NCBI GenBank assembly: GCA_964243265.1
Contig: CAXTFY010000001.1
Coordinates: forward strand, 15,556 to 79,555
DNA length: 64,000 bases
DNA from: an uncultured Acetobacteraceae bacterium
Lineage (GTDB): Bacteria; Pseudomonadota; Alphaproteobacteria; Acetobacterales; Acetobacteraceae
Direction: 5' to 3'
In this document: positions 1 to 64,000 of the stretch, piece after piece
Numbering within the stretch: the stretch's first letter is position 1
How the letters are laid out: each line of letters starts with the position of its first letter
The notes under the pieces: model-generated
Told to the model about the DNA's origin: nothing
Databases searched by the model: none
What the model saw: only the letters and a program-made list of their open reading frames with translations
Translations under genes and position numbers: made by a program

Positions 1-508
1 TCTGCAACGCTTTCTGGCGCTTGTCGCCGGCAAGATCACTGAGTTCCTGCCCCTCACGTCCTCCGCGGGTGCCGCAAGCGCCGGCGCGCTGATTGCCACC
101 AACGCTGCCGGCACCCTCGATCCCACGTTCCTGCCCACGGGCATTGGTGCTGATACGCAGTCGATGGTGGCAAGCGAGGCCCTATCTGCGGGCGCCCTGG
201 TCAATGTCTGGAACAACTCCGGCGTCGCCAATGCGCGCAACGCCGACGGCAGCACCACGGGCAAGCAGGCTGACGGGTTCGTTCTGGCGGCGGTGGCGAG
301 TGCTGCAAGCGCGACCGTGTACCTGGGCGGCATCAACACCTCCGTCACCGGTCAGGTCCCGGGTCTCGCATTCCTCTCCGACACGGCCGTTGGGGCATTG
401 TCGGCAACTGGTGCGAGCACCGCGGGCCACACCTACCAGCAGGTCGGCGTGGTGACTGCGGCGGGCGCGCTGCAGTTCGATCCGCAGGCGCCTATCGTCA
501 GGGCGTAA
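1..508 (+). CDS. tail-fibre-like protein, C-terminal part (5' end outside window)
   Basis: Reading frame 2 is open from nt 2 to the stop at 506-508 (ORF track shows 164..508). Ala/Gly/Thr-rich with a fibre-like 'GTLDPTFLPTG' motif. The next fibre-like gene starts 4 nt later. Confidence 0.55.
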   Translation, partial: LQRFLALVAGKITEFLPLTSSAGAASAGALIATNAAGTLDPTFLPTGIGADTQSMVASEALSAGALVNVWNNSGVANARNADGSTTGKQADGFVLAAVASAASATVYLGGINTSVTGQVPGLAFLSDTAVGALSATGASTAGHTYQQVGVVTAAGALQFDPQAPIVRA

Positions 509-511
509 GCT

Positions 512-1930
512 GTGTCCAGTCGCAAGCCCCTTGTTGTCGGCCCCGCGCCGGGACCGCAGGAGCTTGCGGCTGGCGACGTTCTCCTGGTCGGCACTGCGGC
601 GGCGGGAGACAAAACCACCGGTGCCGCCAGTACCGCATGGGTGTCGTCCTACTTTGCGGCGCTCACCGGGGCGACCTACACCGGCACGATCAACGCGCCG
701 GGTGGTTTGTCATTCGGCGGCGATACCACCAACGGCAACATCAACATCGGCGGCGGCGGCGCTGCTACGCCTTACCTTACATTCAATACAAATAACATTA
801 AACTTATCAATGATATATCTGGTCAGCTTACGATAGCCGGGCTCAATGGGTCTTTCGGAAAATTCACTGGCGGCGGCGGCGGGTCGAGTTCCCTGGTGCT
901 GGTCGGCGGACTTAGTTCTGGCGTCTCACCCACCTTCCCCACCCCCGCCAATGGCGACAACTCCACCAAGGGGGCGACCACAGCGTTCATCGCGGCTGCG
1001 CTCGGCTCCTGCAGCTATCTGAACGGCACCCTGGTCAGCGGCACCGCCGGGTCACTGCCGCGCACGGACATCTTCACCATCGCCAACACCGCCGCCTGGA
1101 CCAAGGACACGCGCGCAACCCTGATACAAGGCACCTTGATCGGCGGTGGCGGCGGCGGCGGCGCGGGCGTGGTCGCGGCGGCTTCGGCCGCGGCATCCGG
1201 CGGCAGCGCGGGCGGCGCGGGCTATACCCTGGATTTCACTGCGTTGGCGTCCGACTTCCCGGCCACCATCGCCGCATCGAGCATCGTGGTCGGCCTGGCG
1301 GGCACCCCCGGCGCGGCGTCCACCTCGGCCACCGTGGGGGCCACTGGCAACCCCGGCGGCGGGAGCAACCTGCCCAGCCTGTTCTCGGCGTCCGGCGGTG
1401 GCTACGGCACCGGCGGCGTGCGTGCCGGCGCGGCGCCCGGCGGCGTCGGGGGTGGCCTCCAAGGCACCGGGGCGCTGTCCGGCGGCGGCGCGTCGGCCGC
1501 AGGCTCAGCCTATCCAGGCGGCGGCAGCGGCGGCGCCAGCGGCGTCAATGGCGCCGGGGGCGGCAACGCCCCTACGGTCCTGCTCCGCGGTGGCCAGGGT
1601 GGCTCGGCCGGCGGCGGCATCAGCGCCGCCGGAGCGGCGTTCGGCGGCGGCTATGCCAACCCCTGCTGGGGCGTGCAGGCGGCGTATGCGCTGGAGAACC
1701 AGTCATCGGCCAACCAGAACGGCCCGGCGCAGACCGCACCCTCGGTGGCGTATGGCCCTGGTGCCGGCGGCCTCGGCGGCGGCAGCGCGGCCACCGGGGT
1801 CGCGGGCGCCGGCAGCATCGGCTCGGGCTACGGTTCGGGCGGCGGCGGCGGCGGCTCCGCGGTGGCTACATACACCCCGGGGTCCGGCGGCGCGGGCACG
1901 CCTGGCCTCATCATCATCACGCAACGCTAG
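512..1930 (+). CDS. glycine-rich tail-fibre / receptor-binding-like protein
   Basis: 472-aa ORF (GTG start) with long Gly/Ala/Ser runs (GGGGGGAG, GGSGGASG), ending in 'GTPGLIIITQR'. Sits next to another fibre gene. Contains an AT-rich patch at about 765-845. Confidence 0.6.
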   Translation: MSSRKPLVVGPAPGPQELAAGDVLLVGTAAAGDKTTGAASTAWVSSYFAALTGATYTGTINAPGGLSFGGDTTNGNINIGGGGAATPYLTFNTNNIKLINDISGQLTIAGLNGSFGKFTGGGGGSSSLVLVGGLSSGVSPTFPTPANGDNSTKGATTAFIAAALGSCSYLNGTLVSGTAGSLPRTDIFTIANTAAWTKDTRATLIQGTLIGGGGGGGAGVVAAASAAASGGSAGGAGYTLDFTALASDFPATIAASSIVVGLAGTPGAASTSATVGATGNPGGGSNLPSLFSASGGGYGTGGVRAGAAPGGVGGGLQGTGALSGGGASAAGSAYPGGGSGGASGVNGAGGGNAPTVLLRGGQGGSAGGGISAAGAAFGGGYANPCWGVQAAYALENQSSANQNGPAQTAPSVAYGPGAGGLGGGSAATGVAGAGSIGSGYGSGGGGGGSAVATYTPGSGGAGTPGLIIITQR

Positions 1931-1942
1931 GCAATCGTGGTT

Positions 1943-2149
1943 CTAAGGGCCGGAATCGGTCAAGGCGACCGCAGCACGGTCGGCCCGGTGCTGCATCATC
2001 GAGCGAACCCCTTTTAAGAAGTCGATCACGTCGTCCACGTCGGTTTCGCTTTTGGCCCGGACGTTGACCAAGAGGGTTCCATCGCGCTGCATGACGAGTC
2101 GCAGGACCTCACTCGTGCTGTCGGCCGCCGGTATGGGATCAGCGGCCAT
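1943..2149 (-). CDS. hypothetical small protein
   Basis: 68-aa ORF with balanced composition. GAGGA Shine-Dalgarno about 8 nt upstream. Last gene of the leftward operon. Confidence 0.5.
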   Translation of the reverse strand: MAADPIPAADSTSEVLRLVMQRDGTLLVNVRAKSETDVDDVIDFLKGVRSMMQHRADRAAVALTDSGP

Positions 2150-2164
2150 TGGGCGTGTCCTCGA

Positions 2165-2650
2165 TCATGTCGTGTCGTCCTGGGGTTCCGGTGGGTTCTT
2201 GGGCAGGTAGAGGCCCATGACGTGCTGCAGGTAGGGCAGGGACGGTCCGGCGTATTCCGGGCCATCCTTCATCGCCAGGCGTAGCGCCTTGATGACGAGC
2301 GCCTGCGTTCGCAGCGTCTCGCGCGCCTGGTCGAGCAGGCGTTGTGTTTGGGCTAGGTAGTTGTACGCAGTGCTCGCTTGCTGTTCGGCATACTTGACCG
2401 GCTCGTACTCCGGCGTTTCCCTTAATCGCCTCCAAATGGCCTCGTAGATGCCTTCCACCTTTTCCGGCTGCACGATAACGTAAGTAGGGCTGGTCTCGCC
2501 GCGTTCCTGCCAGGGTGGGAAGGTCGCCCGGAATTGCTGGATGCCGCCGCAGCCGGCCATCGAAAACTCGCCGCAGATGGACGCGACACGCTGCACCTCC
2601 AGGATGGCCTGCTCCTCGGGTGTCCTGCGGCGGGGATCAGTCGGCGGCAT
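2165..2650 (-). CDS. hypothetical protein
   Basis: ORF 2165..2680 trimmed to the ATG at 2650 (MPPTDP...), which overlaps the upstream stop by 14 nt. Non-repetitive, balanced composition. Confidence 0.55.
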   Translation of the reverse strand: MPPTDPRRRTPEEQAILEVQRVASICGEFSMAGCGGIQQFRATFPPWQERGETSPTYVIVQPEKVEGIYEAIWRRLRETPEYEPVKYAEQQASTAYNYLAQTQRLLDQARETLRTQALVIKALRLAMKDGPEYAGPSLPYLQHVMGLYLPKNPPEPQDDTT

Positions 2651-3542
2651 CTGCGAACATCTTACCCTGGCGACCTGCAAGCCGATCGGTGCGAACCGAA
2701 CCGTTGTAGCTGGCGAAATCGGTATATTTCCAAAACCGGCCGTTGGCCCATCGCTGCACGCGCGCCAGCAGGTGCGGTGTCCATCCGTGCCGCACCCATG
2801 GCTGCTTGACGAGCGTATTGAGCTTCATCACCGGCTGCACGTATGGCTCGCCGCCCCACTCGATCACGCGGCGGATGCGGGCCATGCACTCCTCGAAGGG
2901 TTCATGCCCGATCATCACGTAGGGGGCGATGCGCCGGGACGGCACGCCGCGGCGCCGCAGCATCGCCATCACGCGGCGTACGTCGGGCGTTTCCTTTGTC
3001 TCGTCCAGGCCGAAGCGCCACGGTCCCCGGTTGATCGGCCGCCACCGCTCGAACACGTCCTCATCGAACGTCAGCGGCTCAAAGCCGCTGTTGGCGTCGA
3101 GCAGGGGGACGCCGGCGGCGCGGTAGCGGTCCACGATATGCTGCTGATACTCGGCCGGCAGGGCGGACAGGTTGTTGTCGGTGAGCACCGGCCGCGGCAC
3201 GAAATCGGGCAGGAAGGTGAAGGTGCGGCCGTCCATCGCCGGGACGATGCAGTAGAAGCAGTTGACCGGGCAGCCGCGGCTTGCCGTGGTCGCCATGGGG
3301 TTGTGGTGGACCAGCGCATCGGACACCTCGCCGCCCAGCTCGGCGACGTCGGCCAGGTGGTGTTTGCGCGTAAACAGGCCCGGGCCGCCGGCGCGCACCC
3401 GGTAGCCCTGGGCGCGGTAGTAGATTGCCTTGCTCCAAGCCTCGTCCAGCTTCCAACTGAAGGCCACGGACAGATAGGCGGTGTCGCCGTCCACCCATTC
3501 AGCCAGGCCATCGGCCCATGATCCCCGGGTGTAGGTGGTCAC
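2637..3542 (-). CDS. radical SAM superfamily protein
   Basis: CX3CX2C cluster 'GCPVNCFYC' (about nt 3249-3272). GTG start at 3542 makes a GTGA overlap with the upstream Zn-ribbon gene. About 301 aa. Confidence 0.7.
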   Translation of the reverse strand: MTTYTRGSWADGLAEWVDGDTAYLSVAFSWKLDEAWSKAIYYRAQGYRVRAGGPGLFTRKHHLADVAELGGEVSDALVHHNPMATTASRGCPVNCFYCIVPAMDGRTFTFLPDFVPRPVLTDNNLSALPAEYQQHIVDRYRAAGVPLLDANSGFEPLTFDEDVFERWRPINRGPWRFGLDETKETPDVRRVMAMLRRRGVPSRRIAPYVMIGHEPFEECMARIRRVIEWGGEPYVQPVMKLNTLVKQPWVRHGWTPHLLARVQRWANGRFWKYTDFASYNGSVRTDRLAGRQGKMFADAAD

Positions 3543-3769
3543 GGCGGCAGGACCTCGGCCGAGCTGGTGACGCCGCAGCCGCATTTGACCGAGCTGCCAT
3601 GCAGGATGGCCCGCGCCACCCCGCACCCTTGGCAAACGAAGGTCCGGCAGGCGGGCGGACCATAAAGCACGCGCTCCCGTATCGCATCGATGTCCCGGTG
3701 GATCATCTGCTGGAGCAGGCGCACGGCTTCGGCTTGCAGGTCCGCCCGGTCAGGCATGGGGAGGGTCAT
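3539..3769 (-). CDS. small zinc-ribbon protein
   Basis: 76 aa with 'CRTFVCQGCG...CGCG' Cys pairs. Translationally coupled at both ends. Confidence 0.5.
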   Translation of the reverse strand: MTLPMPDRADLQAEAVRLLQQMIHRDIDAIRERVLYGPPACRTFVCQGCGVARAILHGSSVKCGCGVTSSAEVLPP

Positions 3770-4080
3770 CCTGGGTCCTGCGTTGAGCGGAAGCGATCGC
3801 TTCCACTGGAGCCAAGGGGTCCACCGGACGATGAACCAAGGGGTTCACCGGACATGGCCGCGGCCTCGCTGGGCTTGCAGGGGGGCATCACGCGCCCCTC
3901 CTCCTCGGACAGCATCCAATCGTCCATGCTCTGCGACCAGCGGCGGCGCACGGCTTCGAGCTTCCGGAAGGCGCGGATGGTTCGCAAGGTGTAGTAGAAG
4001 GACACCGCCATCGAGGCAGCTTGCGCGGCGAGCATTCCCAGCGCGACGGCGTTCTCGAACATCATGCTTTCCCCCATCAT
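3766..4080 (-). CDS. small membrane protein with 8-aa tandem repeat
   Basis: ATG 4080 makes an ATGA overlap with the ATPase stop. One hydrophobic helix (AVALGMLAAQAASMAVSFYY). The C-terminal 'GEPLGSS/GGPLGSS' is encoded by a 24-bp tandem repeat. Confidence 0.45.
   Translation of the reverse strand: MMGESMMFENAVALGMLAAQAASMAVSFYYTLRTIRAFRKLEAVRRRWSQSMDDWMLSEEEGRVMPPCKPSEAAAMSGEPLGSSSGGPLGSSGSDRFRSTQDPG
3811..3854. repeat. 2 x approximately 24-bp tandem repeat sharing the GTCCGGTGAAC core (reverse complement)
   Basis: gCCAAGGGGTCCACCGGACg, then atga, then aCCAAGGGGTTCACCGGACa. The 11-mer GTTCACCGGAC is the reverse complement of the core at 36049 and 36073. Confidence 0.6.
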
Positions 4081-5831
4081 GCGGCGCGCTCCTGGGGCTG
4101 GGCGGGTGGATCTCCCAGCCACACCATGCCGACGTCCTCGGGGACCTGGGGCGGCCCGCGGGTGGTGCCGAGCAGCACGACGGTATCGAGCTGGTCGGCC
4201 AGGGTCAGCAGGTGCAGCCATCGCATCGCCAGCGGCCGGGCTGGCACGTCGAGCACGTCAAACTCATCGAGCACGACAAACTTCATGGCCGAGAACGTGG
4301 CGATCGCGCAGGCGAGCATCGTGTCGGCCCGCCATTGCTCGGACCGGGACAGCAGGGCGTAGGGGCGGCGGTCGGCGGTCAGGGCCATGTCGGCGCCGAT
4401 GGCCACCTGCCGCCATCCCGTCTGCGCCGCATAGTCCCGCAGCAAGGCGTTGAAGGGGCCGATGACCTTCTTCAGCACCTCGCCCGGGATGCCGTCCGGT
4501 GCCAAGGCCTCGCCGATGGCGGTCCAGCCCACCACCGCGGCGTGCTGGGCGGCGGCGGAGGCGGTGGCAGCGGCAGCTTGGGCGATGGCGGCATGGTTGT
4601 CCCTGGCCAGCGCAAGCCTCGCTGTTTTCATCTCCACCTGCTTCTGTGCGGATTGCACGGCCGCTTGCAGCGCGGCGCGGTCCTCTCCCGCCGGCGCCGG
4701 AGCCTCCGGGGCCAGCTTCGCCAGCAAGTCGGAAGCGGTGTCGGCGGCCACCCACTCAGCGAAGCACGCGGCCCGGAGATCCTTCGCCTGTTTGATCTTG
4801 GCCTCCGCCTCGGCCAGCTTCACGGCCGCCTCCGCTCTTTGCCCCGAGGTACTGGCGCCTGCCTTGGTGGTGGTCTGCACCAGGAAGCCGTGTACGAGTT
4901 GCAGGGGTTTGTTGCAGCACGGGCAGGTCAGGTGTTCCAACTCGGCTTGGGCGTCCATCTCCGCCTTGCGCTGGCGTAGCGGCTCGGCCTGCGTGTCGGT
5001 GGCGTCGAGCACCTGGTCGGCGATTCTCAACCCCTCGCGCGCCCCGGTCAGCTTGTCGGCATCGGCTTGCAGCTTCGCTAGGCGGGCTGTGGTGGCGGCA
5101 CGGCTGGCCACGAAGGCGTCAAGGGCGCCAAGCTCGCCGGAGCAGTAGCGCATCGTCGCCAGGCAAGCCTGCAACTCTGCCTCCAGTTCAAGCAGGTCGC
5201 GGGGCACGCCCGGCCCGGTGTCGGGCGGGGCAACAACAAAGCCCTCTCCTTTGACCGCGCCGTAGGTCTGGCCGGTGAGGACTTTCCAGGCCCCGCGCGC
5301 CTCGGCTGCGCCTCGCACGGCTTGCTTGGTCCAGTCTTCGAGGCTGCCGGTGGGCAGGAGTTGCGCCGTCAGGGCGGCGGGGTGCTTGCGTTCGGCCAGC
5401 ATGGCGAGGATGGCGCCCGGCCCGATGTCGGCCCGCATCAGGGCGCGTAGTAGCGTGCTGCGATCATCGGCGCCGACGGTGGCGAAGCGCCGAGTGTCGA
5501 GCAGGTAGGGCACGGCGGCGGTCACGGCCTCGTCGGGGACCGGCAGCCGGGCGCCCGCGAGGATCTTGCCGGAGGCGATGTCACGCGACACCGTGACCGC
5601 CTCGAACGTGATGCCGACGCTGCCCCGGTCGGCGCCGTCGGTGATGAGCTGCTTGCGGTCCGATTTCAGCGTCACGCGCCGCAGGTCGGCCGTCATGCCG
5701 AACGCGATGGCCTCAGCGATGCTGGACTTGCCCGAAGCGTTCGGCCCGGCGATGACGGTCATCGGTGCCAGGGCCAGGTCGAGATGGTTGTGCGTGAGCC
5801 AGTTGGTCAGCGTGAGGGCGGTGAGCTGCAT
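4077..5831 (-). CDS. Rad50/SbcC-like (SMC-type) AAA ATPase
   Basis: N-terminal Walker A 'GPNASGKSS'. Long Ala/Leu/Gln coiled-coil with a CPCC hook-like motif. C-terminal Walker B 'FVVLDEFDVLD'. Confidence 0.8.
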   Translation of the reverse strand: MQLTALTLTNWLTHNHLDLALAPMTVIAGPNASGKSSIAEAIAFGMTADLRRVTLKSDRKQLITDGADRGSVGITFEAVTVSRDIASGKILAGARLPVPDEAVTAAVPYLLDTRRFATVGADDRSTLLRALMRADIGPGAILAMLAERKHPAALTAQLLPTGSLEDWTKQAVRGAAEARGAWKVLTGQTYGAVKGEGFVVAPPDTGPGVPRDLLELEAELQACLATMRYCSGELGALDAFVASRAATTARLAKLQADADKLTGAREGLRIADQVLDATDTQAEPLRQRKAEMDAQAELEHLTCPCCNKPLQLVHGFLVQTTTKAGASTSGQRAEAAVKLAEAEAKIKQAKDLRAACFAEWVAADTASDLLAKLAPEAPAPAGEDRAALQAAVQSAQKQVEMKTARLALARDNHAAIAQAAAATASAAAQHAAVVGWTAIGEALAPDGIPGEVLKKVIGPFNALLRDYAAQTGWRQVAIGADMALTADRRPYALLSRSEQWRADTMLACAIATFSAMKFVVLDEFDVLDVPARPLAMRWLHLLTLADQLDTVVLLGTTRGPPQVPEDVGMVWLGDPPAQPQERAA

Positions 5832-5840
5832 CGCACTCTC

Positions 5841-6968
5841 CTACTCGCAATCGCCGAACCCGCCTGCCCCTTGCAAATCGCCAGGCGATTTCGCTGTCGC
5901 TGCCGGGATGGCAGGGGCCGGGGGTGCGGGTTGTGCAGTGGGTTCGGCGGCAATCGTGAACACTGTGGCCGGGGCATTGCCTCCGGTGAATGTGATCGCT
6001 GGGCCTGACGTGGGGGGGCGTCCTCCGCTCCCGCCCCCGCTTCCGGGGGGAGGGGGTTGTTGGGCGGGGTCCTGATGCCTCTCCCGCGGGGAGAGGGATG
6101 GGGGGAGTGGGGCACGCAGACTGGCCAGGGAGCGGCTGTGCTGTATGGACGTTGTGTGGTCGTCGGGTGGGGAGGGACGGGGGAACGCGAACGCCGGCAG
6201 GGATAGCGGCTCTATATGGTCACTCAGCCCGGGCCAGGTATCGGTGCGTAGGCTCTCGGCGTAGCGGGGCAGCCAGCGGGCCACGGCCTCTTGGCCTAGC
6301 GCGACGTCGCAGGGGCGCAGTTCGTAGGCGCCGACCAGGTAGGGCGGCTCTTTCTCCACGGCGACGAAAATGAAGGCGTCCGGTTGCCAGCCGTCCGCCT
6401 CCAGCAGCCCGTCACAGTACATCGGCACCTGCCAGTGATAGCGGTAGTCGAAGCAGGCGCGGGCGAAGCGGGCCGGGGTGGCGTCCTCGCACGATTTCAC
6501 ATCGAAGACGATGCGGCGGACACGGTCGATGCCATCGCTGCGCCCGCGGCAGAGCACGCCGGTCGCGCGGTCGCGCCAGGTGAACGACCGTTCAACTATT
6601 AGGTCCCGGGTGATGAGGGCGGCGCCGATCGGGTGGGCGTGCACGGCGTCGGCGATGCGCCGGGCCTCGTCCATCTCGGCTTGTTTGACCAGCTCGCGGC
6701 CGAGCGCGGCGGTCATCTCCGCCTGATAGGCCTTGTGCGTCTCGTTGAACGCCCGGAGCTGGGAGGTTTGGTATCGGTGTTCGAGCTGGTCCGGCTCCAG
6801 GATTGCGGTGTGGATCAGGCTTCCGAACGCCATGGACCGGGTTTTCTGCGCGGGTCCATGGCGGAAGCGGGCGGGGCTGTCGGCATAGCGGGACAGGCCG
6901 GACTTCGAGATGCCGGGGCTTGCGAGGTATTCGTGCAGCGGCAAGCCATCGCGGATGCCTATGTGCAT
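5841..6968 (-). CDS. PD-(D/E)XK exonuclease (RecE/DUF3799-like) with low-complexity tail
   Basis: 'GRSDGID...VFDVKS' D..D-x-K nuclease core and 'YHWQVPMY'. AGGAG 7 nt upstream of ATG 6968. Pro/Gly-rich C-terminal 90 aa. Confidence 0.65.
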   Translation of the reverse strand: MHIGIRDGLPLHEYLASPGISKSGLSRYADSPARFRHGPAQKTRSMAFGSLIHTAILEPDQLEHRYQTSQLRAFNETHKAYQAEMTAALGRELVKQAEMDEARRIADAVHAHPIGAALITRDLIVERSFTWRDRATGVLCRGRSDGIDRVRRIVFDVKSCEDATPARFARACFDYRYHWQVPMYCDGLLEADGWQPDAFIFVAVEKEPPYLVGAYELRPCDVALGQEAVARWLPRYAESLRTDTWPGLSDHIEPLSLPAFAFPRPSPPDDHTTSIQHSRSLASLRAPLPPSLSPRERHQDPAQQPPPPGSGGGSGGRPPTSGPAITFTGGNAPATVFTIAAEPTAQPAPPAPAIPAATAKSPGDLQGAGGFGDCE

Positions 6969-6990
6969 GGGCTGCTCCTGTATGCCCGGG

Positions 6991-7857
6991 TCAGGCATGG
7001 ATTGTGTTTATGACCTTTAGCAGTGTGTCGGCCCCTGCCAGGTCGAGTTCCACGATAGTCAGGCCGGTTGCGACGGTGGCGGCGCCTTCGCGTAGGTGGA
7101 CCAGTTCGCCGTACGCCTTCACGCGATGCTCGCTGTCCAGCCCTACCACCAAATCTTGCAGTTTGGTGGGCACGCTGGCCAGCACTAGCACGTCGCCGGG
7201 CCGGCCGCGGATGCAGCCCATCGGCAGCTCCAGGGCACAGGCGTCGTTGTCGTCCAGGTTGTTCGGCCGGACGGCAAAGCGGGTGGCGCGGGCTGATTCG
7301 AGTCGTTCGGTCGTGCGGTAGAGTGGGATGACCTGCGGCTGGTGGTACAACTTGCCTTCAGCGTCAACGATCCCGCCCGTCCATCCCGCAGCAGCCGCCG
7401 GGCGAGCGGCGGCCGGCGGCGGCGGCAGGTGGGCGGTGTCGCTGCTGGCGTCCGCCGGTGGTTCTTTCGCGGCCTGGAGCCTGGCGACATTGACGTTGGG
7501 CGGGGCGTCCTCGGTGTGATCCTCGAATTTGACATGCGCCCGCTGGGCCTCGGTCAACAGCTTGTACGGGTCGATTTGCAGCATTTTGGCGAGGCGCTGG
7601 GCCTGAAAGGGCAACAGGAAGTTCGGCTTGTGCCGGGTGACGTAGTTGGAGACGTAGCTCGGGCACCGGTCGATTGCTGCGGACAGGTCAATCAGCGAGA
7701 TGCGCAACTCCTTGGCGCGCACGACCACGAGTGACCTGATCGGGTCGCGCGTCCAGTCATAGCGGCCTGGCTTTGGCTGACCTGCGGTGCGCGGGACCTT
7801 GGGTGTCGTCAAAGGGGTGGCAGTTCTGACCCTCTTGACCGCAGTGCGTCGGCTCAT
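6991..7857 (-). CDS. CI-like repressor (XRE-type HTH plus degenerate LexA/S24-like C-domain)
   Basis: HTH segment 'AKELRISLIDLSAAIDRCPSYVSNYVTR'. The C-terminal domain resembles the S24 beta-barrel (PGDVLVL...) but no GDSM serine is visible. The 460-aa ORF is trimmed to ATG 7857. Confidence 0.6.
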   Translation of the reverse strand: MSRRTAVKRVRTATPLTTPKVPRTAGQPKPGRYDWTRDPIRSLVVVRAKELRISLIDLSAAIDRCPSYVSNYVTRHKPNFLLPFQAQRLAKMLQIDPYKLLTEAQRAHVKFEDHTEDAPPNVNVARLQAAKEPPADASSDTAHLPPPPAAARPAAAAGWTGGIVDAEGKLYHQPQVIPLYRTTERLESARATRFAVRPNNLDDNDACALELPMGCIRGRPGDVLVLASVPTKLQDLVVGLDSEHRVKAYGELVHLREGAATVATGLTIVELDLAGADTLLKVINTIHA

Positions 7858-7951
7858 TCCCCAAGGCCTCCAAATGCTAGGATTGGCGGGGAGTTTACCG
7901 GCACAGCCCGGCGATGGCGAGCGCGGGTTGCTCACGATTCGGGTATTGTCC

Positions 7952-7966
7952 TGTCGTGACGGCATG
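7952..7966 (+). promoter_or_regulatory. short form of the TGTCGTGAC box
   Basis: TGTCGTGAC-GGC-ATG is the 23-nt box without its central 11 nt. It lies in the immunity region, directly before ATG 7964. Confidence 0.35.
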
Positions 7967-8443
7967 GGTAATGGAGTCATTATGACGCAACGCCCCACCC
8001 GGCCGGAGTCTGAAGCCATGCGAAGCGGGCCTATCATTACGCCTTGGTTGGCCCGACCGACGCTGCTGCTGAACCAATCTAGGGGGATGCGCTGGTTCAA
8101 GCTGGGGCGACACAACCAGGGGTTAGGTTTCGAGGTTCGCGCCGCGACTAGGGATTGCCGGCCGGCGGCGCCTTTCGTGCGGGCTTTGCTGCGGGTGGTT
8201 CGCCCCTCGATCGGCACGCTGGACACTGACGGGCTGGTGGGCGGCTGCAAAGGCTTGATCGACTGCTTGTTGCCGCCGGGGGCGCCGCGGTGGGTGCCAG
8301 GCGGCCGGGGCCGGTGGGTGGTGCCGCCCCCCAACGGCTGCAGCGTCAAACCGAGAGGTTTGCCGGACATCATCCTGGATGACGGGCCGCATTACAGGGA
8401 ACGGAGGTGTCGGTATTCGACCTCGGGGACTTCTAAGGCATGA
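7964..8443 (+). CDS. possible RusA-like Holliday-junction resolvase
   Basis: Pattern 'ITPW..P..LLNQ..GMRW', then 'LDTDGLVGGCKGLIDCL', then 'ILDDGPHY', similar to the RusA D-x-D-N..K...D..L...LDD layout. ATG 7964 directly follows the short form of the TGTCGTGAC box. 7982 is an alternative start. Confidence 0.35.
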   Translation: MGNGVIMTQRPTRPESEAMRSGPIITPWLARPTLLLNQSRGMRWFKLGRHNQGLGFEVRAATRDCRPAAPFVRALLRVVRPSIGTLDTDGLVGGCKGLIDCLLPPGAPRWVPGGRGRWVVPPPNGCSVKPRGLPDIILDDGPHYRERRCRYSTSGTSKA

Positions 8444-8513
8444 AGTGTTTATGGCGCATTAAAGCGCGTTAAAAACACATGGAGGTGCGGAATCGGACAT
8501 AAAATGACTCGCT

Positions 8514-8542
8514 ATGACATGAAACGTACGTTTTCGTAACCA
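8514..8542 (+). promoter_or_regulatory. candidate rightward early promoter with operator palindrome in the spacer
   Basis: ATGACA-N17-TAACCA. The spacer holds the perfect 12-bp palindrome AAACGTACGTTT (8522-8533). About 24 nt upstream of ATG 8566, in the AT-richer switch region. Confidence 0.3.
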
Positions 8543-8565
8543 TTGCTTTTCATTGTAAGGGCACG

Positions 8566-8868
8566 ATGAGCACTCGATTGCTGAACACGGATCAAGCGGC
8601 AAGCCTGCTTCGGGTCTCCTATTGGACCCTTGTGCATTGGCGGCGGCCGGGCGGCAAAGGTCCGACGCTGCCGACGGTCCGAGTGGGCCGGAAGCTGTTT
8701 TACCACCCTGACGACGTGAACAAGATCCTGGACGAGCGGCGGCCGATCGTCGTGCGGTCGAAGCCGATCCCCACGAAACCAGCGAATCCGCGCAACCGGA
8801 GCGTGCGGCGCCCCGGCGGCGTCGGTTGTGGCGACCCCTCCTCAATACAGATGGCGCGGGCGGCGTGA
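8566..8868 (+). CDS. excisionase/MerR-type (AlpA-like) HTH protein, Cro-position gene
   Basis: 'LLNTDQAASLLRVSYWTLVHWRR...LPTVRVGRKLFYHPDDV' matches the HTH_17/Xis family pattern. Divergent from the CI-like gene. Confidence 0.6.
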   Translation: MSTRLLNTDQAASLLRVSYWTLVHWRRPGGKGPTLPTVRVGRKLFYHPDDVNKILDERRPIVVRSKPIPTKPANPRNRSVRRPGGVGCGDPSSIQMARAA

Positions 8869-9017
8869 CCTTTCGCCAAAACCCGCGCTTCCACGTCCGC
8901 TTTATCTTGCGTCCTATTGTAACGCCTGCTCGCTGCACCCCGGGTCCGATGCCTGACAGGCTCGGCGCCCGGGCGCTTTGCCCCTCTGCCGCCTGCGCGG
9001 CCGTCGGGCTGTCTGCC

Positions 9018-9071
9018 GCCCGAGTCGCGGCTTCCTACCCTCGACCTCCCATTCCGTGCCCGAGTCGCGGC
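9018..9071 (+). repeat. two 14-bp direct repeats upstream of the replication gene
   Basis: GCCCGAGTCGCGGC at 9018-9031 and 9058-9071 (40-bp spacing), in the 260-bp gap before 9130. Confidence 0.6.
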
Positions 9072-9129
9072 GGTTGTTCCCGCCCCGTTCGCGCGCGGCC
9101 TCGCCCCATCGCTTGCTAGGAGCATTCCT

Positions 9130-10326
9130 TTGACCAGACGCGCATCGACCATGGGATCAGACGGCAGACTACCTTGGTTCAAGTTCGAGCCGGCACGATG
9201 GTTGGGGGACCTGCGGGTATGCAGTTGGGGCGCCAAAGGGGTGTGGTCGGACCTACAATCGTTCATGGCGCAAAGCCGTGAGTTCGGCTTTCTGCTGGTG
9301 GGCGCGCGGGCCGCCACGAACCGGGAGATCGCCCGGATGCTGGGCGGTGATCCTCGGGCGGCGCTCCGGTTCATGGAGGAGCTGGAGGAGAAAGGCGTGC
9401 TGCGCCGAGACGACCGCGGGGCGGTGTTCAGCACCGAATTGCTGCGAATCTGCGCCATATCCCAGAGAAATGTCGCAAACGGGTTGCAGGGCGGCAACCC
9501 AATGTTGTTAGAAAACAATCCATTAGACCAAAACTCGGTTAACCCCCCGGTTAAGGCAGACTCAGACTCAGACTCAGAAAGTACAGAGAATCGGGGGGCT
9601 TCGCCCCCCTCACCCCTCGGCTGCGCCAGCGGGGCGGGAGGGGCTGCGCCAGCCGAGGAGGCCAACGACGCCAGGCAGGCAAGCGCATTCGACCCCGGCG
9701 GACCGCTCGGCCACCTGTCCCATGCCGGCGGGAACGTGGTCCCCTTGCGACCTCGCGGGCCGGAGCCAGCCCCGCGACCGGGCGACCCGGCGCTGTCCAC
9801 GGGCGAACCAGGCGGACCGCCGGAACCGGCTGGCCCGGTGGCTACGCCGGCTGCGGCGGCAAAGGCGACGGCTGACGAGGTGGCGGGGCGGGCGGCCCAG
9901 GACGCGGCATTCGACGCATGGAACCAGGTGGCCACCGCCTCCGGTTGGATGCGGCCGGCCGTGCAGTTGGGCGACGACCAAAGGGCCAAGCTGCGACGAC
10001 GGCTGATCGAGTGCGGCGGCATCGCTGGCTTCCGGAAGGTCTTGACGGCGTTGGAGGGGTCCGACCTGTGGATGGGGCGTCTCGGGCGGCGGTGGCATCC
10101 GGTGCTGGACGACCTGCTATCGCCGGCGAAATTTCGACGGGCGCGGGAGGGCGGCTATGACAGCACACCGTCGGCGTCCGCTGGCCTCGCGGTGCCGGTG
10201 GAGCGGCGGGCGCCCCAGCGGCCGGGACCGTTCGATCATATGTTCCCGGCCAGCTACATCGCCCGGCGGAGGGGGCAGGGTCCGATGATCGAGGCTGACC
10301 CGGAAGCCGAGGAAGCGGTCCGATGA
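9130..10326 (+). CDS. DUF1376-type phage replication protein with extra C-terminal domain
   Basis: N-terminus 'LPWFKFEPARWLGD' (DUF1376/YdaU signature). TTG start with AGGAG 7 nt upstream. Low-GC Asp/Ser linker. The C-terminal domain is paralogous to 60571..61122. Confidence 0.65.
   Translation: MTRRASTMGSDGRLPWFKFEPARWLGDLRVCSWGAKGVWSDLQSFMAQSREFGFLLVGARAATNREIARMLGGDPRAALRFMEELEEKGVLRRDDRGAVFSTELLRICAISQRNVANGLQGGNPMLLENNPLDQNSVNPPVKADSDSDSESTENRGASPPSPLGCASGAGGAAPAEEANDARQASAFDPGGPLGHLSHAGGNVVPLRPRGPEPAPRPGDPALSTGEPGGPPEPAGPVATPAAAAKATADEVAGRAAQDAAFDAWNQVATASGWMRPAVQLGDDQRAKLRRRLIECGGIAGFRKVLTALEGSDLWMGRLGRRWHPVLDDLLSPAKFRRAREGGYDSTPSASAGLAVPVERRAPQRPGPFDHMFPASYIARRRGQGPMIEADPEAEEAVR
9559..9576 (+). 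repeat. (GACTCA)x3 microsatellite inside the low-GC linker of the replication gene
   Basis: gactcagactcagactca, flanked by CGGTTAA x2. The local sequence is visibly AT-richer than its surroundings. Confidence 0.7.
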
Positions 10327-11108
10327 CGGCGGTGGACCTGCCGGAGGGTCTGCCGCCGCTGCCGCCGCTGCCGGAACGCATCGAGCTGCCGATCCTGCCG
10401 GCGTCGCTGCGGCACATGATCCGATTGGCGGAGAGCGAGCGGAATCCGCTGGACGGGCAGGCCGGGGAGTGCTGGCCCAACGTGAGGGGCAGGGCGCAAG
10501 CGGCTGTCCCGGTGTTGCGGGATGCCTGCCAGCCGGCGCCGTTCGGGACGATCGCGGCCTGGATGTCCTGGATCGCCATGGGGTGCGTCAAGACACCGGA
10601 CCCGTTCATGCAGGAGTTGCGGACGGTGATGGTCGCCGACCTATGCGGGGACCTGCCGGCGTTTTGCTGGACCAGGGAGACCCGGCGGGCCTTTGTCATG
10701 CGGGGACCGGAGGGCAAGTACTTCCCGGGGGACAGCGAGGTGGCCTTGTTCCTGCGGGCGGTAGCCTACCCGGTGCAGAGCCAGCTTCGCGCGTTGGAGG
10801 TGCTGCTTGCGGCCGATAGGGACGCGGAGGCAGCCAAGCAGGCGGGGGCTGGACTGTTGGAGGATGACGCGCCCCGGGGGGACGTGCTCCGCCTCGTGGG
10901 CGAGGTCAGGGCGGGCCTGCTGATGCCGGAGTGGCCTAGACAGCGGGAGCCGAGCCAGCCGTTGCCGGACGCGCCCCCGCCCCCAAGAGCCAGCTACGCC
11001 CAAGGGCAGCACCTCGCCGACATCCGGGAGAGCGCAAGGGCAGCCAACCAGGCACGGGCAGGCGGTAAGCCGCTCCCACGCCGGGATCAGGGAGGACGGG
11101 GGGAGTGA
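10323..11108 (+). CDS. hypothetical protein
   Basis: 261-aa ORF with an ATGA overlap to the upstream gene. Balanced composition. Confidence 0.5.
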   Translation: MTAVDLPEGLPPLPPLPERIELPILPASLRHMIRLAESERNPLDGQAGECWPNVRGRAQAAVPVLRDACQPAPFGTIAAWMSWIAMGCVKTPDPFMQELRTVMVADLCGDLPAFCWTRETRRAFVMRGPEGKYFPGDSEVALFLRAVAYPVQSQLRALEVLLAADRDAEAAKQAGAGLLEDDAPRGDVLRLVGEVRAGLLMPEWPRQREPSQPLPDAPPPPRASYAQGQHLADIRESARAANQARAGGKPLPRRDQGGRGE

Positions 11109-12055
11109 ACACCATGGGGGCTTTGCGCAGCCTGTTGGGCAAAAAGGCGCGTTGGCTGGGCAAACCGCGGCCGTCCTGCATGGAGGCATGGATGCGGGAC
11201 ACCATCCGGGACGTCCAGGACGCTCCGCCGGGCGATGCGGGACGGTTCGAGCCGTGGCTTCGGCGCGGGGGCATGGGCGCCAGGTTGCAGGCGGACATGA
11301 TGGAGCCGGGCATGGGCTTGGGGGAAGCGATGGTTGGGGTTTCGCCGGTTGAGGTCGATGACGCCTGGTATGCGCCGGGCTTCGCGGAGCTGGTGCGGCT
11401 GCACGGGTCGGATCGGCTGGGGCCGGCCGGCGGCTCGGACGTGCGGGAGCAGTTGGCGACCATTGGGCGTGAGCTGGACAAGCTGGACGACGAGGTGACC
11501 GCCAACACGGTGCTGGATGTGCTGACGGGGGTGGTCGGCGCCCACGCGGCGATGGCGGCCGTGCCGGGCATCGTGCGGTCGTTGGGTCCGGTGCTGCGGT
11601 TGCATCGGGCGACGGCGCTGCAGGCGTGCGTGACGGCGATCGAGGTCATGGGGTTGCGGCTGGACGCGACCGAGCAGGATCTTGCGGGCAAGCGGCAACA
11701 GCTCGGCGACGTGATCGACGCGGCGGCGGCGCGGGAGCAGGTGCTTGTCGGCGAGTTGTCGGTGCTGCGGGCGTTGGGGGCGAAGGGTCCGCTTCCCCGC
11801 GTTCCGCTGGTGGACGTGGGGCCGGGCCTGGCGGCGTTGGCCGCGCGGGTGCCGGCGCTGTTCGAGGTTGGGAAGGGGCCTGTCCCGCTTGCGGCGGCGG
11901 CGATCCTGCGGGAGCTGGTCGAGCTGCACGAGCGGCCGGTCGTGGTCGAGGGTCCATGGACGCGGCCGAAGCCGGAGCTGCCGGCCGGGTTGGTGATCCA
12001 GGAGCCTGTTGCGGAAACGAGAGGATCGCCGGCGGTTGGGGGCGTGGACCCATGA
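11105..12055 (+). CDS. hypothetical protein
   Basis: 316-aa ORF with a 4-nt overlap upstream. Leu/Val/Ala-rich, helical-looking. Confidence 0.5.
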   Translation: MNTMGALRSLLGKKARWLGKPRPSCMEAWMRDTIRDVQDAPPGDAGRFEPWLRRGGMGARLQADMMEPGMGLGEAMVGVSPVEVDDAWYAPGFAELVRLHGSDRLGPAGGSDVREQLATIGRELDKLDDEVTANTVLDVLTGVVGAHAAMAAVPGIVRSLGPVLRLHRATALQACVTAIEVMGLRLDATEQDLAGKRQQLGDVIDAAAAREQVLVGELSVLRALGAKGPLPRVPLVDVGPGLAALAARVPALFEVGKGPVPLAAAAILRELVELHERPVVVEGPWTRPKPELPAGLVIQEPVAETRGSPAVGGVDP

Positions 12056-12270
12056 TCGACATTGGCCCTCGGGAAAGCGGGCTGCGCCAGGTGTGCCCGG
12101 TGTGCAACGACCTGGGGGTTCACCTGGTCCGGGAGCGTGGCCAGATGGGGTACTTCCTGCGGCAGACAGCGTGCACCTGCCCGGCTGGCGCCGCGGTGCA
12201 GCGGCTTCTGCCGGACCCTGCCGCGGTCCCGTATCCTCCGGGGGGCATTGTGTCCTCCGGCGCCAAGTAG
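12052..12270 (+). CDS. small Cys-containing protein
   Basis: ATG 12052 makes an ATGA overlap. 'CPVCN...CTCP' motif. 72 aa. Confidence 0.45.
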   Translation: MIDIGPRESGLRQVCPVCNDLGVHLVRERGQMGYFLRQTACTCPAGAAVQRLLPDPAAVPYPPGGIVSSGAK

Positions 12271-12281
12271 AGGATTCCCCT

Positions 12282-12668
12282 ATGTTCGAGGCACCAATGC
12301 TGGACCGCAAGGCCAATGACGCGGGGATGGACAAGGACCGGCCCAGCTCGCACCTGGGGCTTGACCGGGCTGCCATGATGGCCGATGCGCCGCGGGACAT
12401 CCTGCAGCCCCCGCCACCGCCGCCGAAGCTGGCGGGCTTGCTGCAACGGCTGAACGCGGCCGGCCTGTCCATCTCGAACGCGACGCGGGCGATCGAGCGC
12501 AGCTTGGGCACGATGGAAGGGCCGGACCCGATGGAATCGGCGACACTTGGGGACAGGCCGCCGCAGGAGCATGACGCGCTTTCTGCGCTGCACGAGGCGG
12601 CGGCGAAGTTCGAGAACAACGGCCTGGTGCTAAGCCGGCTGGCGGAACGCTTAGGCCAGATCGTCTAG
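12282..12668 (+). CDS. hypothetical protein
   Basis: ATG 12282 preceded by GAGGA. 128 aa. Last gene before the terminator. Confidence 0.5.
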   Translation: MFEAPMLDRKANDAGMDKDRPSSHLGLDRAAMMADAPRDILQPPPPPPKLAGLLQRLNAAGLSISNATRAIERSLGTMEGPDPMESATLGDRPPQEHDALSALHEAAAKFENNGLVLSRLAERLGQIV

Positions 12669-12844
12669 CGGCTGCTGCGCACCCGACTTCACACGCCACG
12701 TCACACCGCACGGGCTGGTGATGCCGCAACATCTGCGTTGCGTTCCGCTTCCGGCACGGTTTAGGCTTGCGCCAGCTTCTTATGGAGTAGGGCCTTTGTT
12801 ATGACCTTGTCCGGCTAGACGGCTACCAGGCACCGGGGTTTTCA

Positions 12845-12880
12845 GGGCCGGCCCAACCAGGGGCCGGCCCTTTTGTTTGT
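12845..12880 (+). terminator. rho-independent terminator
   Basis: GGGCCGGCCC-AACCAG-GGGCCGGCCC (10-bp GC stem, 6-nt loop) followed by TTTTGTTTGT. Confidence 0.65.
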
Positions 12881-12914
12881 CCGGTCCCCGGTCGAGTTCG
12901 CACCCTGCGGCGGC

Positions 12915-12936
12915 AGTCGTGACGGAACCCTAGTGG
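12915..12936 (+). promoter_or_regulatory. variant copy of the TGTCGTGAC box
   Basis: aGTCGTGACGgaACCCTaGtGG matches 17 of 22 positions of the box. It lies just after the terminator and 19 nt before ATG 12956. Confidence 0.4.
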
Positions 12937-12955
12937 CTCACCTAGCCCGGTTCCC

Positions 12956-13477
12956 ATGCGAATTTGCACGCCCATCGCCAAACCCCACTCTGAGGGCCTA
13001 GCCGACCCCCGCGCGCCCCGCTGCTGCCAGCGGTGCGGCGGGATCGAGCCATCCGTGCGCTTCACCCGGCTGGCCCGGACCATCTGCACGACCTGCCAGG
13101 CGATCATCAAGGCCGGCCGGGCGGCGCTTCGCACGCTGGCGCCGGCGCCAGTCCGCCGGGTCCGGGCGGAGGCGGGGCGGCATCCGCAACACCTGGCGTG
13201 GATACGCTCGCTGCCGTGCGCCGTTCGGTCGCCGCGGTGCGGTACGCTGATCCACGCCCATCACGTCCGCCTCGGCACTGGCGGCGGCATGGGCTTGAAG
13301 CCGTCCGATCGGCACACCGTCCCGCTTTGCCCTGCCCATCACCTGGAGCTGCACAACGGCGGCGCCCTGACGTTCGAGGCGCGGCATCGGGTCGTGCTGC
13401 TGACCTTTGCCGAGCTGCTGGCCAGCCGGTCCCCCTACCTGCAACCGAAAGATCCAGTTCATGCCAACGACTCCTGA
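12956..13477 (+). CDS. HNH/DUF968-like zinc-binding nuclease-family protein
   Basis: 'CQRCGG...CTTC' pair plus 'AHHVRLG...PSDRHTVPLCPAHHLELHNGG' (H-N-H-like). Confidence 0.5.
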   Translation: MRICTPIAKPHSEGLADPRAPRCCQRCGGIEPSVRFTRLARTICTTCQAIIKAGRAALRTLAPAPVRRVRAEAGRHPQHLAWIRSLPCAVRSPRCGTLIHAHHVRLGTGGGMGLKPSDRHTVPLCPAHHLELHNGGALTFEARHRVVLLTFAELLASRSPYLQPKDPVHANDS

Positions 13478-13826
13478 TCCTGTTGGCCCGCCGGCCCTGC
13501 TGGGTGCTTTGTCTGTCAGCGAAGGGATTCGTCACGTAGAGCCGCGGGCCGTTCTGGGTTCCTTGGCCGTGATCGAAGGCACACGCCGGGCGGCCTGCGC
13601 GACGGTCGAGCATCAGTTGTACTCCCGCGCGGTCGCCGTTTCTGTCGCTGCAAACATGGTGCGTCAAGCAACGGCGGCCGACCTCGCGGACGGGACGCTT
13701 CTGCGGCGCATCGAGGCGATGATGCCGCCTGCTGGCTGGGAGTGGGCGGTCTGGGCCTACGCCGATGGCGACATGACGGCCATTCCCAACCTTCTTGCCA
13801 AGAAAGCACATCCTGATGCGCCCTGA
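13461..13826 (+). CDS. hypothetical protein
   Basis: ORF 13407..13826 trimmed to ATG 13461. 121 aa. Confidence 0.45.
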   Translation: MPTTPDPVGPPALLGALSVSEGIRHVEPRAVLGSLAVIEGTRRAACATVEHQLYSRAVAVSVAANMVRQATAADLADGTLLRRIEAMMPPAGWEWAVWAYADGDMTAIPNLLAKKAHPDAP

Positions 13827-14751
13827 CCTCCTGCACGTCTTCATCCCGCGCGCGAACCCCCTGCAATGGGAGGTGCCGCAAGCCCTGCATGACGCGACGG
13901 TGTCGAGCTTGCTTGACCAGGGATTGACGGTGCACGTCATCGAGTGCGCCTACGGCGAGCGGCCGTTCCTCTGCGAGCGGCCCCACGTCCATCACGTCGG
14001 CGTTCGTGCGCGGACGATGATATGGAACAAGGAGTGCTTGATTAACCTGGGCGTCATGCGTGCGCCGGATGCGCAGTACATCGCCTGGGTTGATGGCGAC
14101 CTGGTGTTCCGCAACGACGGCTGGGCGGCGAACGCCGTGGACGCGCTGCAGCTCTATGACGTGATCCAGCCCTGGGGCACGGCGTTCGACATGGGGCCGG
14201 AGGACGAGTTGCTGACCGCCCATACCTCGTTTGCGAAGGTACTGCACGATGGCGGGCCGGTCGCACCGGGCGGGGAAAAGTGGTGGAAGGGGCAGGGCGG
14301 GCCGTACGTGTATCCGCACTCGGGCTATGCCTGGGCGATGACGCGCCGGGCCTGGGACGGCCTGGGCGGGCTTCTGGACATTGGCGGCATGGGGTCGGGT
14401 GACTTCCACATGGCGCAAGCCCTGGTTGGCGAAGCCGATTGCACGATGCCGGCTGGCACGACCGAGACGTACCGCCGCCACGTCAAGCGTTGGGAGGAGC
14501 GGGCGAAGCGGACGGTGGACGGCAACGTGGGCTACCTGCGCGATACAATAGAGCACGCCTTCCACGGGGCGAAGCCGAAGCGCAATTACATCGGCCGCTG
14601 GGATATGTTCGTCGCTCACCAGTTCTGTCCCGACGAGGACCTGGTGCGCAACGCGCACGGTGTTTACGAGCTGGCGCCCGGCAAGCCGGCGCTGCGCCGT
14701 GACTTCGACCGCTACCTGCGGGCGCGGTGCGAGGACGCCAACTCGCTGTGA
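13816..14751 (+). CDS. GT-A fold glycosyltransferase (family-2-like)
   Basis: DXD motif 'IAWVDGD' (about 14086-14100). 'HSGYAWAMTRRAW' and 'GSGDFHMA' are typical of nucleotide-diphospho-sugar transferases. Confidence 0.6.
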   Translation: MRPDLLHVFIPRANPLQWEVPQALHDATVSSLLDQGLTVHVIECAYGERPFLCERPHVHHVGVRARTMIWNKECLINLGVMRAPDAQYIAWVDGDLVFRNDGWAANAVDALQLYDVIQPWGTAFDMGPEDELLTAHTSFAKVLHDGGPVAPGGEKWWKGQGGPYVYPHSGYAWAMTRRAWDGLGGLLDIGGMGSGDFHMAQALVGEADCTMPAGTTETYRRHVKRWEERAKRTVDGNVGYLRDTIEHAFHGAKPKRNYIGRWDMFVAHQFCPDEDLVRNAHGVYELAPGKPALRRDFDRYLRARCEDANSL

Positions 14752-15041
14752 GCAAGCGCATTCGACGGGTGCGGGACGCCAACGGGGTGCTGCAGGTGCC
14801 GGCGCCGCCGGTGTGCAGCCCTCCGCCTCCGCCCGTGAGGATAGTCCAAGTGCCGCACTACCGCTGGGATGCACCTTTGGTTGTGCAGCGGCCCGCGAAG
14901 CACGCGGCGATTGCATTGCGGCTGCAGATGGAGTCTGACAGGCGGCAGGCTGCTCTTTCGGCGTTTCACGCGCTCGATCGCGTGCGTGCGCTGCGAGCGA
15001 AGCGGCTGATCCGGCAGGGTGGCAAGTACAGCCCTGCCTAG
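14748..15041 (+). CDS. hypothetical protein
   Basis: GTG 14748 makes a GTGA overlap with the glycosyltransferase stop. 97 aa. Confidence 0.4.
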   Translation: MSKRIRRVRDANGVLQVPAPPVCSPPPPPVRIVQVPHYRWDAPLVVQRPAKHAAIALRLQMESDRRQAALSAFHALDRVRALRAKRLIRQGGKYSPA

Positions 15042-15529
15042 TGCAAGGGCCAACTATGTCGATGAGCAGCACCGAGGCGACGACTCAGCAACCCATCCAG
15101 ACTGCCGGCGCGGCGCAGTCCGCGTCGGCGACGACCTCCGGCCCCGCCAAGCGCGGCCGTAAGCCCAAGGCGGCGATTGCGGTGCAAGAGGTCAAGCAGG
15201 TCAAGGCCCCGCGGGCTGCGCGCGTGCCGCGGATTGCGGCGCAGATCCCGGCCCCCAGCGTCGGGCACCAGGCGACGGCGGGGGCTGCGGATGCGCCGAC
15301 GGCCAGCGTGGGGGCGGACGGTCCGTGGTCCGGGCACGGGATCATCACCAATATCGAGCAGCAGTTCATGCGGGCGAAGGACATTGCCAAGGTGTTGAAG
15401 GCGAACAACGCCAAGCTGGTGTCCGGGCTGGCGGCGGAGGCGACGCCGGAGGAGATGGCGGGCTACTTCCTCGATAAGTACTTAACCGGTTTGGAGACCA
15501 GCATCGGCGTTCTTCAGCTCGCGGAATGA
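15041..15529 (+). CDS. hypothetical protein with AT-hook-like segment
   Basis: 162-aa ORF. 'KRGRKPK' motif. Start uncertain (GTG 15041, ATG 15056 or ATG 15062). Confidence 0.45.
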   Translation: MQGPTMSMSSTEATTQQPIQTAGAAQSASATTSGPAKRGRKPKAAIAVQEVKQVKAPRAARVPRIAAQIPAPSVGHQATAGAADAPTASVGADGPWSGHGIITNIEQQFMRAKDIAKVLKANNAKLVSGLAAEATPEEMAGYFLDKYLTGLETSIGVLQLAE

Positions 15530-15601
15530 GGGCCGGAGCAGCGGCGCGCGTCGCGTGCTGCTGCCTGGTCATGCCGGCTGCACCAACGGGAGGCTGACAG
15601 C

Positions 15602-16012
15602 ATGGAAACGCCACCTTTCGCCATAACCGGGTTCGGTGCGGCATCCGGGGACCTGCTGGGGCTGCCGACGCCGCCGGGGCCGCTGATCCTGCCGGCGGCT
15701 GTCCCCCTGGAGCCGCGCCCGCCGACGGAGGGCGATCAGGTCGCGGCGGTGACGGCCGCGCACAACGCCATCTACGACAATCACAGTCCGTTGCGGGTGG
15801 CGCAGGTGCTCCGGCTGGTCAACAATGTGCCCCAGATGAACCAAGCCGACATGCTTGCCACCGGCGCGATGCTGCTTGCCAACGTGCTGCTGCACACCGA
15901 ACCTACTGCACGCATGAACGTCATATCCGGCCTGGTGTCCGTTGCCGGCGGCCTGTTGCGTGGCATGTCCCAAGACGCGCCGGGCGACCTGGTTCCGCCG
16001 CCTGGCGCTTGA
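15602..16012 (+). CDS. hypothetical protein
   Basis: 136-aa ORF with balanced composition. Confidence 0.45.
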   Translation: METPPFAITGFGAASGDLLGLPTPPGPLILPAAVPLEPRPPTEGDQVAAVTAAHNAIYDNHSPLRVAQVLRLVNNVPQMNQADMLATGAMLLANVLLHTEPTARMNVISGLVSVAGGLLRGMSQDAPGDLVPPPGA

Positions 16013-16341
16013 TCGCGCTGGCGCCCTGTTCGGCCGAATGTGCGGTTGGGCCGGATGGCGTCATAGACGTGGACCTGGTCCGCACGTCGTCGGCGGCGGC
16101 GCAACACGCCGCGCGGGCGATCAAGGGGCATCCCTGGCCGGTGCTGGTCAGGATGGGATGGCGCATCGTGCCGGTGCAGGTTGTGGCTCGCCTGGCTGGC
16201 GACGCCGTGCAAAGCCCGAAGCCGCGCGTGCGTCGGAAGGCGCCGGGGCTGCCGGTGGCTGTCGCGTTGCCCCCACCGCCCCCGCGGCCGGCGGGTGGTG
16301 TGGTCCGCATGGTAAAGATGGGGCAGCGTGAGCCGCCCTGA
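16009..16341 (+). CDS. hypothetical protein
   Basis: 110-aa ORF. TTG start in a TTGA overlap. Confidence 0.35.
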   Translation: MIALAPCSAECAVGPDGVIDVDLVRTSSAAAQHAARAIKGHPWPVLVRMGWRIVPVQVVARLAGDAVQSPKPRVRRKAPGLPVAVALPPPPPRPAGGVVRMVKMGQREPP

Positions 16342-16353
16342 CGTGCTGGGCTA

Positions 16354-16923
16354 GTGCCGTTCCGCGGCCTGCTGCCGGGCCACTATGCGACGATCCTAGC
16401 TGACCCACCGTGGCAGTTCGTCACGCGATCGGACAAAGGGCACGGCAAGGCGCCGCAAAAGCACTACGCCTGCATGACGCTGGAGGCCATCCAGGCGCTT
16501 CCGGTGGCGACCCTGGCGGCGCCGGATTGCGCGCTGTTCATGTGGACCACGTCGCCGTTCCTGCCGGCGTCGCTGGCCACCCTGGCGGCCTGGGGCTTCA
16601 CGTACAAGGCGACCGGCACATGGGGCAAGCGCACCCATACCGGGGAGGCCTGGCAGTTCTCCACCGGCTACATCATGCGCTCGGCCGCCGAGTTCTGGCT
16701 GATCGGCACGCGCGGCCGTCCGGTTCGGCGATCGGCCAGCGTGCGCAACCTGCTCGTGGCGCCGGTGCGGGAGCATAGCCGCAAGCCGGACGCCTTCCGG
16801 ACCGATGTGGTCGAGGCGCTGTATGACGGGCCGTATCTTGAGTTGTTCGCGCGGGAGGCGGCGCCCGGGTGGACGTCATGGGGGGACCAGACCCGGCGGT
16901 TCGAGCCGGCGCCGCGGGGCTGA
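16354..16923 (+). CDS. MT-A70 family N6-adenine DNA methyltransferase
   Basis: Catalytic 'DPPW' (16402-16413), 'LFMWTT' and 'HSRKPD' motifs in MT-A70 order. Confidence 0.85.
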   Translation: MPFRGLLPGHYATILADPPWQFVTRSDKGHGKAPQKHYACMTLEAIQALPVATLAAPDCALFMWTTSPFLPASLATLAAWGFTYKATGTWGKRTHTGEAWQFSTGYIMRSAAEFWLIGTRGRPVRRSASVRNLLVAPVREHSRKPDAFRTDVVEALYDGPYLELFAREAAPGWTSWGDQTRRFEPAPRG

Positions 16924-16936
16924 CGCGGCGCTGGCC

Positions 16937-16958
16937 TGTCGTGACGCCACCCTGGCGG
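16937..16958 (+). promoter_or_regulatory. TGTCGTGAC box copy upstream of the endolysin gene
   Basis: TGTCGTGACGCCACCCTGGCGG, identical to the portal copy over 22 nt. ATG 16966 lies 7 nt further downstream. Confidence 0.5.
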
Positions 16959-16965
16959 GGAACCG

Positions 16966-17796
16966 ATGAGGTCCCCCATGCTCCCTTTTGCCGGCGCTGC
17001 CGTGCTGCTGACCCCCGCTGATGTCGCTGCCGCTGCCAAGCGTCTAGCCTGCCCTGTCGCAGGCGTCACGGCGGTCCGGATCGTGGAGACCGGCAACAGC
17101 GGGGGCTTCCTGGCCGATCGGTCCGGCCGGGCGCGCATCCTGTGCGAGGCCAAGTTGTTCGGCGACGACACCGAGCACGAGTACGACGCCTCGCATCCCC
17201 TGATCTCCTGCCGGGTGAACAACTGGAAGCTGTACCAGGGGGGTGCAGCCGAGTATGACCGCCTGGCGGCGATGGTCGCGCTGGACCGGACGGCGGCCCT
17301 CCGCAGCACGTCCTGGGGCATGTTTCAGATCCTTGGGCGCAATGCGGCCTCGGTCGGCTACATGGGCGTGCTGGGGCACGCGGCGAACGTCGAGGCGTTC
17401 GTAGCCGCGATGGCGGCCAGCGAGGGGGCGCAGCTCGCCGCCTTCGTCGCGTTCGTGGAGGTCAACGGCCTGGCGAACGCCCTACGCACCGGGGATTGGG
17501 CGGCTTTCGCGCGCGGCTACAATGGGCCGGATTATGCGGTCAACCACTACGACACGCGGCTTGCGTCGGCGTTCGAGCTGGCGTCAGGGGTGCGGCCCCT
17601 GGTGCTGCGCATCGGCTGCACCGGCCCGGGCGTGGTGGCGCTGCAGGCTGCGCTGACGGCTGATGGCGAGGCGGTCGGGTGTGATGGTGACTTTGGCCGG
17701 GTGACGGAGCTGGCGCTCAAGCGGTGCGAGTCCAAGCGCGGGCTTGACGTGGACGGGATCGCCGGACCTGCCGTGTTGAAGGCGCTGGGGCTGTGA
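16966..17796 (+). CDS. endolysin: N-acetylmuramidase-like (DUF3380-type) plus PG_binding_1 domain
   Basis: 'STSWGMFQILG', 'ARGYNGPDYAVNHYD', and a C-terminal 'GPGVVALQAALT...DGDFGRVTELALKRCESKRGLDVDGIAGP' peptidoglycan-binding repeat. Confidence 0.8.
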   Translation: MRSPMLPFAGAAVLLTPADVAAAAKRLACPVAGVTAVRIVETGNSGGFLADRSGRARILCEAKLFGDDTEHEYDASHPLISCRVNNWKLYQGGAAEYDRLAAMVALDRTAALRSTSWGMFQILGRNAASVGYMGVLGHAANVEAFVAAMAASEGAQLAAFVAFVEVNGLANALRTGDWAAFARGYNGPDYAVNHYDTRLASAFELASGVRPLVLRIGCTGPGVVALQAALTADGEAVGCDGDFGRVTELALKRCESKRGLDVDGIAGPAVLKALGL

Positions 17797-18227
17797 CCGG
17801 TCCATCGGGCCTGCGGGTGTATCGCAGCCACAAGGAGGTGCAAGCCGGGGAGATTATCGGGGTGGACGCCGTGGCGCTCACGCTGACCGTCGCCGGCGCG
17901 GACGGCACGCCGCAGCGGTGGAAGGGCCGGCCGCAGCTCTTTGCCGAACGGGTGCCGGAGGTTGGCGACTGGTTCATGCTGTACTCCGACGGCTACTGGA
18001 GCGTGTCGCCGCGCGTGGCGTTCCTTCAGGGCTACCGGGAGGTTCCGGTTCCGGTGTTCGAGGTTCTGCCGCCAGGCGCGGCGCTGATCGACGTTGTTCT
18101 GTCGGCCGCGGAGCTGGAGGAGTTCCGCAAGCACTGGTTCCGGATGATGGCGGAAAGCCGCGACACGATCGTTGCCCCTGTTGTGGGGCAGTTCGAGATC
18201 CCGTGGACCCCGGGCGTGGCTAGGTGA
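17793..18227 (+). CDS. hypothetical protein (lysis cassette)
   Basis: GTGA overlap with the endolysin gene. 144 aa. Confidence 0.5.
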   Translation: MTGPSGLRVYRSHKEVQAGEIIGVDAVALTLTVAGADGTPQRWKGRPQLFAERVPEVGDWFMLYSDGYWSVSPRVAFLQGYREVPVPVFEVLPPGAALIDVVLSAAELEEFRKHWFRMMAESRDTIVAPVVGQFEIPWTPGVAR

Positions 18228-18595
18228 CGACGCCGATGCGCCGCCGCGGGGAAGCGAATTACGTGGCCGATGGCGAGTCCGACGGTTGGGCGGCCGGCAC
18301 GGATGCGGACCCGGTTGGCACGCGCTCGCCTGGCGAGGAGTCCATCTCGCGCGGCCACGAGGCGGTGATGCGCCGGGTGGCGCGTGAGCAGGTCGTCCGT
18401 GGCTGGGAGGAGGTCGGGGTAAATTTCGGCGAGTTCAAGGAGCGGCAGGAGCACGCGAAGCTGTTGGAGTGGATCAGGTCGCGCAAGGCGAACGTGGACG
18501 CGGGCTGGAGCAAGGCCATGACGACGGCCGTGGGTGCAGTCATCTCGGCGGCCGTCGCTGGCCTGATCGCGTATCTCACGGGGGGCCACCGATGA
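18224..18595 (+). CDS. membrane-anchored protein (C-terminal TM; holin/spanin candidate)
   Basis: GTGA overlap. C-terminal hydrophobic 'AVGAVISAAVAGLIAYL'. Confidence 0.45.
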   Translation: MTTPMRRRGEANYVADGESDGWAAGTDADPVGTRSPGEESISRGHEAVMRRVAREQVVRGWEEVGVNFGEFKERQEHAKLLEWIRSRKANVDAGWSKAMTTAVGAVISAAVAGLIAYLTGGHR

Positions 18596-19131
18596 ACGTC
18601 TTGCACTCGATCCGGCCGTTTTGGCTGGCGTTCGTGCTCTGGTGCGGCTTCGGCGCCCTGACCGGGCTTGGCGGCGTCTATGTCCTCTCGTTGCGTGCGC
18701 CGGTTTTGCTGGTCGCCCTGCGGGAGGTTGACGGCCTCGCGGTGCGTGGCGGCTCGCTGGATATGCTGTTCACCCTGCGGCGCACCCGGGAGTGTGACGC
18801 CCATGTGGACCGCTGGATGTGGCAGCCGACCGGGACAACCGACCGCTTCGGCCGGGAGATCCGGCGCTACGTGAGCCTGCCGCCGGCCGCCAACCCGCCG
18901 ACCGAGAACGGCATGGAGACGACCTACGTGTTGTCTATCCCGCTGCCGAGCAACGTGATCCCCGGGGATTGGTTCTACCGGTCCCGCACCTATGACGGGT
19001 GCGGCTGGCTGCCAGCGATGCAGCGGCCGAGCCGTCCCAGCCCGGATGAGCCGGTGCACATCGGCGATGCGCCGCTGGCGACCGCGGTGCCGGCGCCCGA
19101 GCTACTGCTTCCTTCAACCGACCATCCATGA
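18592..19131 (+). CDS. membrane protein (N-terminal TM; spanin-like candidate)
   Basis: ATGA overlap. N-terminal 'FWLAFVLWCGFGALTGLGGVYVL'. Confidence 0.45.
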   Translation: MNVLHSIRPFWLAFVLWCGFGALTGLGGVYVLSLRAPVLLVALREVDGLAVRGGSLDMLFTLRRTRECDAHVDRWMWQPTGTTDRFGREIRRYVSLPPAANPPTENGMETTYVLSIPLPSNVIPGDWFYRSRTYDGCGWLPAMQRPSRPSPDEPVHIGDAPLATAVPAPELLLPSTDHP

Positions 19132-19550
19132 GGCACGCCATGTCCATCACTCTGGCTGATATGAAGGTTGGATACGCGCTGCTGTCCGATCGCTACCCGG
19201 CGTTGCTGGCGTGGCTGCGGCAGACCAGCACGATCGCCGGCCTGATGGGCTTGGCGGGCGTGGTGGCGTCGCTGATGACCGGGCAGGCGGACATTGCCAC
19301 GTCCATCCCGATCATCACGGCATCGCTGGTGGGCCTGCTGCTGCCGGGGCATCCGGAGGCGGCGGCGAGCGTGCGCCAGGCGGCGGTTGATGCCGTGCAG
19401 CTCGCCCATGTCGAAACCCGTGGCGCGGCGTTGCGCGCGATGCCGGCGGACCTGGTCGAGGTCGCCAATGGGCTGGGCCTCGATCCTGCAGCCGTTGCGG
19501 CCGGGCGCGCGTCCGTTGGGCTGGTGGCGAAGGGAACAACCCCGGGCTGA
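19128..19550 (+). CDS. two-TM membrane protein (holin-like)
   Basis: ATGA overlap. Two hydrophobic segments (IAGLMGLAGVVASLM and IPIITASLVGLLLP). Confidence 0.45.
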   Translation: MRHAMSITLADMKVGYALLSDRYPALLAWLRQTSTIAGLMGLAGVVASLMTGQADIATSIPIITASLVGLLLPGHPEAAASVRQAAVDAVQLAHVETRGAALRAMPADLVEVANGLGLDPAAVAAGRASVGLVAKGTTPG

Positions 19551-19728
19551 CAAATACAAACGCTAGTCCAGCACACTAATTGTCACCAACAGAGACAAAC
19601 ACCGACGAACAATTACCAACTCGTTTGACTTGCATCCTGTTGTAATGCCTCACGGTTTCGTGTGGCTTGTAGGTCGCAAGTAGCCCATGTGGACAGGACA
19701 GTAAAACCCACCTGGCGGAGACCTCCCA

Positions 19729-20223
19729 TTGGCCGAATTGGTGATGATGGACTGCCCGACGCTTGCGCTTCGGTTGTCCACGGCTGGGTGTGGTCGGATG
19801 TTCACCGCGGCGCAAACCCGCGATGTGACGGCCTGGGATAGGAAGGCGGCGGCCTGCAAGTTCTGCCCGATCGGCGCCCGCAACGCCGGCGCCGTGGTGG
19901 AGCCGATGGCCAAGAGCCGCAGCGAGATGCGGCTGATCTGCCCGCGTTGCACGCGGCAATCGACCCGGCTGATTATGGGTCTGCACTGCATCTCTTGCTA
20001 CAACCGCGCGCGGGAGGCGCGGCTTGGCATCAACGCGAAAGGGACGCGGCCGGCGCTCTCTGACACGCTGCACACGGTCACGGTGGCGGTGCGCGAAGGC
20101 CTGGTTGCGGCGGTGCGGCAGTCGGGCACGGTCGCCGGCCGTCCGGAAGCGATCCTTGCCATGGCGAAGCGGGCGACGAGTACCATGGCGTTTTCCCTGG
20201 CGCCGCTGGGCTTCGCCTCGTGA
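19729..20223 (+). CDS. Cys-rich zinc-finger protein
   Basis: 164-aa ORF with several CxxC pairs (CKFCP, CPRC, CISC). GGAG 8 nt upstream of TTG 19729. Start uncertain (ATG 19744 is an alternative). Confidence 0.45.
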   Translation: MAELVMMDCPTLALRLSTAGCGRMFTAAQTRDVTAWDRKAAACKFCPIGARNAGAVVEPMAKSRSEMRLICPRCTRQSTRLIMGLHCISCYNRAREARLGINAKGTRPALSDTLHTVTVAVREGLVAAVRQSGTVAGRPEAILAMAKRATSTMAFSLAPLGFAS

Positions 20224-20534
20224 GCCTCACATGCGCGACGGCGTCGATCGCATTGGCGGCGGCGTCATCGGGGACGGCGTTCTACATCATCGACCACGCC
20301 TGCCGGCATTGCGGCGGCCGGGTGCTGCGGGCGGTGCAGGACGGCGACCAGTACCGGTGCGCCTCCTGCAAGGCGGTCACGATGGGCGGCCCGGCCGGGA
20401 TCTGCGGCTGTGGGCTGCTGCCGGGCAATCGCGCGGGGATGCGCCGGTTCCACTGCGGACCGAACCCGGATGAGGGTCCGAAGTCTCCAAGCGAGATCGC
20501 GCTTTTGTTCGGCGACCTGCCGGTGGCGGCATGA
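20220..20534 (+). CDS. zinc-ribbon protein
   Basis: GTGA overlap. 'CRHCGG...CASC' motif. Confidence 0.45.
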   Translation: MSLTCATASIALAAASSGTAFYIIDHACRHCGGRVLRAVQDGDQYRCASCKAVTMGGPAGICGCGLLPGNRAGMRRFHCGPNPDEGPKSPSEIALLFGDLPVAA

Positions 20535-20695
20535 TGGCGCTCCTCGCCCGGGCGGCGCTGGAGCTGCAAGGGGGCGTGCTGCTGGCGTGCGTTCGGCACG
20601 GCCTGGCGTGCGGCCTGGTGCGTGATGAGCTGGCGGGCCTGGTGTGCCGGGTGGCGCAAGAGGCGGGGCGCATTCTGGATGCGGTGGCGCCATGA
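20531..20695 (+). CDS. small hypothetical protein (54 aa, below ORF-track cutoff)
   Basis: ATGA overlaps at both ends link 20220..20534 to 20692..21042. Read by hand from the sequence. Confidence 0.3.
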   Translation: MMALLARAALELQGGVLLACVRHGLACGLVRDELAGLVCRVAQEAGRILDAVAP

Positions 20696-21042
20696 GCGGC
20701 ACCCGGCCAACGGGCTTGCGGCCCGGCGTGACAATCATGTGCGACCGCCGGCAGGTGTTCGGGGCTGATGGCAGGCTGATCCGGCTGTCGGCGGCAATGT
20801 ATGAGCTGCTGCTGGTGCTGGCGGAGGCGGACGGCCGCACCGTGTCGCGCGCCGACATTACCGACCGGTTGCAGCGCAACATGCAGCCACCCGCGGAGCG
20901 GCACATAGATCGGGTCGTGCACGAGCTGCGCCGGCGCTTGCCGCCGGACCTGATGGGACGGAGGTTGATCCAGACGGTCCATTCGGAGGGCTACTTCGTC
21001 CGGCCGGGCGTGGTGCAGCTCTACGGGCAGTCCTCATGCTGA
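20692..21042 (+). CDS. receiver-less OmpR/PhoB-type winged-helix DNA-binding protein
   Basis: 'RLSAAMYELLLVLAEADGRTVSRADI...HIDRVVHELRRRL...IQTVHSEGYFV' follows the Trans_reg_C pattern end to end. Confidence 0.65.
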   Translation: MSGTRPTGLRPGVTIMCDRRQVFGADGRLIRLSAAMYELLLVLAEADGRTVSRADITDRLQRNMQPPAERHIDRVVHELRRRLPPDLMGRRLIQTVHSEGYFVRPGVVQLYGQSSC

Positions 21043-21350
21043 TCTGCGGCCCCATCGTCATCCACCCGGAGCGGCGGCAGGTCTTCACGCTGCATGGCAA
21101 GCCGATCCCGCTAAGCGGCGCCTTGCTGAATGCGCTGCTGCACCTGGCGGCGGCTGACGGCCAGGTTGTGAGCCGGCTGGAGTTGTCGGCCGCGGCGCTG
21201 GTCGGCGGCATGGAGGCCGGCGAACGCACCCTCGACACCTTGATCTGCGGCTTGCGGCGCCGCCTGCCGCTGACCGACGAGGGGCAACGGGTCGTGCTGA
21301 CGATCCGCAACGTCGGCTATTGGATGAAGGCGCCGGTGCGGCTGCCATGA
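21036..21350 (+). CDS. second receiver-less OmpR/PhoB-type winged-helix protein
   Basis: 'PLSGALLNALLHLAAADGQVVSRLEL...LDTLICGLRRRL...LTIRNVGYWM' has the same Trans_reg_C layout. 7-nt overlap with the first. Confidence 0.6.
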   Translation: MLICGPIVIHPERRQVFTLHGKPIPLSGALLNALLHLAAADGQVVSRLELSAAALVGGMEAGERTLDTLICGLRRRLPLTDEGQRVVLTIRNVGYWMKAPVRLP

Positions 21351-21679
21351 TCGCGCTTCTCGGATCGAGCGTCTGCACGGTTATCTTGCTTTGCACCATT
21401 GCTGGCATCCTGGTGGTCCGGTGGCTGTTGCTGCTCGGCTGGCTCCATCTGTCCGCAAAGCGGAGAGACACCGGCAAATTGGTTGTTTTCGGCCAGAACC
21501 AGTCGAAGGCCTTGCTGCTTGCCGCAACGATCCTGCTGCTCCTCGTCACCGGGCTGGTCAGCGGGCTTGCGGGGATCGAGGTTGGCTGGTTCGGCGGCCA
21601 GGTGAACGCTGGTATCTCCGGGACACCGTTGTTTCGGGTGCACCTCGGGGAACCATCGGCGTGCGGGGTCGCGCGATGA
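21347..21679 (+). CDS. small multi-TM membrane protein
   Basis: ATGA overlap. Hydrophobic segments (LLGSSVCTVILLCTIAGILVV, ALLLAATILLLLVTGLV). Confidence 0.45.
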   Translation: MIALLGSSVCTVILLCTIAGILVVRWLLLLGWLHLSAKRRDTGKLVVFGQNQSKALLLAATILLLLVTGLVSGLAGIEVGWFGGQVNAGISGTPLFRVHLGEPSACGVAR

Positions 21680-22777
21680 CGGTGCAGCTCCTCGAAGGCG
21701 ATTGCATGGAGGTGCTGCGGCGCCTGCCGGCGGATAGCCTGCACGCCTGCGTCACCGACCCGCCGTATGGGCTGGAGTTCATGGGCAAGGAATGGGACGC
21801 GCCCTGGCAAGCATCCTCGATGTCGCCGCTGTTCGGCAAGCGCAAGACCGCGATGCCGGGCTTTGGCGCCAACCGCAACGCCTCCTGCCGGACCTGCAAG
21901 GGGCGGCTACGCGGGGCGACCGCGTGCGGCTGTGAGGCGCCGGTTTGGGATGAGGACCCGCGGGCTACCCACAACCGGCAGATGCAGGGGTTCCAGGCCT
22001 GGTGCCAGGAGTGGGCGGAGGAGGTTTATCGCGTCTTGAAGCCGGGCGCGCACCTGCTGGCGTTCGGGGGAACGCGGACATTTCACCGGATGGTGTCCGG
22101 GATCGAGGATGCCGGCTTCGAGATCCGGGACTGCATCCGCAGTGAGCAGGAAGCGGAGGCGTGGCCGGGCTGGGTGTATGGCTCGGGGATGCCGAAGTCG
22201 CGCGACCTGGCCAAGGCGATCGACTCCGAGGGCGGGACGCCGGGCAGCTATGGTGATCCGAAGTCAGCGGCGCACGCCGGCTGGATTGCGCGCGGCCGAA
22301 TGCGCGGCCCGGCGGATGCCGACAACGAGGAAGGCTGGCAACGGCCATGGATGGCGGACGCCGACCAGGTCGGCAATGCCGCGCGCCGGGCCATGCGGGG
22401 CTGCTGCGCCATCTTCGGGGCCAACCTCGCGCGGGATCAACGGCAGCGTCGCGCACGGGGTCCGCAGGGGCCTAGCTCAGGGGCGGGCGCCAGCGTTCCA
22501 CGCCGACACCGGCAGTCCCGCCCGGTTCTTCTACAGCGGCAAGGCGACCAAGGGCGACCGGGCGGGCAGCAAGCACCCCACGGTCAAGCCGGTGCCGTTG
22601 CTGCGCTACCTGGTGCGCCTGGTGACACCGCCGGGCGGTCATGTGCTGGACCCGTTCGCCGGGTCGGGCACGCTGGGAGCGGCGGCCCTGCTGGAGGGCT
22701 TCGACGCCACGCTGATCGAACGCGACCCTACCTATGCGGCGGACATCCGGGCGCGGTTCCTGCCGGTGGCGGCATGA
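21676..22777 (+). pseudogene. N4/N6 DNA methyltransferase split by a +1 frameshift
   Basis: The frame from ATG 21676 carries 'DPPYG' (about 21757), 'AFGGTRTF' and 'YGSGMPKS'. The C-terminal motifs 'ARFFY', 'HPTVKPV' and 'DPFAGSGT' are in the next frame and end at 22777. The shift lies somewhere in 22250-22500 (best guess about 22435-22445). Confidence 0.65.
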
Positions 22778-23004
22778 CGACCCACCCGGCCCGCCGGCGG
22801 CTGCAGGTCAACGCCCTGCATAGCGTGCTGCTGGTGGTGTTGGCCGTCATGGTGGTGTGGACGCTGATCCGCGGCACCTCCGTCAAGGTGAGCTTCGGGC
22901 CGCCGAAGGCGCCGGCGCCGGCGCTGTATTGCGCGAAGGACCCATGGCTTGCGGGGCCGGAGTTCATCCCCTGCCGCGACCGGCGAGACGCGCCGTGGAC
23001 ATGA
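22774..23004 (+). CDS. small membrane protein
   Basis: ATGA overlap. 'VLLVVLAVMVVWTLI' TM segment. 76 aa. Confidence 0.4.
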   Translation: MTTHPARRRLQVNALHSVLLVVLAVMVVWTLIRGTSVKVSFGPPKAPAPALYCAKDPWLAGPEFIPCRDRRDAPWT

Positions 23005-23558
23005 GCCTTCACGCGGCGCCGGAGTATGGCGATCCCGTCGGTCCCGAAGACTCCTTTTACCCGGCCGCCGAAGGCGAGCTGGAGCCGGGCGCGATCGCGG
23101 CCCGCCTGGTCGCCGACGTCGAGGATTTCGCCGAGGTCCGGATGGGTGAGCCATCCATCGTGTTCCTCATGCGCGCGAATGAGAAGCTGAAGGCCGGCCG
23201 GCGCGTCCTCGGGATGATGGCCACGGTTCGGTTTCAGGGCGAGCTGGGGCCGATCGCGGAATGGATGCTTGCCAAGCTGTGCGGGGGCCTGCCCGATTAC
23301 ATCATGGTCCTGGACGCTGCCTGGTGGGTCCAGGCGGCGCCGATGCAGCGCGAGGCGCTGGTGTTCCACGAGCTATGCCATGCCGAGCACGCGCGCGGCC
23401 GGGATGGCGAGCTGAAGTTCACCGAGGCCGGGCTTCCGGTGTGGGGCATCGTCGGGCACGACCTTGAGGAGTTCCATCGGGTCGCGGCGCGGTATGGAGC
23501 CTGGTCGCCCGACATCGTGAGCTTCATCGCGGCGTTGCAAGCCGGCAACGCGATCTAG
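23001..23558 (+). CDS. putative phage metallopeptidase (HExxH)
   Basis: 'ALVFHELCHAE' zinc motif. Sits just upstream of the terminase genes, as in the 'putative phage metallopeptidase' family. Confidence 0.55.
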   Translation: MSLHAAPEYGDPVGPEDSFYPAAEGELEPGAIAARLVADVEDFAEVRMGEPSIVFLMRANEKLKAGRRVLGMMATVRFQGELGPIAEWMLAKLCGGLPDYIMVLDAAWWVQAAPMQREALVFHELCHAEHARGRDGELKFTEAGLPVWGIVGHDLEEFHRVAARYGAWSPDIVSFIAALQAGNAI

Positions 23559-23561
23559 CGC

Positions 23562-24266
23562 GTGGCCGGCCCTCCCAACCCGGTCCGCGCCCAGGCGATG
23601 ATCTACATAGCGGCCGAGGTGGAGCGCGTGGGCGCCGCCAAGGTGGACACGGCCGCCATCGTGCGGCGCTTCGTGGCGTTGGGCGCCAGCAAGAGCCGCA
23701 TCCATACGTGGATCGGCGAGGCCAAGGCGGAGGCCACGGATGAGCGGCGGTCGGTCCGCGCGGCGGCGGTGAAGCGTGTCGCGGCGGCGCAAGCTGCGCA
23801 ATCGGCGTCGATGCTGGAAGCCGAGATGGTCGCGGCCGAGGTGGCGATGGTGGCCAAGGGGCTGCAGGTGGAGATCCCGCCGGCGGCCGTGGTTGCGGGC
23901 GACGCGGCGAAGGCCGAGTTGGGGCTTCCGGCGCTGGCCGAGGCGCTGGCTCTTGCGGTGGTGCCCGGCGGCGCCCGGACCGTGCTGGCCGGCCTGCAGA
24001 AGGTCAACGACGCGATGCTGGGGGTGCTCGCCTACTCCCATACGCCGGACGGCAAGGTTCGCAACGCCAAGCTGGTGATCGCCTCGGCCGACGCGCTGCG
24101 GCGGTGCCTGACGGACAGTGCGAAGCTGTATGCGTCGGTCAACAACATGCTGCTGGTCGAGCGGTTTATGATGGAGGTGACGGCCGTTCTGCACCGGGCG
24201 GACCCGGCGATGGCGATGCAGGTGGTGGAGGGCATCCGGGCCGTTCAAGCCCGCTGGGCGGCCTGA
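23562..24266 (+). CDS. putative terminase small subunit
   Basis: Call by position only (immediately upstream of TerL, overlapping by 1 nt). Helical, Ala-rich. Start uncertain (GTG 23562 or ATG 23598). Confidence 0.4.
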   Translation: MAGPPNPVRAQAMIYIAAEVERVGAAKVDTAAIVRRFVALGASKSRIHTWIGEAKAEATDERRSVRAAAVKRVAAAQAAQSASMLEAEMVAAEVAMVAKGLQVEIPPAAVVAGDAAKAELGLPALAEALALAVVPGGARTVLAGLQKVNDAMLGVLAYSHTPDGKVRNAKLVIASADALRRCLTDSAKLYASVNNMLLVERFMMEVTAVLHRADPAMAMQVVEGIRAVQARWAA

Positions 24267-26323
24267 TGCTGGACACGTCGATGGAAGCCGCCATTGCGGC
24301 GGTGTGCGACGTGGCGTTGCTGCGCTTCGTCGCGCAAGCCGGGTTTGACCGGCGCGGTTCGATCCCCGACGCGATGACGTTCCGCGAATGGTGCGACATG
24401 CTCGGGGCGGCCGGCCTGCGGGTGGACGGCCATCCGTTCGAGCTGCGCAACCGCCGCGCGATGCACTTCATCTACGACCTGATCCCCACCACGATCGCCC
24501 AAGCCTACGGGCGGACCGTGGTTATGATGAAGTGCGCGCAGGTCGGCTTTACCGTTCTAGAGATGCTGGCGACCATCTACATGGCGCTCAAGTTCGAGCC
24601 GTGCACGATCGGGATGTATCTGCCCGACGCCAAGCTGGCCGGGATGAAATCCACCCTCCGCTACATGCCGATTTTGCGGCTGGTGCCGGACGCCTATTCA
24701 CGCATGACGGAAGACGATCCGGCGACCGGGCGGCGGCGCCAGGGCGAGGGAAACGTGCTCACGCGCCAGCTCGCATCGAGCATCGTTTTGTTCCTGTGGA
24801 CCAGCGGCAAGGCCATGACGGAATCAATGCCCATGGATGTCCTGTCGTACGACGAGGTCCAGGGTATGACGATCGAATCCATGGAAAAGACGCGGGAGCG
24901 TCTATCCGCCTCACGCATCCGCTTTACGCTGATGGGCAGCACCGCCAACTGGCCGGATGCGGATATTCACTTCTGGTTTAAGCGCGGCACGCAGCACCAG
25001 TTCCACACGAATTGCCGGGCTTGCGGCGGCACGCAGATCATGGATGAGCATTTCCCGCCGGCGAAGGATCAGCCGTCTTGCATCGGCTTTGACGCGACCC
25101 GGAATGACTGGCGATACCAGTGCGTCGCGGCGGACTGCCGGGCGTGGATTGATGATGCGCAGGACGGCGAGTGGATTGCCGCGAACCCAGGAGCGGTGAA
25201 CGACGAGGGCAGGGGCATCGAGTCCGTGCACTTCCCGCAATTCCTTTCGCCGACGATCACGCCGCGGGAGATGTTGGAGTCCTACAACAACGCGACCGAC
25301 CTTAAAAACTGGTTCAACCGCAAGGCCGGCAAGCCTTTCACCGATCCGACGCAAGTACCCGTCACCTTGGAGCACCTGCGGGCGTGCGCGGCCGAGGGCA
25401 TCAAGGCGGGCTTGGTGTGGCGCAAGGCAGGGACAAACACGGTGATGGGGATTGACAACATGGGAGGCTTCTCATGTGCGATCATCCTTGACCGGATGCC
25501 GAACGGCGGCATGGCCCTTGTCCATTGCGAGCAGGTGCACGCGCTGGACCCTTGGGCGCGGCTGGATGAGCTGATGCGGGACTACAAGGTGTCCGTGTGC
25601 GTGGTCGAGCAGCTTCCCAACTACGACTCTGCCAAGGCGTTCGCGGCGCGCTGGCGCGGCCGGGTGTTCCTGGTCGCCAGCTATGCCAAAATCGAGGACA
25701 ACATGCTCCGGTGGGGCGACGCGACGCAGAGCAAGGCCGATCGCAAAACTGCGATAGAGCACCGCGACCGGTTCACCGTGACGCTAGACCAGTACAAGAT
25801 GATGAGCTTCGCGTTCGGGCGGCTCACGTCGCGCGAGCTGCTGACGCCTGATCCCAACCTGCTCACCCAAGAGATCCTGGTGAAGGGCTTGCGGAAAACG
25901 GTGCCGCTGCTGTCCGCGGTGCTGTGGGACCATTTTTGCCGCACGGCGCTTGTCACCGAAAAGGACCCGGAAGAACACAAGGTCAAGCGGTTCGTCCACA
26001 AGATCGGCATCGACCCCCATTTTAGCTTCGCCCTGATGATGGCGTGCGCGGCCTGGTGCCGGTCGTACGGGACGGCGACGTTCATCATGCCGGACACGGC
26101 GCCGGCGTCGTCGCTGCCCAACGAGCGCGCGGCGCAGGCGGCGGCGCAGGCGATGCCCGGGCTGCCCGACAAGGTGCTGGGCTACATGCAGGACCTCCCG
26201 CCGTCGGTATGCGGGCGGTGCACGTCATTCGCGGCCGGGGTGTGCACGGAACGCGGCTTCAACGTCGGTGCGAAAGACCCGTCGTGCCTGATCTACACGC
26301 CGAAAGGACCGAACGATGGATGA
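24266..26323 (+). CDS. terL: terminase large subunit, lambda GpA-like
   Basis: 'VVMMKCAQVGFT' Walker A-like and 'VLSYDEVQ' Walker B, then a Cys4 segment and a C-terminal nuclease-size region. The ORF is trimmed to ATG 24266 (TGATG junction). Confidence 0.8.
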   Translation: MLDTSMEAAIAAVCDVALLRFVAQAGFDRRGSIPDAMTFREWCDMLGAAGLRVDGHPFELRNRRAMHFIYDLIPTTIAQAYGRTVVMMKCAQVGFTVLEMLATIYMALKFEPCTIGMYLPDAKLAGMKSTLRYMPILRLVPDAYSRMTEDDPATGRRRQGEGNVLTRQLASSIVLFLWTSGKAMTESMPMDVLSYDEVQGMTIESMEKTRERLSASRIRFTLMGSTANWPDADIHFWFKRGTQHQFHTNCRACGGTQIMDEHFPPAKDQPSCIGFDATRNDWRYQCVAADCRAWIDDAQDGEWIAANPGAVNDEGRGIESVHFPQFLSPTITPREMLESYNNATDLKNWFNRKAGKPFTDPTQVPVTLEHLRACAAEGIKAGLVWRKAGTNTVMGIDNMGGFSCAIILDRMPNGGMALVHCEQVHALDPWARLDELMRDYKVSVCVVEQLPNYDSAKAFAARWRGRVFLVASYAKIEDNMLRWGDATQSKADRKTAIEHRDRFTVTLDQYKMMSFAFGRLTSRELLTPDPNLLTQEILVKGLRKTVPLLSAVLWDHFCRTALVTEKDPEEHKVKRFVHKIGIDPHFSFALMMACAAWCRSYGTATFIMPDTAPASSLPNERAAQAAAQAMPGLPDKVLGYMQDLPPSVCGRCTSFAAGVCTERGFNVGAKDPSCLIYTPKGPNDG

Positions 26324-26831
26324 CCTGGAATATGTGCGGGGTTCGCGCGTCGTCATGCGGCTGGAGGACACGCGGTTCGGCAAGCTCCGGCCGCAATATC
26401 TGCTGCCGATCACAGACAGGCAGGGCAACCATTGGGCGTGTCTGTGCGACTGCGGGCGGCTCGTGCCGGTCCGGGTCAAAGACCTGCGCTCCGGCAATAC
26501 CACAAGCTGCGGGTGCCGGATCAACCGGCCGGAGGTGACGCGCGATGAGGTGTCACGCCGGCAACGCCTGCTGCTGGGGATGATGGCAGATCGCGGCGGC
26601 TCCGTTCAACAACCGGACATCGGCGAGATGCTGGGCGTTGGGCAGGGCGGGATTTTCCGCAATGTTCGCGCCTTGGTCAAACGTGGTTTGGTGGTGGTGC
26701 GCGCTCCGCGTGGTCCCGGCGCGGGGTGTGGCGTTCCCAACCTGGTGGCGCTGCTCCCCGCCGGCTTCGCCTACGTCCGCCAGCTTCGGCGTGCGGCTTC
26801 AGTTGATGCTCGTGCTGCCCTGGTGGCCTAG
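26316..26831 (+). CDS. DNA-binding protein (Cys4 zinc-ribbon plus winged HTH)
   Basis: 'WACLCDCG...SCGC' followed by a MarR-like 'IGEMLGVGQGGIFRNVRALVKRGLV' segment. Confidence 0.45.
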   Translation: MDDLEYVRGSRVVMRLEDTRFGKLRPQYLLPITDRQGNHWACLCDCGRLVPVRVKDLRSGNTTSCGCRINRPEVTRDEVSRRQRLLLGMMADRGGSVQQPDIGEMLGVGQGGIFRNVRALVKRGLVVVRAPRGPGAGCGVPNLVALLPAGFAYVRQLRRAASVDARAALVA

Positions 26832-27059
26832 CATCGCCACCAGCGCCTTCGCCAAGGCGCGCTGCGCGTCGTCGGGCGGGTGGGTTCGGCCGCCGTCGCT
26901 GTCCGTCCTGCCGTTGCGCCAGCCGTGCCAGTAGGCCCGGCTCCGGTTGTCGCCTGGCTCCCCGTCGCCATCGAGGCCGGCGCGGTAGCCGTCTTTCATT
27001 TCGACCGGGTCGAGTTGGTAGAGGTCGGCCAGCTCCGACACCGGTTTGTGCCCGGTCAC
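26799..27059 (-). CDS. small protein with RMF-like motif
   Basis: GTG 27059 (GTGA overlap). 'DGYRAGLDG...AYWHGWRNG' resembles ribosome-modulation-factor-type motifs. Confidence 0.35.
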   Translation of the reverse strand: MTGHKPVSELADLYQLDPVEMKDGYRAGLDGDGEPGDNRSRAYWHGWRNGRTDSDGGRTHPPDDAQRALAKALVAMLGHQGSTSIN

Positions 27060-27529
27060 TGCGGCCGGCTCGGACCCGGGTGGGCAGACATCGCCTGCAG
27101 GACGTTGATGACCATGTAGCCGGCGGGCATCTTCTCTGGCTTGATGATGCAGTTCGATATGGCGCCCACGAAGCCCAGCGCCTCGGCGATCATCCACACG
27201 GCTTCCGGGTTCGGAACGCCTGTGCCGGCGGCGATGCTGACGCTGAGATGGCGGAATAGGCCGTCGCGCTGCACCTCGACGCTGTAGGTCGCAAAGAAGT
27301 TCACGGGCAGGTGGACTGTTTGCCGCGTCATGGCCTCCTTGTGCTTGCGCTTGCCTTCCGGCGTCTTGATCGCAACCATCAGCGTTTTCATGTCCACTGG
27401 ATGCAGCGCGGCCATGTCACGCAAGGCGCGCAGTGCGTCGCGTTCGGGTGCGCGTATCATCAGGGAAGTTGATGGGAGTTGTAGGAGCTGCACGGCGCCG
27501 TCGGCGAGGGGTGGTGTGTCATCAGCCAT
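27056..27529 (-). CDS. hypothetical protein
   Basis: 157-aa ORF with balanced composition, in antisense island 1. Confidence 0.5.
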   Translation of the reverse strand: MADDTPPLADGAVQLLQLPSTSLMIRAPERDALRALRDMAALHPVDMKTLMVAIKTPEGKRKHKEAMTRQTVHLPVNFFATYSVEVQRDGLFRHLSVSIAAGTGVPNPEAVWMIAEALGFVGAISNCIIKPEKMPAGYMVINVLQAMSAHPGPSRPQ

Positions 27530-27815
27530 CGGACACCCTCCGGAAGGTCACGAGTTTCAGGGCGAGGGAAGCGCCGCACCGTCTGCGGAACGTGTCTGCC
27601 TCTTGGAGGGCAATCCCGCCCAACGCCGCTGCGGCGGCTTGGCTGAACGCCATCAGGGGGACGTGGCGTATGACGCCTTTGCCGACCTCCATATCGGCGG
27701 ACATGACGCCCTCGCCGCCGTTTGGGTGCGTGCCGATCCACATATAAAGGGCGGTGAAGGTGTCGCCGGGCTGGGGGATATTGCCGCCGTCGGCACGCTG
27801 TTGCGTGTCAGTCAC
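27522..27815 (-). CDS. hypothetical protein
   Basis: GTG 27815 (GTGA overlap). 97 aa, starts 'VTDTQQRADGG'. Confidence 0.4.
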   Translation of the reverse strand: MTDTQQRADGGNIPQPGDTFTALYMWIGTHPNGGEGVMSADMEVGKGVIRHVPLMAFSQAAAAALGGIALQEADTFRRRCGASLALKLVTFRRVSDG

Positions 27816-28318
27816 CAGCGCACATAGGTCGATCCGGACGCGACCTCCGTGCCGTGCTCGTCGTAGAGACCCGGTCCCTCGGCCACCCGGCGGCCGGTGG
27901 CCGGGTTGCGGAACCACCCGGCGGGTTCGCCTGCATACCCGGTGCTGCCCCAAGCCGTCAGGGCGTCGCGGGCTTGGTCGAACCGGTGATAGCACCAGCG
28001 GCCGTCCATGCTTTCTTTGTCGCCGACGGCTCCGGTCACGACGGCGACGCTGTGGCCGAATAGCTTGACGGCTCCCCAACGGCCGCCACCGATCAGGCGG
28101 ACATCGAAAAAGCATTCGCTCGCCAGCCAGACAAGGAAGCTGGCTGTCTCCAGCTTCGGGTCGCCCATGAAGGCTCGGCAGTGCCCGCAGTAGGCATTCA
28201 GCACGTCGTCGGGATGGTAGCTGGTGCGCCCACACCGGGGGCAGGTGAAGCACGGCCGGGTGGCGTCGAACCGAGAGGTTCGCCGGGCCTCGACCTGCTG
28301 GAGCTGTTCGGGTGTCAT
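27812..28318 (-). CDS. zinc-ribbon protein
   Basis: 'CFTCPRCG...CGHC' motif. GGGAGA Shine-Dalgarno upstream of ATG 28318 (28336 is an alternative). First gene of antisense island 1. Confidence 0.5.
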   Translation of the reverse strand: MTPEQLQQVEARRTSRFDATRPCFTCPRCGRTSYHPDDVLNAYCGHCRAFMGDPKLETASFLVWLASECFFDVRLIGGGRWGAVKLFGHSVAVVTGAVGDKESMDGRWCYHRFDQARDALTAWGSTGYAGEPAGWFRNPATGRRVAEGPGLYDEHGTEVASGSTYVRW

Positions 28319-28448
28319 GCTGTTCTCCCGCGTCATCAGGCGAGACGGTGCCTGGAATGCTTGGGAATCTAGACTAACCCGGGTCGCCAGGGATAGCGCG
28401 ATCGGGCGCGGCAGGTGGGTGCGATGTCCGTTGAACCTCTCGGTTCGA

Positions 28449-28471
28449 TGTCGTGACGCCACCCTGGCGGC
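28449..28471 (+). promoter_or_regulatory. TGTCGTGAC box ending at the portal ATG
   Basis: TGTCGTGACGCCACCCTGGCGGC occupies positions -23 to -1 relative to ATG 28472. No Shine-Dalgarno is visible. Confidence 0.55.
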
Positions 28472-30280
28472 ATGACCGACAAGCCCTTTTCCGTCGCATT
28501 CGACCCCGCGGCCCCGGTAGGCGAGCGTTTTGACGCCGGCTCCGAGATGCAGGCGACCTATGCGCCCACCGCCTCCGAGCTGATCCCGCGCGGCGACCTG
28601 ATGCCCATTATCGACATGATCCGCGGGGACATGGCCGAGACGGCGCTCGTAAAGGCGTCCGGGTCGATCGCGGGCTACCCTGGCGAGCACGGCCCCAAGA
28701 AGATCGACGGCCGCGGCATGACCTCGGTGTACCTCGACAATCTGCAGATTTACCTGTCGGGCAATACCTATGAAAAGCCCGCCCCGCTGGGGTTTGAAGG
28801 CCTCCGGCAGATGGTGGACCAGACCCCCATCCTGTCGGCAATCGTGATGACCCGCATCCGGCAAGTGTCGCGGTTCTGCCAGCCGTCCGAGGATGGCGGC
28901 CCGGGCTACGAGATCCGCCACGTCGATCGCAAGCACGAGCTGACGCCGGAGGAGGAAGTGAGCACGCGCCTGCTGTCTCGCTTCGTGGCCAACTGCGGCT
29001 GGGAGTTCAACCCGCGGCGCCGCAAGGCCATGAAGCGCGAGTCGTTCACCCGGTTCATGTCCAAGCACCTGCGCGATTCCTTGACTATGGACGCGGCGCC
29101 GGTCGAGACCGAGATGAAGCGCGACCGCTCGCTGGGCATCGACGGGTTCTACGCTGTCGATGGGTCCACCATTCGCCTGTGCACCGATGAGGGATATGAC
29201 GGCGACGACTCCATTTACGCCCTGCAGATGATCCAAGGTCGCATTTGCACGGCCTATACCCAGGATCAGCTTATCTATGAGGTGCGCAATCCACGGTCGG
29301 ATGTTCGCCTAGCTGGATATGGGTTGGGCGAACCGGAGCTTTTGATCCGGGTAGTGACTGGCATCTTGAATGCCATGTCGTACAACATTGCCGGCTTCGA
29401 TAACAACGCCATTCCGAAGGGCCTGTTGCACCTCTCCGGCGACTATGACCAAGCCGACCTGGCAGCGTTCAAGCGGTATTGGAACGCACAAGTAAAAGGC
29501 ATCAACAACGCCTGGTCGTTGCCGGTGATGATCTCGAAGGACCAGGAGAGCAAGGCGAATTTCGAGAGCTTCGGCGTCGAGCATAATGAGATGCACTTCG
29601 CCAAGTGGATGACGTTCCTATGTAGCATTTGCTGCGCCATCTATGGAATGTCGCCCGACGAAATAAATTTCGAGAGTTTCGCCGCGCAGAAATCGAGCCT
29701 GTCCGGCTCGGACACCGAGGAGAAGCTGACCAACGCCAAGGATAGCGGGCTGCACCCGGACATGGCGCACCTCGAAGCCGAGATGTCGGACTTCATTATC
29801 AGCGAGTTCGATGACAAATTCTGCTTCCGATGGGTCGGCACCACGCCGGAGGACGCAGACCGGGTGTGGGAAGGTAAGAAGCTCACATACACCGTCGATG
29901 AGCTTAGGGCGGAGCAGGGCTTGCAGCCGCATCCGGATGCCAAGGTGGGCGCGCTGCCGCTCAACCCCACCCTGATCGGGCCGGCGATGCAACTTAACCA
30001 GCCGCCGAAGCCGGGCGGCGACTTCGGCGGGCAGGCGCAAGAGCCAGGGCAGGACTTCGGCAACGCCGACGACGGCGACGATCCGGCCGGCGATGACCAG
30101 GCCGGGGGCGAGGCGAACGGCACCGGCGACCCGTCCCAGGCGGGGCCTGACGGCGTGCCGACCGGTCCGGCCCCTGCTGGTCCACCGGCCGCAGCCGGGG
30201 CGCCTGGCGGCGACTACGGCGGTCCTGGCAAGGGGGATTTCGGCAAAGCCATGGGCCTGACCATCTACGCGGTTGGCTAG
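28472..30280 (+). CDS. portal protein
   Basis: 602 aa, in the position after the terminase. Core region 'AIPKGLLHLSGDYDQADLAAFKRYWN...' with an acidic Gly/Pro/Asp-rich C-tail typical of portals. Confidence 0.75.
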   Translation: MTDKPFSVAFDPAAPVGERFDAGSEMQATYAPTASELIPRGDLMPIIDMIRGDMAETALVKASGSIAGYPGEHGPKKIDGRGMTSVYLDNLQIYLSGNTYEKPAPLGFEGLRQMVDQTPILSAIVMTRIRQVSRFCQPSEDGGPGYEIRHVDRKHELTPEEEVSTRLLSRFVANCGWEFNPRRRKAMKRESFTRFMSKHLRDSLTMDAAPVETEMKRDRSLGIDGFYAVDGSTIRLCTDEGYDGDDSIYALQMIQGRICTAYTQDQLIYEVRNPRSDVRLAGYGLGEPELLIRVVTGILNAMSYNIAGFDNNAIPKGLLHLSGDYDQADLAAFKRYWNAQVKGINNAWSLPVMISKDQESKANFESFGVEHNEMHFAKWMTFLCSICCAIYGMSPDEINFESFAAQKSSLSGSDTEEKLTNAKDSGLHPDMAHLEAEMSDFIISEFDDKFCFRWVGTTPEDADRVWEGKKLTYTVDELRAEQGLQPHPDAKVGALPLNPTLIGPAMQLNQPPKPGGDFGGQAQEPGQDFGNADDGDDPAGDDQAGGEANGTGDPSQAGPDGVPTGPAPAGPPAAAGAPGGDYGGPGKGDFGKAMGLTIYAVG

Positions 30281-33200
30281 GGTGGGCAAGCCCGCAGCAC
30301 CGGTGCCGGGGATCGAGCGCGGCGACCATGTGTACGTCCAGCACCCCAAGCGCGGCGCGATGGCGGTGAAGGTGTTGGCGACCGGCAAGGACGGGTTCAC
30401 CGGGGAGGACGGGGCGAAGCGGCGGCACAAGCTCAACTTCGACTCGTACGTCGGCCACAAGACGCGGATGCTGCACACGTACAACCTGGTGGACCAGGGC
30501 GCCGACGGCGCGCTGCTGCAAGACGGCCGCGGGCAGCGGCGCTACCTGGCCGGCGTGCTGCCGGCAGCCGTCCAGGACGACGGCAAGGAAGCTGACCCGC
30601 ATCCGGACGCGCCGGCGCCGGGCCGCCAGGATGATCCGCTGAAAGGTGGCCTGTCGTTGTTGAAGGCGTCCGCCCTGCAGCTACAGGCGGGGACGGACAA
30701 GGCCGGGCACGCCATCCACCGGTGGCACGGCCGCCCGGTGTTCCCGCAGCCGCAGCGGATGATGGACCCCGCCGCGCCTGACTATGCGCCGGGCGGCCGA
30801 TACCTCTCCATGCCCACGCGGGAGGACATCACGGGCCGCACGGTGGGCCGGGCGCGGATCTCGGTCGGCGACGACGGCAAGCCCAGCTTCGGCGTGTCCG
30901 ATGACCAGGTCGAGCCGGCCGCGCCGGCGCACGGCAAGGTCGTCCGCACCAACCTGTTCAAGCGCGCGGCGGGCTGGAGCTGGACGCACCGCGACGACGG
31001 CGTTCCGGACGTGAGCACCATCGTCAGCGTCGAGCACGGCGGCCAGCACCACTACACCCTAGCAGCCGATTTCCACGACGGCGTGACCCTGGCGCGCTAC
31101 CCCAAGGCCCCGAGCGAGCCGCGGCTTCGGCCGACCACGCACGGGCACATCACGATGCCCGGGCATGAGGTCGGCCGCATCTCTGTCCGCGGCCGGGAGC
31201 ACCCGGTCCATTCGACCATCGCGGTCCACCGCGGCGGCGGCGCCTCGCTTGCAAAGTCATTTCACCTCGCCGGCCTGGTGCCGGTCCAGGTCGAGGAGCT
31301 ATCCGACATGCCCGGCCCTATGATCCTGTTCACGAAGGCCATGGGCACGCCCGTTGCCAATCGGCCGGGCTTGGCCTTGAAGCGCGTGACCGACAAGGGG
31401 GGGCACCAGACCCAGCGGTGGAGCAAGACGGGCGTTGACATGCCGGCCGGCAAGAAGCCGGCCGCCGGCGAACCGGACGCGCCACCTCCGGCCCCGATGA
31501 AGCACGGCGACGTCGTGAGCTTCCGCCATGGCGAGGTGCAGGGGCAGGGCAAGATCGTCGGCAGCGGGCAGGACGGCGTGACGGTGCGCGACGGGGAGCG
31601 TGAGCACCAGGTCCGGCACGAGCACCTTGAAGGCAAGGCGCCGGACGCGCCGGCGAAGGTGCTGCAGCGGCCGGACTACGCCCCGCGCGCGACGGGGGAG
31701 GACGATAAGAAGTACCTCAAGCGGACCGCCAGCTCGATCCCGGACCCGGAGCACCTGCCGGAGGAGCACGACCGGTATTTCAACCAGGTCGAGGGCGGCA
31801 AGACGGTCCCGATGGACCAGCTTGTGAGCACCAAGTCCGATGCGGAGAACGAACAGGGCGGCAACAACTCGCCGAAATTCATGGGCGCGGCGTACCATGG
31901 CGTTGTGGCCAAGCGTGACCCCATCACGGTCAAGCAGCGGCCGGACGGCAAATACGATGTCATGGACGGCAACGGCACGTACACCGGGGCCAAGAAGCAC
32001 GGTTGGAAGAACCTGCCAGTTCGCGTCGAGGGCGGCGGCGGGGATGATGCCGGCGGAGCTGGCGCGGCGCCGCCCAACCCTCCGCCACTGTTCCCGGCGG
32101 CCGAGGTTGCTGACCTGCCGGAGCTGGGGGAGCAGAAGTTCAACACGCAGGACGCGCTGTACAAGGCGAGTGCTGAGTCGCTGGAGCACCTGAAAACCTG
32201 GCTGAACCGCGGCAAGGGCGTCTGCTCGAAGATGGGTTTCGAGACGATGACGTGCTCGCCCGAGGATGCGGACCTCACCAAGCCCGGCGGGATGTTGTTC
32301 GTTGCGCCATTGAAGGGTGCCAAGCGCGCGAAGGAGAAGGTGGACTCCGCCTATGACGGCGACTGGTCGAAGCTGCGCGACGTGGTGCGCTGCTCCATCG
32401 CCGTGGACAGCATGGACGACATCACCGACGCCCTGACGCAGTTGAAGGCGTCCGGGATGCTGCTGGCGCAGCAGCCGAAGGACAGGTTCCACCGGCCGCT
32501 GCCGGTGGGCTACAGGGACGTGCAGCTCATCGTCCGCTTCCCGAACGGGTCGTTGGGCGAGGTGCAACTCCACCTCAAATCCATGCTGATCGCCAAGGAT
32601 GAGGGCCACAAGCACTACGAAACCATGCGGACGCTTGAAACCAGGCCGCCGGGCGAATGGAACACGGAGGAAACCACCTCGTATGACGGCGCGGTGGAAG
32701 CATCCAAGGCAATCTACGGCCAGGCGTGGGCGAAGTCGGCCGGCAAGCCCGCGGACAAGGGCACGCCGATGGCCAAGGCATTGAAGGTGTCGCCCGGCAT
32801 GGCGGCGGCGTGGGAGCACTATGACCTGGACGGCGCTAAGTACCGCCGACCGGGGCCGCGCGGTGCGATCACCGACGTTCTGAACGGCGATAAATGGGCG
32901 CCGTTCACCGGCGACGACGCGACCGAGCCGCACGTCTTCGGCGACCCCATTGATGACCCGCTGGCAGGCGGCGGCGGCGAGCCTGATGGCAGCGGGGGCG
33001 AGCCGGACACCGGCGGCGGGGGTGAGCCGATGGCCAAGGCGTTGAACCAAGCGGCTCACCGGGCCATGCCGATCCTGTTCTTGAAGGCGACGATCCCCGG
33101 TGGTGCACGCGGGGACCTGTTCGCGCAAAGCGTTCAGGTTGCCGGGCATTCCACCGCGGCCGGAACCTATGTGGCGCCCTACCAGGCCCAGCGCATGAAG

Positions 33201-34187
33201 GCGCCGGACGCGCCGCGGCCGATGCCGAAGGACGACGGCGCGTGGCACACCGCGATGCAGGCGAAAATGAAGGGGCTGGGCGACCACGCGCTGCACTACA
33301 CCGCCAACGACGCACGCCTGGCGGCGGAGGCGGCCGAGACTTTTAGCGGCGCCGGCGCCGGCCGGCATCGAGACGAGGCGAGCTACGCGCGGGCGGAAAT
33401 CGTCGCGCGCCGGCGGGGTGAAAGCACGGCTCCGCCGTCGTTCGCGGCGTTGGAGCAGGCGGCGGGCGGGCGTGCCATGGCGGCCCGCGCGTGGGCCAAG
33501 CTACGCCACAACCCCATGCCGTCCGCGCCGCAAGGGCTAGGGGCCTGGGGCCACGCCACGGGCCAGGTCTTCACGGATGCGGAGCACGACGCCAACGTGC
33601 GCCAGTGGGACCAGCAGGAAGGGGCTACCAGCCTGGCGGCGGCAGCCCAGCCCGCCATGGACATGCGCCCGGTGCCCGTCGCACCAGCGGCGCCGGAGCT
33701 GGTGCACGCCTCCTATGGCCTGCCGGAGGCCTCCACCTTCCACGAGGGCAAAGGGCCGCTAGGGCGGGGCCGCTGGCGGGCGGACGTGCCGGGGCATGGC
33801 TTCGCACCGTTCGGCGCGAACCGGGCGGAGGCGGCCCGTGCGGCGCTAACGTTCGTGTCCAATTCGACCCACAACAAGGACGCGGCCACGGCCCGGCATC
33901 ACCTGGACAAGGACATTGCCATCCGGGTGCGGGCGGGCCTGGATCTGGATGACGCCGACCTGCGGCATCTCGGCTTCCGGCCGGGCAAGGCGTCCGAGTT
34001 TTCCTACCTGTCGCCCGTCATGCAACGCCTGTTCGGCGTCCCGGCGCGACACGTCCGGGAGGCGATGGGCGATGCACTGCGCCGGACCCATTCCGAGATG
34101 GGGGCACCCAAGGATGTGGCCTCGCCGACGAAGGCGCTAAAGCGGGTCGCCGAGTACCTGGCCCGGGTCGAGAAGCTGCGCGGCTGA
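30273..34187 (+). CDS. 1304-aa polyvalent virion-type protein (ParB-like plus RelA/SpoT-like NTase plus three ILFLKA-type modules)
   Basis: ParB/Srx-like 'PITVKQRPDGKYDVMDGNGTYTGAKKHGWKNLPVRV' (about 31800-32030). RelA_SpoT-like 'LRDVVRCSIAV...GYRDVQLIVRFPNGSLGEVQLH...HKHYE' (about 32180-32640). Modules at aa 127, 350 and 932. Start is TTG 30273 or GTG 30282. Confidence 0.7.
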   Translation: MARVGKPAAPVPGIERGDHVYVQHPKRGAMAVKVLATGKDGFTGEDGAKRRHKLNFDSYVGHKTRMLHTYNLVDQGADGALLQDGRGQRRYLAGVLPAAVQDDGKEADPHPDAPAPGRQDDPLKGGLSLLKASALQLQAGTDKAGHAIHRWHGRPVFPQPQRMMDPAAPDYAPGGRYLSMPTREDITGRTVGRARISVGDDGKPSFGVSDDQVEPAAPAHGKVVRTNLFKRAAGWSWTHRDDGVPDVSTIVSVEHGGQHHYTLAADFHDGVTLARYPKAPSEPRLRPTTHGHITMPGHEVGRISVRGREHPVHSTIAVHRGGGASLAKSFHLAGLVPVQVEELSDMPGPMILFTKAMGTPVANRPGLALKRVTDKGGHQTQRWSKTGVDMPAGKKPAAGEPDAPPPAPMKHGDVVSFRHGEVQGQGKIVGSGQDGVTVRDGEREHQVRHEHLEGKAPDAPAKVLQRPDYAPRATGEDDKKYLKRTASSIPDPEHLPEEHDRYFNQVEGGKTVPMDQLVSTKSDAENEQGGNNSPKFMGAAYHGVVAKRDPITVKQRPDGKYDVMDGNGTYTGAKKHGWKNLPVRVEGGGGDDAGGAGAAPPNPPPLFPAAEVADLPELGEQKFNTQDALYKASAESLEHLKTWLNRGKGVCSKMGFETMTCSPEDADLTKPGGMLFVAPLKGAKRAKEKVDSAYDGDWSKLRDVVRCSIAVDSMDDITDALTQLKASGMLLAQQPKDRFHRPLPVGYRDVQLIVRFPNGSLGEVQLHLKSMLIAKDEGHKHYETMRTLETRPPGEWNTEETTSYDGAVEASKAIYGQAWAKSAGKPADKGTPMAKALKVSPGMAAAWEHYDLDGAKYRRPGPRGAITDVLNGDKWAPFTGDDATEPHVFGDPIDDPLAGGGGEPDGSGGEPDTGGGGEPMAKALNQAAHRAMPILFLKATIPGGARGDLFAQSVQVAGHSTAAGTYVAPYQAQRMKAPDAPRPMPKDDGAWHTAMQAKMKGLGDHALHYTANDARLAAEAAETFSGAGAGRHRDEASYARAEIVARRRGESTAPPSFAALEQAAGGRAMAARAWAKLRHNPMPSAPQGLGAWGHATGQVFTDAEHDANVRQWDQQEGATSLAAAAQPAMDMRPVPVAPAAPELVHASYGLPEASTFHEGKGPLGRGRWRADVPGHGFAPFGANRAEAARAALTFVSNSTHNKDAATARHHLDKDIAIRVRAGLDLDDADLRHLGFRPGKASEFSYLSPVMQRLFGVPARHVREAMGDALRRTHSEMGAPKDVASPTKALKRVAEYLARVEKLRG

Positions 34188-34191
34188 TGCC

Positions 34192-35199
34192 GTGATCCTG
34201 CTCAAGGCCCTGATCCCGGCGCACGATCGCCACCTCCCCGACGGCCGGCCGGTGCCTGTCCGGGCCTACACCCGGCGGTCGGCGCCGGCCGCGGCGCACG
34301 CGACCCCGCCCGTGGTGTCGTATTCGAGCGGCGCCAGCTCGCGCGCGCACCTCGAAGGCTACATCCACGCCGGGTCGCCCGTGGGGGTCAGCCTGACCGA
34401 GTTCGCCGACGGCTCGCCGACCTGGGACATGGTGGTAAACTACGCCCGGGCAGGCGGCGCCGTGTTCGTGGACAGCGGGGCCTTTCCCGCCTTCACGAAG
34501 GGGCAGGCGGTCGATTGGGACCGCCACGCCGACCTGGTCGCCAAGCTGTGCGACGACGCGGCCGGCGGCCGGCTGCATGTGATGATGCCCGACGTGATCG
34601 GCGACCAGGATGCCTCGATGCGCCTGCTGCAACAGCGGCGCGGCCAGGTCCTCGATGTCATCGCCGGCGACCATGATGCCCTGGTCGCCATCCAACGCGG
34701 CCAGCTATCGCCGCGGGACTGCTGGCGCAAGGCCGCCTCCATCCTCGGCACCCGCGACTTCACGGCCGCGGTGCCATCCAACAAGGCCGCCTTCACGCCG
34801 GCGGATGTCGCCGACCTGATGCGCGGCCCGGACCGGCCGGACCGGGTGCATTTCCTGGGGGTGGCGGGCAACCTGCGCAAGCTGGCGGCGCTGGCGGCGA
34901 TCGTGCACCAGGCGCACCCCGGTTGCGTGGTGACGTCGGACGCCAACCGCATCAGGGCAAAGGTGGGGGAAGGGCGGCCGATGACGGCCGCGCGGAATGC
35001 CATGATGACGCTGATGCGCGACATGCACGTTCTGCTCGATGACCCCGAACACAAGCGGATGTGGCTGGAGCAGCACGAGCGGGCCGCCGGGCCAGCCGCA
35101 ACCGGCATGGCCGTCATCCTAACGGAGGCGGCGGACCGCCGGCAGCCGGACCTGCTGACCGGCACGCCGCTGCGCAAGGCGCTGCGGCGGCCTGGCTAG
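34192..35199 (+). CDS. TGT/DpdA-like (tRNA-guanine-transglycosylase fold) protein with ILLKA-type N-terminus
   Basis: 'AVFVDSGAF' (compare TGT 'TDSGGFQ') and, about 130 aa later, 'RVHFLGVAGN' (compare TGT 'RYLMGVGKP'). GTG start. N-terminus 'VILLKALIPAHDRHLPDGRPVPVRAYTRR'. Confidence 0.45.
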   Translation: MILLKALIPAHDRHLPDGRPVPVRAYTRRSAPAAAHATPPVVSYSSGASSRAHLEGYIHAGSPVGVSLTEFADGSPTWDMVVNYARAGGAVFVDSGAFPAFTKGQAVDWDRHADLVAKLCDDAAGGRLHVMMPDVIGDQDASMRLLQQRRGQVLDVIAGDHDALVAIQRGQLSPRDCWRKAASILGTRDFTAAVPSNKAAFTPADVADLMRGPDRPDRVHFLGVAGNLRKLAALAAIVHQAHPGCVVTSDANRIRAKVGEGRPMTAARNAMMTLMRDMHVLLDDPEHKRMWLEQHERAAGPAATGMAVILTEAADRRQPDLLTGTPLRKALRRPG

Positions 35200-35417
35200 G
35201 CGAATAGGCGCTCGCGCACCAGGCGCGCTACCACAGCCTCCCGGGACGGGTCGCCATACTGCTTGGCGAGCACGTCAAGGCCCTCCAGGACGACCTTTTG
35301 GAGGTGGACGGACCCCACCGGGCCTACGGTTTCGCGGTGCCTGCGCTGACGTTCTGCGACCGTCAGCGCGTTGTCCAAGCGGGGCCGCCCGCGGGGTCGA
35401 TTCGGGGTGGTGCTCAT
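35196..35417 (-). CDS. small DNA-binding regulator-like protein
   Basis: 'RGRPRLDNALTVAERQRRHRE' basic N-terminus, typical of small plasmid/phage regulators. 73 aa. Confidence 0.45.
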   Translation of the reverse strand: MSTTPNRPRGRPRLDNALTVAERQRRHRETVGPVGSVHLQKVVLEGLDVLAKQYGDPSREAVVARLVRERLFA

Positions 35418-35842
35418 GTTGCTTGCTCTACTGCCGGCCGCGTGGCCTTGGCGAGGACCTGCGCGGCATTCTCCAACATCTCGTCCACCTGTTCCGCATT
35501 TTTCTGCACAAAGACGGCCATTGCAGCGGCGTGGCTTCGCTTGGCGGCCTGGGTATCGCCAACGCCGAGTTTGATGCTTACCTGATCCTCCCGCACCGTG
35601 GTCAGCAGCGTGTGAAGCTGATCCAGCACCGCAAAGAGGTCCGGGGCGGCGGCGATCAGGCGCGCATTGGCCTTAGCTTCCTCGGCAGCGTTCTTTGCAT
35701 TTGGGGCAGAGCCGTCCCAGGCCGGAACGAAGGCTGCTGGGTAGCCGGCGCTGTCAACGATGCAAAGCACGTTGCCCGCTACAGTGAGGTTCCTGGAGGC
35801 TTCTGCCCGCCACGGTCTCGGTCCGTGTGCCGCGGCAATCAT
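35414..35842 (-). CDS. Ead/Ea22-like protein
   Basis: 'ANARLIAAAPDLFAVLDQL' signature. ATGA overlaps at both ends. Confidence 0.5.
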   Translation of the reverse strand: MIAAAHGPRPWRAEASRNLTVAGNVLCIVDSAGYPAAFVPAWDGSAPNAKNAAEEAKANARLIAAAPDLFAVLDQLHTLLTTVREDQVSIKLGVGDTQAAKRSHAAAMAVFVQKNAEQVDEMLENAAQVLAKATRPAVEQAT

Positions 35843-36288
35843 GCCGCCACTTCCCCGTTTCGGCGGGTGCGTAGCCGGGCGCGGATCATGGCGCACATCA
35901 AAACGTTCTGCTGCGACGTGGCATTCGGCAGGTCCCGGATATGGCCTAGCAGCAGGTGAAGCTGGGCGCGGGTCTCGCCGCGCAAGGCCCGACGGAACAT
36001 CGACTTGAACGAGGCGTTGGCGTCGAGCATCGCAACGACGGCTTCGATGTCCGGTGAACGTTTGCGTTCAACGTCCGGTGAACGTCTGCGTTCAACGCCG
36101 GCAGGCTGGACGCCCTCCATGACGACCTCGGCCAGCAGGTCGGCGCTAAACGCGATGTGCGCCATCTCTCCGCGCATTGCAGTGGTGCGGCACACCCGGC
36201 GGGCATCCGCCGCGTCGCCGATGAAGGCGGCATCCTGCATCACGATGCGGGCCGCGGCTTCGATGACTTGGTTGACGTTTTGGCGCAT
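35839..36288 (-). CDS. hypothetical protein containing a 24-bp tandem duplication
   Basis: 149-aa ORF. 'VERRRSPD/VERKRSPD' is encoded by the repeat at 36049-36096. Confidence 0.45.
   Translation of the reverse strand: MRQNVNQVIEAAARIVMQDAAFIGDAADARRVCRTTAMRGEMAHIAFSADLLAEVVMEGVQPAGVERRRSPDVERKRSPDIEAVVAMLDANASFKSMFRRALRGETRAQLHLLLGHIRDLPNATSQQNVLMCAMIRARLRTRRNGEVAA
36049..36096. repeat. 2 x 24-bp tandem repeat, each unit with an internal palindrome
   Basis: GTCCGGTGAACGT(T/C)TGCGTTCAAC twice, with one mismatch. Each unit contains TGAACG-N4-CGTTCA. Confidence 0.75.
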
Positions 36289-36302
36289 GTTCGGCGCTCC
36301 TG

Positions 36303-36327
36303 TTGGGGGCCGCAGCCCCCGGTTGCG
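36303..36327 (-). repeat. intercistronic hairpin repeat, copy A
   Basis: TTGGGGGCCGCAGCCCCCGGTTGCG, identical to 36655-36679. On the mRNA strand it forms GGGGGC-UGCG-GCCCCC just upstream of GGAG and ATG 36288. Confidence 0.7.
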
Positions 36328-36333
36328 TGAGGG

Positions 36334-36639
36334 CTAGGCGGCGTCGTCGGCTTGCAAGGCATCGGCCGTGCAACTGAAACCGTCCTCGTTGACCAGCTCG
36401 CCAGAGTCCAGGGTCAGCGTCTTGGTGCTGGCGTCCCAATCGCCCCATGCACTGTCGCCGCCCCAGCAGACGGCGCCGCGGTTCTCGTACGGCCAAACCG
36501 TCATCTGTCCACGCTGGCCGCCGCTGTATGTGATGCCCCAGGTTTCGCAACCGACCTTCAACTCGACGCGCTGATCCAGCGCCGAGCAGTCCTCGCGGGC
36601 TTCATCCAGGTTTTCACGGGTAACGATGATCTTGTTCAT
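36334..36639 (-). CDS. hypothetical protein
   Basis: ORF trimmed to ATG 36639 (MNKIIVTREN...), preceded by the repeated hairpin-plus-GGAG element. Confidence 0.5.
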   Translation of the reverse strand: MNKIIVTRENLDEAREDCSALDQRVELKVGCETWGITYSGGQRGQMTVWPYENRGAVCWGGDSAWGDWDASTKTLTLDSGELVNEDGFSCTADALQADDAA

Positions 36640-36654
36640 GCGATTGGCTCCGGT

Positions 36655-36679
36655 TTGGGGGCCGCAGCCCCCGGTTGCG
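36655..36679 (-). repeat. intercistronic hairpin repeat, copy B
   Basis: The same 25-mer as 36303-36327, upstream of GGAG and ATG 36639. Confidence 0.7.
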
Positions 36680-36685
36680 AGAATG

Positions 36686-36922
36686 TCAGGGGGTGGAGGC
36701 GGTGGCCGAGTTGTTCTTGAGCATCCGCCGCGCCAGGGCAGGTTCAACCTTCGTGACAGGCACAATCTCGCCGGCGAATTTCGCCGGGATGCCGTGCGGC
36801 TTGGCGGTGAAGCTGATCCCGCCGTAGGTGCGGTATGCGTGCGTGTAGCCATAGTCGGCGGCAGAGCCGCGGATAACGGTCTGACCGTTCACAAACTCAG
36901 CCTTAAAGTAGGTTTTCGCCAT
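36686..36922 (-). CDS. hypothetical protein
   Basis: 78-aa ORF. First gene of antisense island 2. Confidence 0.5.
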   Translation of the reverse strand: MAKTYFKAEFVNGQTVIRGSAADYGYTHAYRTYGGISFTAKPHGIPAKFAGEIVPVTKVEPALARRMLKNNSATASTP

Positions 36923-36970
36923 GCTAGGATGCCTTGCTGCCGGGGCACCATCGCCGCCGGCGTATTACTT

Positions 36971-36984
36971 GTGACAGGTCACGA
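36971..36984. promoter_or_regulatory. palindromic operator candidate in a divergent promoter region
   Basis: GTGAC-AG-GTCAC(GA) in the AT-richer 90-bp gap between 36922(-) and 37013(+). The right arm read in reverse is TCGTGAC, the core of the 23-nt box. Confidence 0.35.
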
Positions 36985-37012
36985 ATAATACCGCAACAGG
37001 TATCGAACCAAC

Positions 37013-38224
37013 ATGGCCGTGCTGCTGATCGACGTGGGCGACGTGCCGGCGTGCCACTGCGACGATGCGCTGGAAGGCATGTACAAGGCGCTGGCGGAAT
37101 CGCCGGATGGCGACGACCGGAGCATTTGGGCGCCGCACCCCAACCCCTTCCTGACGGAACACGTCGAGGACGTGACCCAGCGGTTCCAAGCCATCCTGGA
37201 GCGCATCCAGGACATCATCGCCCGGCTGCTGACCGGGGAGCCGATCGGCACCCTGGCGAAAGCCGACGTGCCCTGGATGCGGTGGGAGCCGGAGCAGTTC
37301 GAGACGGTCCGCCTGATGCTGGAAGCCAAGGCCCCGGCGCTTTACACGCTGGACGATTGGATGCTGGTCGCCGACTACCTGATCCAGCGATACCTGCCCG
37401 ACGCCGTGATCCAGAACGAAAGCGAGTACCTGACGGTGCGCGCCTCGATCCTGGGGAAGATCCAGGCTGGCGCCGGCATGACACCGCCCACGCCGGACAT
37501 GATGCAAGTTTGGTCCACGCTGACGCCCACGCTGTTCGCCACCGTTCCGGCCCGCGTATTGAGCACGTTGGAGCTGGAGATCATGCACGTTGCCAAGACA
37601 AGGGCGGCGCTGCACATCGGGTCGGTGACGGAGAGCATCCGCGCCCGGATGAAGGAAATCATCGTCCAGCACGTCCAGGCGCAGATCCTCGGGCAAAAGG
37701 AAGGGCAGGCGACCGCGCTCCGTTCGGCGCTATTCGACCAGTTCGGCAAGCTGAACCGCGACTTTCGCCGGATTGCCGTCACCGAGGCGGGGGAGGCTTG
37801 CAACACCGGCTACATCTCGGCCCTGCAGCCCGGCACCCGGGTCCGGCGGGTGGAGGCGTACCGCGGGGCCTGCCCGTTCTGCCAGTCGATCAACGGCCAG
37901 GTTTACACCGTCATCTCGCCCGACGATCGCCGCACATTGGACGTGAGCGGGCCAGATCATTACGTTTGGGTGGGCAAAAGCAATGTAGGCCGCTCCGCCT
38001 CGCCGAACCGTCGCGTGGGCAACGAGTTGGTCGCGCGCTTGCCGTTCGAGTGCTGGTGGTGCGCCGCCGGCGTCATCCACGCGCATTGCCGCGGCTGCTG
38101 GGTGACGCTGACGGAGGCTGCCGCGAACGTGGCGCCCGCGTTCGCCGCCTGGATGGGCGGGCTGCTCGCCCAGCACCGCGCGGCCCTGGCGGTCAACGAC
38201 CCGGTGCCGGACCTGCCGGACTAG
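37013..38224 (+). CDS. MuF-like / SPP1 gp7-like head morphogenesis protein
   Basis: 'FRRIAVTEAGEACNTGYISAL...GACPFCQSINGQVYTV' is the Phage_Mu_F signature. Confidence 0.75.
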   Translation: MAVLLIDVGDVPACHCDDALEGMYKALAESPDGDDRSIWAPHPNPFLTEHVEDVTQRFQAILERIQDIIARLLTGEPIGTLAKADVPWMRWEPEQFETVRLMLEAKAPALYTLDDWMLVADYLIQRYLPDAVIQNESEYLTVRASILGKIQAGAGMTPPTPDMMQVWSTLTPTLFATVPARVLSTLELEIMHVAKTRAALHIGSVTESIRARMKEIIVQHVQAQILGQKEGQATALRSALFDQFGKLNRDFRRIAVTEAGEACNTGYISALQPGTRVRRVEAYRGACPFCQSINGQVYTVISPDDRRTLDVSGPDHYVWVGKSNVGRSASPNRRVGNELVARLPFECWWCAAGVIHAHCRGCWVTLTEAAANVAPAFAAWMGGLLAQHRAALAVNDPVPDLPD

Positions 38225-38227
38225 GGG

Positions 38228-38250
38228 TGTCGTGACACGATGCTGGCGGC
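38228..38250 (+). promoter_or_regulatory. TGTCGTGAC box ending at ATG 38251
   Basis: TGTCGTGACACGATGCTGGCGGC at -23 to -1. The middle part differs here and forms TCGTG-A-CACGA. Confidence 0.5.
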
Positions 38251-38790
38251 ATGGCGATCGTCACCTTCCAAAACCACCCGGCGTCCCTCCAGCGCCCGTC
38301 CGAGGGGCAGTTGCAGGCGGGCAACTATGCCAAGGCACACCGCAGCTTTCAGGGGTTGCCGGTCACGATCGAAAACCGGCGCGGCTCGGTCCGCTCCGGC
38401 CGGGACCGCGGCGGGCACGAGTGGGCCGTCTCGATGCAACACGACTATGGCTACGTCCGGGGCACGTTGGGCGTGGATGGCGACCATTTCGACGTGTATC
38501 TCGGGCCGGACGACGAGGCGCCGACGGCCTACATCGTCACCACCATGGCGCCGCCGGACTTCCGCCAGACGGACGAGCAAAAGGCCATGCTCGGCTTCCA
38601 GTCCGAGGAGCAGGCGCGTGCGGCCTACCTGGCGCACTATGACAATCCTGCCTTCCTTGGCTCCGTCCGCGCAATGCCGATGGCGGAGTTCAAGGCCCAG
38701 CTCGCCACCACGCGCGAGCATCCGCGGATGCTGAAGGCCGCTGCCGCCGGGCTAGTGCTGTTCCGGACTGCACATCCTCCGGTTGAATGA
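38251..38790 (+). CDS. inorganic-pyrophosphatase-fold-like protein
   Basis: 'VTIENRRGSVRSG...HDYGYVRGTLGVDGDHFDVYLG' parallels the PPase 'IEIP.G...NYGYI..T...DGDP.DV' pattern. The C-terminus 'GLVLFRTAHPP' looks like a truncated ILFLKA module. Confidence 0.45.
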   Translation: MAIVTFQNHPASLQRPSEGQLQAGNYAKAHRSFQGLPVTIENRRGSVRSGRDRGGHEWAVSMQHDYGYVRGTLGVDGDHFDVYLGPDDEAPTAYIVTTMAPPDFRQTDEQKAMLGFQSEEQARAAYLAHYDNPAFLGSVRAMPMAEFKAQLATTREHPRMLKAAAAGLVLFRTAHPPVE

Positions 38791-38848
38791 CCCGGCCACA
38801 CCGCGCAGAGAGTGCTACCTAGACGGGTAGAACCTGCACGGTGGCCCC

Positions 38849-39337
38849 ATGTCCGACGAGACTTTCCCGGCAAGCCCGGTCTATGGCGCGCTGGTGTACA
38901 ACACGAACATCAAGCTATTCGGTGTCGATGACACCCTGACCCCACCGCGGCCGGGTTGGCTGCTGTCCGGCCAGCTCGGTGGCGGCGGGGGCACCACGGC
39001 GCTGGTCTTCGTCTTCATCGGCGCCCCGGCCGCGGGCGGCACGATCAGCCTCCCGATGCCGTTCGCGGTGACGATCCCTGCCAACCTCGCGGGCACCTTG
39101 ACGTTCTCCACCCCGCCGGCAGCCGCGGCGGCCTTCACGCTTCAGGCGACGGTCAGCAAGGCGGTCATCGACCTCGGCACCATAACCGTCGAGCCGGGAA
39201 GCGCCACGAACTTTGTGCTGAGCACCCAGGACGCGGCGACGATCCCGGCGGGCGCGGTGGTGCGGATGATCGCGCCGGCCACCGCCGATGCCACGCTGGC
39301 CGATTGCAGTTTCACCGTCTTGGCAGCGAGGGCATAG
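38849..39337 (+). CDS. virion structural / fibre-associated protein
   Basis: 162 aa, Ala/Thr/Gly-rich and beta-looking. Directly upstream of the discoidin-repeat protein. Confidence 0.45.
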   Translation: MSDETFPASPVYGALVYNTNIKLFGVDDTLTPPRPGWLLSGQLGGGGGTTALVFVFIGAPAAGGTISLPMPFAVTIPANLAGTLTFSTPPAAAAAFTLQATVSKAVIDLGTITVEPGSATNFVLSTQDAATIPAGAVVRMIAPATADATLADCSFTVLAARA

Positions 39338-39340
39338 GCG

Positions 39341-41962
39341 ATGGCAGCGCATCGCTATTACCGGCTGGTTTTCGGGACGACCCCGGATGGCGGGGCCACC
39401 GCCATCCAGACGATTACTATGGGCGGAGCAGATGGCGTCAACCTCGCCACGGCAGCCGCGAATGTTATTGCCGACCCAAAAAGCCGTAGCTCCTACCCGG
39501 CAGTAGCGGCGATTGCCGGCGGGGCTGGCGAGTGGGTGGCCGACAGTGCTCCCGGCTCAACCTGGGCCTACGATTTCGGCGCTGGCAACACGGTTGACAT
39601 ACAGACCATCGGCCTGACCGTGCCGGGCTACGTCGGGGGCTTCCCCACCTCTGTTCAGGTGCAGTCCTCGGACACCAATAACGGGACCGACTGGACAAGC
39701 ACCTGGTCGGAAACGATCCCGGCCAGCCCCGTAACCGGGCAAGTCTTCAACTATCACGATCCGGCGCTTGATACCGTGTTTCCAGCCGGGGAATACAGGT
39801 ATTGGCAGTTGTTGTTTCCGTCCTCATCTGTCACTCCCACCATAGCTGTCCAATATGTCACCCTGGCCGGCACAGACAATATCAACCGCGCCACAAGCCC
39901 TGCCATGGTCAGCGGCGACAACAAAACACGCAGCGGTTATCCGGCGATCAATGCCATTGTCGGTCAGGCCGGTGAGTGGGTTTCAGACGGCGCTCCCAAT
40001 GCTTATCTAGCCTTTGATTTCGGCCCTGGTAATGCCTTCAACATACAGAATGTAGAATTAACCGTTCCTGATTATGTTGCAGGGTTTCCAACATCGCTCA
40101 ATGCCCAGGCTTCAAGCAGTGGCAATGGCACAGATTGGACAACCATCTGGTCCGCCGCCCAGAGCGCCGCTGTTACATCGGGTCAGGTGATAACCTACTC
40201 AAGTTCAGGATCAGCCACTCCCACACCGCCCGTCACGCCCACTCCACCGGCCACACCAACCGACCAGGGCCGCACCACGGCCGTCCACCGTTACTGGCAG
40301 GTTTACGTGCGCCAAACCGCCTCGGCCGGCGCGATGGGCGCGCACGCCATCGCGCTGTACACCGCCGATGGGGTGAACCAGGCCACGCTTGCCGCGAACG
40401 CTTCGTCATCGACGCTCGACGGCGGCACCCCGCCGGGCAACGCGATCATCGGGGCGCCGCAGGACCCTAACAGCGACTCGGACAACTGGGCGTTCGGCGG
40501 GTCGGTGCCGGGCTGGTGGGGCTATGACCTTGGCGCGGGCAATGCCGCGCTGATCACCACGGTCGGGATGCGGGCGCGCAATGACGCCTACTTTGACCAG
40601 TTGCCCACCGAATGGGACCTCCGCTGGTCCGATGACGGCACCGATTACAACACGCAATGGTCGGCCACGCTGGCCGCGCCGGTCCAGGAGCAGCAGCTTT
40701 ACACCGTCCACGACCCGGAGGTGGTGGTGCCCGCGGCGCTGGCGGTGCAAGCGGCAACGACCGTGCTGGCGTTTGACGGGTTTGAGAGCTACTCGGGCGT
40801 CGCGGACATGTTCGCCCCGACGCGCGGGTTCCTCACCTGGTCGGGTGCGCCGGATACCCAATCGGGGTTCACGCCTGGCGGCCCGTTGCAAGGGGTCTGC
40901 CTGTCGCTGGCCGACGACCCGATCACGGCTACGTTGGCTGAGACGGTGGCGTGCGGCGTCCTTGGGTTCCGCGTGGGCGCAACGGCCGCCGCCGCGGGTC
41001 CGATGACCGTGCGGCTGCTCGACGCCTATGGCGTCACCTTCTTCACCGCCTCTTTCACCATCGGCGCTGGCGTCACCACCATCACCAACAGCGACAGCTC
41101 CCAGCCGTTGCCCGGCCCTGCCGCCGGGCATACCGCCGCGGGCCTCTATTTCGAGGTGGGCTGGTCCTGGACACCAACTTGGGACACCGTGTTCGCCGGG
41201 GTGTTCGGGGTCAGCGGGGCATCGTGGTCGGAGTTCCAGGGATGCCTGGGCACCTCGCAATCACTGGCCTCGGTGGTGTTCACGGGCGCCACCCAGGACG
41301 GCCAGTCGTTTGAGATCGACGACATCTACCTGATCGCCAACGTCGCCCCGGTCAACTACACCGGGGGCAACATCGACACCGGGTATGATACGACGCTAGG
41401 CGATGTCCAGGTCGTGCCGCACCCGCTGACCCCCGACTCGCTGTCGCCGCTGGTCCGCATCAGCTCCCCCACGCCCTACCCTGAACTGGCGATGGGCACC
41501 CCGCCCGTCTCCGCTGACCACCTCTATTTGGCCAGCCGCATACAGGCAACCTACAACCAGACCGGGACCGGCGCTGCGGTGGTGCAGTCGTTGCTCGATG
41601 CCCCGGGCCAGCAGGCGCAACAGGCGTCAGGCGCGCAGCAAGTGCTGCCCGCCGCCGGAACCGCGGTCACGGTGGTCGATGTGCTGCGCGCCGCCGATGC
41701 CGCGCCGCTGACCGCCCAAAGCGGCGGCACCCTGGCCGGTGGCAACCCTGGCGGCGTCACGGACGCGACAATCGCCGCGGGGGCGGTGCGCGGCGAGGTG
41801 GCGCTCTACGCCATCGGGCCGGACGTTCAGGGGCTCACCCAATCGGTCAACGTGACCAACCCCGCCGTGTCGTCGCTGGTGCGCTCCACGCCCGTCACCG
41901 TGACGCCGACGCCGACGCCCACGCCGTCCACCGCCCGCGGATACGCCTTCATCATGGCCTAG
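39341..41962 (+). CDS. 873-aa protein with three tandem discoidin (F5/8 type C, galactose-binding-like) domains
   Basis: Three repeats of about 145 aa start 'HRYYRL', 'YRYWQL' and 'HRYWQV'. Each ends '...SSD..NGTDWT..WS' or 'WSDDGTDYNTQWS'. PT-rich linkers. Probable receptor-binding or decoration protein. Confidence 0.7.
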   Translation: MAAHRYYRLVFGTTPDGGATAIQTITMGGADGVNLATAAANVIADPKSRSSYPAVAAIAGGAGEWVADSAPGSTWAYDFGAGNTVDIQTIGLTVPGYVGGFPTSVQVQSSDTNNGTDWTSTWSETIPASPVTGQVFNYHDPALDTVFPAGEYRYWQLLFPSSSVTPTIAVQYVTLAGTDNINRATSPAMVSGDNKTRSGYPAINAIVGQAGEWVSDGAPNAYLAFDFGPGNAFNIQNVELTVPDYVAGFPTSLNAQASSSGNGTDWTTIWSAAQSAAVTSGQVITYSSSGSATPTPPVTPTPPATPTDQGRTTAVHRYWQVYVRQTASAGAMGAHAIALYTADGVNQATLAANASSSTLDGGTPPGNAIIGAPQDPNSDSDNWAFGGSVPGWWGYDLGAGNAALITTVGMRARNDAYFDQLPTEWDLRWSDDGTDYNTQWSATLAAPVQEQQLYTVHDPEVVVPAALAVQAATTVLAFDGFESYSGVADMFAPTRGFLTWSGAPDTQSGFTPGGPLQGVCLSLADDPITATLAETVACGVLGFRVGATAAAAGPMTVRLLDAYGVTFFTASFTIGAGVTTITNSDSSQPLPGPAAGHTAAGLYFEVGWSWTPTWDTVFAGVFGVSGASWSEFQGCLGTSQSLASVVFTGATQDGQSFEIDDIYLIANVAPVNYTGGNIDTGYDTTLGDVQVVPHPLTPDSLSPLVRISSPTPYPELAMGTPPVSADHLYLASRIQATYNQTGTGAAVVQSLLDAPGQQAQQASGAQQVLPAAGTAVTVVDVLRAADAAPLTAQSGGTLAGGNPGGVTDATIAAGAVRGEVALYAIGPDVQGLTQSVNVTNPAVSSLVRSTPVTVTPTPTPTPSTARGYAFIMA

Positions 41963-41974
41963 ACGCGCCTGGGG

Positions 41975-41997
41975 TGTCGTGACGCCAGGCTGGGCGC
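41975..41997 (+). promoter_or_regulatory. TGTCGTGAC box ending at ATG 41998
   Basis: TGTCGTGACGCCAGGCTGGGCGC at -23 to -1. Confidence 0.5.
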
Positions 41998-43290
41998 ATG
42001 TCCCAGCATGGCACCCCGATCCTGTTCCTAAAGGCGATCATCCGCGGCGGCGCGGCCGGCGACCTGTTCGGCACGACCGTCGAGGTGGCCGGGCACACGC
42101 GGGACGGCAAGTATGTCGCGCCCTACAGCGCGACCCGGCAAAAGGCCGCTCCGAAGCCTCCAGCCCCTAAGCCGCCGGCGAAAGCCGAGTGGGAAGGCCG
42201 GCCCGTCGCATACGGCCACCTGGCGACCATCGAACACGAGGGGGTCAGCTACAAGGCAAGCCTGCACAAGCGACCCACGGGCCATCGCTGGCACCTCTCC
42301 ACCGCGGGGGAGAAAAGCGGACCCATCGGGCACAACATGTACCACTCGGGCACTCGCACGCTCGGCAGCGCCGTCGATTACCTCCGGGGCCTCATCAAGC
42401 ACGGGGAGCTGACCGTGCATCCCGACGGGCCGCCCGGGGCGACGCCGGCGGCGGTAGCAGCGCCGGCGAAGGCCAAGGCTGCGCCAGATCCGGCGGACCT
42501 GGCCGAATTGCGGCCCCAGCCGGCGCACCTGGTCGAGATGCGGGCCAAGTTGGCGACGCTGAAGAAGCAACGATACCCGGGCGCGTCAGGCGAGTTCCTG
42601 ACCAAGCTGTATGGCGCCCGCCTGGCGGCTGATCCCTCACGCTGGAAGGTCGGAATGGGCGTGCGCTACCCGGTCGCCGGTGGTGGCAAGGGTGCGCAGT
42701 GGAACCGCGGTTTTCGCATCGTCGATGTGTCGCCGGACGACAAGATGGCGCTGCTGCGGATGGTGCGCGACACCGGCCTCACCACGTCGGGCGGCAACGA
42801 CGACCGGATAGATGACGTCTGGGTTTACATGGGGGAGTTGGTGCGGGAGCGGTCGGGGGACTCCCCTGCACCCGCTCCCGCGTCGAACCCAGCGGTTCGC
42901 CGGACACCGTCGCACGTCGCTGATGAGGGGCTTGCAATCGCCCCGGAGATCCCGTCACAGGTCATCGACTACGTCAAGCGCGCCCTGGCCTCACTGGCGG
43001 ACGTGCGCGCGACCATGGACAGGCATCGCTCGGAATCCGACGTCCGCACCGGGCACCAGGGCGAGGCCGGGCTTTACTACCACCACGGGGACGAAGCCCA
43101 GCGCCACATCGCCGCCGCCCATGCCAGCCTGGCGAAGGTGCGGAACATGGCCGAGGCCAAGGGCATCGACTTCGATGCCGTGCTCGCCAGCCTCGGCGGT
43201 GTGACCGACACGACCCCCCTGCAGCCGCCGGCCGGCTGGGTTGACGCCGAGAACCATTACCAGCGGCGGGACCTGCCCAGCTCAAATTGA
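41998..43290 (+). CDS. ILFLKA-module protein with cargo of unknown function
   Basis: N-terminus 'PILFLKAIIRGGAAGDLFGTTVEVAGHTRDGKYVAPYSATRQK', then a Pro/Lys linker, then about 370 aa with no motif I recognise. Confidence 0.6.
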   Translation: MSQHGTPILFLKAIIRGGAAGDLFGTTVEVAGHTRDGKYVAPYSATRQKAAPKPPAPKPPAKAEWEGRPVAYGHLATIEHEGVSYKASLHKRPTGHRWHLSTAGEKSGPIGHNMYHSGTRTLGSAVDYLRGLIKHGELTVHPDGPPGATPAAVAAPAKAKAAPDPADLAELRPQPAHLVEMRAKLATLKKQRYPGASGEFLTKLYGARLAADPSRWKVGMGVRYPVAGGGKGAQWNRGFRIVDVSPDDKMALLRMVRDTGLTTSGGNDDRIDDVWVYMGELVRERSGDSPAPAPASNPAVRRTPSHVADEGLAIAPEIPSQVIDYVKRALASLADVRATMDRHRSESDVRTGHQGEAGLYYHHGDEAQRHIAAAHASLAKVRNMAEAKGIDFDAVLASLGGVTDTTPLQPPAGWVDAENHYQRRDLPSSN

Positions 43291-44216
43291 GCGTCCTGTT
43301 CTTCAAAGCGATCATCCGCGGCGGCGCCCATGCCGACTTGTTCGCAACCCCCGTCACCGTCGCCGGGCACACGACGGCCGCGGGCACCTACGTCGCCCCA
43401 TACACCTCGATCAGGCACAAGGCGCCGGCCCCCCTGGTCGCCGACCTGCCGGACCTGCATCCGGAGCCGGAGCCGGAGGCGGAACCCTGCATCTTCTGCG
43501 GCGAGCCGGAGCGCGTGTCCGTGCACGAGGCATGGGGCCATGACTTCATGCTGGACTGCTGCTGCGAGGCCCGGCGTGACTTCGCGGTGCAAGAGATGGC
43601 CGAAGATCCGGACTATGCGCGCCAGCTCCTGGAGGCAAGCGGCGTCGGCCCGCTGCGCCGGGTGGCATTCACCGATGAGGGGTTCGGCCAGGTGCTCCTG
43701 GACTTCGAGCCACGCATTGCGCCGATCAGCCGCGCCGACGCCAACGCCTTCATCGGCCGATGGCACCGGCACAACCCGCCGCTGCCGGCGGACCTGTTCC
43801 GCGCGGGCGTCTGGAATGGGTCAACCCTGCTCGGCGTCGTCATGGCCGGTGCCCCGACGGCCCGGGCCTATATGCCGCAGTTCGCCGCGCGGGAGCTGTG
43901 CGAGGTGCGCCGGCTGTGCATCCGCACCGACCTGCCGCGTGAGCTGACCTGGCGGGCAGCCTCGGCGCTGTACGGCTATGCGGCGGAGCAGGCGGCAGCC
44001 CGCGGGTATCGCAAGATCATCACCTACACCCTCGCCTCGGAAGCGGGGATGAGCCTGCGCTACGCGCGCTGGAAGCCGGAAGCCACAATCCGCGGCAAGA
44101 CCTGGAATACGCCGAGCCGGCCGCGCCAGGACCGCGGCCCGGTCGAGGCCAAGGTCCGTTGGTTCAAGAAGCTCTCGCCGGCGCCGGTGACGCTGATGCT
44201 GCGCACGGCGGCCTGA
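43287..44216 (+). CDS. ILFLKA-module protein with GNAT-like (XF1762-family-like) domain
   Basis: TTG start in a TTGA overlap. 'VLFFKAIIRGGAHADLF..VTVAGHTTAAGTYVAPY'. Cys cluster 'CIFCG...DCCCE'. 'RWHRHNPP...LLGVVMAGAPTAR...EVRRLC...GYRKIITYTL..EAGMSLRYARW...KVRW'. Confidence 0.55.
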   Translation: MSVLFFKAIIRGGAHADLFATPVTVAGHTTAAGTYVAPYTSIRHKAPAPLVADLPDLHPEPEPEAEPCIFCGEPERVSVHEAWGHDFMLDCCCEARRDFAVQEMAEDPDYARQLLEASGVGPLRRVAFTDEGFGQVLLDFEPRIAPISRADANAFIGRWHRHNPPLPADLFRAGVWNGSTLLGVVMAGAPTARAYMPQFAARELCEVRRLCIRTDLPRELTWRAASALYGYAAEQAAARGYRKIITYTLASEAGMSLRYARWKPEATIRGKTWNTPSRPRQDRGPVEAKVRWFKKLSPAPVTLMLRTAA

Positions 44217-44231
44217 TCGAAGCCCTCCGGC

Positions 44232-44254
44232 TGTCGTGATGCCAGGCTGGGGCC
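44232..44254 (+). promoter_or_regulatory. TGTCGTGAT box ending at ATG 44255
   Basis: TGTCGTGATGCCAGGCTGGGGCC at -23 to -1. Confidence 0.5.
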
Positions 44255-47200
44255 ATGCTCCAGCACCCGCCCGTCGTCCTGTTTCTCAAGGCCACCATCC
44301 CGGGCGGTGCAGGCGACCTGTTCGCGCTGCCGGTCCAGGTTGCGGGCTACACGACACCTGACGGCACCTATGTTGCCCCGCACACGGCCATCCGGCACAA
44401 GCGGACCACCCTCCCGGCCGCCGCGCCAAAGGCCGCAGCGGTGGACCTGTTCGCCCATGCCGATGCGGCTGCTGCCCCCCCCAAGCCTGCGGGCAAAGCC
44501 AAGCCCAAGGCTGACACGGGGCCGGACCTTTTCAGCGCCATCTTGCACCCACCGGCGCCTGCCAAGCCTGCCAGCGAAGTTGCGGCCGCAACCGCAAAGC
44601 CGCCCGCGGTAGTAGAGTCCACACCCGCCTCCGGTCCGGCAGGGCTACGCACGGCAGCCGTTGGCGACGTGCTGGAAATCGACCTGCCTTACAAGAGCCG
44701 GTCGGTGCGCGCCCGGGTGCGGGTGGTCGAGCCGACATACCGGGATCACCGGGGCAGCGTCGTCCTGCTTGAGAAGCCGCCCCGCACGACGCTGGAGGTC
44801 GGCCGGACGCACCACGTCGATCAAGCCGTGGTCAATGCTGGGACGCTGCTTTCCGTCACCCCCGCCCTCACGGCTGCCGAGCTGGCGCAAGTTGCGTCGG
44901 CGGTCGCGCCAGCCCCCGCCCCGGCGCAAGCTGCGCCGGTCGGCGCACCTGCGGAGCTGGCAACCTTCGGGGTCGAGGCCGGGATCTCCGAGCCTGCCCG
45001 TCGCGCCCTGAATGCCGCCGCTGTCGCGGTGCTGACCAGCAAGCCCGATGCGGACATGACGGACGGCGACCGCGCGGTGCTGGCGCGCTACAGCGGCACC
45101 GGGGGATGCGGTGCCAGTCGCAACGAGTTCTACACCACGCCGGCGATCGCCCGGGCGATGTGGAGTCTGTTGGACCGCGCCGGGTTCCACGGCGGCGAGG
45201 TCTTGGAGCCGAGCTGCGGCACCGGCGTCTTCTTGCACACCGCGCCCCCTGGCGCGCATGTCGTCGGCGTCGAGATGGACCCGATCGGCGCCCGGATCTC
45301 CGGTATCCTGCACCGCCCGGCCGGGCATGAGGTCAATGCCGGAACGCTGGAAGCCTTCGCGCAAGGCGATGGGCGCCTGTTTGATGCGGTGATCGGCAAC
45401 CCGCCCTTCGGCATCCGCGGCGGCTCGGCCGGCGACGACAAAAAGAGCATTGCCAGCGCCGAGGACTATTTCCTCGATACCGCGCTGGACAAGCTCCGGA
45501 GTGGCGGCCTTCTAGCCATGATCGTGCCAACTGGCGTCATGGACGGCAAGGCCGGGCGCGGCTTCCGCGAGGCCCTGCTGTGCAAGGGGGAGTTCCTTGG
45601 TGGGTCGCGTTTGCCAAACACCGCATTCGAGGCGTCGCATACCGCTGTGACGTCCGACGTGCTGCTGTTCCGCCGGCGTCCGCAAGAGGTCGCCGGCGCG
45701 CTGTCAACCGTGGATCAGGACGTGCTGCAGCAGCTCGGCGTATGGGATGAGGAGTTCTTGTCCGGGTCCTATTTCGTCGCCGGCCGCGGCGCCGCCAACA
45801 TCCACGGCAACTTGGAACCCGGGTGGCGCGAAAAAGCCAACATGGGCCACGACATCACGGTGTCTGGTTCGATGGTGGGTGTGCCCGACGCCGTGCGTGA
45901 CATGCCGATCGAGGCGCCGGCGCCGTCTCCGGACATGGCAACCGTGCTCGCAGCCCTCGGCGACGACGATACGGCCAAGCGTCGGGCGGTCTCGGCCGCG
46001 CTGCGCCCTCCCTATCAAGTGGCCAAGCTCGGCGACGTGCAAACCGTGGACGGCATCCGGTACGTCCTGCAAGGCGAGCCGCCGCGGTGGCACCGCGCCG
46101 ACGAGGACCTGCCGCCGGCGGTCGCCGACGCGCTCGGCATCGCCGAGGTGCTGGAGGACCTGCACGAGGGCCGCGCGGCTGACCCGGCGATGGCCCGCGC
46201 GGGCCTGATCGAGGATCTTGACGCCTACGTGGGCAAGCACGGCACGCCAGGCCGCAGCAAAGCCCTGCGCGCCTGGCTCGCCAAGCCCTCTATGCCCAAC
46301 CTGGACGGGGTCGGCGGCAACGAGCACGGCGAGCGCGTCAACAGTGCCTACCGTCGCGTTGCGCGGCTGCTGGGCGCCGTCGGCGACGATGGCGGCTACT
46401 CCGACCTCGTGACCGGCGTGACCCGCCAGGCGGACGCGGCAAGCCTGGATACGATGGCCACCCGCCTGTCCCTCGAACGCGGCGGCTTCACCGCCGAACA
46501 GCTCGCCGCGGTCACGGGGGGGACAGCCGACCAGGTGCTAGACCACCTGTTCGCGTCCCCGGCCTACGCGGTCGAGCCGGACGGCCGCACTTGGAGCACG
46601 TTGGACTCCTACGTGTCCGGCGCCCTGTGGCCGAAGTTCGATGCCGCCACCGAAGCGGCGGCGACGCCCGGCGCCGACCCGGCGCTGGTGGCGAAGTGGG
46701 CCAGCCAAGCCGCGGTGCTGGACGCGGCGATCGCGCCGGCCTCGCTGGAGGACGTGGAGATCGCGCTCAACAGCGGCTTCATCCAGCCGGCGGTCATCAA
46801 TGCCTGGTTCCAAGCCCAGGAGGAGGCGCGTCGCGCCAAGCAGGGCAGGTATGGCCCGCAGTTCAACGTGGCCGAGCTGGAATACAAGGACGCGCTGTGG
46901 TCGGCCAAGGACGGCCGCGGCGTCAACGTCGGCGACACCCGGCTGATCCTCACCTTCCTCAACCGGACCGGCGTGCGCAAGGTGGACCGCGCAAAGCTGG
47001 TGCGGCTGAATGCGGAGTTTGCCGATTGGGTGCGCGGCTCGGACCTGCGGCAGTCCGTCGAGGACGGGTATAACCGCACCCACAAGGGTTTCATTGCGCC
47101 GGTGTTCTCCGACAAGCCCATTGACATACCCGGTCTAAACCCGCCATTCTCGGTTAATAATTACCACTGGTCGGGCCTTCGCTGGGCAATGCAGGCGGGC

Positions 47201-50200
47201 AGCGGCATTGTTGCCGATGATGTCGGGTTGGGCAAAACGCCTCGTGGCCTGATGCTTTCTAAACTTATGCAATCGACCGGTCAGGCGAAAAAGCCGGTTA
47301 TTGTCGTTCCGAAGTCGGTACTGGCGAATTGGGTCAAGGAAGCCGAGCAATGGTTCCCTGGCGCGAAAATCCTGGTCATCGGCGAAACCTACAAGACGGA
47401 CAAGGCCGGCAACGTTACCTCGAAGTCTGACGATGCCGAGACGCGGCAGGAGAAGTTCCACAACCTCCAACAAAACAGCCATGACTTCGTTTTCATCTCG
47501 CAACCCGCGTGGAACGAGCTGGACGTTAGCCCGGACCTCAAGGCGGGCTACCAGAGCGACGATTTCTGGACCCAACGTGGCGAAGCCATGGCCAACGCCA
47601 AGGCCTCCAAGATCGAGCGCGCCCGCGCGGCCGATGAACAGCGCGTTGCGGTCAAGGAGTTCGAGAGCCGGGAAGGCACGGTTTACTTTGACGAGTTGGG
47701 CATAGACGCGCTCATCATGGACGAGGGCCACGCCTATAAAAACCTGTATTCTGCCCGTGCTCGGTTCGGCGAAAAGCCGAAGTTCCTGGGCGGCTCCGGC
47801 GAAAGCAACCGGGCACAAGATACCTACTACAAGACCCGGGCATTGCGGTCCAAAAACGGCGGCAAGGGCGTTTTCATGCTGACGGCCACGCCCACGAAAA
47901 ACTCGCCGTTGGAAATTTACTCGATGCTGGCGCAGATCGCGCCGGAGGCCTTCGAGAAAATGGGCATCCGCAACTCGGAAGCCTTCCTAGACCGGTTCTG
48001 CGAGTTCTCGATGGACATGGTGCCGACCATTGATGGCGGCGTGGACGAGGAGCTAGTGACCAGCGGCTTCAAGAATTTGGACGAGCTGCGGGAGGTGATG
48101 AAGCGATACATCGACCGGCGGACCGCGGCTGACGTGGGCCTGGTGATCCCCAAGGGGCTGCCGGTCGATCACTACGTCGATATGTCCCCGGCGCAAGAGG
48201 AAGCCTACCAGGAGTTGCGGGCGCAGTACGCGGCCGTCGCCGACGGCACCGCCGACGCCACCGGCGAAAGCCATATCTTCTCGATCATGAATCGCATGGG
48301 CAAGGCGTCGCTGGACCTGTCCCTGCTTGACCCGTCCTACCATGGCGAGCGTGCGCCGAAGGTCGATGCCTGCGTTGATGCGGCGATCGAGCACGCCGGC
48401 GACGGCGGCCAGATCATCTTCTGCGACGCCAACGACATGCACGAGCGGATTGCCGCCTCCCTGGTCGCCCGCGGCGTGCCGCGCAACCGCATCGGCATCA
48501 TCAACGCGACGGCCGCCGAAGGGTCGGCCGCACGGCAGAAAATCTGCGACCAGTTCAACTCGGGCAAATTGGGCTACGTGATCGGCAACACGGCGACGAT
48601 GGGCGAGGGCGTGAACCTGCAAAAGGGCACCTCGGACATCCATCACCTCGATCTGCCATGGGAGCCGGCGTCCATGCACCAGCGCAACGGCCGCGGGGTC
48701 CGGCAGGGCAACAAGAAGGGCAGCGTGCGCCTGCATACCTACCTCGCCAAGGGCAGCTTCGACGGCTACCGCCTCGCCACGATGATGGCGAAAAAGGACT
48801 GGCAGGACTTGCTGTGGAACGGTGGCGACAAGGTCGAGAACCTGTCCCGCTCCGGCGCAAACTCCCGCTCGGAAGTGCTGATTATGATGTCCGCCAACCC
48901 GGACGAAGCCCGCAAGGCGTATGATGCGAACAAGTCAGCCGCGGTGGAGCGCCGGCGTGCCGAGGATCGCGGCCAGGCGATCGCGGCATTCGACCGCTTC
49001 GATAAGATGGGCCGCGCGCTGGCGAAGCTGCGCGCGGAGCAGGACCCCTTGAAGGTGCAGGCGGGCGCGATCGCGCGCCTGGAAAAGAAGCGGCAGGTGC
49101 TTCATGGCGCGCTGCGCGACCTGCCGGCCTTCACGCATAAGGATCTGCTGGACCATCCGCACCCGGCCGTCATCGAGCCGGTGACAAACCATGCGTGGAC
49201 GCGCGGGCGCGGCCTCGTGCTGCACGGCGGCAGCGAGGGGCCGGCCAACTGGAGCGAGGACGAGTCGCGCTGGGTGGTCACGGGCGTCGATGCCGACGCC
49301 GGCACGGTGTCGGTGCGGGGCTACGGCGGCAACTCGCACTCCGACCGGCCCACCCTGGACTTCGATCTAAAGGACATGAAGGCGGGCGTGACCCCATTCG
49401 ACTACAGCGAGAAGGCCGAAAAGGCGGAGGTCGCCGACGCCGACACGGCGTACCGCACCATGGTCGGACAGCGGACGGCCGCCAAGATGGCCAACCCCAA
49501 CGGGCTGGGGCTGGTCGAGATGCGCGACCTGCCGCCCGACGTGCTGGCCAACCAGGCGGACCTGGTGCGTAGCCACATGCGCCTGCAGATCGAGCGTTAC
49601 CGGGACGGGCACAGCCAAGTCTATGGCCTGACCAACCACGAAGGCCGGCCGGTGGCGGCGCAGAGTTTCGAGGTGCGCAAGCTGCTCGGCGACCACGACC
49701 TGATCCTGCCGACGCCGGACGGCCGCGCCAAGGCAGTCGAGGGCTATGTCGATGCCGCCATGCGGCGCGGCGTCGTCACGCCGACCCAAACCGGCACGCG
49801 GATGCGCAGCTACAACGGCGCCAGCATGAGCACGGCCATCAAGCCAACCTATGAAGGGTTCGAGCACAGCACCAGCACCAGCGGCAATCCCTGGGAACAC
49901 GTCATCAAGGACGTGTTCGGGGAAGACGCGACCGCCGCGCAAGCCGCCGTGCGGGAGGAGGTCAAGCGGCGCATCGACTCTGCGCCGACCTTCCGGGATG
50001 CCGTGATCGCTGCGACAAAAGGGGTGGAGGTGCCGGCCTATGGCTGGGGCACCACCAGCAAGGGCAACCCGTGGCCGGCCGACGTCGTGCGCAGCCTAGC
50101 GGCCCGGGCGGCGAAGGATAAGGTGCTGGATTGGGACATGCACAAGGCGGCCAAGCCGTCGCAAAGCAGCTACAAGCCGGACCTGCATCCGGAGCTGTTG

Positions 50201-50329
50201 AAGCACGGCGGGGTCAACTACGCTGCGGATATGTCGCAATACGGCAATAGCCGCTCGCACCGGGTCCGTGACTTCCTGGAAGCCATCTCACATCCGGCGG
50301 ACAAAGCCGCCCTGAAAGCGGCCCCCTGA
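44255..50329 (+). CDS. 2024-aa DarB-like polyvalent protein: ILFLKA module plus N6-adenine methyltransferase plus SNF2-type helicase
   Basis: Methylase motif I 'LEPSCGTGVFL' and motif IV 'GNPPFG' (about 45200-45412). SNF2 motifs 'DDVGLGKT' (about 47215), 'MDEGHAYKN' (about 47720), 'LTATPTKNSPLE', and helicase-C 'GEGVNLQ...HHLDLPWEPASMHQRNGRGVRQGN'. Confidence 0.85.
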   Translation: MLQHPPVVLFLKATIPGGAGDLFALPVQVAGYTTPDGTYVAPHTAIRHKRTTLPAAAPKAAAVDLFAHADAAAAPPKPAGKAKPKADTGPDLFSAILHPPAPAKPASEVAAATAKPPAVVESTPASGPAGLRTAAVGDVLEIDLPYKSRSVRARVRVVEPTYRDHRGSVVLLEKPPRTTLEVGRTHHVDQAVVNAGTLLSVTPALTAAELAQVASAVAPAPAPAQAAPVGAPAELATFGVEAGISEPARRALNAAAVAVLTSKPDADMTDGDRAVLARYSGTGGCGASRNEFYTTPAIARAMWSLLDRAGFHGGEVLEPSCGTGVFLHTAPPGAHVVGVEMDPIGARISGILHRPAGHEVNAGTLEAFAQGDGRLFDAVIGNPPFGIRGGSAGDDKKSIASAEDYFLDTALDKLRSGGLLAMIVPTGVMDGKAGRGFREALLCKGEFLGGSRLPNTAFEASHTAVTSDVLLFRRRPQEVAGALSTVDQDVLQQLGVWDEEFLSGSYFVAGRGAANIHGNLEPGWREKANMGHDITVSGSMVGVPDAVRDMPIEAPAPSPDMATVLAALGDDDTAKRRAVSAALRPPYQVAKLGDVQTVDGIRYVLQGEPPRWHRADEDLPPAVADALGIAEVLEDLHEGRAADPAMARAGLIEDLDAYVGKHGTPGRSKALRAWLAKPSMPNLDGVGGNEHGERVNSAYRRVARLLGAVGDDGGYSDLVTGVTRQADAASLDTMATRLSLERGGFTAEQLAAVTGGTADQVLDHLFASPAYAVEPDGRTWSTLDSYVSGALWPKFDAATEAAATPGADPALVAKWASQAAVLDAAIAPASLEDVEIALNSGFIQPAVINAWFQAQEEARRAKQGRYGPQFNVAELEYKDALWSAKDGRGVNVGDTRLILTFLNRTGVRKVDRAKLVRLNAEFADWVRGSDLRQSVEDGYNRTHKGFIAPVFSDKPIDIPGLNPPFSVNNYHWSGLRWAMQAGSGIVADDVGLGKTPRGLMLSKLMQSTGQAKKPVIVVPKSVLANWVKEAEQWFPGAKILVIGETYKTDKAGNVTSKSDDAETRQEKFHNLQQNSHDFVFISQPAWNELDVSPDLKAGYQSDDFWTQRGEAMANAKASKIERARAADEQRVAVKEFESREGTVYFDELGIDALIMDEGHAYKNLYSARARFGEKPKFLGGSGESNRAQDTYYKTRALRSKNGGKGVFMLTATPTKNSPLEIYSMLAQIAPEAFEKMGIRNSEAFLDRFCEFSMDMVPTIDGGVDEELVTSGFKNLDELREVMKRYIDRRTAADVGLVIPKGLPVDHYVDMSPAQEEAYQELRAQYAAVADGTADATGESHIFSIMNRMGKASLDLSLLDPSYHGERAPKVDACVDAAIEHAGDGGQIIFCDANDMHERIAASLVARGVPRNRIGIINATAAEGSAARQKICDQFNSGKLGYVIGNTATMGEGVNLQKGTSDIHHLDLPWEPASMHQRNGRGVRQGNKKGSVRLHTYLAKGSFDGYRLATMMAKKDWQDLLWNGGDKVENLSRSGANSRSEVLIMMSANPDEARKAYDANKSAAVERRRAEDRGQAIAAFDRFDKMGRALAKLRAEQDPLKVQAGAIARLEKKRQVLHGALRDLPAFTHKDLLDHPHPAVIEPVTNHAWTRGRGLVLHGGSEGPANWSEDESRWVVTGVDADAGTVSVRGYGGNSHSDRPTLDFDLKDMKAGVTPFDYSEKAEKAEVADADTAYRTMVGQRTAAKMANPNGLGLVEMRDLPPDVLANQADLVRSHMRLQIERYRDGHSQVYGLTNHEGRPVAAQSFEVRKLLGDHDLILPTPDGRAKAVEGYVDAAMRRGVVTPTQTGTRMRSYNGASMSTAIKPTYEGFEHSTSTSGNPWEHVIKDVFGEDATAAQAAVREEVKRRIDSAPTFRDAVIAATKGVEVPAYGWGTTSKGNPWPADVVRSLAARAAKDKVLDWDMHKAAKPSQSSYKPDLHPELLKHGGVNYAADMSQYGNSRSHRVRDFLEAISHPADKAALKAAP

Positions 50330-50658
50330 TGCCAGCGATCGACATGGCCAAGACGCTGAACACCGTGCTGCACCAGCTCCAGGGCGACCCCATCCGCTAC
50401 CGGCTGTTCGGCATCTACTGGTGGCCGGTCAAGCTCCTGCTCAAGCGCGCCGGCTACGGCCGTCACCAGCTTTACCTGCTTGGCGACTACCAGGACGCGG
50501 GCACGGCTGACCTGGTGCCGCGCATGAACCTGCAAGACACGATGACGGCTGCGTTGGAGGAGTTCCGCCGCAACGCCATCTTCCCGCACGCCGGCGGCAT
50601 GGTCGAAAGCCCGGACGGCGAAATGGTCCGCCTGTTCGATCAGGATGCCGGCATGTAG
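50329..50658 (+). CDS. hypothetical protein
   Basis: TGATG junction with the 2024-aa gene. 109 aa. Confidence 0.5.
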   Translation: MPAIDMAKTLNTVLHQLQGDPIRYRLFGIYWWPVKLLLKRAGYGRHQLYLLGDYQDAGTADLVPRMNLQDTMTAALEEFRRNAIFPHAGGMVESPDGEMVRLFDQDAGM

Positions 50659-50705
50659 CGAGGAATTGCCGACGTTTGGCTAAAGGCCGAGCACGGTGCT
50701 CCTGT

Positions 50706-50728
50706 TGTCGTGACGCCACCCTGGCGCC
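50706..50728 (+). promoter_or_regulatory. TGTCGTGAC box ending at ATG 50729
   Basis: TGTCGTGACGCCACCCTGGCGCC at -23 to -1. Confidence 0.5.
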
Positions 50729-53700
50729 ATGCCCTTCTCGTCGCGCATCCTGTTCCTGGCGTCCACGGCGCCGCTCGGCAAGGCGCTGGCGGCCGGCGAA
50801 CGCTGGATAACCGTCCGTCCCAACGGCCCCGGCACCCAGGGCCACCCCCTGCTGATCAAGCCGGCCGGCGATGGGTCGATGAAAGTCATCGGCGGCGCCG
50901 GCGGCAGCTTGAACCATCTGCGGCTGACCGGAGTAAAATCCGAGGACGCCTACAAAGAGGAAGCCCGGCAGCGCAGCAAGAGCCACAAGGAAGCCCGCAA
51001 GCGACAGGTCGAGGGCGACAAGGCACTTGGCCTGCATGGGACCAAGACGGTTGCACGGGAGGCGGTGAAGGAACAGCTCCGCAATCACGAGCGCGCGTTC
51101 GTGAAAACGGTCGGGGAGGCGTTGGGCTGGAAGCCGGAGGCGATGCGCTTCCCGTCGGAGGCATTCGCCAACGCGACGCCGGAGGCACAGGACCAGGCGG
51201 CCAAAGAGCACGGCCGCAAGCTGTTCGAGCACGCGCGGGCGGCCGTCGATCACCAGCGGCAACGCCTGGTGCAAGATGCCGAGCTGCGGGCCGAGGCTGG
51301 GCTAGGCGAGGTGCCACTAACGGCCGCGGCGCCGGAGGACCTGACGGTACAGGATCTCTCGCCGGTGGACGACGCGACAAAGGGCCTGGGGTTCGCGCCG
51401 GAGTATGACAAGCGCGCCGAAGCGGCGGGCCTGACGCCGGAGGAGCGCCAGGAGGAAGCGGCGACCTTCAAGCCGGCGCCAGTCAAGCCGCCGGCCGAGG
51501 GCGAACCGACGCCGGAGGAGCGCCGCAGGGCCAAGGGCGAGGCGATCACCAAGGAGCTGGAGGCCATCCGCGAGCCTGGCCCGAAGGTGGACCGGCACGC
51601 CGTCGTGGATGCAAAGAAGGCGGTCGAGCTGCTGCGCGCCGAAAAGGCGCTGAAAGCCGCCCGGAAGTCAGCCGCGGGGCACAACAAGGCGATCGACGCC
51701 GCGAAGGAGCAGGTGGAGCCGGCCGCCTATCCCGTGGAGGTTGGCGGTGCGGCGCCGGACAGCGCGATCACGGCCGAGCTGGAAGGCGACCTACGCACCC
51801 TGAAGACGCGCGCTTTCCTTGATGAGGTCGGCAAGGTGTCGGGCGGGGAAGCATTGGGCCGGCACATCGGGGTCGGGGCCTACAACAGCATCAACGCCCT
51901 GGCGCTCGCCGCCGGCGGCGCGGCCCTGATGGACCGGTCCGCGGTGGACGTGCTGGGCATCGCCGGCAGCGCGCAAGTGCTGGCCCGGCGCCTGGCATCC
52001 GACCTGACGCCGGAGGAGCTGCAGCACACCCAGGAAGCGATGGCCAGCTTCCATCTGGACCACTACATGCCGGCGTCGGACAAGGCGCTACGGGAGGCCC
52101 GTAGCTGGCACGAAATGGCGCAGGAGATCGAGCTAGGCGAAGCCGCCTCCGGCGCTGACCTGGCCGTGGCCCAGGAATTGAACGCCAAACGGCGGGAGTT
52201 CACCGCCGCGGCCGAGCGCACGTTGGGCACGGCGCTCGGCGAGATGGAAGCGAACGCCGCGCTGGTGCTGGCGCTGAAGCAGCCGAAAAAGGAACAGGTG
52301 CAGGTCAGTCTGGGCAAGGTCAGCATCGAGTCCGCGATCACCAGGTTGCGCGCCCTGGGGTTGGAGCGGGGTGAATACTCCCTCGAAAAGGTCGGGGTTA
52401 GCACCATGCTGGTGGTCGGCGGTGCCGGCATGGATCGCCTGGCGCAGCCGATCGCGCGGGAGGACCTGGCGCGGGTGCGTGACAGCCTGGACATCATCGA
52501 GGGGCGCCGGGACGAAGCCGACTGGCTGCCGGACGGCGTCGCCCGGCGGCCGGAGGGGGCCATGAACGTGGTGCCGGGCACCGCCGCGCGCCTGGCGCAG
52601 CCCTACCAGGCCGGGTCCGGCCCGGATGGCACCCGGCGGGCGGTGGAGGACTACATCGGCGGGCGCGCGGCCGACGGGGACAGCCCGGCGGAGATCGTGG
52701 CCTCGCTGCTGTCCGAGGAGACGCTGAAGGCCAGCGGCGACCGCCGCGGCTTCATGGCGGCCGTGGACAGCCTGGCGCCGCTGTATGACGGGGAGGGCAA
52801 GATCGTCCGAGCCGAGGCGCACACGGCCACCTTCGAGCGGCTCGCGGACGCATTCACGCAGCGGCGGTATGGCGGCAAGCTCGCCCCGATCCACAAGCAA
52901 GTGTTTCCCGTGGATCAAACGGCGGTCAACAGCCTCCATGCCGCCCTGGCCAAGCACCCCGAGGGGGTCGCCGCCTTCAAGCCGATCGCCGACCTGACGC
53001 CGCAGGACCAGGGCAGCCTGCGGGCCGCCTTCGGCGAGGAGTTCGGCCGCTCGGACCCGGCAGCCGAGGCGATGCGGGCGGAGCTGGACAAGCTGGCGGC
53101 CAGCGAACCCGCCCGGGAGGTGTCGGATATGTTCGGAACGGGACCAAACCCGTTGCACACCGACTGGCGCGCGAACCGGGACGGGCTGGCCGAAAAGCTG
53201 AATGCGGCCTCGATGACGTGGGGCAAGTACTGCGAGGTCTTGGGCAGCCCGGCGAACGCCTACCGGGCGATGCAGGACGTGGTGCGCAGCAAGGTGCTGC
53301 GGGAGTTCGCCGACGGCCAGAACCGCGCCAGCCCGGACGCCGCCCTGAAGGTGGGCCGGACAGTCATCGCGCACGACCTGAACCACCTCGATGCGCTGGA
53401 CCCGGTCGCGCGGGAAAAGCGCCTGGCGGCGCACCGGGCGCTGGCGGACAGTCTGCGCAACCGGGTGGCGGGGCAGTACTCCGCCGGGTCGGTGTCGGAC
53501 AAGTTGGACGCCGAACGTGCTCACGAGGAAGCGTTCGGGCAAAGTCAGATGGGGCTGTTCGGCGCCAGCTCGCCGCCGGACGCGGCCGATGATGCGGCGC
53601 CGGAGCCTGCCAAGCCGCCGGCACTCGGCGAACGCTATACCATCGGCCACCAGGCGGAGCGCCAGGTCGCCGGCATGATGCCGATTGTCGGGAGCAACTT

Positions 53701-55345
53701 CCGGCCGGGCACGAAGCCGCCGGCGATGTGGGCGCCCTCGATGTCGGGCAAATACGTCGCCAGACAGCGCGCGGTGAAGCTGATCGCCCAAAACCGCAAG
53801 GTGGAGTTGGGCATGGGCGTCGGATCGGGCAAGACGGCGATCGCGTTGTCCGCCTTCACGCACCTGCACGCGGCCGGCAAAGCCAAGCGCGCGCTGTTCG
53901 CCGTGCCCTCGATCGTCCAGGGCCAGTTCCACGGGGAGGCTTTGACCCTCTTGGAGGCTGGCAAGTTCAAATGGCACTGCGACCCGGGCGCCAGCCGGGC
54001 GGACCGGATCGCGGCGTACAAGGACCCGGACACCCATTTCAGCGTGGTCACGCATCAGGCCCTACGGGATGACCTGCTGCACCTGGCGGCGAAGCAGGAC
54101 GGCAGCACCTCGGATGCCGTGGTCGCCAAGCTCGGCGCCATGAAGCCGGCCGAACGCCAGGCCTTCATGCGCGGCGTGATGGACGCGGAAGGCATGTCGC
54201 ACGATTTCCTCGGCGTCGATGAAGGGCACTCGCTGCTCAACCGCGCGGGCAAAGAGGATTCGCGCATGGCAACGGTGCTCGATGCCGTCGGGCACGGCAT
54301 GTCCACCCACGTTTCGATGACCGCCGACCCCGTGAAAAACGACGCGACGGAGGCGTTTGACGTGCTCGCCAAGATGGACCCGGTCCGCTACTCCGACCGG
54401 GCGGCCTTCGTGCGGCGGTACGGCGTGGACACCGCGGCCAGCAAGGAAGGACTGCGGCGCGAAATGGCGCGGCACTTCTACACCGGGTCGATCGACCCTG
54501 GCGTGAAGGCCGAGAAGACCGAGGTCAAGGTTGACCTGCACCCAGCCCAGCACGCCCAGCTCCGGACGATCGACGCCGCCGCCAGCAAGGCGCGGCTCGC
54601 GCGCATGAAGGGCGAGGTGGACCTGCCGGCCCTGAAAACGCTGTCCCCGGGATCGTTCGCGGGGGTCGAGGAAGCCAAGCACGCCGAGGTCGCAAAGAAC
54701 CTCAACCGCAGCATCGGCATCCTCGCTAACACCGCGGTTCACCATGCGATCAGCGGTTCGTCCAAGACGGATGCCTTGGCGAAGATCGCCGGCGCACGCA
54801 AGGGCCGGCCGGGGGTGGTGTTCTGTCACCACCTCGATCGAGTGCGGGAGATCGAGGCGCGGCTGAAGGCGGACGGGCACCGGGTCGTCACCCTCACGGG
54901 CGGGGACAGCAGCAAAGAAAAGGACCGCAAGAAAGCCGAATTTCAGGGCGGCCAGCACGACGTCATGGTCATGTCGGACGCCGGCGCCGTCGGCGCCAAC
55001 CTGCAGCGGGGCAAGTGGCTGGCGCAATACGACACGCCCATGACCGCCATGGTCCACGCCCAGCGCAACGGGCGCATACACAGAATGGGGCAGACCGAGG
55101 ACGTGGAGCTGCTGGACCTGGTCGCCGACCACCAGGCGGAGCGGCGGGCGCGCAAGCGGCTGGCGGAGAAGTACGAGCTACGTGGGATTATGACGTCCTC
55201 CCTCGATGGGTTGGACGATACCGGGGTTGCGGGCTACCTCAACCGAGCGCGGACCGGCCAGCAGGAAGCGGCGTTGCCGCTGCACCCGGCCGCCCCGGGG
55301 GAGCTGCCGCCGATCGTGGAGGACGAACAGCGGTCAATGTTCTAG
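50729..55345 (+). CDS. 1538-aa SF2 (DEAD/SNF2-like) helicase-containing polyvalent protein
   Basis: N-terminus 'RILFLAS...GERWITVRPNG..GHPLLIKP'. Long charged coiled region. Helicase motifs 'GVGSGKT' (about 53823), 'VDEGHSLLN' (about 54218) and helicase-C 'GAVGANLQ...QRNGRIHRMGQ'. Confidence 0.8.
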   Translation: MPFSSRILFLASTAPLGKALAAGERWITVRPNGPGTQGHPLLIKPAGDGSMKVIGGAGGSLNHLRLTGVKSEDAYKEEARQRSKSHKEARKRQVEGDKALGLHGTKTVAREAVKEQLRNHERAFVKTVGEALGWKPEAMRFPSEAFANATPEAQDQAAKEHGRKLFEHARAAVDHQRQRLVQDAELRAEAGLGEVPLTAAAPEDLTVQDLSPVDDATKGLGFAPEYDKRAEAAGLTPEERQEEAATFKPAPVKPPAEGEPTPEERRRAKGEAITKELEAIREPGPKVDRHAVVDAKKAVELLRAEKALKAARKSAAGHNKAIDAAKEQVEPAAYPVEVGGAAPDSAITAELEGDLRTLKTRAFLDEVGKVSGGEALGRHIGVGAYNSINALALAAGGAALMDRSAVDVLGIAGSAQVLARRLASDLTPEELQHTQEAMASFHLDHYMPASDKALREARSWHEMAQEIELGEAASGADLAVAQELNAKRREFTAAAERTLGTALGEMEANAALVLALKQPKKEQVQVSLGKVSIESAITRLRALGLERGEYSLEKVGVSTMLVVGGAGMDRLAQPIAREDLARVRDSLDIIEGRRDEADWLPDGVARRPEGAMNVVPGTAARLAQPYQAGSGPDGTRRAVEDYIGGRAADGDSPAEIVASLLSEETLKASGDRRGFMAAVDSLAPLYDGEGKIVRAEAHTATFERLADAFTQRRYGGKLAPIHKQVFPVDQTAVNSLHAALAKHPEGVAAFKPIADLTPQDQGSLRAAFGEEFGRSDPAAEAMRAELDKLAASEPAREVSDMFGTGPNPLHTDWRANRDGLAEKLNAASMTWGKYCEVLGSPANAYRAMQDVVRSKVLREFADGQNRASPDAALKVGRTVIAHDLNHLDALDPVAREKRLAAHRALADSLRNRVAGQYSAGSVSDKLDAERAHEEAFGQSQMGLFGASSPPDAADDAAPEPAKPPALGERYTIGHQAERQVAGMMPIVGSNFRPGTKPPAMWAPSMSGKYVARQRAVKLIAQNRKVELGMGVGSGKTAIALSAFTHLHAAGKAKRALFAVPSIVQGQFHGEALTLLEAGKFKWHCDPGASRADRIAAYKDPDTHFSVVTHQALRDDLLHLAAKQDGSTSDAVVAKLGAMKPAERQAFMRGVMDAEGMSHDFLGVDEGHSLLNRAGKEDSRMATVLDAVGHGMSTHVSMTADPVKNDATEAFDVLAKMDPVRYSDRAAFVRRYGVDTAASKEGLRREMARHFYTGSIDPGVKAEKTEVKVDLHPAQHAQLRTIDAAASKARLARMKGEVDLPALKTLSPGSFAGVEEAKHAEVAKNLNRSIGILANTAVHHAISGSSKTDALAKIAGARKGRPGVVFCHHLDRVREIEARLKADGHRVVTLTGGDSSKEKDRKKAEFQGGQHDVMVMSDAGAVGANLQRGKWLAQYDTPMTAMVHAQRNGRIHRMGQTEDVELLDLVADHQAERRARKRLAEKYELRGIMTSSLDGLDDTGVAGYLNRARTGQQEAALPLHPAAPGELPPIVEDEQRSMF

Positions 55346-55785
55346 CCGTCGTCGGCTTCGTTCGCCCGCGGCGGCCCCTTCCATTTCACCTGGCCATCGG
55401 TGTCCCGGAACCAAAGGTCAGGCCGGCGTTTCAATCGCTCCATGTCGATGTAACGCTGCTTGTCGTCTGGATCATCGAGCAGCACGCCAAGCACGGTGCC
55501 CTTGGGCGGCAGGTCGCATGGCTCCAGATTGTCAGGCGAGACGCCGAACACGCTTTTGTCGAACGGCACGAGGTTAAACTCGCCAGTGACGCCGACGGTC
55601 AAGGTCACGCGCCCATCGTCGCCCTCGCTGAACGATGCGACTGTCACGCGCTCGCCGTTCGGCCGCATCCGGTAGAGGCTCCAGGGATCGAACCGTTCGG
55701 CGACGGCGCGGATGTTGGGCGGGCGCTGGGCCAGCCACTCCTGGAAAGCGGCCAGCTCCGCCGGGGTGGGTTCCTTGTACCTCAC
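55342..55785 (-). CDS. hypothetical protein
   Basis: 147-aa ORF with a strong GGAGGAGG Shine-Dalgarno. Its stop overlaps the convergent 1538-aa gene by 4 nt. Confidence 0.55.
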   Translation of the reverse strand: MRYKEPTPAELAAFQEWLAQRPPNIRAVAERFDPWSLYRMRPNGERVTVASFSEGDDGRVTLTVGVTGEFNLVPFDKSVFGVSPDNLEPCDLPPKGTVLGVLLDDPDDKQRYIDMERLKRRPDLWFRDTDGQVKWKGPPRANEADDG

Positions 55786-55866
55786 TACCTCCTCCGTTTC
55801 TGATTGGCATAGGTCGTCAGCAGCTCCCTTGCGGTCGCGGCCACGCCGGCGTCGAGTGCATCCATC

Positions 55867-56214
55867 TCACGGCGCGGCATCCCCGGCGGGCGGCTCGGCG
55901 TTCGGGGGGGGAGGGGCGCCGCGCGCCTCGGCGCGGGCTATGCTTTCGATCATGTCCGCTGCGACGCGGCTACAACCGGCATCGTAGGCCGCCTTCAGGG
56001 TGCCGCGTATGACGCCGAACAGCACGGGAAACTGAGTGCACTGGCTATCGGGGGCGCCTGGGATGACACCGAAGGCCTTTTCCGCAAGCTCACTCACGAA
56101 AGCCTCCATTTTGCGGTGGGAGGCCTGTTCAAGGGCGCGCATACAAGCGCGTTCGTCAGTGGTTGTCGAGGCATACAGGTCGCGGATCAACCGCTTTTCT
56201 ACGTCGTTTGTCAT
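55867..56214 (-). CDS. hypothetical protein
   Basis: 115-aa ORF with balanced composition. Confidence 0.45.
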   Translation of the reverse strand: MTNDVEKRLIRDLYASTTTDERACMRALEQASHRKMEAFVSELAEKAFGVIPGAPDSQCTQFPVLFGVIRGTLKAAYDAGCSRVAADMIESIARAEARGAPPPPNAEPPAGDAAP

Positions 56215-56512
56215 GCTGCTTCCTTTGGGGAACCGGAGGGTTGGGACTGGCTCGGTCCCGGATGATAAGCCGCTGCGCCGTCTGCATCAGCCAAGCCTTT
56301 TTGGGCGCATCCTGCCGCAACTGCGCCAACGCCGGCTCGGACGCGCGCACGAGGTTCAAGGCCCCGTCGAATTGCAGGATCTCGCCGCATCCCGTGCACA
56401 GCGCGAAATCGTCGGCCGCAGCGGGGTGGTGGGCGTCGCTGACGCGGTCGCCGCCTGGCGTCCGGTGGCCGCAGGCGGGGCAGCCGCGGCCGTGCGTCAC
56501 GAAGGGCATCAT
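56156..56512 (-). CDS. zinc-ribbon protein
   Basis: 'CPACGH...CTGCG' motif. The 3' end overlaps the next gene by 59 nt, so the end is uncertain. Confidence 0.35.
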   Translation of the reverse strand: MMPFVTHGRGCPACGHRTPGGDRVSDAHHPAAADDFALCTGCGEILQFDGALNLVRASEPALAQLRQDAPKKAWLMQTAQRLIIRDRASPNPPVPQRKQHDKRRRKAVDPRPVCLDNH

Positions 56513-56841
56513 GCGGCGCCGCTGGGGGCACGGACCGGTTGCGGCGCGGGCTGGCGCACCGGGTAGGCGTAGAGGCCGCCAATCGCTGCCAGATGCATCA
56601 TGAACAACAGCTTGTCCTTGCGCGGGGTGTCCGCGGCGAGTGCGGTCAGCGAGGGGGCGGTAACGCCGCCGGGCAGGACATCGGCCAGCGTGCTCTTGAT
56701 GCGGCCGGCCAGCTCGTCCAGGTCAGCGTGCGGCATGACGGCATGGGGCAGGCGTGCCGCCATCGCCTCCAGGGTGCTCGGGAACAGGGTAATCTCGAAG
56801 CCATAGAGCCAGAACGCCGGCGGGTGCGCGCCGGCCGTCAT
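56509..56841 (-). CDS. hypothetical protein
   Basis: ATG 56841 in an ATGA overlap with the J-domain gene. 110 aa. Confidence 0.4.
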   Translation of the reverse strand: MTAGAHPPAFWLYGFEITLFPSTLEAMAARLPHAVMPHADLDELAGRIKSTLADVLPGGVTAPSLTALAADTPRKDKLLFMMHLAAIGGLYAYPVRQPAPQPVRAPSGAA

Positions 56842-57515
56842 CGGAAGTAGCCCCGGGCGGCCTGAATCGCGCAGTTCAGTTCGGCCGCGCGCTCCTGGGT
56901 GCCGCCGCGGTCGGGGTGGGCTGCCATCATCAGGCGCTTGTATGCCGCCTCGGCCGCGATCAGGTCGCGCGGGTGGTCGAGGCTTGCGGCCCACCAGAGA
57001 CGGTCGCCCACGTCAGCCGGGGAGGGCAGGGCCAGGAACCCGGCGAACGCCTGTTCGAGGGTGCCGACGCCCCAGCGTTCTTGACCGCGCAGGGCTTCGA
57101 TGTGCGATGCGATGGCGGCGATGTTGCCGGCGACGGTGTCCCAGCGGTCGCAAGACAACACGACCGGCCGGCCGCGCAACCGGAAGTAGCAGGCAACGCC
57201 AGTGTCCCGCGGTTCGCGTGTGTTCGCGCGCGGCGTGCCGTCGATCCGGAGTTCGAGGTTGGTGGACAGTATCGGTTGCTCGCCGCTGACGCGCTCCAGC
57301 TCGGTCGCCAGCCGTGCCCGGGCAGCCCCAAGGGTGATGGCCTGGCTGCGGCCGATGTGGGTTTCGGACATCGTGCGGAACCGCGCGGGCTTGATGCTCG
57401 TCTCCGGCGTCCGGGGCCGGCCAGGCGGCCAGGACAGCGGGTAGGCGGACACGGCTGGGGGGTCTTGCGGGGCGCCGGGCTGGGTCGAGCCGATGGGCTT
57501 GCTGGTGGCGCTCAT
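56838..57515 (-). CDS. J-domain (DnaJ-like) protein
   Basis: C-terminal 'EAAYKRLMMAAHPDRGGTQERAAELNCA' with the HPD tripeptide. N-terminal 'YPLSWPPGRPRT' domain. ORF trimmed to ATG 57515 (ATGA overlap). Confidence 0.7.
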   Translation of the reverse strand: MSATSKPIGSTQPGAPQDPPAVSAYPLSWPPGRPRTPETSIKPARFRTMSETHIGRSQAITLGAARARLATELERVSGEQPILSTNLELRIDGTPRANTREPRDTGVACYFRLRGRPVVLSCDRWDTVAGNIAAIASHIEALRGQERWGVGTLEQAFAGFLALPSPADVGDRLWWAASLDHPRDLIAAEAAYKRLMMAAHPDRGGTQERAAELNCAIQAARGYFR

Positions 57516-57763
57516 CCCTGGGCGTAGGCCGGGGACGGCACGCGGCGCCCGACACGCGGGGCCGGTGGAGGGGGGCCAACGGTTTCGACTGCCAATGCGA
57601 CCTGCTTCACGTAGGCTACCACGCCCGGAGCCGGCGCGCGGCGGCCGTCGCACCAGTCCCGGACTGCCCCGGTGGTCACGCCGAGCCGCCTGGCCATCTC
57701 GGCATTATCCCATCCGGTCCGGTCGGCCAGGCGGGCAAACTCGGTGCTGCCGTCACGCTTCAT
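57512..57763 (-). CDS. Cro/XRE-like HTH protein
   Basis: 'GWDNAEMARRLGVTTGAVRDWCDGRRAP' HTH. 83 aa. Confidence 0.5.
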   Translation of the reverse strand: MKRDGSTEFARLADRTGWDNAEMARRLGVTTGAVRDWCDGRRAPAPGVVAYVKQVALAVETVGPPPPAPRVGRRVPSPAYAQG

Positions 57764-57809
57764 AGCCGGCCGCTCGCGCACATCCAGGCGGGCGTCTCAT
57801 TCGTCAAGG

Positions 57810-58325
57810 TCACGCGCTGCACTCCCTCATCGTCCACGCAAGGCATCGTTCCAGGTCGCCTAGCGCCATGGTGATGTCCCTGTCGATATGGGCGATGGAC
57901 GGCAGCATCCACACCGCCAGCCACGGCAGTTCGGCCGGCGGCTGCGGGTCAGGCTCGCGCCAAAGGCCGATGCGGGCCAGCGATGCCTCGTAGGCACGGT
58001 AAAGATACGCCGCGCGCCGCCAAGCCATCGCCGCGCTTTCCGCACGCCAGCAAGCGACGCACCACACGGCCGGCAGGCTGACCACTTCGGGTTGCGGGAA
58101 CAGGCCGAAGTAGGCAACCCCGGGCAGCGTCTCGCCGAGAGCGCCGTCCAGTGTGTAGCTCCGTAGATACCAGCCGGAAAGGCCTGGCACCGGGCCGAAC
58201 CCCGCGCGGGCCAGCGGCATCAGCAGGCGGACGATCGAGCGGTCCACGTCGCTGCGCGGGGTACGCGCCAGGTGGCCGGTGTTGAGGGTAAGATGGTTCA
58301 GGTGGGTCGTTCGTGGGTCAGTCAT
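57810..58325 (-). CDS. hypothetical protein
   Basis: ORF trimmed to ATG 58325 (MTDPRTTH...). 171 aa. Confidence 0.45.
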   Translation of the reverse strand: MTDPRTTHLNHLTLNTGHLARTPRSDVDRSIVRLLMPLARAGFGPVPGLSGWYLRSYTLDGALGETLPGVAYFGLFPQPEVVSLPAVWCVACWRAESAAMAWRRAAYLYRAYEASLARIGLWREPDPQPPAELPWLAVWMLPSIAHIDRDITMALGDLERCLAWTMRECSA

Positions 58326-58545
58326 GGCGAGCAACATCCTCTGCGATGTGAGCCAAGACATGCGGGCGGATGGCTACTTCGCAGACCTGTGCGGCTACAG
58401 TCCAAACCGCCTCGTCGTTCGCGCTCTGGCCCGTGAAGTCCTGATGCTTGAGGGCGTAGCGGCACGCCTGCTCCGCTCGCTCGATGACAAGGCCGACAAG
58501 GCGTTCCTGTTCGGGCGTCAGCGAGGTCGTTCTAGGCTCAGGCAT
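58318..58545 (-). CDS. hypothetical small protein
   Basis: ATG 58545 (MPEPRTTS...). 8-nt overlaps at both ends. Confidence 0.4.
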   Translation of the reverse strand: MPEPRTTSLTPEQERLVGLVIERAEQACRYALKHQDFTGQSANDEAVWTVAAQVCEVAIRPHVLAHIAEDVARHD

Positions 58546-58783
58546 TCGACGCTCCGCAGGTGCAGCGGCCGGTCGGCAGGCGCATCTGATGGAAGTGGTT
58601 GGCCGGGCATTTGGGTGCGTGATGCAGGTCGTCGAGAGTGAACAAGCCAGCCTCCACCGCAGCACGACGAAGCTGCTCACCCGTCACTGGCCGGTCAAAT
58701 ATGACAGGTCCGCACAACTGGTTGATCGCCAACGCGGCCAGTTGGCGCAGGATAGCCTCGGTCGTTTGGGGGTCACTTGCCAT
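58538..58783 (-). CDS. hypothetical small protein
   Basis: ATG 58783 (MASDPQTTE...). 81 aa. Confidence 0.4.
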   Translation of the reverse strand: MASDPQTTEAILRQLAALAINQLCGPVIFDRPVTGEQLRRAAVEAGLFTLDDLHHAPKCPANHFHQMRLPTGRCTCGASNA

Positions 58784-58928
58784 CCCGCACCTCCACAATC
58801 TCGCATCGGGCTGGTTCGTCATGCAGCCGTTCACAGGGCTGCACATCGCCCCTGCTGAGCCACGTCGCGCCGCACCCCAAACACGCCCAAATGACAGGAG
58901 GCGGGGTAGTTTGGGGGCGGTCTGTCAC
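58773..58928 (-). CDS. hypothetical small Cys protein (51 aa)
   Basis: GTG 58928 in a GTGA overlap (VTDRPQTTP...). 'CLGCG...C...C' motif. Confidence 0.3.
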   Translation of the reverse strand: MTDRPQTTPPPVIWACLGCGATWLSRGDVQPCERLHDEPARCEIVEVRDGK

Positions 58929-59098
58929 GGCGTGTGCCTCTCGCGGTGCGGGTAGCGCGGCATCGACTTCACCACCTTGGCTGCTGTGAGAAGCACGGTG
59001 GCCTCGTCCAACTGCTGCCCCATAATGGCACCGCAATCGCGCACGAACTCAATCGCTCTGGCCATCTTGGCGTCGGTAGTTTGGCGTTGGTCGGTCAC
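58925..59098 (-). CDS. hypothetical small protein (57 aa, below ORF-track cutoff)
   Basis: Hand-translated. GTG 59098 in a GTGA overlap (VTDQRQTTD...). Ends in a GTGA overlap with the next gene. Confidence 0.3.
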   Translation of the reverse strand: MTDQRQTTDAKMARAIEFVRDCGAIMGQQLDEATVLLTAAKVVKSMPRYPHRERHTP

Positions 59099-59343
59099 AG
59101 TGCGAGCCTCCTCGCCATCTCACGAAGACCCTCAACTCCGTCAGGGTAGTCCTCTGCTGAAAACTGGACCGTGTGCGCCTTGGAGAAGTCGCCAGACCAT
59201 TGGTTAGACACGTTGACCGCGCAGACGATGCCGTTCTCCATTGTGGCAATCGCCATGCCGGCGGGAATTGCCGTGTTGACGCGGCATCGGACCATATTTT
59301 CGGTCGGATAGGGACTACTCATCTCTATAGTGGATTGGCTCAT
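59095..59343 (-). CDS. hypothetical protein
   Basis: 82-aa ORF with balanced composition. Confidence 0.45.
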   Translation of the reverse strand: MSQSTIEMSSPYPTENMVRCRVNTAIPAGMAIATMENGIVCAVNVSNQWSGDFSKAHTVQFSAEDYPDGVEGLREMARRLAL

Positions 59344-59636
59344 ACGTCGTGTTCCAGCAGGAGCGGTGCTCCGGGGGATGGCAAGGTGTCGTCCCCAAAC
59401 TCGGCCATGTCTCTAACGCACTCGCCGAACGCTGCCACCAGCTCCAGGTCGGCCGGGTCGCCGGCGCGTTGCGTGGCGTAGGCCCAGCGCACGCGCACGG
59501 CGGCGCACATCACATCCACGTCCTCCATCAGGACGGCGGCGGCATACACCGTGTCTGCCTCGTCGGCCTGGGATTGCTGGACCGGGGGCGGCGGCAGGAG
59601 GATGGGGAGCTGGCGAGCAACGGGGGTGTCGGACAT
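59340..59636 (-). CDS. hypothetical protein
   Basis: ORF trimmed to ATG 59636 (MSDTPVARQ...). 98 aa. Confidence 0.45.
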   Translation of the reverse strand: MSDTPVARQLPILLPPPPVQQSQADEADTVYAAAVLMEDVDVMCAAVRVRWAYATQRAGDPADLELVAAFGECVRDMAEFGDDTLPSPGAPLLLEHDV

Positions 59637-59751
59637 GCGAAGCTGATCCTTCGGTTCGGCGGGGCTATCCCCCGCCTCGCCCCCGGAATGCCACGTCTGG
59701 CGCGGCATTACAAGCCGCGTCGGCGTCCCCGTGCGGCGGACGCCTTCCCGC

Positions 59752-60120
59752 TCACGACGGGCCAGCGGTCCGGCGGATCGGGTAGCGGGCGCCCTCCGGC
59801 ACGGGCACCTCGCCCTCGCCGTCCTGCCATCCGTGGGCGATCTTGTCGCCGAACCTGACTGCGACCAGCTTGGCGGTGCTCTGCTTGCGGGTGTGGGGAT
59901 CGACCACGGCATACCAGGCGCCCACCATCAGGGCCTCCGGCTGCAGGTCCACCCGGAACACCGGCACCACATCGGAGTCCGGCGCCAGCTCGTCCAGCAG
60001 CGTCCAGTTCATGCCAAGGCCTATGGTGGTGGCGACCGCAACGGCGCGGACGCCGTCATACAGGCGCACCACAACCCAGTACTCGCCGTCCTGCGGCTCC
60101 TCGATCGGCGTGTCCGTCAT
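59752..60120 (-). CDS. hypothetical protein
   Basis: ATG 60120 in an ATGA overlap (MTDTPIEEPQ...). 122 aa. Confidence 0.45.
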   Translation of the reverse strand: MTDTPIEEPQDGEYWVVVRLYDGVRAVAVATTIGLGMNWTLLDELAPDSDVVPVFRVDLQPEALMVGAWYAVVDPHTRKQSTAKLVAVRFGDKIAHGWQDGEGEVPVPEGARYPIRRTAGPS

Positions 60121-60581
60121 GCTGCGGCGGTCCCCATGGCGTGTGCGAGCACCGGTAGCACGGCCCGGAACGGCTCGGCGTTGAAGCCGACCATCTCCTC
60201 TGTCATCACCGCGAACAGCACGCGCAGCGCGTCCTGGTTCTGCTGGCCGATTGCGGCCCTGGCGACCTCCATCAGGGGGCGGTCCCATCCGTAGCTGACG
60301 TCGCCGACGATGCGGGACGCCTCCGGGGAGATGCCGAGGCTGCGTAGTTCCCGCAACTGGCGGCCGGGGTGGCGCATGAAGTCATGCAACAGGGTTGCCT
60401 CCACCTGGGGGCGGGTGGCGTCGGGAAACTCTCGGATCAGGCGGCGGGCGCAGCGGTCGAGGAAGCACCATTGCGGTTCCTGGATGGTGCTGTCGTTGTT
60501 CCGAACCTCGCGCGTTTGGTTGACGTGCAGCCGCATGGCGGTGCCCAGCGTCGCGGCATACCAGGGCTGGTCAAGCTGCAT
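60117..60581 (-). CDS. hypothetical protein
   Basis: 154-aa ORF with balanced composition. Confidence 0.5.
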   Translation of the reverse strand: MQLDQPWYAATLGTAMRLHVNQTREVRNNDSTIQEPQWCFLDRCARRLIREFPDATRPQVEATLLHDFMRHPGRQLRELRSLGISPEASRIVGDVSYGWDRPLMEVARAAIGQQNQDALRVLFAVMTEEMVGFNAEPFRAVLPVLAHAMGTAAA

Positions 60582-61122
60582 CGTCGGGTCCTCCTGTGCG
60601 CCGCAGGCTTTCGAGGCCGGCGAAGGGGCCGGTCGCGTGGGTTGTCCACGGCTTTGACCGGTACTCGCCCCGCTTCAGGGCGCCGAATTTGTCGGGGTCG
60701 AGCAGGTCGGCGATGGTGGGGCGCCACCGGTCGCCGGCCCGGCCCATCCAGAGGTCGGACTTGCGCACTTCAAGCATAATCCGCATCCAGCCGAGGCTGC
60801 CGCCCACCGAGCCGATGCGCTGCCGCAGCAGGGCGCGTTGCTCGTCGGTCATTTCTGCCAGGGTTGCGGGGTGCAGCCAACCGTGGGTGCTGGCGATGTG
60901 GTTCCACTCGGCAACGGCGAAATCCTCGACGCTGGGCGGGTGTGGGGACGGCGCCTTGGCGCGGTCGGCCGCGTCCTGCAGCAGCAGGTAGAGGCCATCG
61001 CCGATCGTTTCGACGGCTCGGGCCAGGCCCGGCGGGGTGGCATCGAGCGTCGGCAGGTCGAGCAGGGTGCTCCGGAGCCGCTGCCTCATGTGGTCGATTT
61101 CGTCAAACGTGGCGGCAGGCAT
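60571..61122 (-). CDS. protein sharing the C-terminal domain of the DUF1376 replication protein
   Basis: 'AEWNHIASTHGWLHPATLAEMTDEQRALLRQRI...SDLWMGRAGDRWRPTIADLLDPDKF' aligns with 9130..10326 residues about 255-375. GGAGAA Shine-Dalgarno before ATG 61122. Confidence 0.55.
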   Translation of the reverse strand: MPAATFDEIDHMRQRLRSTLLDLPTLDATPPGLARAVETIGDGLYLLLQDAADRAKAPSPHPPSVEDFAVAEWNHIASTHGWLHPATLAEMTDEQRALLRQRIGSVGGSLGWMRIMLEVRKSDLWMGRAGDRWRPTIADLLDPDKFGALKRGEYRSKPWTTHATGPFAGLESLRRTGGPDDAA

Positions 61123-61188
61123 GGGGGTTCTCCGGTCGGGGCGACCCCACGCATACGCCTGGCGCGTAGGTAGCGCAACGCAATCCGC

Positions 61189-61218
61189 TTGATGATCCAT
61201 GCGCGCGGCGCGTATAAG
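61189..61218 (+). promoter_or_regulatory. sigma70-like promoter that would give a leaderless transcript of the HTH gene
   Basis: TTGATG-N18-TATAAG. The -10 element ends 5 nt before ATG 61224, and no Shine-Dalgarno is present. Confidence 0.4.
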
Positions 61219-61223
61219 GCGAC

Positions 61224-61553
61224 ATGCCACAAGCCAACGCCTCCCTTCCCGCGCGCCGCATCCGCCGCGCTGCCAAGATCCCCGGAAGCCTGTCGGCGGT
61301 GCAGCTACGGGCCAGGCTGGAGCGGGCCGGCCTGACCCAGGTGGATTTCAGCGCGATCATCGGGGTGTCGATCAGTGCGGTGTCGCGCTGGACCAGCCTG
61401 GAATCGCGCTCTCGCGGGATGCCGCCGCGGTATGCGACGGCGGTTCTGACCGCCTATGAGCTGCTGTCGGAGGATGCGCGGATGGAGATGCGCCACCGTC
61501 TGAACCGGCTGATGCCCAAGGACACCGTTCCCAGCCGGCCCCGGCGCACTTAG
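61224..61553 (+). CDS. XRE/CI-Cro-type HTH regulator
   Basis: 'LRARLERAGLTQVDFSAIIGVSISAVSRW' HTH. Divergent from 60571..61122. Confidence 0.65.
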   Translation: MPQANASLPARRIRRAAKIPGSLSAVQLRARLERAGLTQVDFSAIIGVSISAVSRWTSLESRSRGMPPRYATAVLTAYELLSEDARMEMRHRLNRLMPKDTVPSRPRRT

Positions 61554-61733
61554 GATGCCAGTCGGCCCGGCGGACCGATTTCCGCGGCCGGGCGACCCCC
61601 CCCATAGGTTTCGCCCACGGAATGCTTGGGCGGCAACGGCCGATTTCCGGAGCAGGTTCAATCGCCTGGCAACCGTTCCGGGTACTCACTTGCCATATTT
61701 GGTATTCTGCGAGTCCAAGGATCATTTTCCGCA

Positions 61734-62159
61734 ATGATCCGTACGTATAACATCGGCCCTGGCCTGCCACCGCCCGGCCCGGACTTGCCGCCGCGGGTGC
61801 GACTGCTGGGCACCGCCGATTTCCGCCTGCCCGACGATGCCGTGCGCTGCGACGCTGCCTCGATGTTCGGCAACCCCTTCCTGGTGTGCGGCTCGGTGTC
61901 GCACATCACCGTTGAATGGTGGGTCGAGAACCCGGAAACCTTCCGGCAGTACCACCGTGACCCCCACGACGCGCGGGCGGCGGCGATCAAGCTGCACCGG
62001 GTCTGGATCATGCGCCCGGAACAGCACGAGCTGCGCGCCCTGGTGCGCGACGTGTTCCGCGCCAGGCGGCCGGCCTGCTGGTGCCGCCTCGATGCGCCCT
62101 GCCACGGGGATACCCTTGCCCAGCTTGCCGACGTCCCCGCTCGCCAACTCAACCTGTAG
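61734..62159 (+). CDS. DUF4326-like protein
   Basis: 'FGNPF' ... 'ACWCRLDAPCHGDTL' signature. ORF trimmed to ATG 61734. Confidence 0.6.
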   Translation: MIRTYNIGPGLPPPGPDLPPRVRLLGTADFRLPDDAVRCDAASMFGNPFLVCGSVSHITVEWWVENPETFRQYHRDPHDARAAAIKLHRVWIMRPEQHELRALVRDVFRARRPACWCRLDAPCHGDTLAQLADVPARQLNL

Positions 62160-62167
62160 GAGTGCCC

Positions 62168-62392
62168 ATGCCAATCACCTCTCAACACCTGATCCTGGTC
62201 CGCTCGGACTCTGGCGACGGGGCTTGGAGCCTGCACGCGCCCGATGCGACGGATGCCGAGATCGCCGATGGGACCGCGCCCGCCCTGGCCTCCGGCGAAG
62301 GCCGGTGGGACGAGGACGCGGGCGCATGGGCACCCCCTCCCCTGGTCGATGTCGCCGCGGCGATGGCCATAGTTGCCGCCGACCATGCCTGA
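62168..62392 (+). CDS. hypothetical small protein
   Basis: AGGAG Shine-Dalgarno before ATG 62168. 74 aa. Confidence 0.4.
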   Translation: MPITSQHLILVRSDSGDGAWSLHAPDATDAEIADGTAPALASGEGRWDEDAGAWAPPPLVDVAAAMAIVAADHA

Positions 62393-62984
62393 CCTCCGCG
62401 CGCTGGCCGAGGCGGCGACCCCTGGCCCTTGGCATGTCGATCGAGCCGGTTGCTACGTGTGGGGGCCGCGGGAGGAGATGGTAGCCGACCATGGGGCCGA
62501 CGCCGTCGATGGGGCAGTCGTCCGCATAAGAGGTGTGGGGGGACGCCTGCCCATCGCCGCCAACATGGCATTCATCGCGGCAGCCAACCCGACGGCCATC
62601 CTTGCACTGCTGAACGAGATTGCCGACCTTCGCGCCGCACTCGCTGCCGCCGCGCTGCCGCCGAAGTCTGACCAGGCCGCATCCAAGCCGCCGGCCATGC
62701 CCCGGTGCAGCAAGTGCCATGCGCAAGGCGCTATCGGCTTCTGCACGGACCCAGCTTGCCCGGGCGAGTTGCCCACGCTCGCCGGAGACGTTCTGCCCGA
62801 CTACGTGATCCACGGGGCGCGGACATGGCCTGCCCTGGCTCCGTATCTGTCGCCGCGCATCCATCCCTACAGCGGGTATGAGGCCCTTTGCGTGGTCGAA
62901 CCCGGCCCCGGCGGGCGCGTCCGCATCTACCCGAACCGTGAGGCTGCGATGCAATACCTGAAGGAGTGCGGGTATGACACCTGA
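62385..62984 (+). CDS. Ead/Ea22-like protein
   Basis: 'LRALAEAATPGPW' N-terminus and 'AFIAAANPTAILALLNEIADLR'. Cys-rich middle. Confidence 0.6.
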   Translation: MPDLRALAEAATPGPWHVDRAGCYVWGPREEMVADHGADAVDGAVVRIRGVGGRLPIAANMAFIAAANPTAILALLNEIADLRAALAAAALPPKSDQAASKPPAMPRCSKCHAQGAIGFCTDPACPGELPTLAGDVLPDYVIHGARTWPALAPYLSPRIHPYSGYEALCVVEPGPGGRVRIYPNREAAMQYLKECGYDT

Positions 62985-62990
62985 CCAGCT

Positions 62991-63045
62991 CGCACCGTCG
63001 CACCACCGCACCACCGCACCATCGCACCGCCGCACCAGCGCACCA
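62991..63045. repeat. seven tandem CGCACC(A) repeats with 8-bp period (candidate par centromere/operator)
   Basis: Copies at 62991, 62999, 63007, 63015, 63023, 63031 and 63039. They end 6 nt before the probable parA ATG at 63052. Confidence 0.7.
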
Positions 63046-63051
63046 GATGGG

Positions 63052-63675
63052 ATGCGGGTGCTGGTGGTGGCCTCCCGCAAGGGCGGCGCCGGCAAGACCA
63101 CGATGGCCACCCACATCGCGGTCGAGGCCGAGCGCGCGGGCTACGGGCACGTCGGCGTGGTGGACACCGACACCATGCAGGGCCTTGCCGCCTGGTGGGA
63201 CGAACGCCAGGCCCCCTCGCCCAGCCTGGCCTATCCGGTCCCGGACCTGCCGGCAGCCCTGGCGTCCCTGCGCAAGCTCGGCTGCCGGCTCGCCATTGTA
63301 GATACCCCGCCGCAAGGGACGGCTGCCGTGTCGGCCGCGATCGCGCTGGCTGACCTCGTGCTGGTGCCGGTGCAGCCCTCGCCGGATGACCTGCGGGCGG
63401 TCGGCGTCACCGTCGAGCTGATCGACCAGAGCCGCAAGCCGATCGTCTTTGTCCTGAACCGGACCAAGCCGCGGGTGCGGCTGACCGGGGAGGCGGCGAT
63501 CAACCTTAGCCAGCATGGCACGGTGGCGCCGATACAAGTACACGACCGGGCCGCCTACGCCGGCGCGAAAACCGACGGCCGCACGGCGCCGGAGCTGGAG
63601 CCGGACGGGCCGGCCGCGCGTGAGATGGCGGAGCTGTGGACCTACCTCGCCGCCCGGATGGGTATGCTGCCGTGA
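63052..63675 (+). CDS. parA: ParA-family partition ATPase
   Basis: 'MRVLVVASRKGGAGKTT' deviant Walker A, 'IVDTPP' and 'VLVPVQPS'. The upstream in-frame extension to 62974 is encoded by the octamer repeats and was rejected. Confidence 0.85.
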   Translation: MRVLVVASRKGGAGKTTMATHIAVEAERAGYGHVGVVDTDTMQGLAAWWDERQAPSPSLAYPVPDLPAALASLRKLGCRLAIVDTPPQGTAAVSAAIALADLVLVPVQPSPDDLRAVGVTVELIDQSRKPIVFVLNRTKPRVRLTGEAAINLSQHGTVAPIQVHDRAAYAGAKTDGRTAPELEPDGPAAREMAELWTYLAARMGMLP

Positions 63676-63914
63676 CCGCCCCGCGCGCCAGCCTGGCGGG
63701 CGTGGCAGTCAAGGGCAAGGGCGCCCGTCCGGAGAGGGTGCCCGGTGCCGCGGCCGACCTGCAGCCGCCGCTGCGGGAGAGCATGGTATCCATGAACGTC
63801 CGGTTTCCGCCCGACATGCACCGGCGGCTCAAGGTGCTGGCGTTCACCTCCGGCCGGCCGATCAGCGAACACTTCCTCGAAGCGGTTGCCGCCTACCTGC
63901 GAGGGCTTGAATGA
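63672..63914 (+). CDS. ribbon-helix-helix (ParG/CopG-like) partition partner
   Basis: GTGA overlap with parA. C-terminal 'MNVRFPPDMHRRLKVLAFTSGRPISEHFLEAVAAYL' is an RHH pattern. Confidence 0.55.
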   Translation: MTAPRASLAGVAVKGKGARPERVPGAAADLQPPLRESMVSMNVRFPPDMHRRLKVLAFTSGRPISEHFLEAVAAYLRGLE

Positions 63915-64000
63915 CCCAACCACGCCCACCGATCACCGAGGCCAAGTTCCTGCGCGCCACCGGCTGCACACCGCGTCAGGACGACCTGGAGCGCGCCAAC
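63911..64000 (+). CDS. hypothetical protein, N-terminal fragment (runs off window)
   Basis: ATGA overlap. Starts 'MTQPRPPITEAKFLRATGCTPRQDDLERAN'. Confidence 0.35.
   Translation, partial: MTQPRPPITEAKFLRATGCTPRQDDLERAN

Follow-up and report, generated by a model that had tools for sequence, protein, structure and literature searches.

The late promoters (LP) of phage P1, which are activated by the phage protein Lpa (gp10) with host SspA, lack a -35 element and place a conserved 8-9-bp box immediately 5' of their -10 hexamer. Ten of the 11 late promoters annotated in the P1 record have a AAGTGACTT-like box that is separated by four nucleotides (N4) from TAnnnT, and LPhot has a spacer of 9 nt. 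The box of P1, AAGTnACTT, is palindromic, 9 bp long and located at positions -25 to -17, and the late transcripts begin with leaders of ~15-50 nt. T4 late promoters (TATAAATA; gp55/gp33/gp45) also lack a -35 element and serve late genes only; their single -10-centered element is 8 bp long, is read by the phage sigma factor gp55 as one extended -10, and gives rise to mRNAs with leaders. In extended -10 (TGn) sigma-70 promoters, bases positioned just 5' of the hexamer compensate for the missing -35 element. In Thermus phage Lalka27a, a TAGGGT motif marks 16 putative late promoters, all but one of which combine a TAGGGT -10 element with a C at position -25 (bioRxiv 10.64898/2026.04.20.719267). 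Transcript 5' ends were mapped 6 nt past the hexamer for half of these promoters and most of the transcripts are leaderless; this phage encodes no RNA polymerase or sigma factor of its own, and a phage factor was inferred (bioRxiv 10.64898/2026.04.20.719267).

Here we analyze an element that recurs in a 64-kb stretch of an ~88-kb contig (the window, meaning the whole stretch of DNA analyzed) and that is most likely a promoter for the late genes of temperate tailed phages belonging to a little-studied group. Considered as a whole, the observations are probably best explained by a clade-specific late promoter that is used by host RNA polymerase (RNAP) and whose box is read by a phage factor. We found no published description of the motif, and no published transcription signals for this phage clade. 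The element resembles the P1 late promoters in its -10 hexamer, the absence of a -35 element and the conserved 8-9-bp box immediately 5' of the hexamer; in both systems many copies precede the late operons of a ~90-kb temperate myovirus with DarB and Ulx anti-restriction genes, and GTGAC is contained in both boxes. However, the box in the window is asymmetric, has one orientation, spans positions -22 to -15 and is followed by a 2-bp spacer, and most transcripts of its clade would be leaderless. The DarB-like protein alone among the window proteins matches P1, and no Lpa homologue was detected in the window (BLASTP with P1 Lpa, E values of 0.78 or worse). As in T4, a single -10-centered element without a -35 is dedicated to late genes; neither a gp55-like nor a gp33-like protein was found here. 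The similarity to Lalka27a lies in late promoters that are densely distributed and have a distinctive -10 but no -35, and in the paucity of terminators. The window portal shares 37.7% identity with its counterpart in Lalka27b, the sister phage of Lalka27a, and Lalka27b, like the window lineage, carries DarB-like and Ulx-like genes. The signals themselves differ, as Lalka27a has TAGGGT and a single conserved C at -25, whereas the window clade has a TCGTGAY box.

Copies of the element in the window

The window contains six near-identical 23-nt boxes and one variant copy (Table 1). A degenerate 23-mer that tolerates up to three mismatches has six matches in the window, all on the plus strand, and none in 100 shuffled sequences, which bears out the first-pass annotation, where a near-identical box confined to this strand had been proposed. 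A position weight matrix (PWM) built from the six sites scores them at 32-36 bits, followed by the copy at 12915 at 9.9 bits, with the remaining positions at 8 bits or below. When a 17-nt PWM trained on sites from other phages only is used, the 12915 copy scores 20.2 bits and the other six boxes score 20.0-23.7 bits. All seven sites that reach at least 20 bits are intergenic and on the plus strand, and a gap separates them from the noise below. What had been listed as a variant at 12915 is thus a full member, as judged by this score and by a syntenic copy at position 3427 of the relative L063; it is located ~45 nt past a strong terminator (12844-12871) and ~18 nt 5' of the ATG at 12956, which opens a DUF968/HNH-like gene (Pfam DUF968). 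Each of the six strong boxes begins 4-53 nt past the stop codon of the preceding ORF, and five of them directly abut a start codon, as had been claimed. All seven copies carry A(-11) and T(-7), positions at which the motif as originally drawn had no constraint.

Table 1. Putative promoter boxes and genes of candidate box readers in the window.
Feature	Position	Strand	Remarks
Doubtful copy, not counted as a member	7952..7974	+	TGTCGTGAC-GG-CATGGG; no T at -7
Putative promoter box, variant copy	12915..12937	+	AGTCGTGAC-GG-AACCCT-AGTGGC
Putative promoter box 5' of muramidase (endolysin) gene	16937..16959	+	Motif and PWM matches
Putative promoter box ending at -1 of portal ATG (28472)	28449..28471	+	-10-like hexamer CACCCT, 28460-28465
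Putative promoter box ending at -1 of InPase-like gene ATG (38251-38790)	38228..38250	+	Hexamer GATGCT; gene PF18823
Putative promoter box ending at -1 of 430-aa gene ATG (41998-43290)	41975..41997	+	Hexamer CAGGCT
Putative promoter box ending at -1 of 2024-aa gene ATG (44255-50329)	44232..44254	+	Hexamer CAGGCT, T at -15
Putative promoter box ending at -1 of 1538-aa helicase ATG (50729-55345)	50706..50728	+	Hexamer CACCCT
Candidate specificity factor, 159-aa Cys-rich protein	19744..20223	+	7 invariant Cys, CxxCPIGA ... CPRC-x12-CISCYNR
Zn-ribbon protein, 104 aa, second candidate	20220..20534	+	Always adjoins Cys-rich gene
Two Trans_reg_C (OmpR-type wHTH) genes	20644..21350	+	Pfam

Two positional claims required revision. 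The short form at 7952 had been taken for a further copy, but it scores 13.8 bits against a mean shuffle maximum of 13.6 bits, and relative to the ATG assigned to it the box would fall at -10 to -4, which is the wrong geometry; TGTCGTGAY is expected by chance 0.78 times per window. This site lies in the gap between a minus-strand ORF (6991-7857) and a plus-strand ORF (7982-8443). The endolysin (Pfam domains Muramidase and PG_binding_1) had been assigned a start 7 nt past its box. A syntenic copy of this box occurs at position 7288 of L063, in which the MLPFAGAA start is conserved, and this comparison makes the second ATG, at 16978, the probable conserved start. Transcription, which would begin near 16960, would then produce an 18-nt leader with GAGG located 6 nt 5' of the ATG, instead of a 6-nt leader.

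Several of the boxes are also maintained in front of orthologous genes. Boxes are found 5' of the portal gene in the related contigs L045-L051, L058, L059 and L063 and in phages PHB04, Dolphis and ECML-606-1. The 2024-aa protein is a DarB-like methylase/SNF2-helicase whose PHB04 orthologue is preceded by a box and a 24-nt leader, and in the PHB04 orthologue of the 1538-aa helicase the box is positioned 7 nt 5' of the ATG. The earlier statement that the downstream proteins are unrelated fails for those encoded from 41998 and 44255, as they share an N-terminal module of ~50 aa with each other and with the product of the box-less gene at 43287. The likeness among the copies at 41975, 44232 and 50706 could in part reflect duplication of a promoter together with this module.

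Consensus, geometry and distribution in relatives

The same element is present in Bordetella phage PHB04, Pseudomonas phage Dolphis, E. coli phage ECML-606-1 and ~40 uncultured contigs. The phages that share this 16-bp putative promoter infect beta- and gamma-proteobacteria and a high-GC host. The search of relatives that the first-pass annotation had suggested was productive: the regex TCGTGAY-N2-nAnnnT has 7 matches in the window, 16 in PHB04, 9 in Dolphis (76 kb) and 6 in ECML-606-1 (41.5 kb), as compared to 1.3 per 100 kb of unrelated DNA, 0-1 in P1 and none in 34 kb of Lalka27b. A looser [CTA] pattern yields 17 hits in PHB04, of which 15 are on the late-gene strand and 15 are situated just 5' of CDS starts, which had been annotated independently, or of in-frame extensions thereof. 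The genes concerned include the portal gene, genes just 5' of the tail-sheath gene, baseplate-region genes, the holin gene and a pre-terminase gene. GTCGTGAY-N2-nAnnnT would serve as a ready promoter model throughout an entire clade of temperate myoviruses (Phabquatrovirus PHB04, Dolphis, Jeremy, Touem01, ST4, ECML-606-1, phiT5282EW, fHe-Yen8-01, Mecenats66 and many uncultured relatives), and the box positions suggest start-codon corrections in the deposited annotations.

From 5' to 3', the element consists of G(-22)TCGTGAYG(-14), two bases, a hexamer that carries A at -11 and T at -7, and 6-7 bases that lead to the ATG. As judged from sequence conservation, the functional core is 16 bp long: G(-22)TCGTGAY(-15), G(-14), S(-13) and the hexamer, usually C(-12)A(-11)nnM(-8)T(-7). 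In a logo of 64 sites, the positions that the regex leaves free show G(-22) in 56, G(-14) in 52 (81%) and C(-12) in 42 of the sites, and position -15 is occupied by C in 50 (78%) and by T in 14. No -35 element is present, as the information content of the 64 sites is at most 0.15 bit at every position from -51 to -23 and is ~0 from -51 to -24, and the same analysis reveals no TTGACA-like element 16-18 bp 5' of the hexamer. A scan with a sigma-70-type consensus predicted no promoters at 6-26 kb or 44-64 kb and one, on the minus strand, at 26-46 kb. The spacing is rigid: nAnnnT lies exactly 2 nt from TCGTGAY in 100 of 236 cores, with 4-14 occurrences at other spacers. By the count of forward copies (87) and copies with a reversed central dinucleotide (2), the box works in a single orientation. 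In the portal-upstream copies, which were located by protein homology and not by the motif, the A and T of the hexamer are kept and the other four bases vary (TACCCT, TACCTT, CACAAT, GACGAT and CACTAT in relatives). An ATG or GTG that opens an ORF of at least 50 aa follows T(-7) by 5-7 nt in 33 of 68 hits (22 at 6 nt and 10 at 7 nt); roughly half of all copies have an ATG that begins 6 or 7 nt past T(-7).

Conservation stops at T(-7), apart from the ATG itself, and does not run into the transcript. This feature bears on the idea that the element is the promoter of a phage single-subunit or other non-canonical RNA polymerase, which had been raised because the conserved stretch in the window measures 23 nt and thus resembles T7-type promoters in size. 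T7-type promoters extend from -17 to +6, whereas the family-wide conservation does not cover the start site; moreover, the large window ORFs lack a polymerase domain and neither PHB04 nor the inspected part of Dolphis has a polymerase annotated, making this explanation extremely improbable. As invariance outside the box is restricted to A(-11) and T(-7), a hallmark of sigma-70-family -10 elements, the promoter would not be of the single-subunit-polymerase type.

Proposed transcription start and recognition by host RNA polymerase

The element is very probably a promoter whose transcription start is at or next to the ATG. In the proposed mechanism a holoenzyme of the sigma-70 family, most likely the host's, would use the hexamer as its -10 element. 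A counterpoint is that hexamers rich in G/C, such as CACCCT, and hexamers with C at -12 make weak -10 elements. The start, placed by geometry, would be 7 nt after T(-7), which is the A of the ATG in five window copies; these five mRNAs would be leaderless and a Shine-Dalgarno (SD) sequence would not be needed, whereas the copies at 12915 and 16937 would give leaders of ~18 nt. The evidence thus favors the earlier suggestion of a promoter for leaderless mRNAs, minus the phage polymerase. To our knowledge, leaderless mRNAs are uncommon in proteobacterial hosts. The model predicts many leaderless late mRNAs in Bordetella and Pseudomonas hosts, and the E. coli member, which has the same promoter with SD-containing leaders, offers a natural comparison for the host dependence of leaderless translation.

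That five copies abut the ATG, with 23 nt that leave no room for an SD sequence, could also be accounted for at the RNA level, if the box were a site of processing, a signal for ribosome loading or translation enhancement, or a small hairpin located at the cistron's 5' end. A 5-bp stem (CGCCA/TGGCG), previously described as frequent, can be formed in three window copies; it is complete in just these 3 of the 7 and, among 80 copies from relatives, in only 4, and the invariant A(-11) and T(-7) do not constitute a pairing pattern. No match to Rfam covariance models was found at gathering score in the whole window. In ECML-606-1, four of the five gene-proximal copies are followed by 22-24-nt leaders that bear AAAGG or GGTGG, and several PHB04 copies are 22-30 nt from the ATG with AAAGGAG or GGAGG in the leader. 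With 22-24 nt to the ATG and an SD-like sequence intervening, the placement of the element is that expected of a promoter rather than of a translation signal, and the processing or translation role advanced earlier is accordingly very improbable.

Returning to the promoter, this class would drive the late genes of the clade, namely those for the virion, for lysis and for anti-restriction proteins packaged in the virion. With lower confidence, the GTCGTGAY box may stand in for the missing -35 contact, and a phage-encoded late factor may read it, such that the promoters would be silent until the factor is made, as with Lpa at P1. PHB04 and Dolphis carry integrase genes, so that many late promoters must be silent in the lysogen, which argues for positive control; on balance, we think it somewhat likely that a phage factor is required. 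If it is, the compact 16-bp promoter, probably off until the factor is supplied, would be a useful orthogonal expression part.

Alternatively, the primary-sigma holoenzyme of the host could read the entire element unaided as an unusually long extended -10, with GTCGTGAYG contacting sigma region 3 or the beta-prime zipper. The hexamer retains A(-11) and T(-7), G(-14) is conserved as in TGn promoters, RNAP and sigma have conserved surfaces in the host classes involved, and no recognizable regulator is common to all members. However, the prevalent C at -15 departs from the T of the T(-15)G(-14) pair, the conservation extends 5-6 bp farther 5', reaching -22 and conferring a specificity far above that of TG, and the box does not exceed chance in unrelated bacterial DNA. 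At least 15 unaided lysis and virion promoters would also fire in PHB04 and Dolphis lysogens, and in Lalka27a the authors infer a phage factor that modifies host RNAP (bioRxiv 10.64898/2026.04.20.719267). We therefore regard recognition by the host enzyme alone as unlikely.

Candidate readers of the box

The favored late promoter, in which a phage factor reads the box, retains in modified form the earlier notion of an activator site, as the factor probably reads GTCGTGAY; the OmpR-type pair named at the time is a poor choice. On context, the best candidate for the factor would be the clade-specific Cys-rich protein listed in Table 1, possibly together with its Zn-ribbon neighbor. Its gene is the first past an AT-richer 190-nt gap without a box. 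Among 50,697 phage records the protein was found only in the 10 records of this clade; it is present in PHB04, Dolphis and L063, and tblastn revealed no homologue in any Thermus phage record. Among IMG/VR loci that encode it, 25 of 33 have the box and 8 of 33 have no regex match. Its AlphaFold2 (AF2) model has a mean pLDDT of 88; no PDB fold or sequence match was obtained and no DNA-binding or sigma-like fold was detected, and hhalign gave a probability of 0.05% for P1 Lpa against the family. Assignment of the factor to this protein is tentative, the link to the motif being co-occurrence in the same clade. The adjacent Zn-ribbon protein is conserved in PHB04, Dolphis and L063, with weak Zn-ribbon Pfam matches here and in the PHB04 orthologue. 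Conceivably, though this is doubtful, the Cys-rich protein acts as a small zinc-binding protein of no known fold that docks on the holoenzyme and reads the asymmetric 8-bp box that abuts the -10, in place of sigma region 4 and the -35 contact. Were that so, which is possible but unlikely, it would be a previously undescribed way of redirecting host RNA polymerase, with the Zn-ribbon partner perhaps involved. The model points to a late-transcription factor that is testable in three cultured phage-host pairs.

A phage sigma factor that is encoded outside the window, or is too divergent to be recognized, could instead read the 16-bp element as one extended -10, in the way that gp55 does in T4. 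The element is single and one-sided, with no -35 and a rigid 2-bp link between box and hexamer, and ~24 kb of the source contig lie beyond the window. Pfam and PHROGs scans of most larger window ORFs revealed no polymerase or sigma domain, nor is either annotated in PHB04 or in the inspected part of Dolphis, and the Cys-rich candidate is without a sigma-like fold. The hexamer composition may also differ between phages of different hosts, as though suited to the sigma factor of each (CACAAT, GACAAT and TAGAAT in PHB04 and the E. coli phage versus CACCCT and CAGGCT in the window), and a phage sigma factor is, on these grounds, quite improbable. A sigma factor or other regulator could lie in the part of the contig outside the 64 kb. 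The large ORFs of the window encode the DarB-like protein, the helicase, the terminase, a portal-adjacent polyprotein and a carbohydrate-binding-like protein.

The two wHTH proteins are poor candidates for the reader, as PHB04 has the motif 16-17 times and no Trans_reg_C domain among the seven small syntenic genes scanned. A tblastn search with either protein found no homologue in PHB04 or in portal-related contigs; L063 encodes one of the two.

Copies of the box in the window

The 23-nt box is most likely a phage late promoter that joins a -10 element to an adjacent specific sequence, and the observation behind this reading holds up and makes biological sense. Positions are counted back from the ATG, such that the core GTCGTGAY is followed by two bases and a hexamer, nAnnnT, whose conserved A and T are referred to as A(-11) and T(-7), respectively. 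In the window, which has a G+C content of ~68%, the degenerate 23-mer TGTCGTGAYGCCASSCTGGSGSC has six matches at no more than three mismatches, all on the + strand, and none in shuffled versions of the window. The first-pass annotation had named comparable sites within coding regions or on the other strand of the full genome as evidence against a genuine signal. Within the window, none were found: a position weight matrix (PWM) built from the six strong sites scores these at 32-36 bits and the variant at 12915 at 9.9 bits, with all remaining sites on either strand at 8 bits or less. With a 17-nt PWM trained only on other phages, seven sites in the window and no others reach at least 20 bits, namely the six strong copies and 12915. 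The short form at 7952, earlier counted as a further copy, is not supported, as its 13.8 bits with the latter matrix equal the mean of the shuffle maxima.

Features of the window discussed in the text (box copies by start coordinate)
Feature	Coordinates	ATG	Details
Variant box	12915		before DUF968/HNH-like gene
Strong box	16937	16978 (probable)	before muramidase (endolysin) gene
Strong box	28449	28472	before portal gene
Strong box	38228	38251	before InPase-like gene
Strong box	41975	41998	before 430-aa protein gene
Strong box	44232	44255	before DarB-like methylase/SNF2 helicase gene
Strong box	50706	50729	before DEAD-box helicase gene
Intrinsic terminator	12844-12871		11-bp stem, 10 G-C pairs, then TTTTGTTTGT
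Cys-rich protein	19744-20223		159 aa, seven invariant Cys
Zn-ribbon protein	20220-20534		adjacent to Cys-rich gene
MarR-type winged-helix protein	26316-26831		PF12802, E = 4e-8; directly after large terminase gene
N-terminal module	41998-42150		in 430-aa protein
N-terminal module	43287-43440		in 309-aa Mom-like protein
N-terminal module	44255-44410		in 2024-aa DarB-like protein
Dar-like anti-restriction block	43287-55345		
Block: Mom-like protein			PF25680, PHROG 1384
Block: DarB-like N6-methylase + SNF2 helicase			2024 aa
Block: Ulx-like protein			109 aa, PHROG 1629
Block: DEAD-box helicase			1538 aa
ORF on the - strand	6991-7857		288 aa, GGAGG before ATG
+ strand ORF	7982-8443		sole match PHROG 34026
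Protein coupled to portal gene	30273-34187		1304 aa; weak RelA/SpoT-domain match, PF04607, E = 9.5e-4, below Pfam cut-off
Palindrome	36962-36990		CTTGTGAC-AG-GTCACGAAT

The placement of five copies at exactly -23 to -1 of an ATG was confirmed from their flanks, and the six strong copies all begin close behind the preceding ORF, 4-53 nt past its stop codon. The endolysin copy had been read as lying 7 nt before its ATG; it probably gives an 18-nt leader instead, with GAGG located 6 nt before the conserved start. The strongest intrinsic terminator of the window lies ~45 nt upstream of the variant box at 12915, which indicates an operon boundary there. Very few further terminators occur in the late region, a trait shared with the related Thermus phage Lalka27a, and no tRNA genes were found in the window. 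The earlier statement that the downstream proteins are unrelated does not extend to those starting at 41998 and 44255, which share a ~50-aa N-terminal module, and the downstream genes are thus not all unrelated. As the box-less protein starting at 43287 also carries the module, the box is not merely part of a duplicated gene start.

Recurrence and geometry of the box in related phages

Exact matches to the 19-mer core in IMG/VR, GTDB genomes and JGI metagenomes are isolated and scattered, with those in GTDB close to chance level by a hand estimate, and the 23-nt form is essentially private to the window's genome and its closest kin. Relatives were therefore sought through proteins. A megablast search of 20 kb against phage records returned no match. 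One IMG/VR contig (IMGVR_UViG_3300044825_001479) contains at 7461-7486 the exact 19-mer followed by CTGG and ATG, the full 23-nt geometry, and no second box-like copy within the 14 kb examined. Three myoviruses of ~90-95 kb, Aeromonas phage ST4, Bordetella phage PHB04 and Pseudomonas phage Dolphis, have portals with 54% identity to that of the window; for Thermus phage portals the identity is 37-42%.

Upstream of the portal ATG, the IMG/VR relatives contain GTCGTGAY, two bases, a hexamer and 5-7 further bases; the hexamers vary (TACCCT, TACCTT, CACAAT, GACGAT and CACTAT), always keeping the A at position 2 and the T at position 6. The pattern also occurs at other places in these contigs, and a 64%-identity relative (L063) carries the box at syntenic positions before its DUF968, muramidase and portal genes. 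In the assembled complete genome of PHB04, the pattern TCGTGA[CTA]-N2-nAnnnT has 17 matches. Of these, 15 are on the late-gene strand, and 15 lie directly before a CDS start that was annotated independently or before an in-frame extension of such a CDS. The boxed genes include those for the portal, the holin, the DarB-like protein and the helicase, as well as those that immediately precede the tail-sheath gene, genes of the baseplate region and the gene before the terminase. T(-7) lies 6-7 nt before the ATG in ten matches, including a GTGAA variant at 49339, and the remaining matches have leaders of ~18-30 nt, in some of which AAAGGAG or GGAGG occurs. A like pattern precedes the portal, gp6, protease, gp14, baseplate and lysis genes of Dolphis. 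In E. coli phage ECML-606-1 (56% G+C), four of the five gene-proximal copies precede the ATG by 22-24 nt, a stretch that includes AAAGG or GGTGG, and leaderless geometry is seen in one copy only. The geometry also suggests revised gene starts: in PHB04 (MF663786), CDS 13152-13967 and CDS 59258-59449 would start at 13976 and 59527, respectively, as in-frame extensions, and in Dolphis (MT711888) an ATG at 14320 lies upstream of gp15, which is annotated from 14482, and the start of gp25 would move from 23748 to 23688.

Counted with the pattern TCGTGAY-N2-nAnnnT, the box occurs 7 times in the 64-kb window, 16 times in PHB04 (94 kb), 9 times in Dolphis (76 kb) and 6 times in ECML-606-1 (41.5 kb); unrelated bacterial loci contain 1.3 matches per 100 kb (304 kb), phage P1 0-1 (genome in two halves) and Thermus phage Lalka27b none in 34 kb. 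A logo of 64 distinct sites adds informative positions beyond this pattern, namely G(-22) in 56, G(-14) in 52, C(-12) in 42 and A or C at -8. Positions -51 to -23 each hold 0.15 bit or less, so that neither a -35 nor a UP element is present. Box and hexamer are rigidly linked: of 236 TCGTGAY cores, 100 are followed by nAnnnT after exactly 2 nt and only 4-14 at spacers of 0, 1 or 3-6. The box is also asymmetric: GTCGTGAY-N2-nAnnnT occurs 87 times, the form with a reversed central GT (GTCACGAY) twice, and further central variants 0-3 times. In 33 of 68 matches (411 kb), an ORF of 50 aa or more starts, with ATG or GTG, 5-7 nt after T(-7).

The promoter reading and known late promoters

During promoter melting, region 2 of sigma-70-family factors captures two bases, A(-11) and T(-7), and RNA polymerase normally starts ~7 nt after T(-7). 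Where the box abuts a gene, this expected start is occupied by the ATG; otherwise there is a leader with a Shine-Dalgarno-like sequence. As judged from sequence, this pattern fits a promoter and would not be produced by a translation or processing signal. The CGCCA/TGGCG stem previously described at the centre of the box forms in full in only three of the seven copies in the window and in 4 of 80 from relatives, and an Rfam search of the window gave no match. The first-pass proposal of a phage-specific promoter for leaderless mRNAs is the favoured one, but the single-subunit polymerase type that it likened to the box is unlikely, as conservation stops at -7, the ATG itself aside. Moreover, Pfam and PHROGs scans of most larger window ORFs detected no polymerase or sigma domain, and the annotations of PHB04 and of the part of the Dolphis record that was covered list neither.

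By analogy, Lalka27a gives an experimental precedent for a promoter of this architecture. A TAGGGT motif marks its 16 putative late promoters, all but one of which combine this -10 element with a conserved C at -25; for half of them 5' ends lie six bases downstream of the -10 element, and the transcripts are mostly leaderless (bioRxiv 10.64898/2026.04.20.719267). The phage has no polymerase or sigma factor of its own, and its authors inferred a phage factor that alters host RNAP specificity (bioRxiv 10.64898/2026.04.20.719267). Lalka27b carries TAGGGT-N6-7-ATG before its portal and DarB-like genes, and no TCGTGAY box was found in the 34 kb searched.

The closest characterised design is the late promoter of P1, which is activated by the phage protein Lpa together with host SspA. 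Ten of the eleven late promoters annotated in the P1 record consist of a AAGTGACTT-like box, four bases and TAnnnT, with no -35 element; LPhot has a 9-nt spacer. However, the two elements differ in box sequence and symmetry, in box position (-22 to -15 in the window, -25 to -17 in P1) and in spacer (2 versus 4). No Lpa homologue was found among the window proteins, of which only the DarB-like protein matches P1. In its mode of action the window element would thus resemble a P1 late promoter, although it falls outside that family. Our literature search found no description of the motif or of transcription signals for this phage clade. Two features stand out: the box is placed exactly enough that late mRNAs would be leaderless in proteobacterial hosts, and it is probably read by a phage factor, for which there are putative candidates.

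Candidate readers and neighbouring genes

PHB04 and Dolphis encode integrases, so that a dozen or more lysis and virion promoters must be off in the lysogen; this favours positive control, in which a phage product would read the box and switch the late promoters on. The two Trans_reg_C proteins suggested earlier as readers lose ground, as they were undetected among seven small syntenic PHB04 genes scanned and by tblastn in PHB04. An AraC-family regulator common to PHB04 and Dolphis is absent from the window and was set aside. The window also encodes a MarR-type protein; tblastn searches of PHB04 and the IMG/VR relatives detected no counterpart of it. The small-gene pair kept in the window, L063, PHB04 and Dolphis encodes the Cys-rich and Zn-ribbon proteins. 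Among 50,697 phage records, the Cys-rich protein is found in exactly the ten of this clade, and its gene is the first of an operon that follows a regulatory gap lacking the box. The box is present in 25 of 33 IMG/VR loci that encode it, and these 33 loci hold 56 pattern matches in 504 kb, 52 of them on the strand of the Cys-rich gene; a search for variant boxes (TAGTGA and others) in the eight loci lacking a match gave nothing convincing. The AlphaFold model of the Cys-rich protein is confident (mean pLDDT of 88), with no match to solved folds or PDB sequence profiles, and Pfam and PHROGs scans were uninformative. Only context thus links the Cys-rich protein, as a candidate reader, to the box. 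The gap upstream of its gene (19551-19743) is AT-richer, contains no box and has GTAATGC in common with L063, and the corresponding ~850-nt gap in Dolphis (~65875-66730) has several GGTAACC(GG)-like repeats. Both gaps have the appearance of control regions for genes expressed in an earlier temporal class.

The palindrome lies between a - strand ORF (36686-36922) and a + strand gene at 37013, whose PHB04 orthologue has a canonical box. Its arms resemble the box core (TCGTGAC, - strand), with one hexamer (AATAAT or AGTAAT) 8 nt away on each side; it does not match the 2-nt spacer geometry and may be a divergent regulatory site. The gap at 7857-7982 separates two divergent ORFs, of which neither the by-eye HTH-like segment of the first nor the "RusA-like" label of the second has Pfam support. 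Read on the - strand, the 7952 site is GTCACGAC-AG-GACAAT, with a -10-like hexamer at the right spacing and a reversed box centre, a form at background frequency in the phage family (2 versus 87). The 1304-aa protein is translationally coupled to the portal gene, and in PHB04 a (p)ppGpp synthetase/hydrolase is annotated as a gene of its own, a few genes downstream of the portal.

The N-terminal module (M..VLFLKA.I.GGA..DLFA.PV.VAG.T..G.YVAP...R.K; 57% and 49% identity) is carried by three consecutive proteins, is also matched in four further records (L045, L048, L058 and L059) and may serve as a leader that targets packaged anti-restriction proteins to the virion. Within the Dar-like block, the methylase, small protein and helicase are syntenic with PHB04 26262-32555, 25939-26265 and 21098-25654, respectively, and the DarB-like and Ulx-like genes are also present in Lalka27b.

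Follow-up and report, generated by a model that had tools for sequence, protein, structure and literature searches.

The window, that is, the whole 64-kb stretch of DNA analysed, is derived from a PHB04-like myophage and carries an effector array that separates the portal gene from a conserved head gene (Table 1). The portal protein was 51 to 58% identical to the portals of PHB04 and of relatives from IMG/VR. The product of the conserved head gene was homologous to Dolphis gp6 and to a 386-aa protein of PHB04, and its gene adjoins the portal gene in all relatives. The sequence-only reading of this DNA had called it a MuF head-morphogenesis gene; its conserved position beside the portal gene was confirmed, but neither Pfam nor the PHROGs gave a match for the MuF label, and the product may be MuF-like. 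Capsid, protease, scaffold and tail genes were not found by tblastn over the full window, in agreement with the same reading, which had seen no capsid, protease or tail-tube gene.

Table 1. Features of the array and the adjoining head genes (nucleotide positions in the window; ↓, predicted cut)
Feature	Position	Strand	Evidence
Portal protein, 602 aa	28472..30280	+	Pfam Phage_portal
p1304, 1304-aa polyvalent protein	30273..34187	+	Pfam; family consensus
Internal module copy, p1304 aa 934-976	33072-33200	+	HMM E = 5e-30; ILFLK↓ATIPGGARGDLFAQSVQVAGHSTAAGTYVAPYQAQRMK
335-aa protein	34192..35199	+	Family HMM E = 0.11; PHROG 887 E = 2e-4
Conserved head gene, 403 aa	37013..38224	+	tblastn 40-46% identity
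Stand-alone InPase domain, polyvalent-protein type	38251..38790	+	Pfam PF18823 E = 1e-42
Two fibre-like or decoration-like genes, 162 aa and 873 aa	38849..41962	+	PHROGs, Pfam
p430, 430-aa cargo	41998..43290	+	Module nt 42019-42144, predicted cut K12↓A13
Module copy, p430 aa 8-49	42019-42144	+	HMM
p309, Mom-like / XF1762-family cargo, 309 aa	43287..44216	+	Module, predicted cut K7↓A8
Module copy, p309 aa 3-45	43293-43421	+	HMM
p2024, DarB-like N6-methylase and SNF2 helicase, 2024 aa	44255..50329	+	Pfam; module, predicted cut K12↓A13
Module copy, p2024 aa 8-49	44276-44401	+	HMM
Two extra DLF motifs, P/A/K linker of p2024	44444-44452 and 44525-44533		
Ulx-like protein, 109 aa	50329..50658	+	PHROG 1629 E = 2e-10
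p1538, helicase protein, 1538 aa	50729..55345	+	Pfam; leader RILFLASTAPLGK↓A (K18)

A module of about 45 aa was present in four full copies, three N-terminal and one internal. When a six-frame translation of the window was searched with an HMM of these copies, the four gave E values of 1e-28 to 1e-30, and the next best segment had E = 0.44. The copies shared 22 invariant columns and were 66 to 74% identical in amino acid sequence; the earlier description of four near-identical copies was right as to their places and too strong as to their likeness. Nucleotide identity was 62 to 75%, and 32 to 62% of the conserved residues were encoded by different codons. Selection acts on the module protein and not on the DNA. 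The repeats might otherwise be a feature of the DNA itself, either recent duplications or a cassette-exchange recombination site with a functionless peptide, and the copies do lie at gene starts and junctions of a variable array, with fusion and fission exactly there. This explanation is highly improbable, and is effectively refuted by the divergence among the copies in nucleotide sequence and in codons, which differ at between one third and two thirds of the conserved residues. The peptide is also kept in 250 database clusters over wide GC ranges, and a nucleotide search yielded no near-identical relatives.

The HMM search suggested by the sequence-only reading found a real family: with a profile of the four copies, 250 cluster representatives scored E ≤ 1e-3, and for 83 the E value was 1e-10 or lower. 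Most members carry the module at residue 1 to 10. Among the 118 representatives with a full module it lay within the first 30 residues in 96; the 22 internal modules were mostly found in p1304-type portal-adjacent proteins, and three (169 to 285 aa) were left unclassified. In 100 diverse copies the Lys was invariant and the Ala present in 99%. The module matched nothing in Pfam, NCBIfam or PDB; the sequence-only reading likewise could not place it in a named family. Structure modelling with AF2, likewise suggested earlier, gave a beta-hairpin for residues 22 to 48 and a leader without secondary structure (pLDDT 86). No known DNA-binding fold was matched, the best Foldseek hit having E = 1.5 and a PDB profile search yielding nothing below E = 0.5. 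The module is a composite, in which a leader and candidate cleavage site are followed by a retained DLF/hairpin part. The hairpin motif was also seen, repeated in tandem, in bacterial proteins that are Ser-rich and have a signal peptide. The cargos of the family are of hallmark polyvalent or anti-defence types, namely N6-MTase+SNF2 (DarB-like methylase-helicases), LPD1/3, PBECR1/3 (PBECR nucleases), ART-PolyVal, DarA_C, Acb1, zeta toxin, InPase, RelA_SpoT and NUDIX, besides many unknowns.

In the window, each copy was followed by a Pro/Ala/Lys linker and a differing downstream region, as had been noted before. Pfam and PHROG searches of these regions assigned p309 to a Mom-like / XF1762 family (PHROG 1384, E = 4e-24; NCBIfam NF045478, E = 2e-37) and p2024 to N6-MTase and SNF2, and gave no assignment for p430 or the C-terminus of p1304. 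The p430 protein was identical to database representative P0001, and p309 starts with a TTG codon that overlaps the p430 stop codon. By BLASTP, p2024 matched P1 DarB with E values of 1e-47, 2e-40 and 2e-26, and it is a true DarB homologue. The Ulx-like gene lies directly 3' of it, the darB-ulx order also found in P1, and the PHB04 orthologue of the Ulx-like protein matched PHROG 1629 with E = 7e-26. The likeness to the P1 Dar proteins drawn by the sequence-only reading was thus borne out, and the window yielded no homologue of DarA or of Hdf.

The p1304 protein comprises two SH3-like repeats, a weak RelA/SpoT-like region (aa 685 to 781), a domain of about 70 aa between two PMAK↓AL sites (K835 and K922), the internal module and a C-terminal domain. 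In PHB04 each segment bounded by PMAK↓A sites has a gene of its own, and p1304 is a predicted polyprotein. The InPase ends in PRMLK↓AAAAGLVLFRTAHPPVE; in a relative, L003, the InPase runs straight into a full module at the same position, whereas in the window it stands alone. The 335-aa protein has a leader VILLK↓A, a degenerate hairpin, a second candidate site at K329, 6 aa from the C-terminus, and a weak queuine-tRNA-ribosyltransferase-like match. Several of these places had been read as degenerate module copies, which was borne out only in part. They do share the leader/φ-x-K-A element, at K5 of the 335-aa protein, K18 of p1538, K131 and K355 of p1304 and K162 of the InPase, but by the family HMM (100 sequences) only the N-terminus of the 335-aa protein was borderline as a module, and none was detected at the p1538 N-terminus, at residues of about 127 and 350 of p1304 or at the InPase C-terminus. 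They are only the leader and predicted cleavage-site part. In p1538, φ-x-K-[AS] occurred once (4.4 expected) among 88 lysines, at K18; the DLF/hairpin was absent, and its PHB04 orthologue begins with MKPILFLK↓AS.

The window itself has no protease, scaffold or capsid gene, a point against the cleavage reading given below, and the candidate head-protease site was derived from relatives. The motif [LMF]-x-K-[AS], which is new in this analysis, was about 10-fold enriched in their scaffold and head-protease proteins. The wider form [LMFIV]-x-K-[AS] occurred 6 to 7 times per scaffold protein (n=3) against 0.5 to 0.7 expected (p < 2e-4; the observed count was reached in 0 of 5,000 shuffles), and 5 to 6 times in PHROG-1028 head proteases against 0.8 to 0.9 expected (p ≤ 4e-4). 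When the motif was narrowed to [LMF]-x-K-[AS] plus a hydrophobic residue or His, none of the tail and terminase proteins tested contained it. The capsid proteins of 15 relatives have a variable N-terminus of 30 to 40 aa that ends in a conserved L-x-K↓[AS]-L-[EQ]-A, and most of 80 portals examined carry DFGK[AS] at the C-terminus. Because of its enrichment in scaffold and protease and its place at the capsid propeptide boundary and the portal C-terminus, the motif is likely the head-protease cleavage site. The PHROG 1028 protease has no Pfam or PDB relative, and therefore no experimental precedent for this specificity was found.

In the window, the portal tail reads DFGK↓AMGLTIYAVG, with a predicted protease site at K592, and the product of the conserved head gene has an N-terminal site at K25 that is conserved in relatives. 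A site was present in the first 26 residues of 6 of 13 head-block ORFs and of 1 of 39 other window ORFs (Fisher p = 5e-4). The independently derived φ-x-K↓[AS] coincides with the invariant LFL-K-A of the module. The two fibre-like proteins have neither leader nor N-terminal site and are probably not internal cargo; the 162-aa protein matched tail-fibre PHROGs (E ~ 1e-6) and the 873-aa protein had a sub-threshold match to F5_F8_type_C_2. A hydrophobic run immediately behind the initiator Met could also be a secretion or membrane-anchor signal, in which case the infected cell would export the proteins and they would not be packaged. We consider this very improbable: the run has only 4 to 5 residues and lacks both a lipobox and a positively charged n-region, the element also occurs internally at p1304-type domain junctions, and the cargos are enzymes of the cytoplasm that act on DNA and nucleotides.

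Module matches were found in 24 of 80 portal-anchored loci, all on the portal strand. In Dolphis and ECML-606-1 the portal, gp6-like, protease, scaffold and capsid genes are contiguous and there is no array, whereas in PHB04, a Rhodovarius prophage and the IMG/VR contigs an effector array is inserted after the portal gene. One protein of ECML-606-1, an E. coli phage, begins with MTKLFLK↓AQVKGY. In PHB04 and lower-GC relatives some leader/hairpin genes lie 4 to 10 kb upstream of the portal gene, outside the head block, which is a point against packaging.

The module is probably a composite N-terminal tag for the head-internal, injected effectors of the PHB04-like myophage lineage, and we favour taking it as a capsid-targeting and processing leader joined to a retained DLF motif and beta-hairpin. 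The earlier reading had proposed that swappable injected effectors share a module for capsid targeting or processing, with cleavage at or after LFLK-A, and every computational test run agrees with it; its support comes from the N-terminal position, the diverse cargos, the placement in the head block, the coincidence with the candidate site and the DarB/Ulx pair. The module family, its N-terminal position, the diversity of its cargos, its genomic placement and the motif statistics are observed, and from sequence we infer protease specificity, targeting, packaging, cleavage and injection. The leader, consisting of Met, 0 to 8 residues and then four or five hydrophobic residues (I-L-F-L), would act as a capsid-targeting propeptide and dock the cargo inside the prohead as it assembles, with the scaffold core or the protease as docking partner. 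The invariant Lys-Ala behind it would be cut by the head-maturation protease, with a presumed specificity of [L/M/F]-x-K↓[A/S], and the cut would free the cargo inside the head; p1304-type polyproteins would be separated into domains at their PMAK↓A and LFLK↓A junctions. GGAxG-DLF, the long beta-hairpin (V-x-V-x-G-H/Y ... G-x-Y-V-A-P-H/Y-x-A-x-R-x-K) and the basic Pro/Ala/Lys linker would stay on the mature protein, where they could help it stay on the packaged DNA or leave together with it, or could bind a host partner. The DarB-like methylase-helicase and Ulx, the Mom-like enzyme, the RelA/SpoT-like region, the InPase and the unknowns would then be ejected with the DNA, as is believed for P1 DarB.

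The proposed docking, trimming and injection resemble the use of the T4 CTS, a short N-terminal propeptide common to the unrelated cargos IPI-III and Alt, by which they dock in the prohead core; the head protease cuts it off at a simple motif, and the cargos are later injected (PMC9026906; PMC7411985). Here the scheme is a prediction from sequence. The module has no sequence similarity to the CTS, it has an extra conserved DLF/hairpin part of 35 aa that would stay on the mature protein, and T4 cuts after L/I-x-E with a gp21-type protease, whereas here the presumed site is φ-x-K↓A/S and the protease PHROG 1028. In SPN3US and phiKZ, many head and ejection proteins have N-terminal propeptides that are cut by the prohead protease at a common motif and have been proposed to target the protein into the prohead (PMC7411985), but these are long (111 to 130 aa), with a T4-like motif and no conserved module. 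[quoted passage not shown] The module is absent from P1 DarB, which, like the lack of a shared Dar signal, is a point against our reading. As the homology begins at p2024 aa 231 and DarB aa 29, the module and linker of p2024 occupy the place of the DarB targeting signal. The P1 capsid protein is cut after Glu (between E120 and S121), unlike at the Lys site presumed here. Polyvalent proteins of phages and conjugative elements, predicted to be packaged and processed into separate effectors (Iyer et al. 2017, PMC5512222), share the methylase-helicase dyad and the InPase, RelA/SpoT, PBECR, ART and LPD domains. The tag, however, matches no LPD or other Pfam family built from that work, processing is predicted here to be by the head protease and not by embedded metallopeptidases, and many members carry a single cargo rather than being giant fusions.

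If targeting were by the leader alone, the strong conservation of the DLF/hairpin would be left without explanation. The hairpin and basic linker might be an escort that binds DNA or the portal, so that the cargo stays on the packaged genome and exits with the DNA; packaging and ejection would then depend on the whole module and not on the leader alone. A conserved R-x-K-R basic patch at the module end is followed by AKP/PAPK-type linkers, short forms without DLF still keep the hairpin, and the predicted cut would leave hairpin and linker on the protein. In p1538 and the PHB04 helicase the leader occurs without the hairpin, and the two are therefore separable. We regard an escort as rather unlikely, as the structure and profile searches revealed no similar DNA-binding fold and the tandem repeats in bacterial proteins suggest a generic mini-fold.

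DLF could instead be a beta-sliding-clamp-binding motif, the module and linker Q-x-D-L-F motifs tethering DNA-acting effectors to the host or phage clamp after entry, which is compatible with the leader and cleavage model for the first 10 residues. In short-form relatives a Q is found at -4 relative to F (QPDLF, QGGLF, QLDLF and QHALF; QLALF and QGSLF in PHB04), and the DarB-like protein of one relative has QLGLF, the clamp-binding motif of E. coli Pol II, with PDLF and ADMF behind it. Over the 150 aa that follow the module, 30 extra D[LM]F motifs were counted where 2.0 were expected; 9 of the 30 had Q at -4 (background 3.6%), and they were enriched in large DNA enzymes (10/21 vs 17/94). NUDIX cargos end in ...KLF or ...SIF. 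The clamp motif has the consensus Q-φ-x-[L/M]-[F/L], with QLDLF as the strongest binder and with Gln and the aliphatic second residue both contributing strongly to affinity (PMC11139829). The likeness to QL[SD]LF thus lies in the x-x-D-L-F core, the Q1 of many relatives and the multiple copies in disordered linkers of DNA enzymes, but the window copies (RGDLF, AGDLF, HADLF and AGDLF) have neither the Gln nor the aliphatic residue, and in the model the long-form DLF opens a beta-strand of the folded hairpin and is not in a free loop. DLF is also found on cargos without an obvious DNA role, two or three copies per protein could equally well serve avid binding to a capsid or scaffold multimer, and similar GDMF motifs occur in P1 DdrB, a head protein. 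Clamp binding is accordingly unlikely. If the module is indeed a tag for head-internal, injected effectors, searches with it could reveal new anti-defence proteins that are injected.

Four full copies of the module were found at exactly the places reported in the sequence-only reading, one internal in p1304 (residues 934-976) and three at the N-termini of p430, p309 and p2024 (proteins are named by their length in residues). With an HMM of these copies, all four were recovered from the six-frame translation of the window at E-values of 1e-28 to 1e-30, and the next segment followed at E = 0.44. The description of the copies as near-identical was too strong, as identity among them is 66-74% for protein and 62-75% for DNA, and between one and two thirds of the conserved residues are encoded by differing codons among the copies. 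The low DNA identity and the differing codons point to selection on the peptide and speak against a recently duplicated segment or a site in the DNA. On this codon and DNA divergence a repeat or recombination site at the DNA level was rejected; a secretion signal was rejected because the leader is too short and is also present internally. The degenerate copies that had been proposed were not significant as whole modules, the N-terminus of p335 being borderline (E = 0.11); their leader and site elements are nevertheless present. Eroded whole modules were rejected on this result of the family HMM, and stand-alone leaders or cleavage sites fit better.

A HMMER search with the profile of the four copies covered 1.84 billion cluster representatives. 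This search, suggested by the sequence-only reading, yielded 250 proteins at E <= 1e-3, 83 of them at E <= 1e-10. The full module was present in 118 of the 150 matches listed. It started within residues 1-30 in 96 of these 118 listed proteins, usually at residue 2-8, with unrelated regions downstream; these N-terminal carriers ranged in length from 89 to 2341 residues. Internal modules were found in 22 of the 118 listed, mostly at about residues 570-800 in homologues of p1304. Among 100 diverse copies the lysine was invariant and followed by alanine in 99%; conservation reached 94-99% for D-L-F and about 90-97% for several V, G, P and R positions.

The module, which the sequence-only reading could not place, has no named family: no match was obtained in Pfam even at E <= 10, in NCBIfam or by sequence in the PDB, and Foldseek against the PDB gave no fold match (best E = 1.5). 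The hairpin alone produced only sub-threshold DUF5666 and Transposase_24 noise in Pfam. In PHROGs the four module-bearing proteins were unassigned apart from the Mom-like cargo of p309. The string LFLKA was not found in any relevant phage paper, and the module is not described in the paper on polyvalent proteins, among the LPD or other named domains (Iyer et al. 2017, PMC5512222). An AlphaFold2 model from the 100-sequence alignment was confident (mean pLDDT 86), with residues 22-48 folded as a long beta-hairpin or meander; no secondary structure was assigned to the leader. The hairpin by itself (V-x-V-x-G-Y-T-R-x-[DN]-G-T-Y-V-A-P-H-T-R-S) was also seen as 2-10 tandem repeats in Ser-rich proteins, often with a signal peptide (database representatives P0022, P0032, P0065, P0091, P0095, P0108, P0128 and P0149), and once beside a protein kinase domain; no Pfam model covers it, only sub-threshold DUF5666.

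Other searches gave few loci. In word-indexed protein searches the module and the 100-sequence profile, being too short as queries, retrieved at most one fragment. No contig encoding p430 came up in an exact look-up, and tblastn of the module against GenBank phages gave no match at E <= 1. With the module pattern, genomes and JGI metagenomes yielded one locus each and IMG/VR three or four. The portal gene was therefore used as anchor, which gave 80 IMG/VR loci; module matches were present in 24 of them, all on the portal strand.

The module is composed of three elements that can occur apart: a leader ending in K-A, a D-L-F motif and a hairpin. This division follows from short forms and leader-only proteins. 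In relatives with lower G+C content a short form reads leader-K↓[A/S]-H-V-x-G-Y-T-[RK]-K-D-G-T-[YF]-V-K-P-H..K-R (the arrow marks the predicted head-protease cut), without the GGAxGDLF insert and with NUDIX and other cargos. In the Escherichia coli phage ECML-606-1 a 287-residue protein starts with MTKLFLK↓AQVKGYRRSDGVWVKPHD and a giant protein of 2253 residues with MLVLAK↓ALNQ. The helicase p1538 and its orthologue in Bordetella phage PHB04 have the leader and K-A alone. In the NUDIX short-form proteins (IMG/VR loci L028, L066, L062 and L034) the extreme C-terminus is ...G-K-L-F, ...A-S-I-F or ...K-W-I-F, a conserved terminal hydrophobic-Phe motif.

More than 100 distinct cargo clusters carry the tag, mostly without a Pfam domain; the same is true of most of the 74 small family members. 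The Pfam domains found in family cargos were N6-MTase with SNF2, LPD1, LPD3, PBECR1/3, ART-PolyVal, DarA_C, Acb1, zeta toxin, InPase, RelA_SpoT, M74 peptidase and inteins. Between the portal and helicase genes the window encodes an InPase (PF18823), a RelA_SpoT-like region, a methyltransferase-helicase dyad and a Mom-like protein. The RelA_SpoT-like region of p1304 (E = 9.5e-4) lies under the Pfam cut-off and that of the PHB04 orthologue over it. The cargo of p430 gave only a weak SkgA match by sequence in the PDB (E = 4e-4), and searches with the p1304 C-terminus and p335 against the PDB gave nothing useful. The InPase is fused to a module in a further relative (L003); that of the window has a truncated leader at its end.

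Since the G+C content of the window is 62-72%, real genes were chosen by third-position GC. The window contains terminase and portal genes, the array and a gp6-like gene (see table); no tRNA or Rfam elements were found within it.

Features of the window, with positions in window coordinates
Feature	Position (nt)	Strand	Remarks
Endolysin-like gene	16966-17796		PHROG 1224/2860, filed under 'head and packaging'
Portal	28472-30280	+	
p1304, 1304-aa protein	30273-34187	+	
p335, 335-aa protein	34192-35199	+	
Stretch of about 1.7 kb, small ORFs	35196-36922	minus	
Conserved 403-aa head gene, gp6-like	37013-38224	+	
InPase, stand-alone	38251-38790	+	polyvalent type (Pfam PF18823)
Two fibre-like genes	38849-41962	+	
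p430	41998-43290	+	
p309	43287-44216	+	Mom-like / XF1762 family
p2024	44255-50329	+	P1 DarB homologue; N6_Mtase, Eco57I, SNF2, Helicase_C (Pfam)
109-aa protein, Ulx-like	50329-50658	+	PHROG 1629, E = 2e-10
p1538, helicase	50729-55345	+	
Genes 3' of the helicase	55342-61230	minus	no assigned function
ParA/MinD-like ATPase	62974-63675	+	Pfam CbiA/ParA/VirC1

The relatives of the window are myophages of about 90-95 kb, including PHB04, Pseudomonas phage Dolphis and ECML-606-1, and the hosts of the lineage range from Enterobacteria to alpha- and beta-proteobacteria. In Dolphis and ECML-606-1 the genes for portal, gp6-like protein, head protease, scaffold and capsid adjoin, while in PHB04, a Rhodovarius prophage and IMG/VR contigs the effector array is inserted 3' of the portal gene. 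That no capsid or protease gene lies between the portal and nt 55345 was borne out, and the entire 64-kb window is without a protease, scaffold, capsid or tail gene, so that the head-shell genes of this phage must lie outside it. The earlier MuF label of the gp6-like gene could not be confirmed, as its product has no Pfam or PHROG match, and p1304 has none either. Visual inspection of the gp6-like orthologues in PHB04 and Dolphis showed a C-terminal HPHCRGRW motif that is no more than reminiscent of MuF.

Several other features of the region were recorded. Between p335 and the gp6-like gene, four or five small ORFs on the minus strand break the plus-strand array; one encodes a 73-residue protein with a ribbon-helix-helix-like N-terminus, and the G+C content of the block is lower (60-67%). 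It looks like a moron insertion because PHB04 and L003 are contiguous at this place. The minus-strand genes 3' of the helicase occupy the place of protease, scaffold and capsid in PHB04; together with the ParA/MinD-like ATPase gene that follows, they hint that the phage lives as a plasmid-prophage or that its genome has been rearranged. The fibre-like pair lies inside the effector array, and its 873-residue member has repeated weak discoidin or F5_F8-type-C-like segments and two lysines only. A comparable Gly-rich or fibre-like cluster occupies the same place in L003, and the products may be head decoration or fibre proteins and not internal cargo. The endolysin-like protein has a phi-x-K-[AS] sequence four residues before its C-terminus and may be a further processed, virion-associated protein.

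The lysine of the module lies in a sequence that recurs in head proteins of the relatives. The motif [LMF]-x-K↓[AS] is enriched about 10-fold in the scaffold and head-protease proteins of PHB04, Dolphis and ECML-606-1. With the wider form [LMFIV]-x-K-[AS], three scaffold proteins of about 220 residues have 6-7 sites each versus 0.5-0.7 expected (0 of 5,000 shuffles as high, p < 2e-4), and each head protease has 5-6 versus 0.8-0.9 expected. A stricter form, [LMF]-x-K-[AS] plus a hydrophobic residue or His, was absent from the sheath, tail, baseplate and terminase proteins tested. In the capsid proteins of 15 relatives (IMG/VR loci) the first 30-40 residues vary, and this segment terminates at the conserved sequence [E/A]-L-x-K↓[A/S]-L-[E/Q]-A. 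Of 80 portal C-termini examined, most have DFGK[A/S] about 10 residues from the end, and the portal of the window ends in DFGK↓AMGLTIYAVG. The invariant L-F-L-K-A of the module fits this motif, and internal copies have a second, scaffold-like site, P-M-A-K-[A/S], upstream. A site within the first 26 residues was present in 6 of 13 head-block ORFs versus 1 of 39 other ORFs of the window (Fisher p = 5e-4). The helicase p1538 has one site among 88 lysines, at K18; p1304 has seven, and two of these (PMAK↓AL) bound a domain of about 70 residues that is a separate gene in PHB04. The proteases were assigned by PHROG 1028 (E = 4e-70), an uncharacterised family for which no Pfam or PDB relatives were found, and [LMF]-x-K↓[AS] is predicted to be their cleavage specificity.

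In phage T4 unrelated cargos are docked in the prohead by a capsid targeting sequence, which is clipped by the head protease. For T4 gp21 (L/I-x-E) and for the giant-phage proteases, a single motif marks the propeptides of both capsid and ejection proteins; the T4 protease itself has it too (PMC9026906, PMC7411985). The present phages resemble T4 in the N-terminal segment shared by unrelated proteins, and T4 and the giant phages in the single candidate motif on head proteins and module. Unlike the T4 sequence, the module has the leader I-L-F-L-K-A and a basic, not acidic, site. Because the site chemistry differs and homology is absent, it is not a sequence member and would be an analogue. The T4 signal is also a short, poorly conserved peptide, whereas the tag described here is strongly conserved. 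The best-supported reading, and a fairly probable one, is that leader and K-A are a targeting propeptide processed by the head protease, in line with the packaging reading proposed earlier. Leader and K↓A would act as a T4-like capsid targeting sequence, the cargo would be loaded in the prohead, and the head protease would clip the module at K↓A; packaging and cleavage are inferred from position, context and motif statistics.

A 30-residue packaging signal of P1 DarB is enough to bring a reporter into the P1 head, and a common signal of the P1 Dar proteins could not be found (PMC9024508); here one tag is common to many cargos. BLASTP of p2024 against P1 DarB gave E-values of 1e-47, 2e-40 and 2e-26, with residue 231 of p2024 aligned to residue 29 of DarB at the start, and the module of p2024 occupies the position of the DarB packaging signal. 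As in P1 darB-ulx, a Ulx-like gene lies directly 3' of p2024; its product matched P1 Ulx weakly in direct BLASTP (E = 6e-4). No match to DarA, DdrA or DdrB was found among the window proteins (BLASTP; Hdf was outside the query set), DarA_C occurs only in family members outside the window, and the module was not found in P1 DarB, DarA, DdrA, DdrB or Ulx. The compact effector array near portal and terminase resembles that of polyvalent proteins (Iyer et al. 2017).

The part retained after a cut at K-A contains the DLF element, which a minority reading takes as a docking motif for the beta-clamp, with the binding motif Q-phi-x-[L/M]-[F/L] (PMC11139829). Within 150 residues C-terminal to the module, D[LM]F motifs number 30 versus 2.0 expected and favour large DNA enzymes, p2024 having two extra copies. 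Gln is at position -4 in 9 of 30 of these extra motifs, against a background of 3.6%. These extra motifs are similar to the clamp consensus, which is matched in many relatives and secondary linker motifs, including textbook QLDLF, QLGLF and QLALF in some relatives. However, the four window copies lack two residues important for affinity, the Gln and the aliphatic one, and in the AlphaFold2 model a strand begins with DLF, so clamp docking was kept as a minority rival; another is that the retained part acts as an escort on DNA or portal. In the P1 head protein DdrB (24542-27529, minus strand) the linker of residues 354-445 has AQGDMFSE, ALGDMFGG and SGGLFES, which resemble the family D[LM]F motifs and the clamp-binding motif QADMF of E. 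coli Pol III alpha. An improbable further reading is that leader, K↓A site and retained DLF/beta-hairpin adaptor make up a portable loading system used throughout the lineage, and that after injection the DLF or Q-x-D-L-F element ties the effectors to the sliding clamp or replisome of the host. If so, one 45-residue module would encode both virion entry and targeting in the host, and the tag would define a large, mostly uncharacterised repertoire of injected phage effectors.

The tag would work like two known systems, the T4 internal-protein and targeting-sequence system and the P1 Dar system, and the cargos are those of the polyvalent-protein world. The novelty appears to lie in a composite tag for loading and processing, conserved and easy to search for, and in a new, predicted protease specificity. 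In a widespread myophage lineage all proteins that are loaded into the head and injected appear to bear this tag. Once confirmed, it would provide a sequence rule for the discovery of injected anti-defence effectors, as Acb1, DarB-like, Mom-like, NUDIX and zeta toxin proteins and many uncharacterised cargos carry it. It would also give the predicted cleavage specificity phi-x-K↓A/S for an uncharacterised head-protease family, and heterologous proteins could be packed into phage heads and delivered with the help of so compact a tag.
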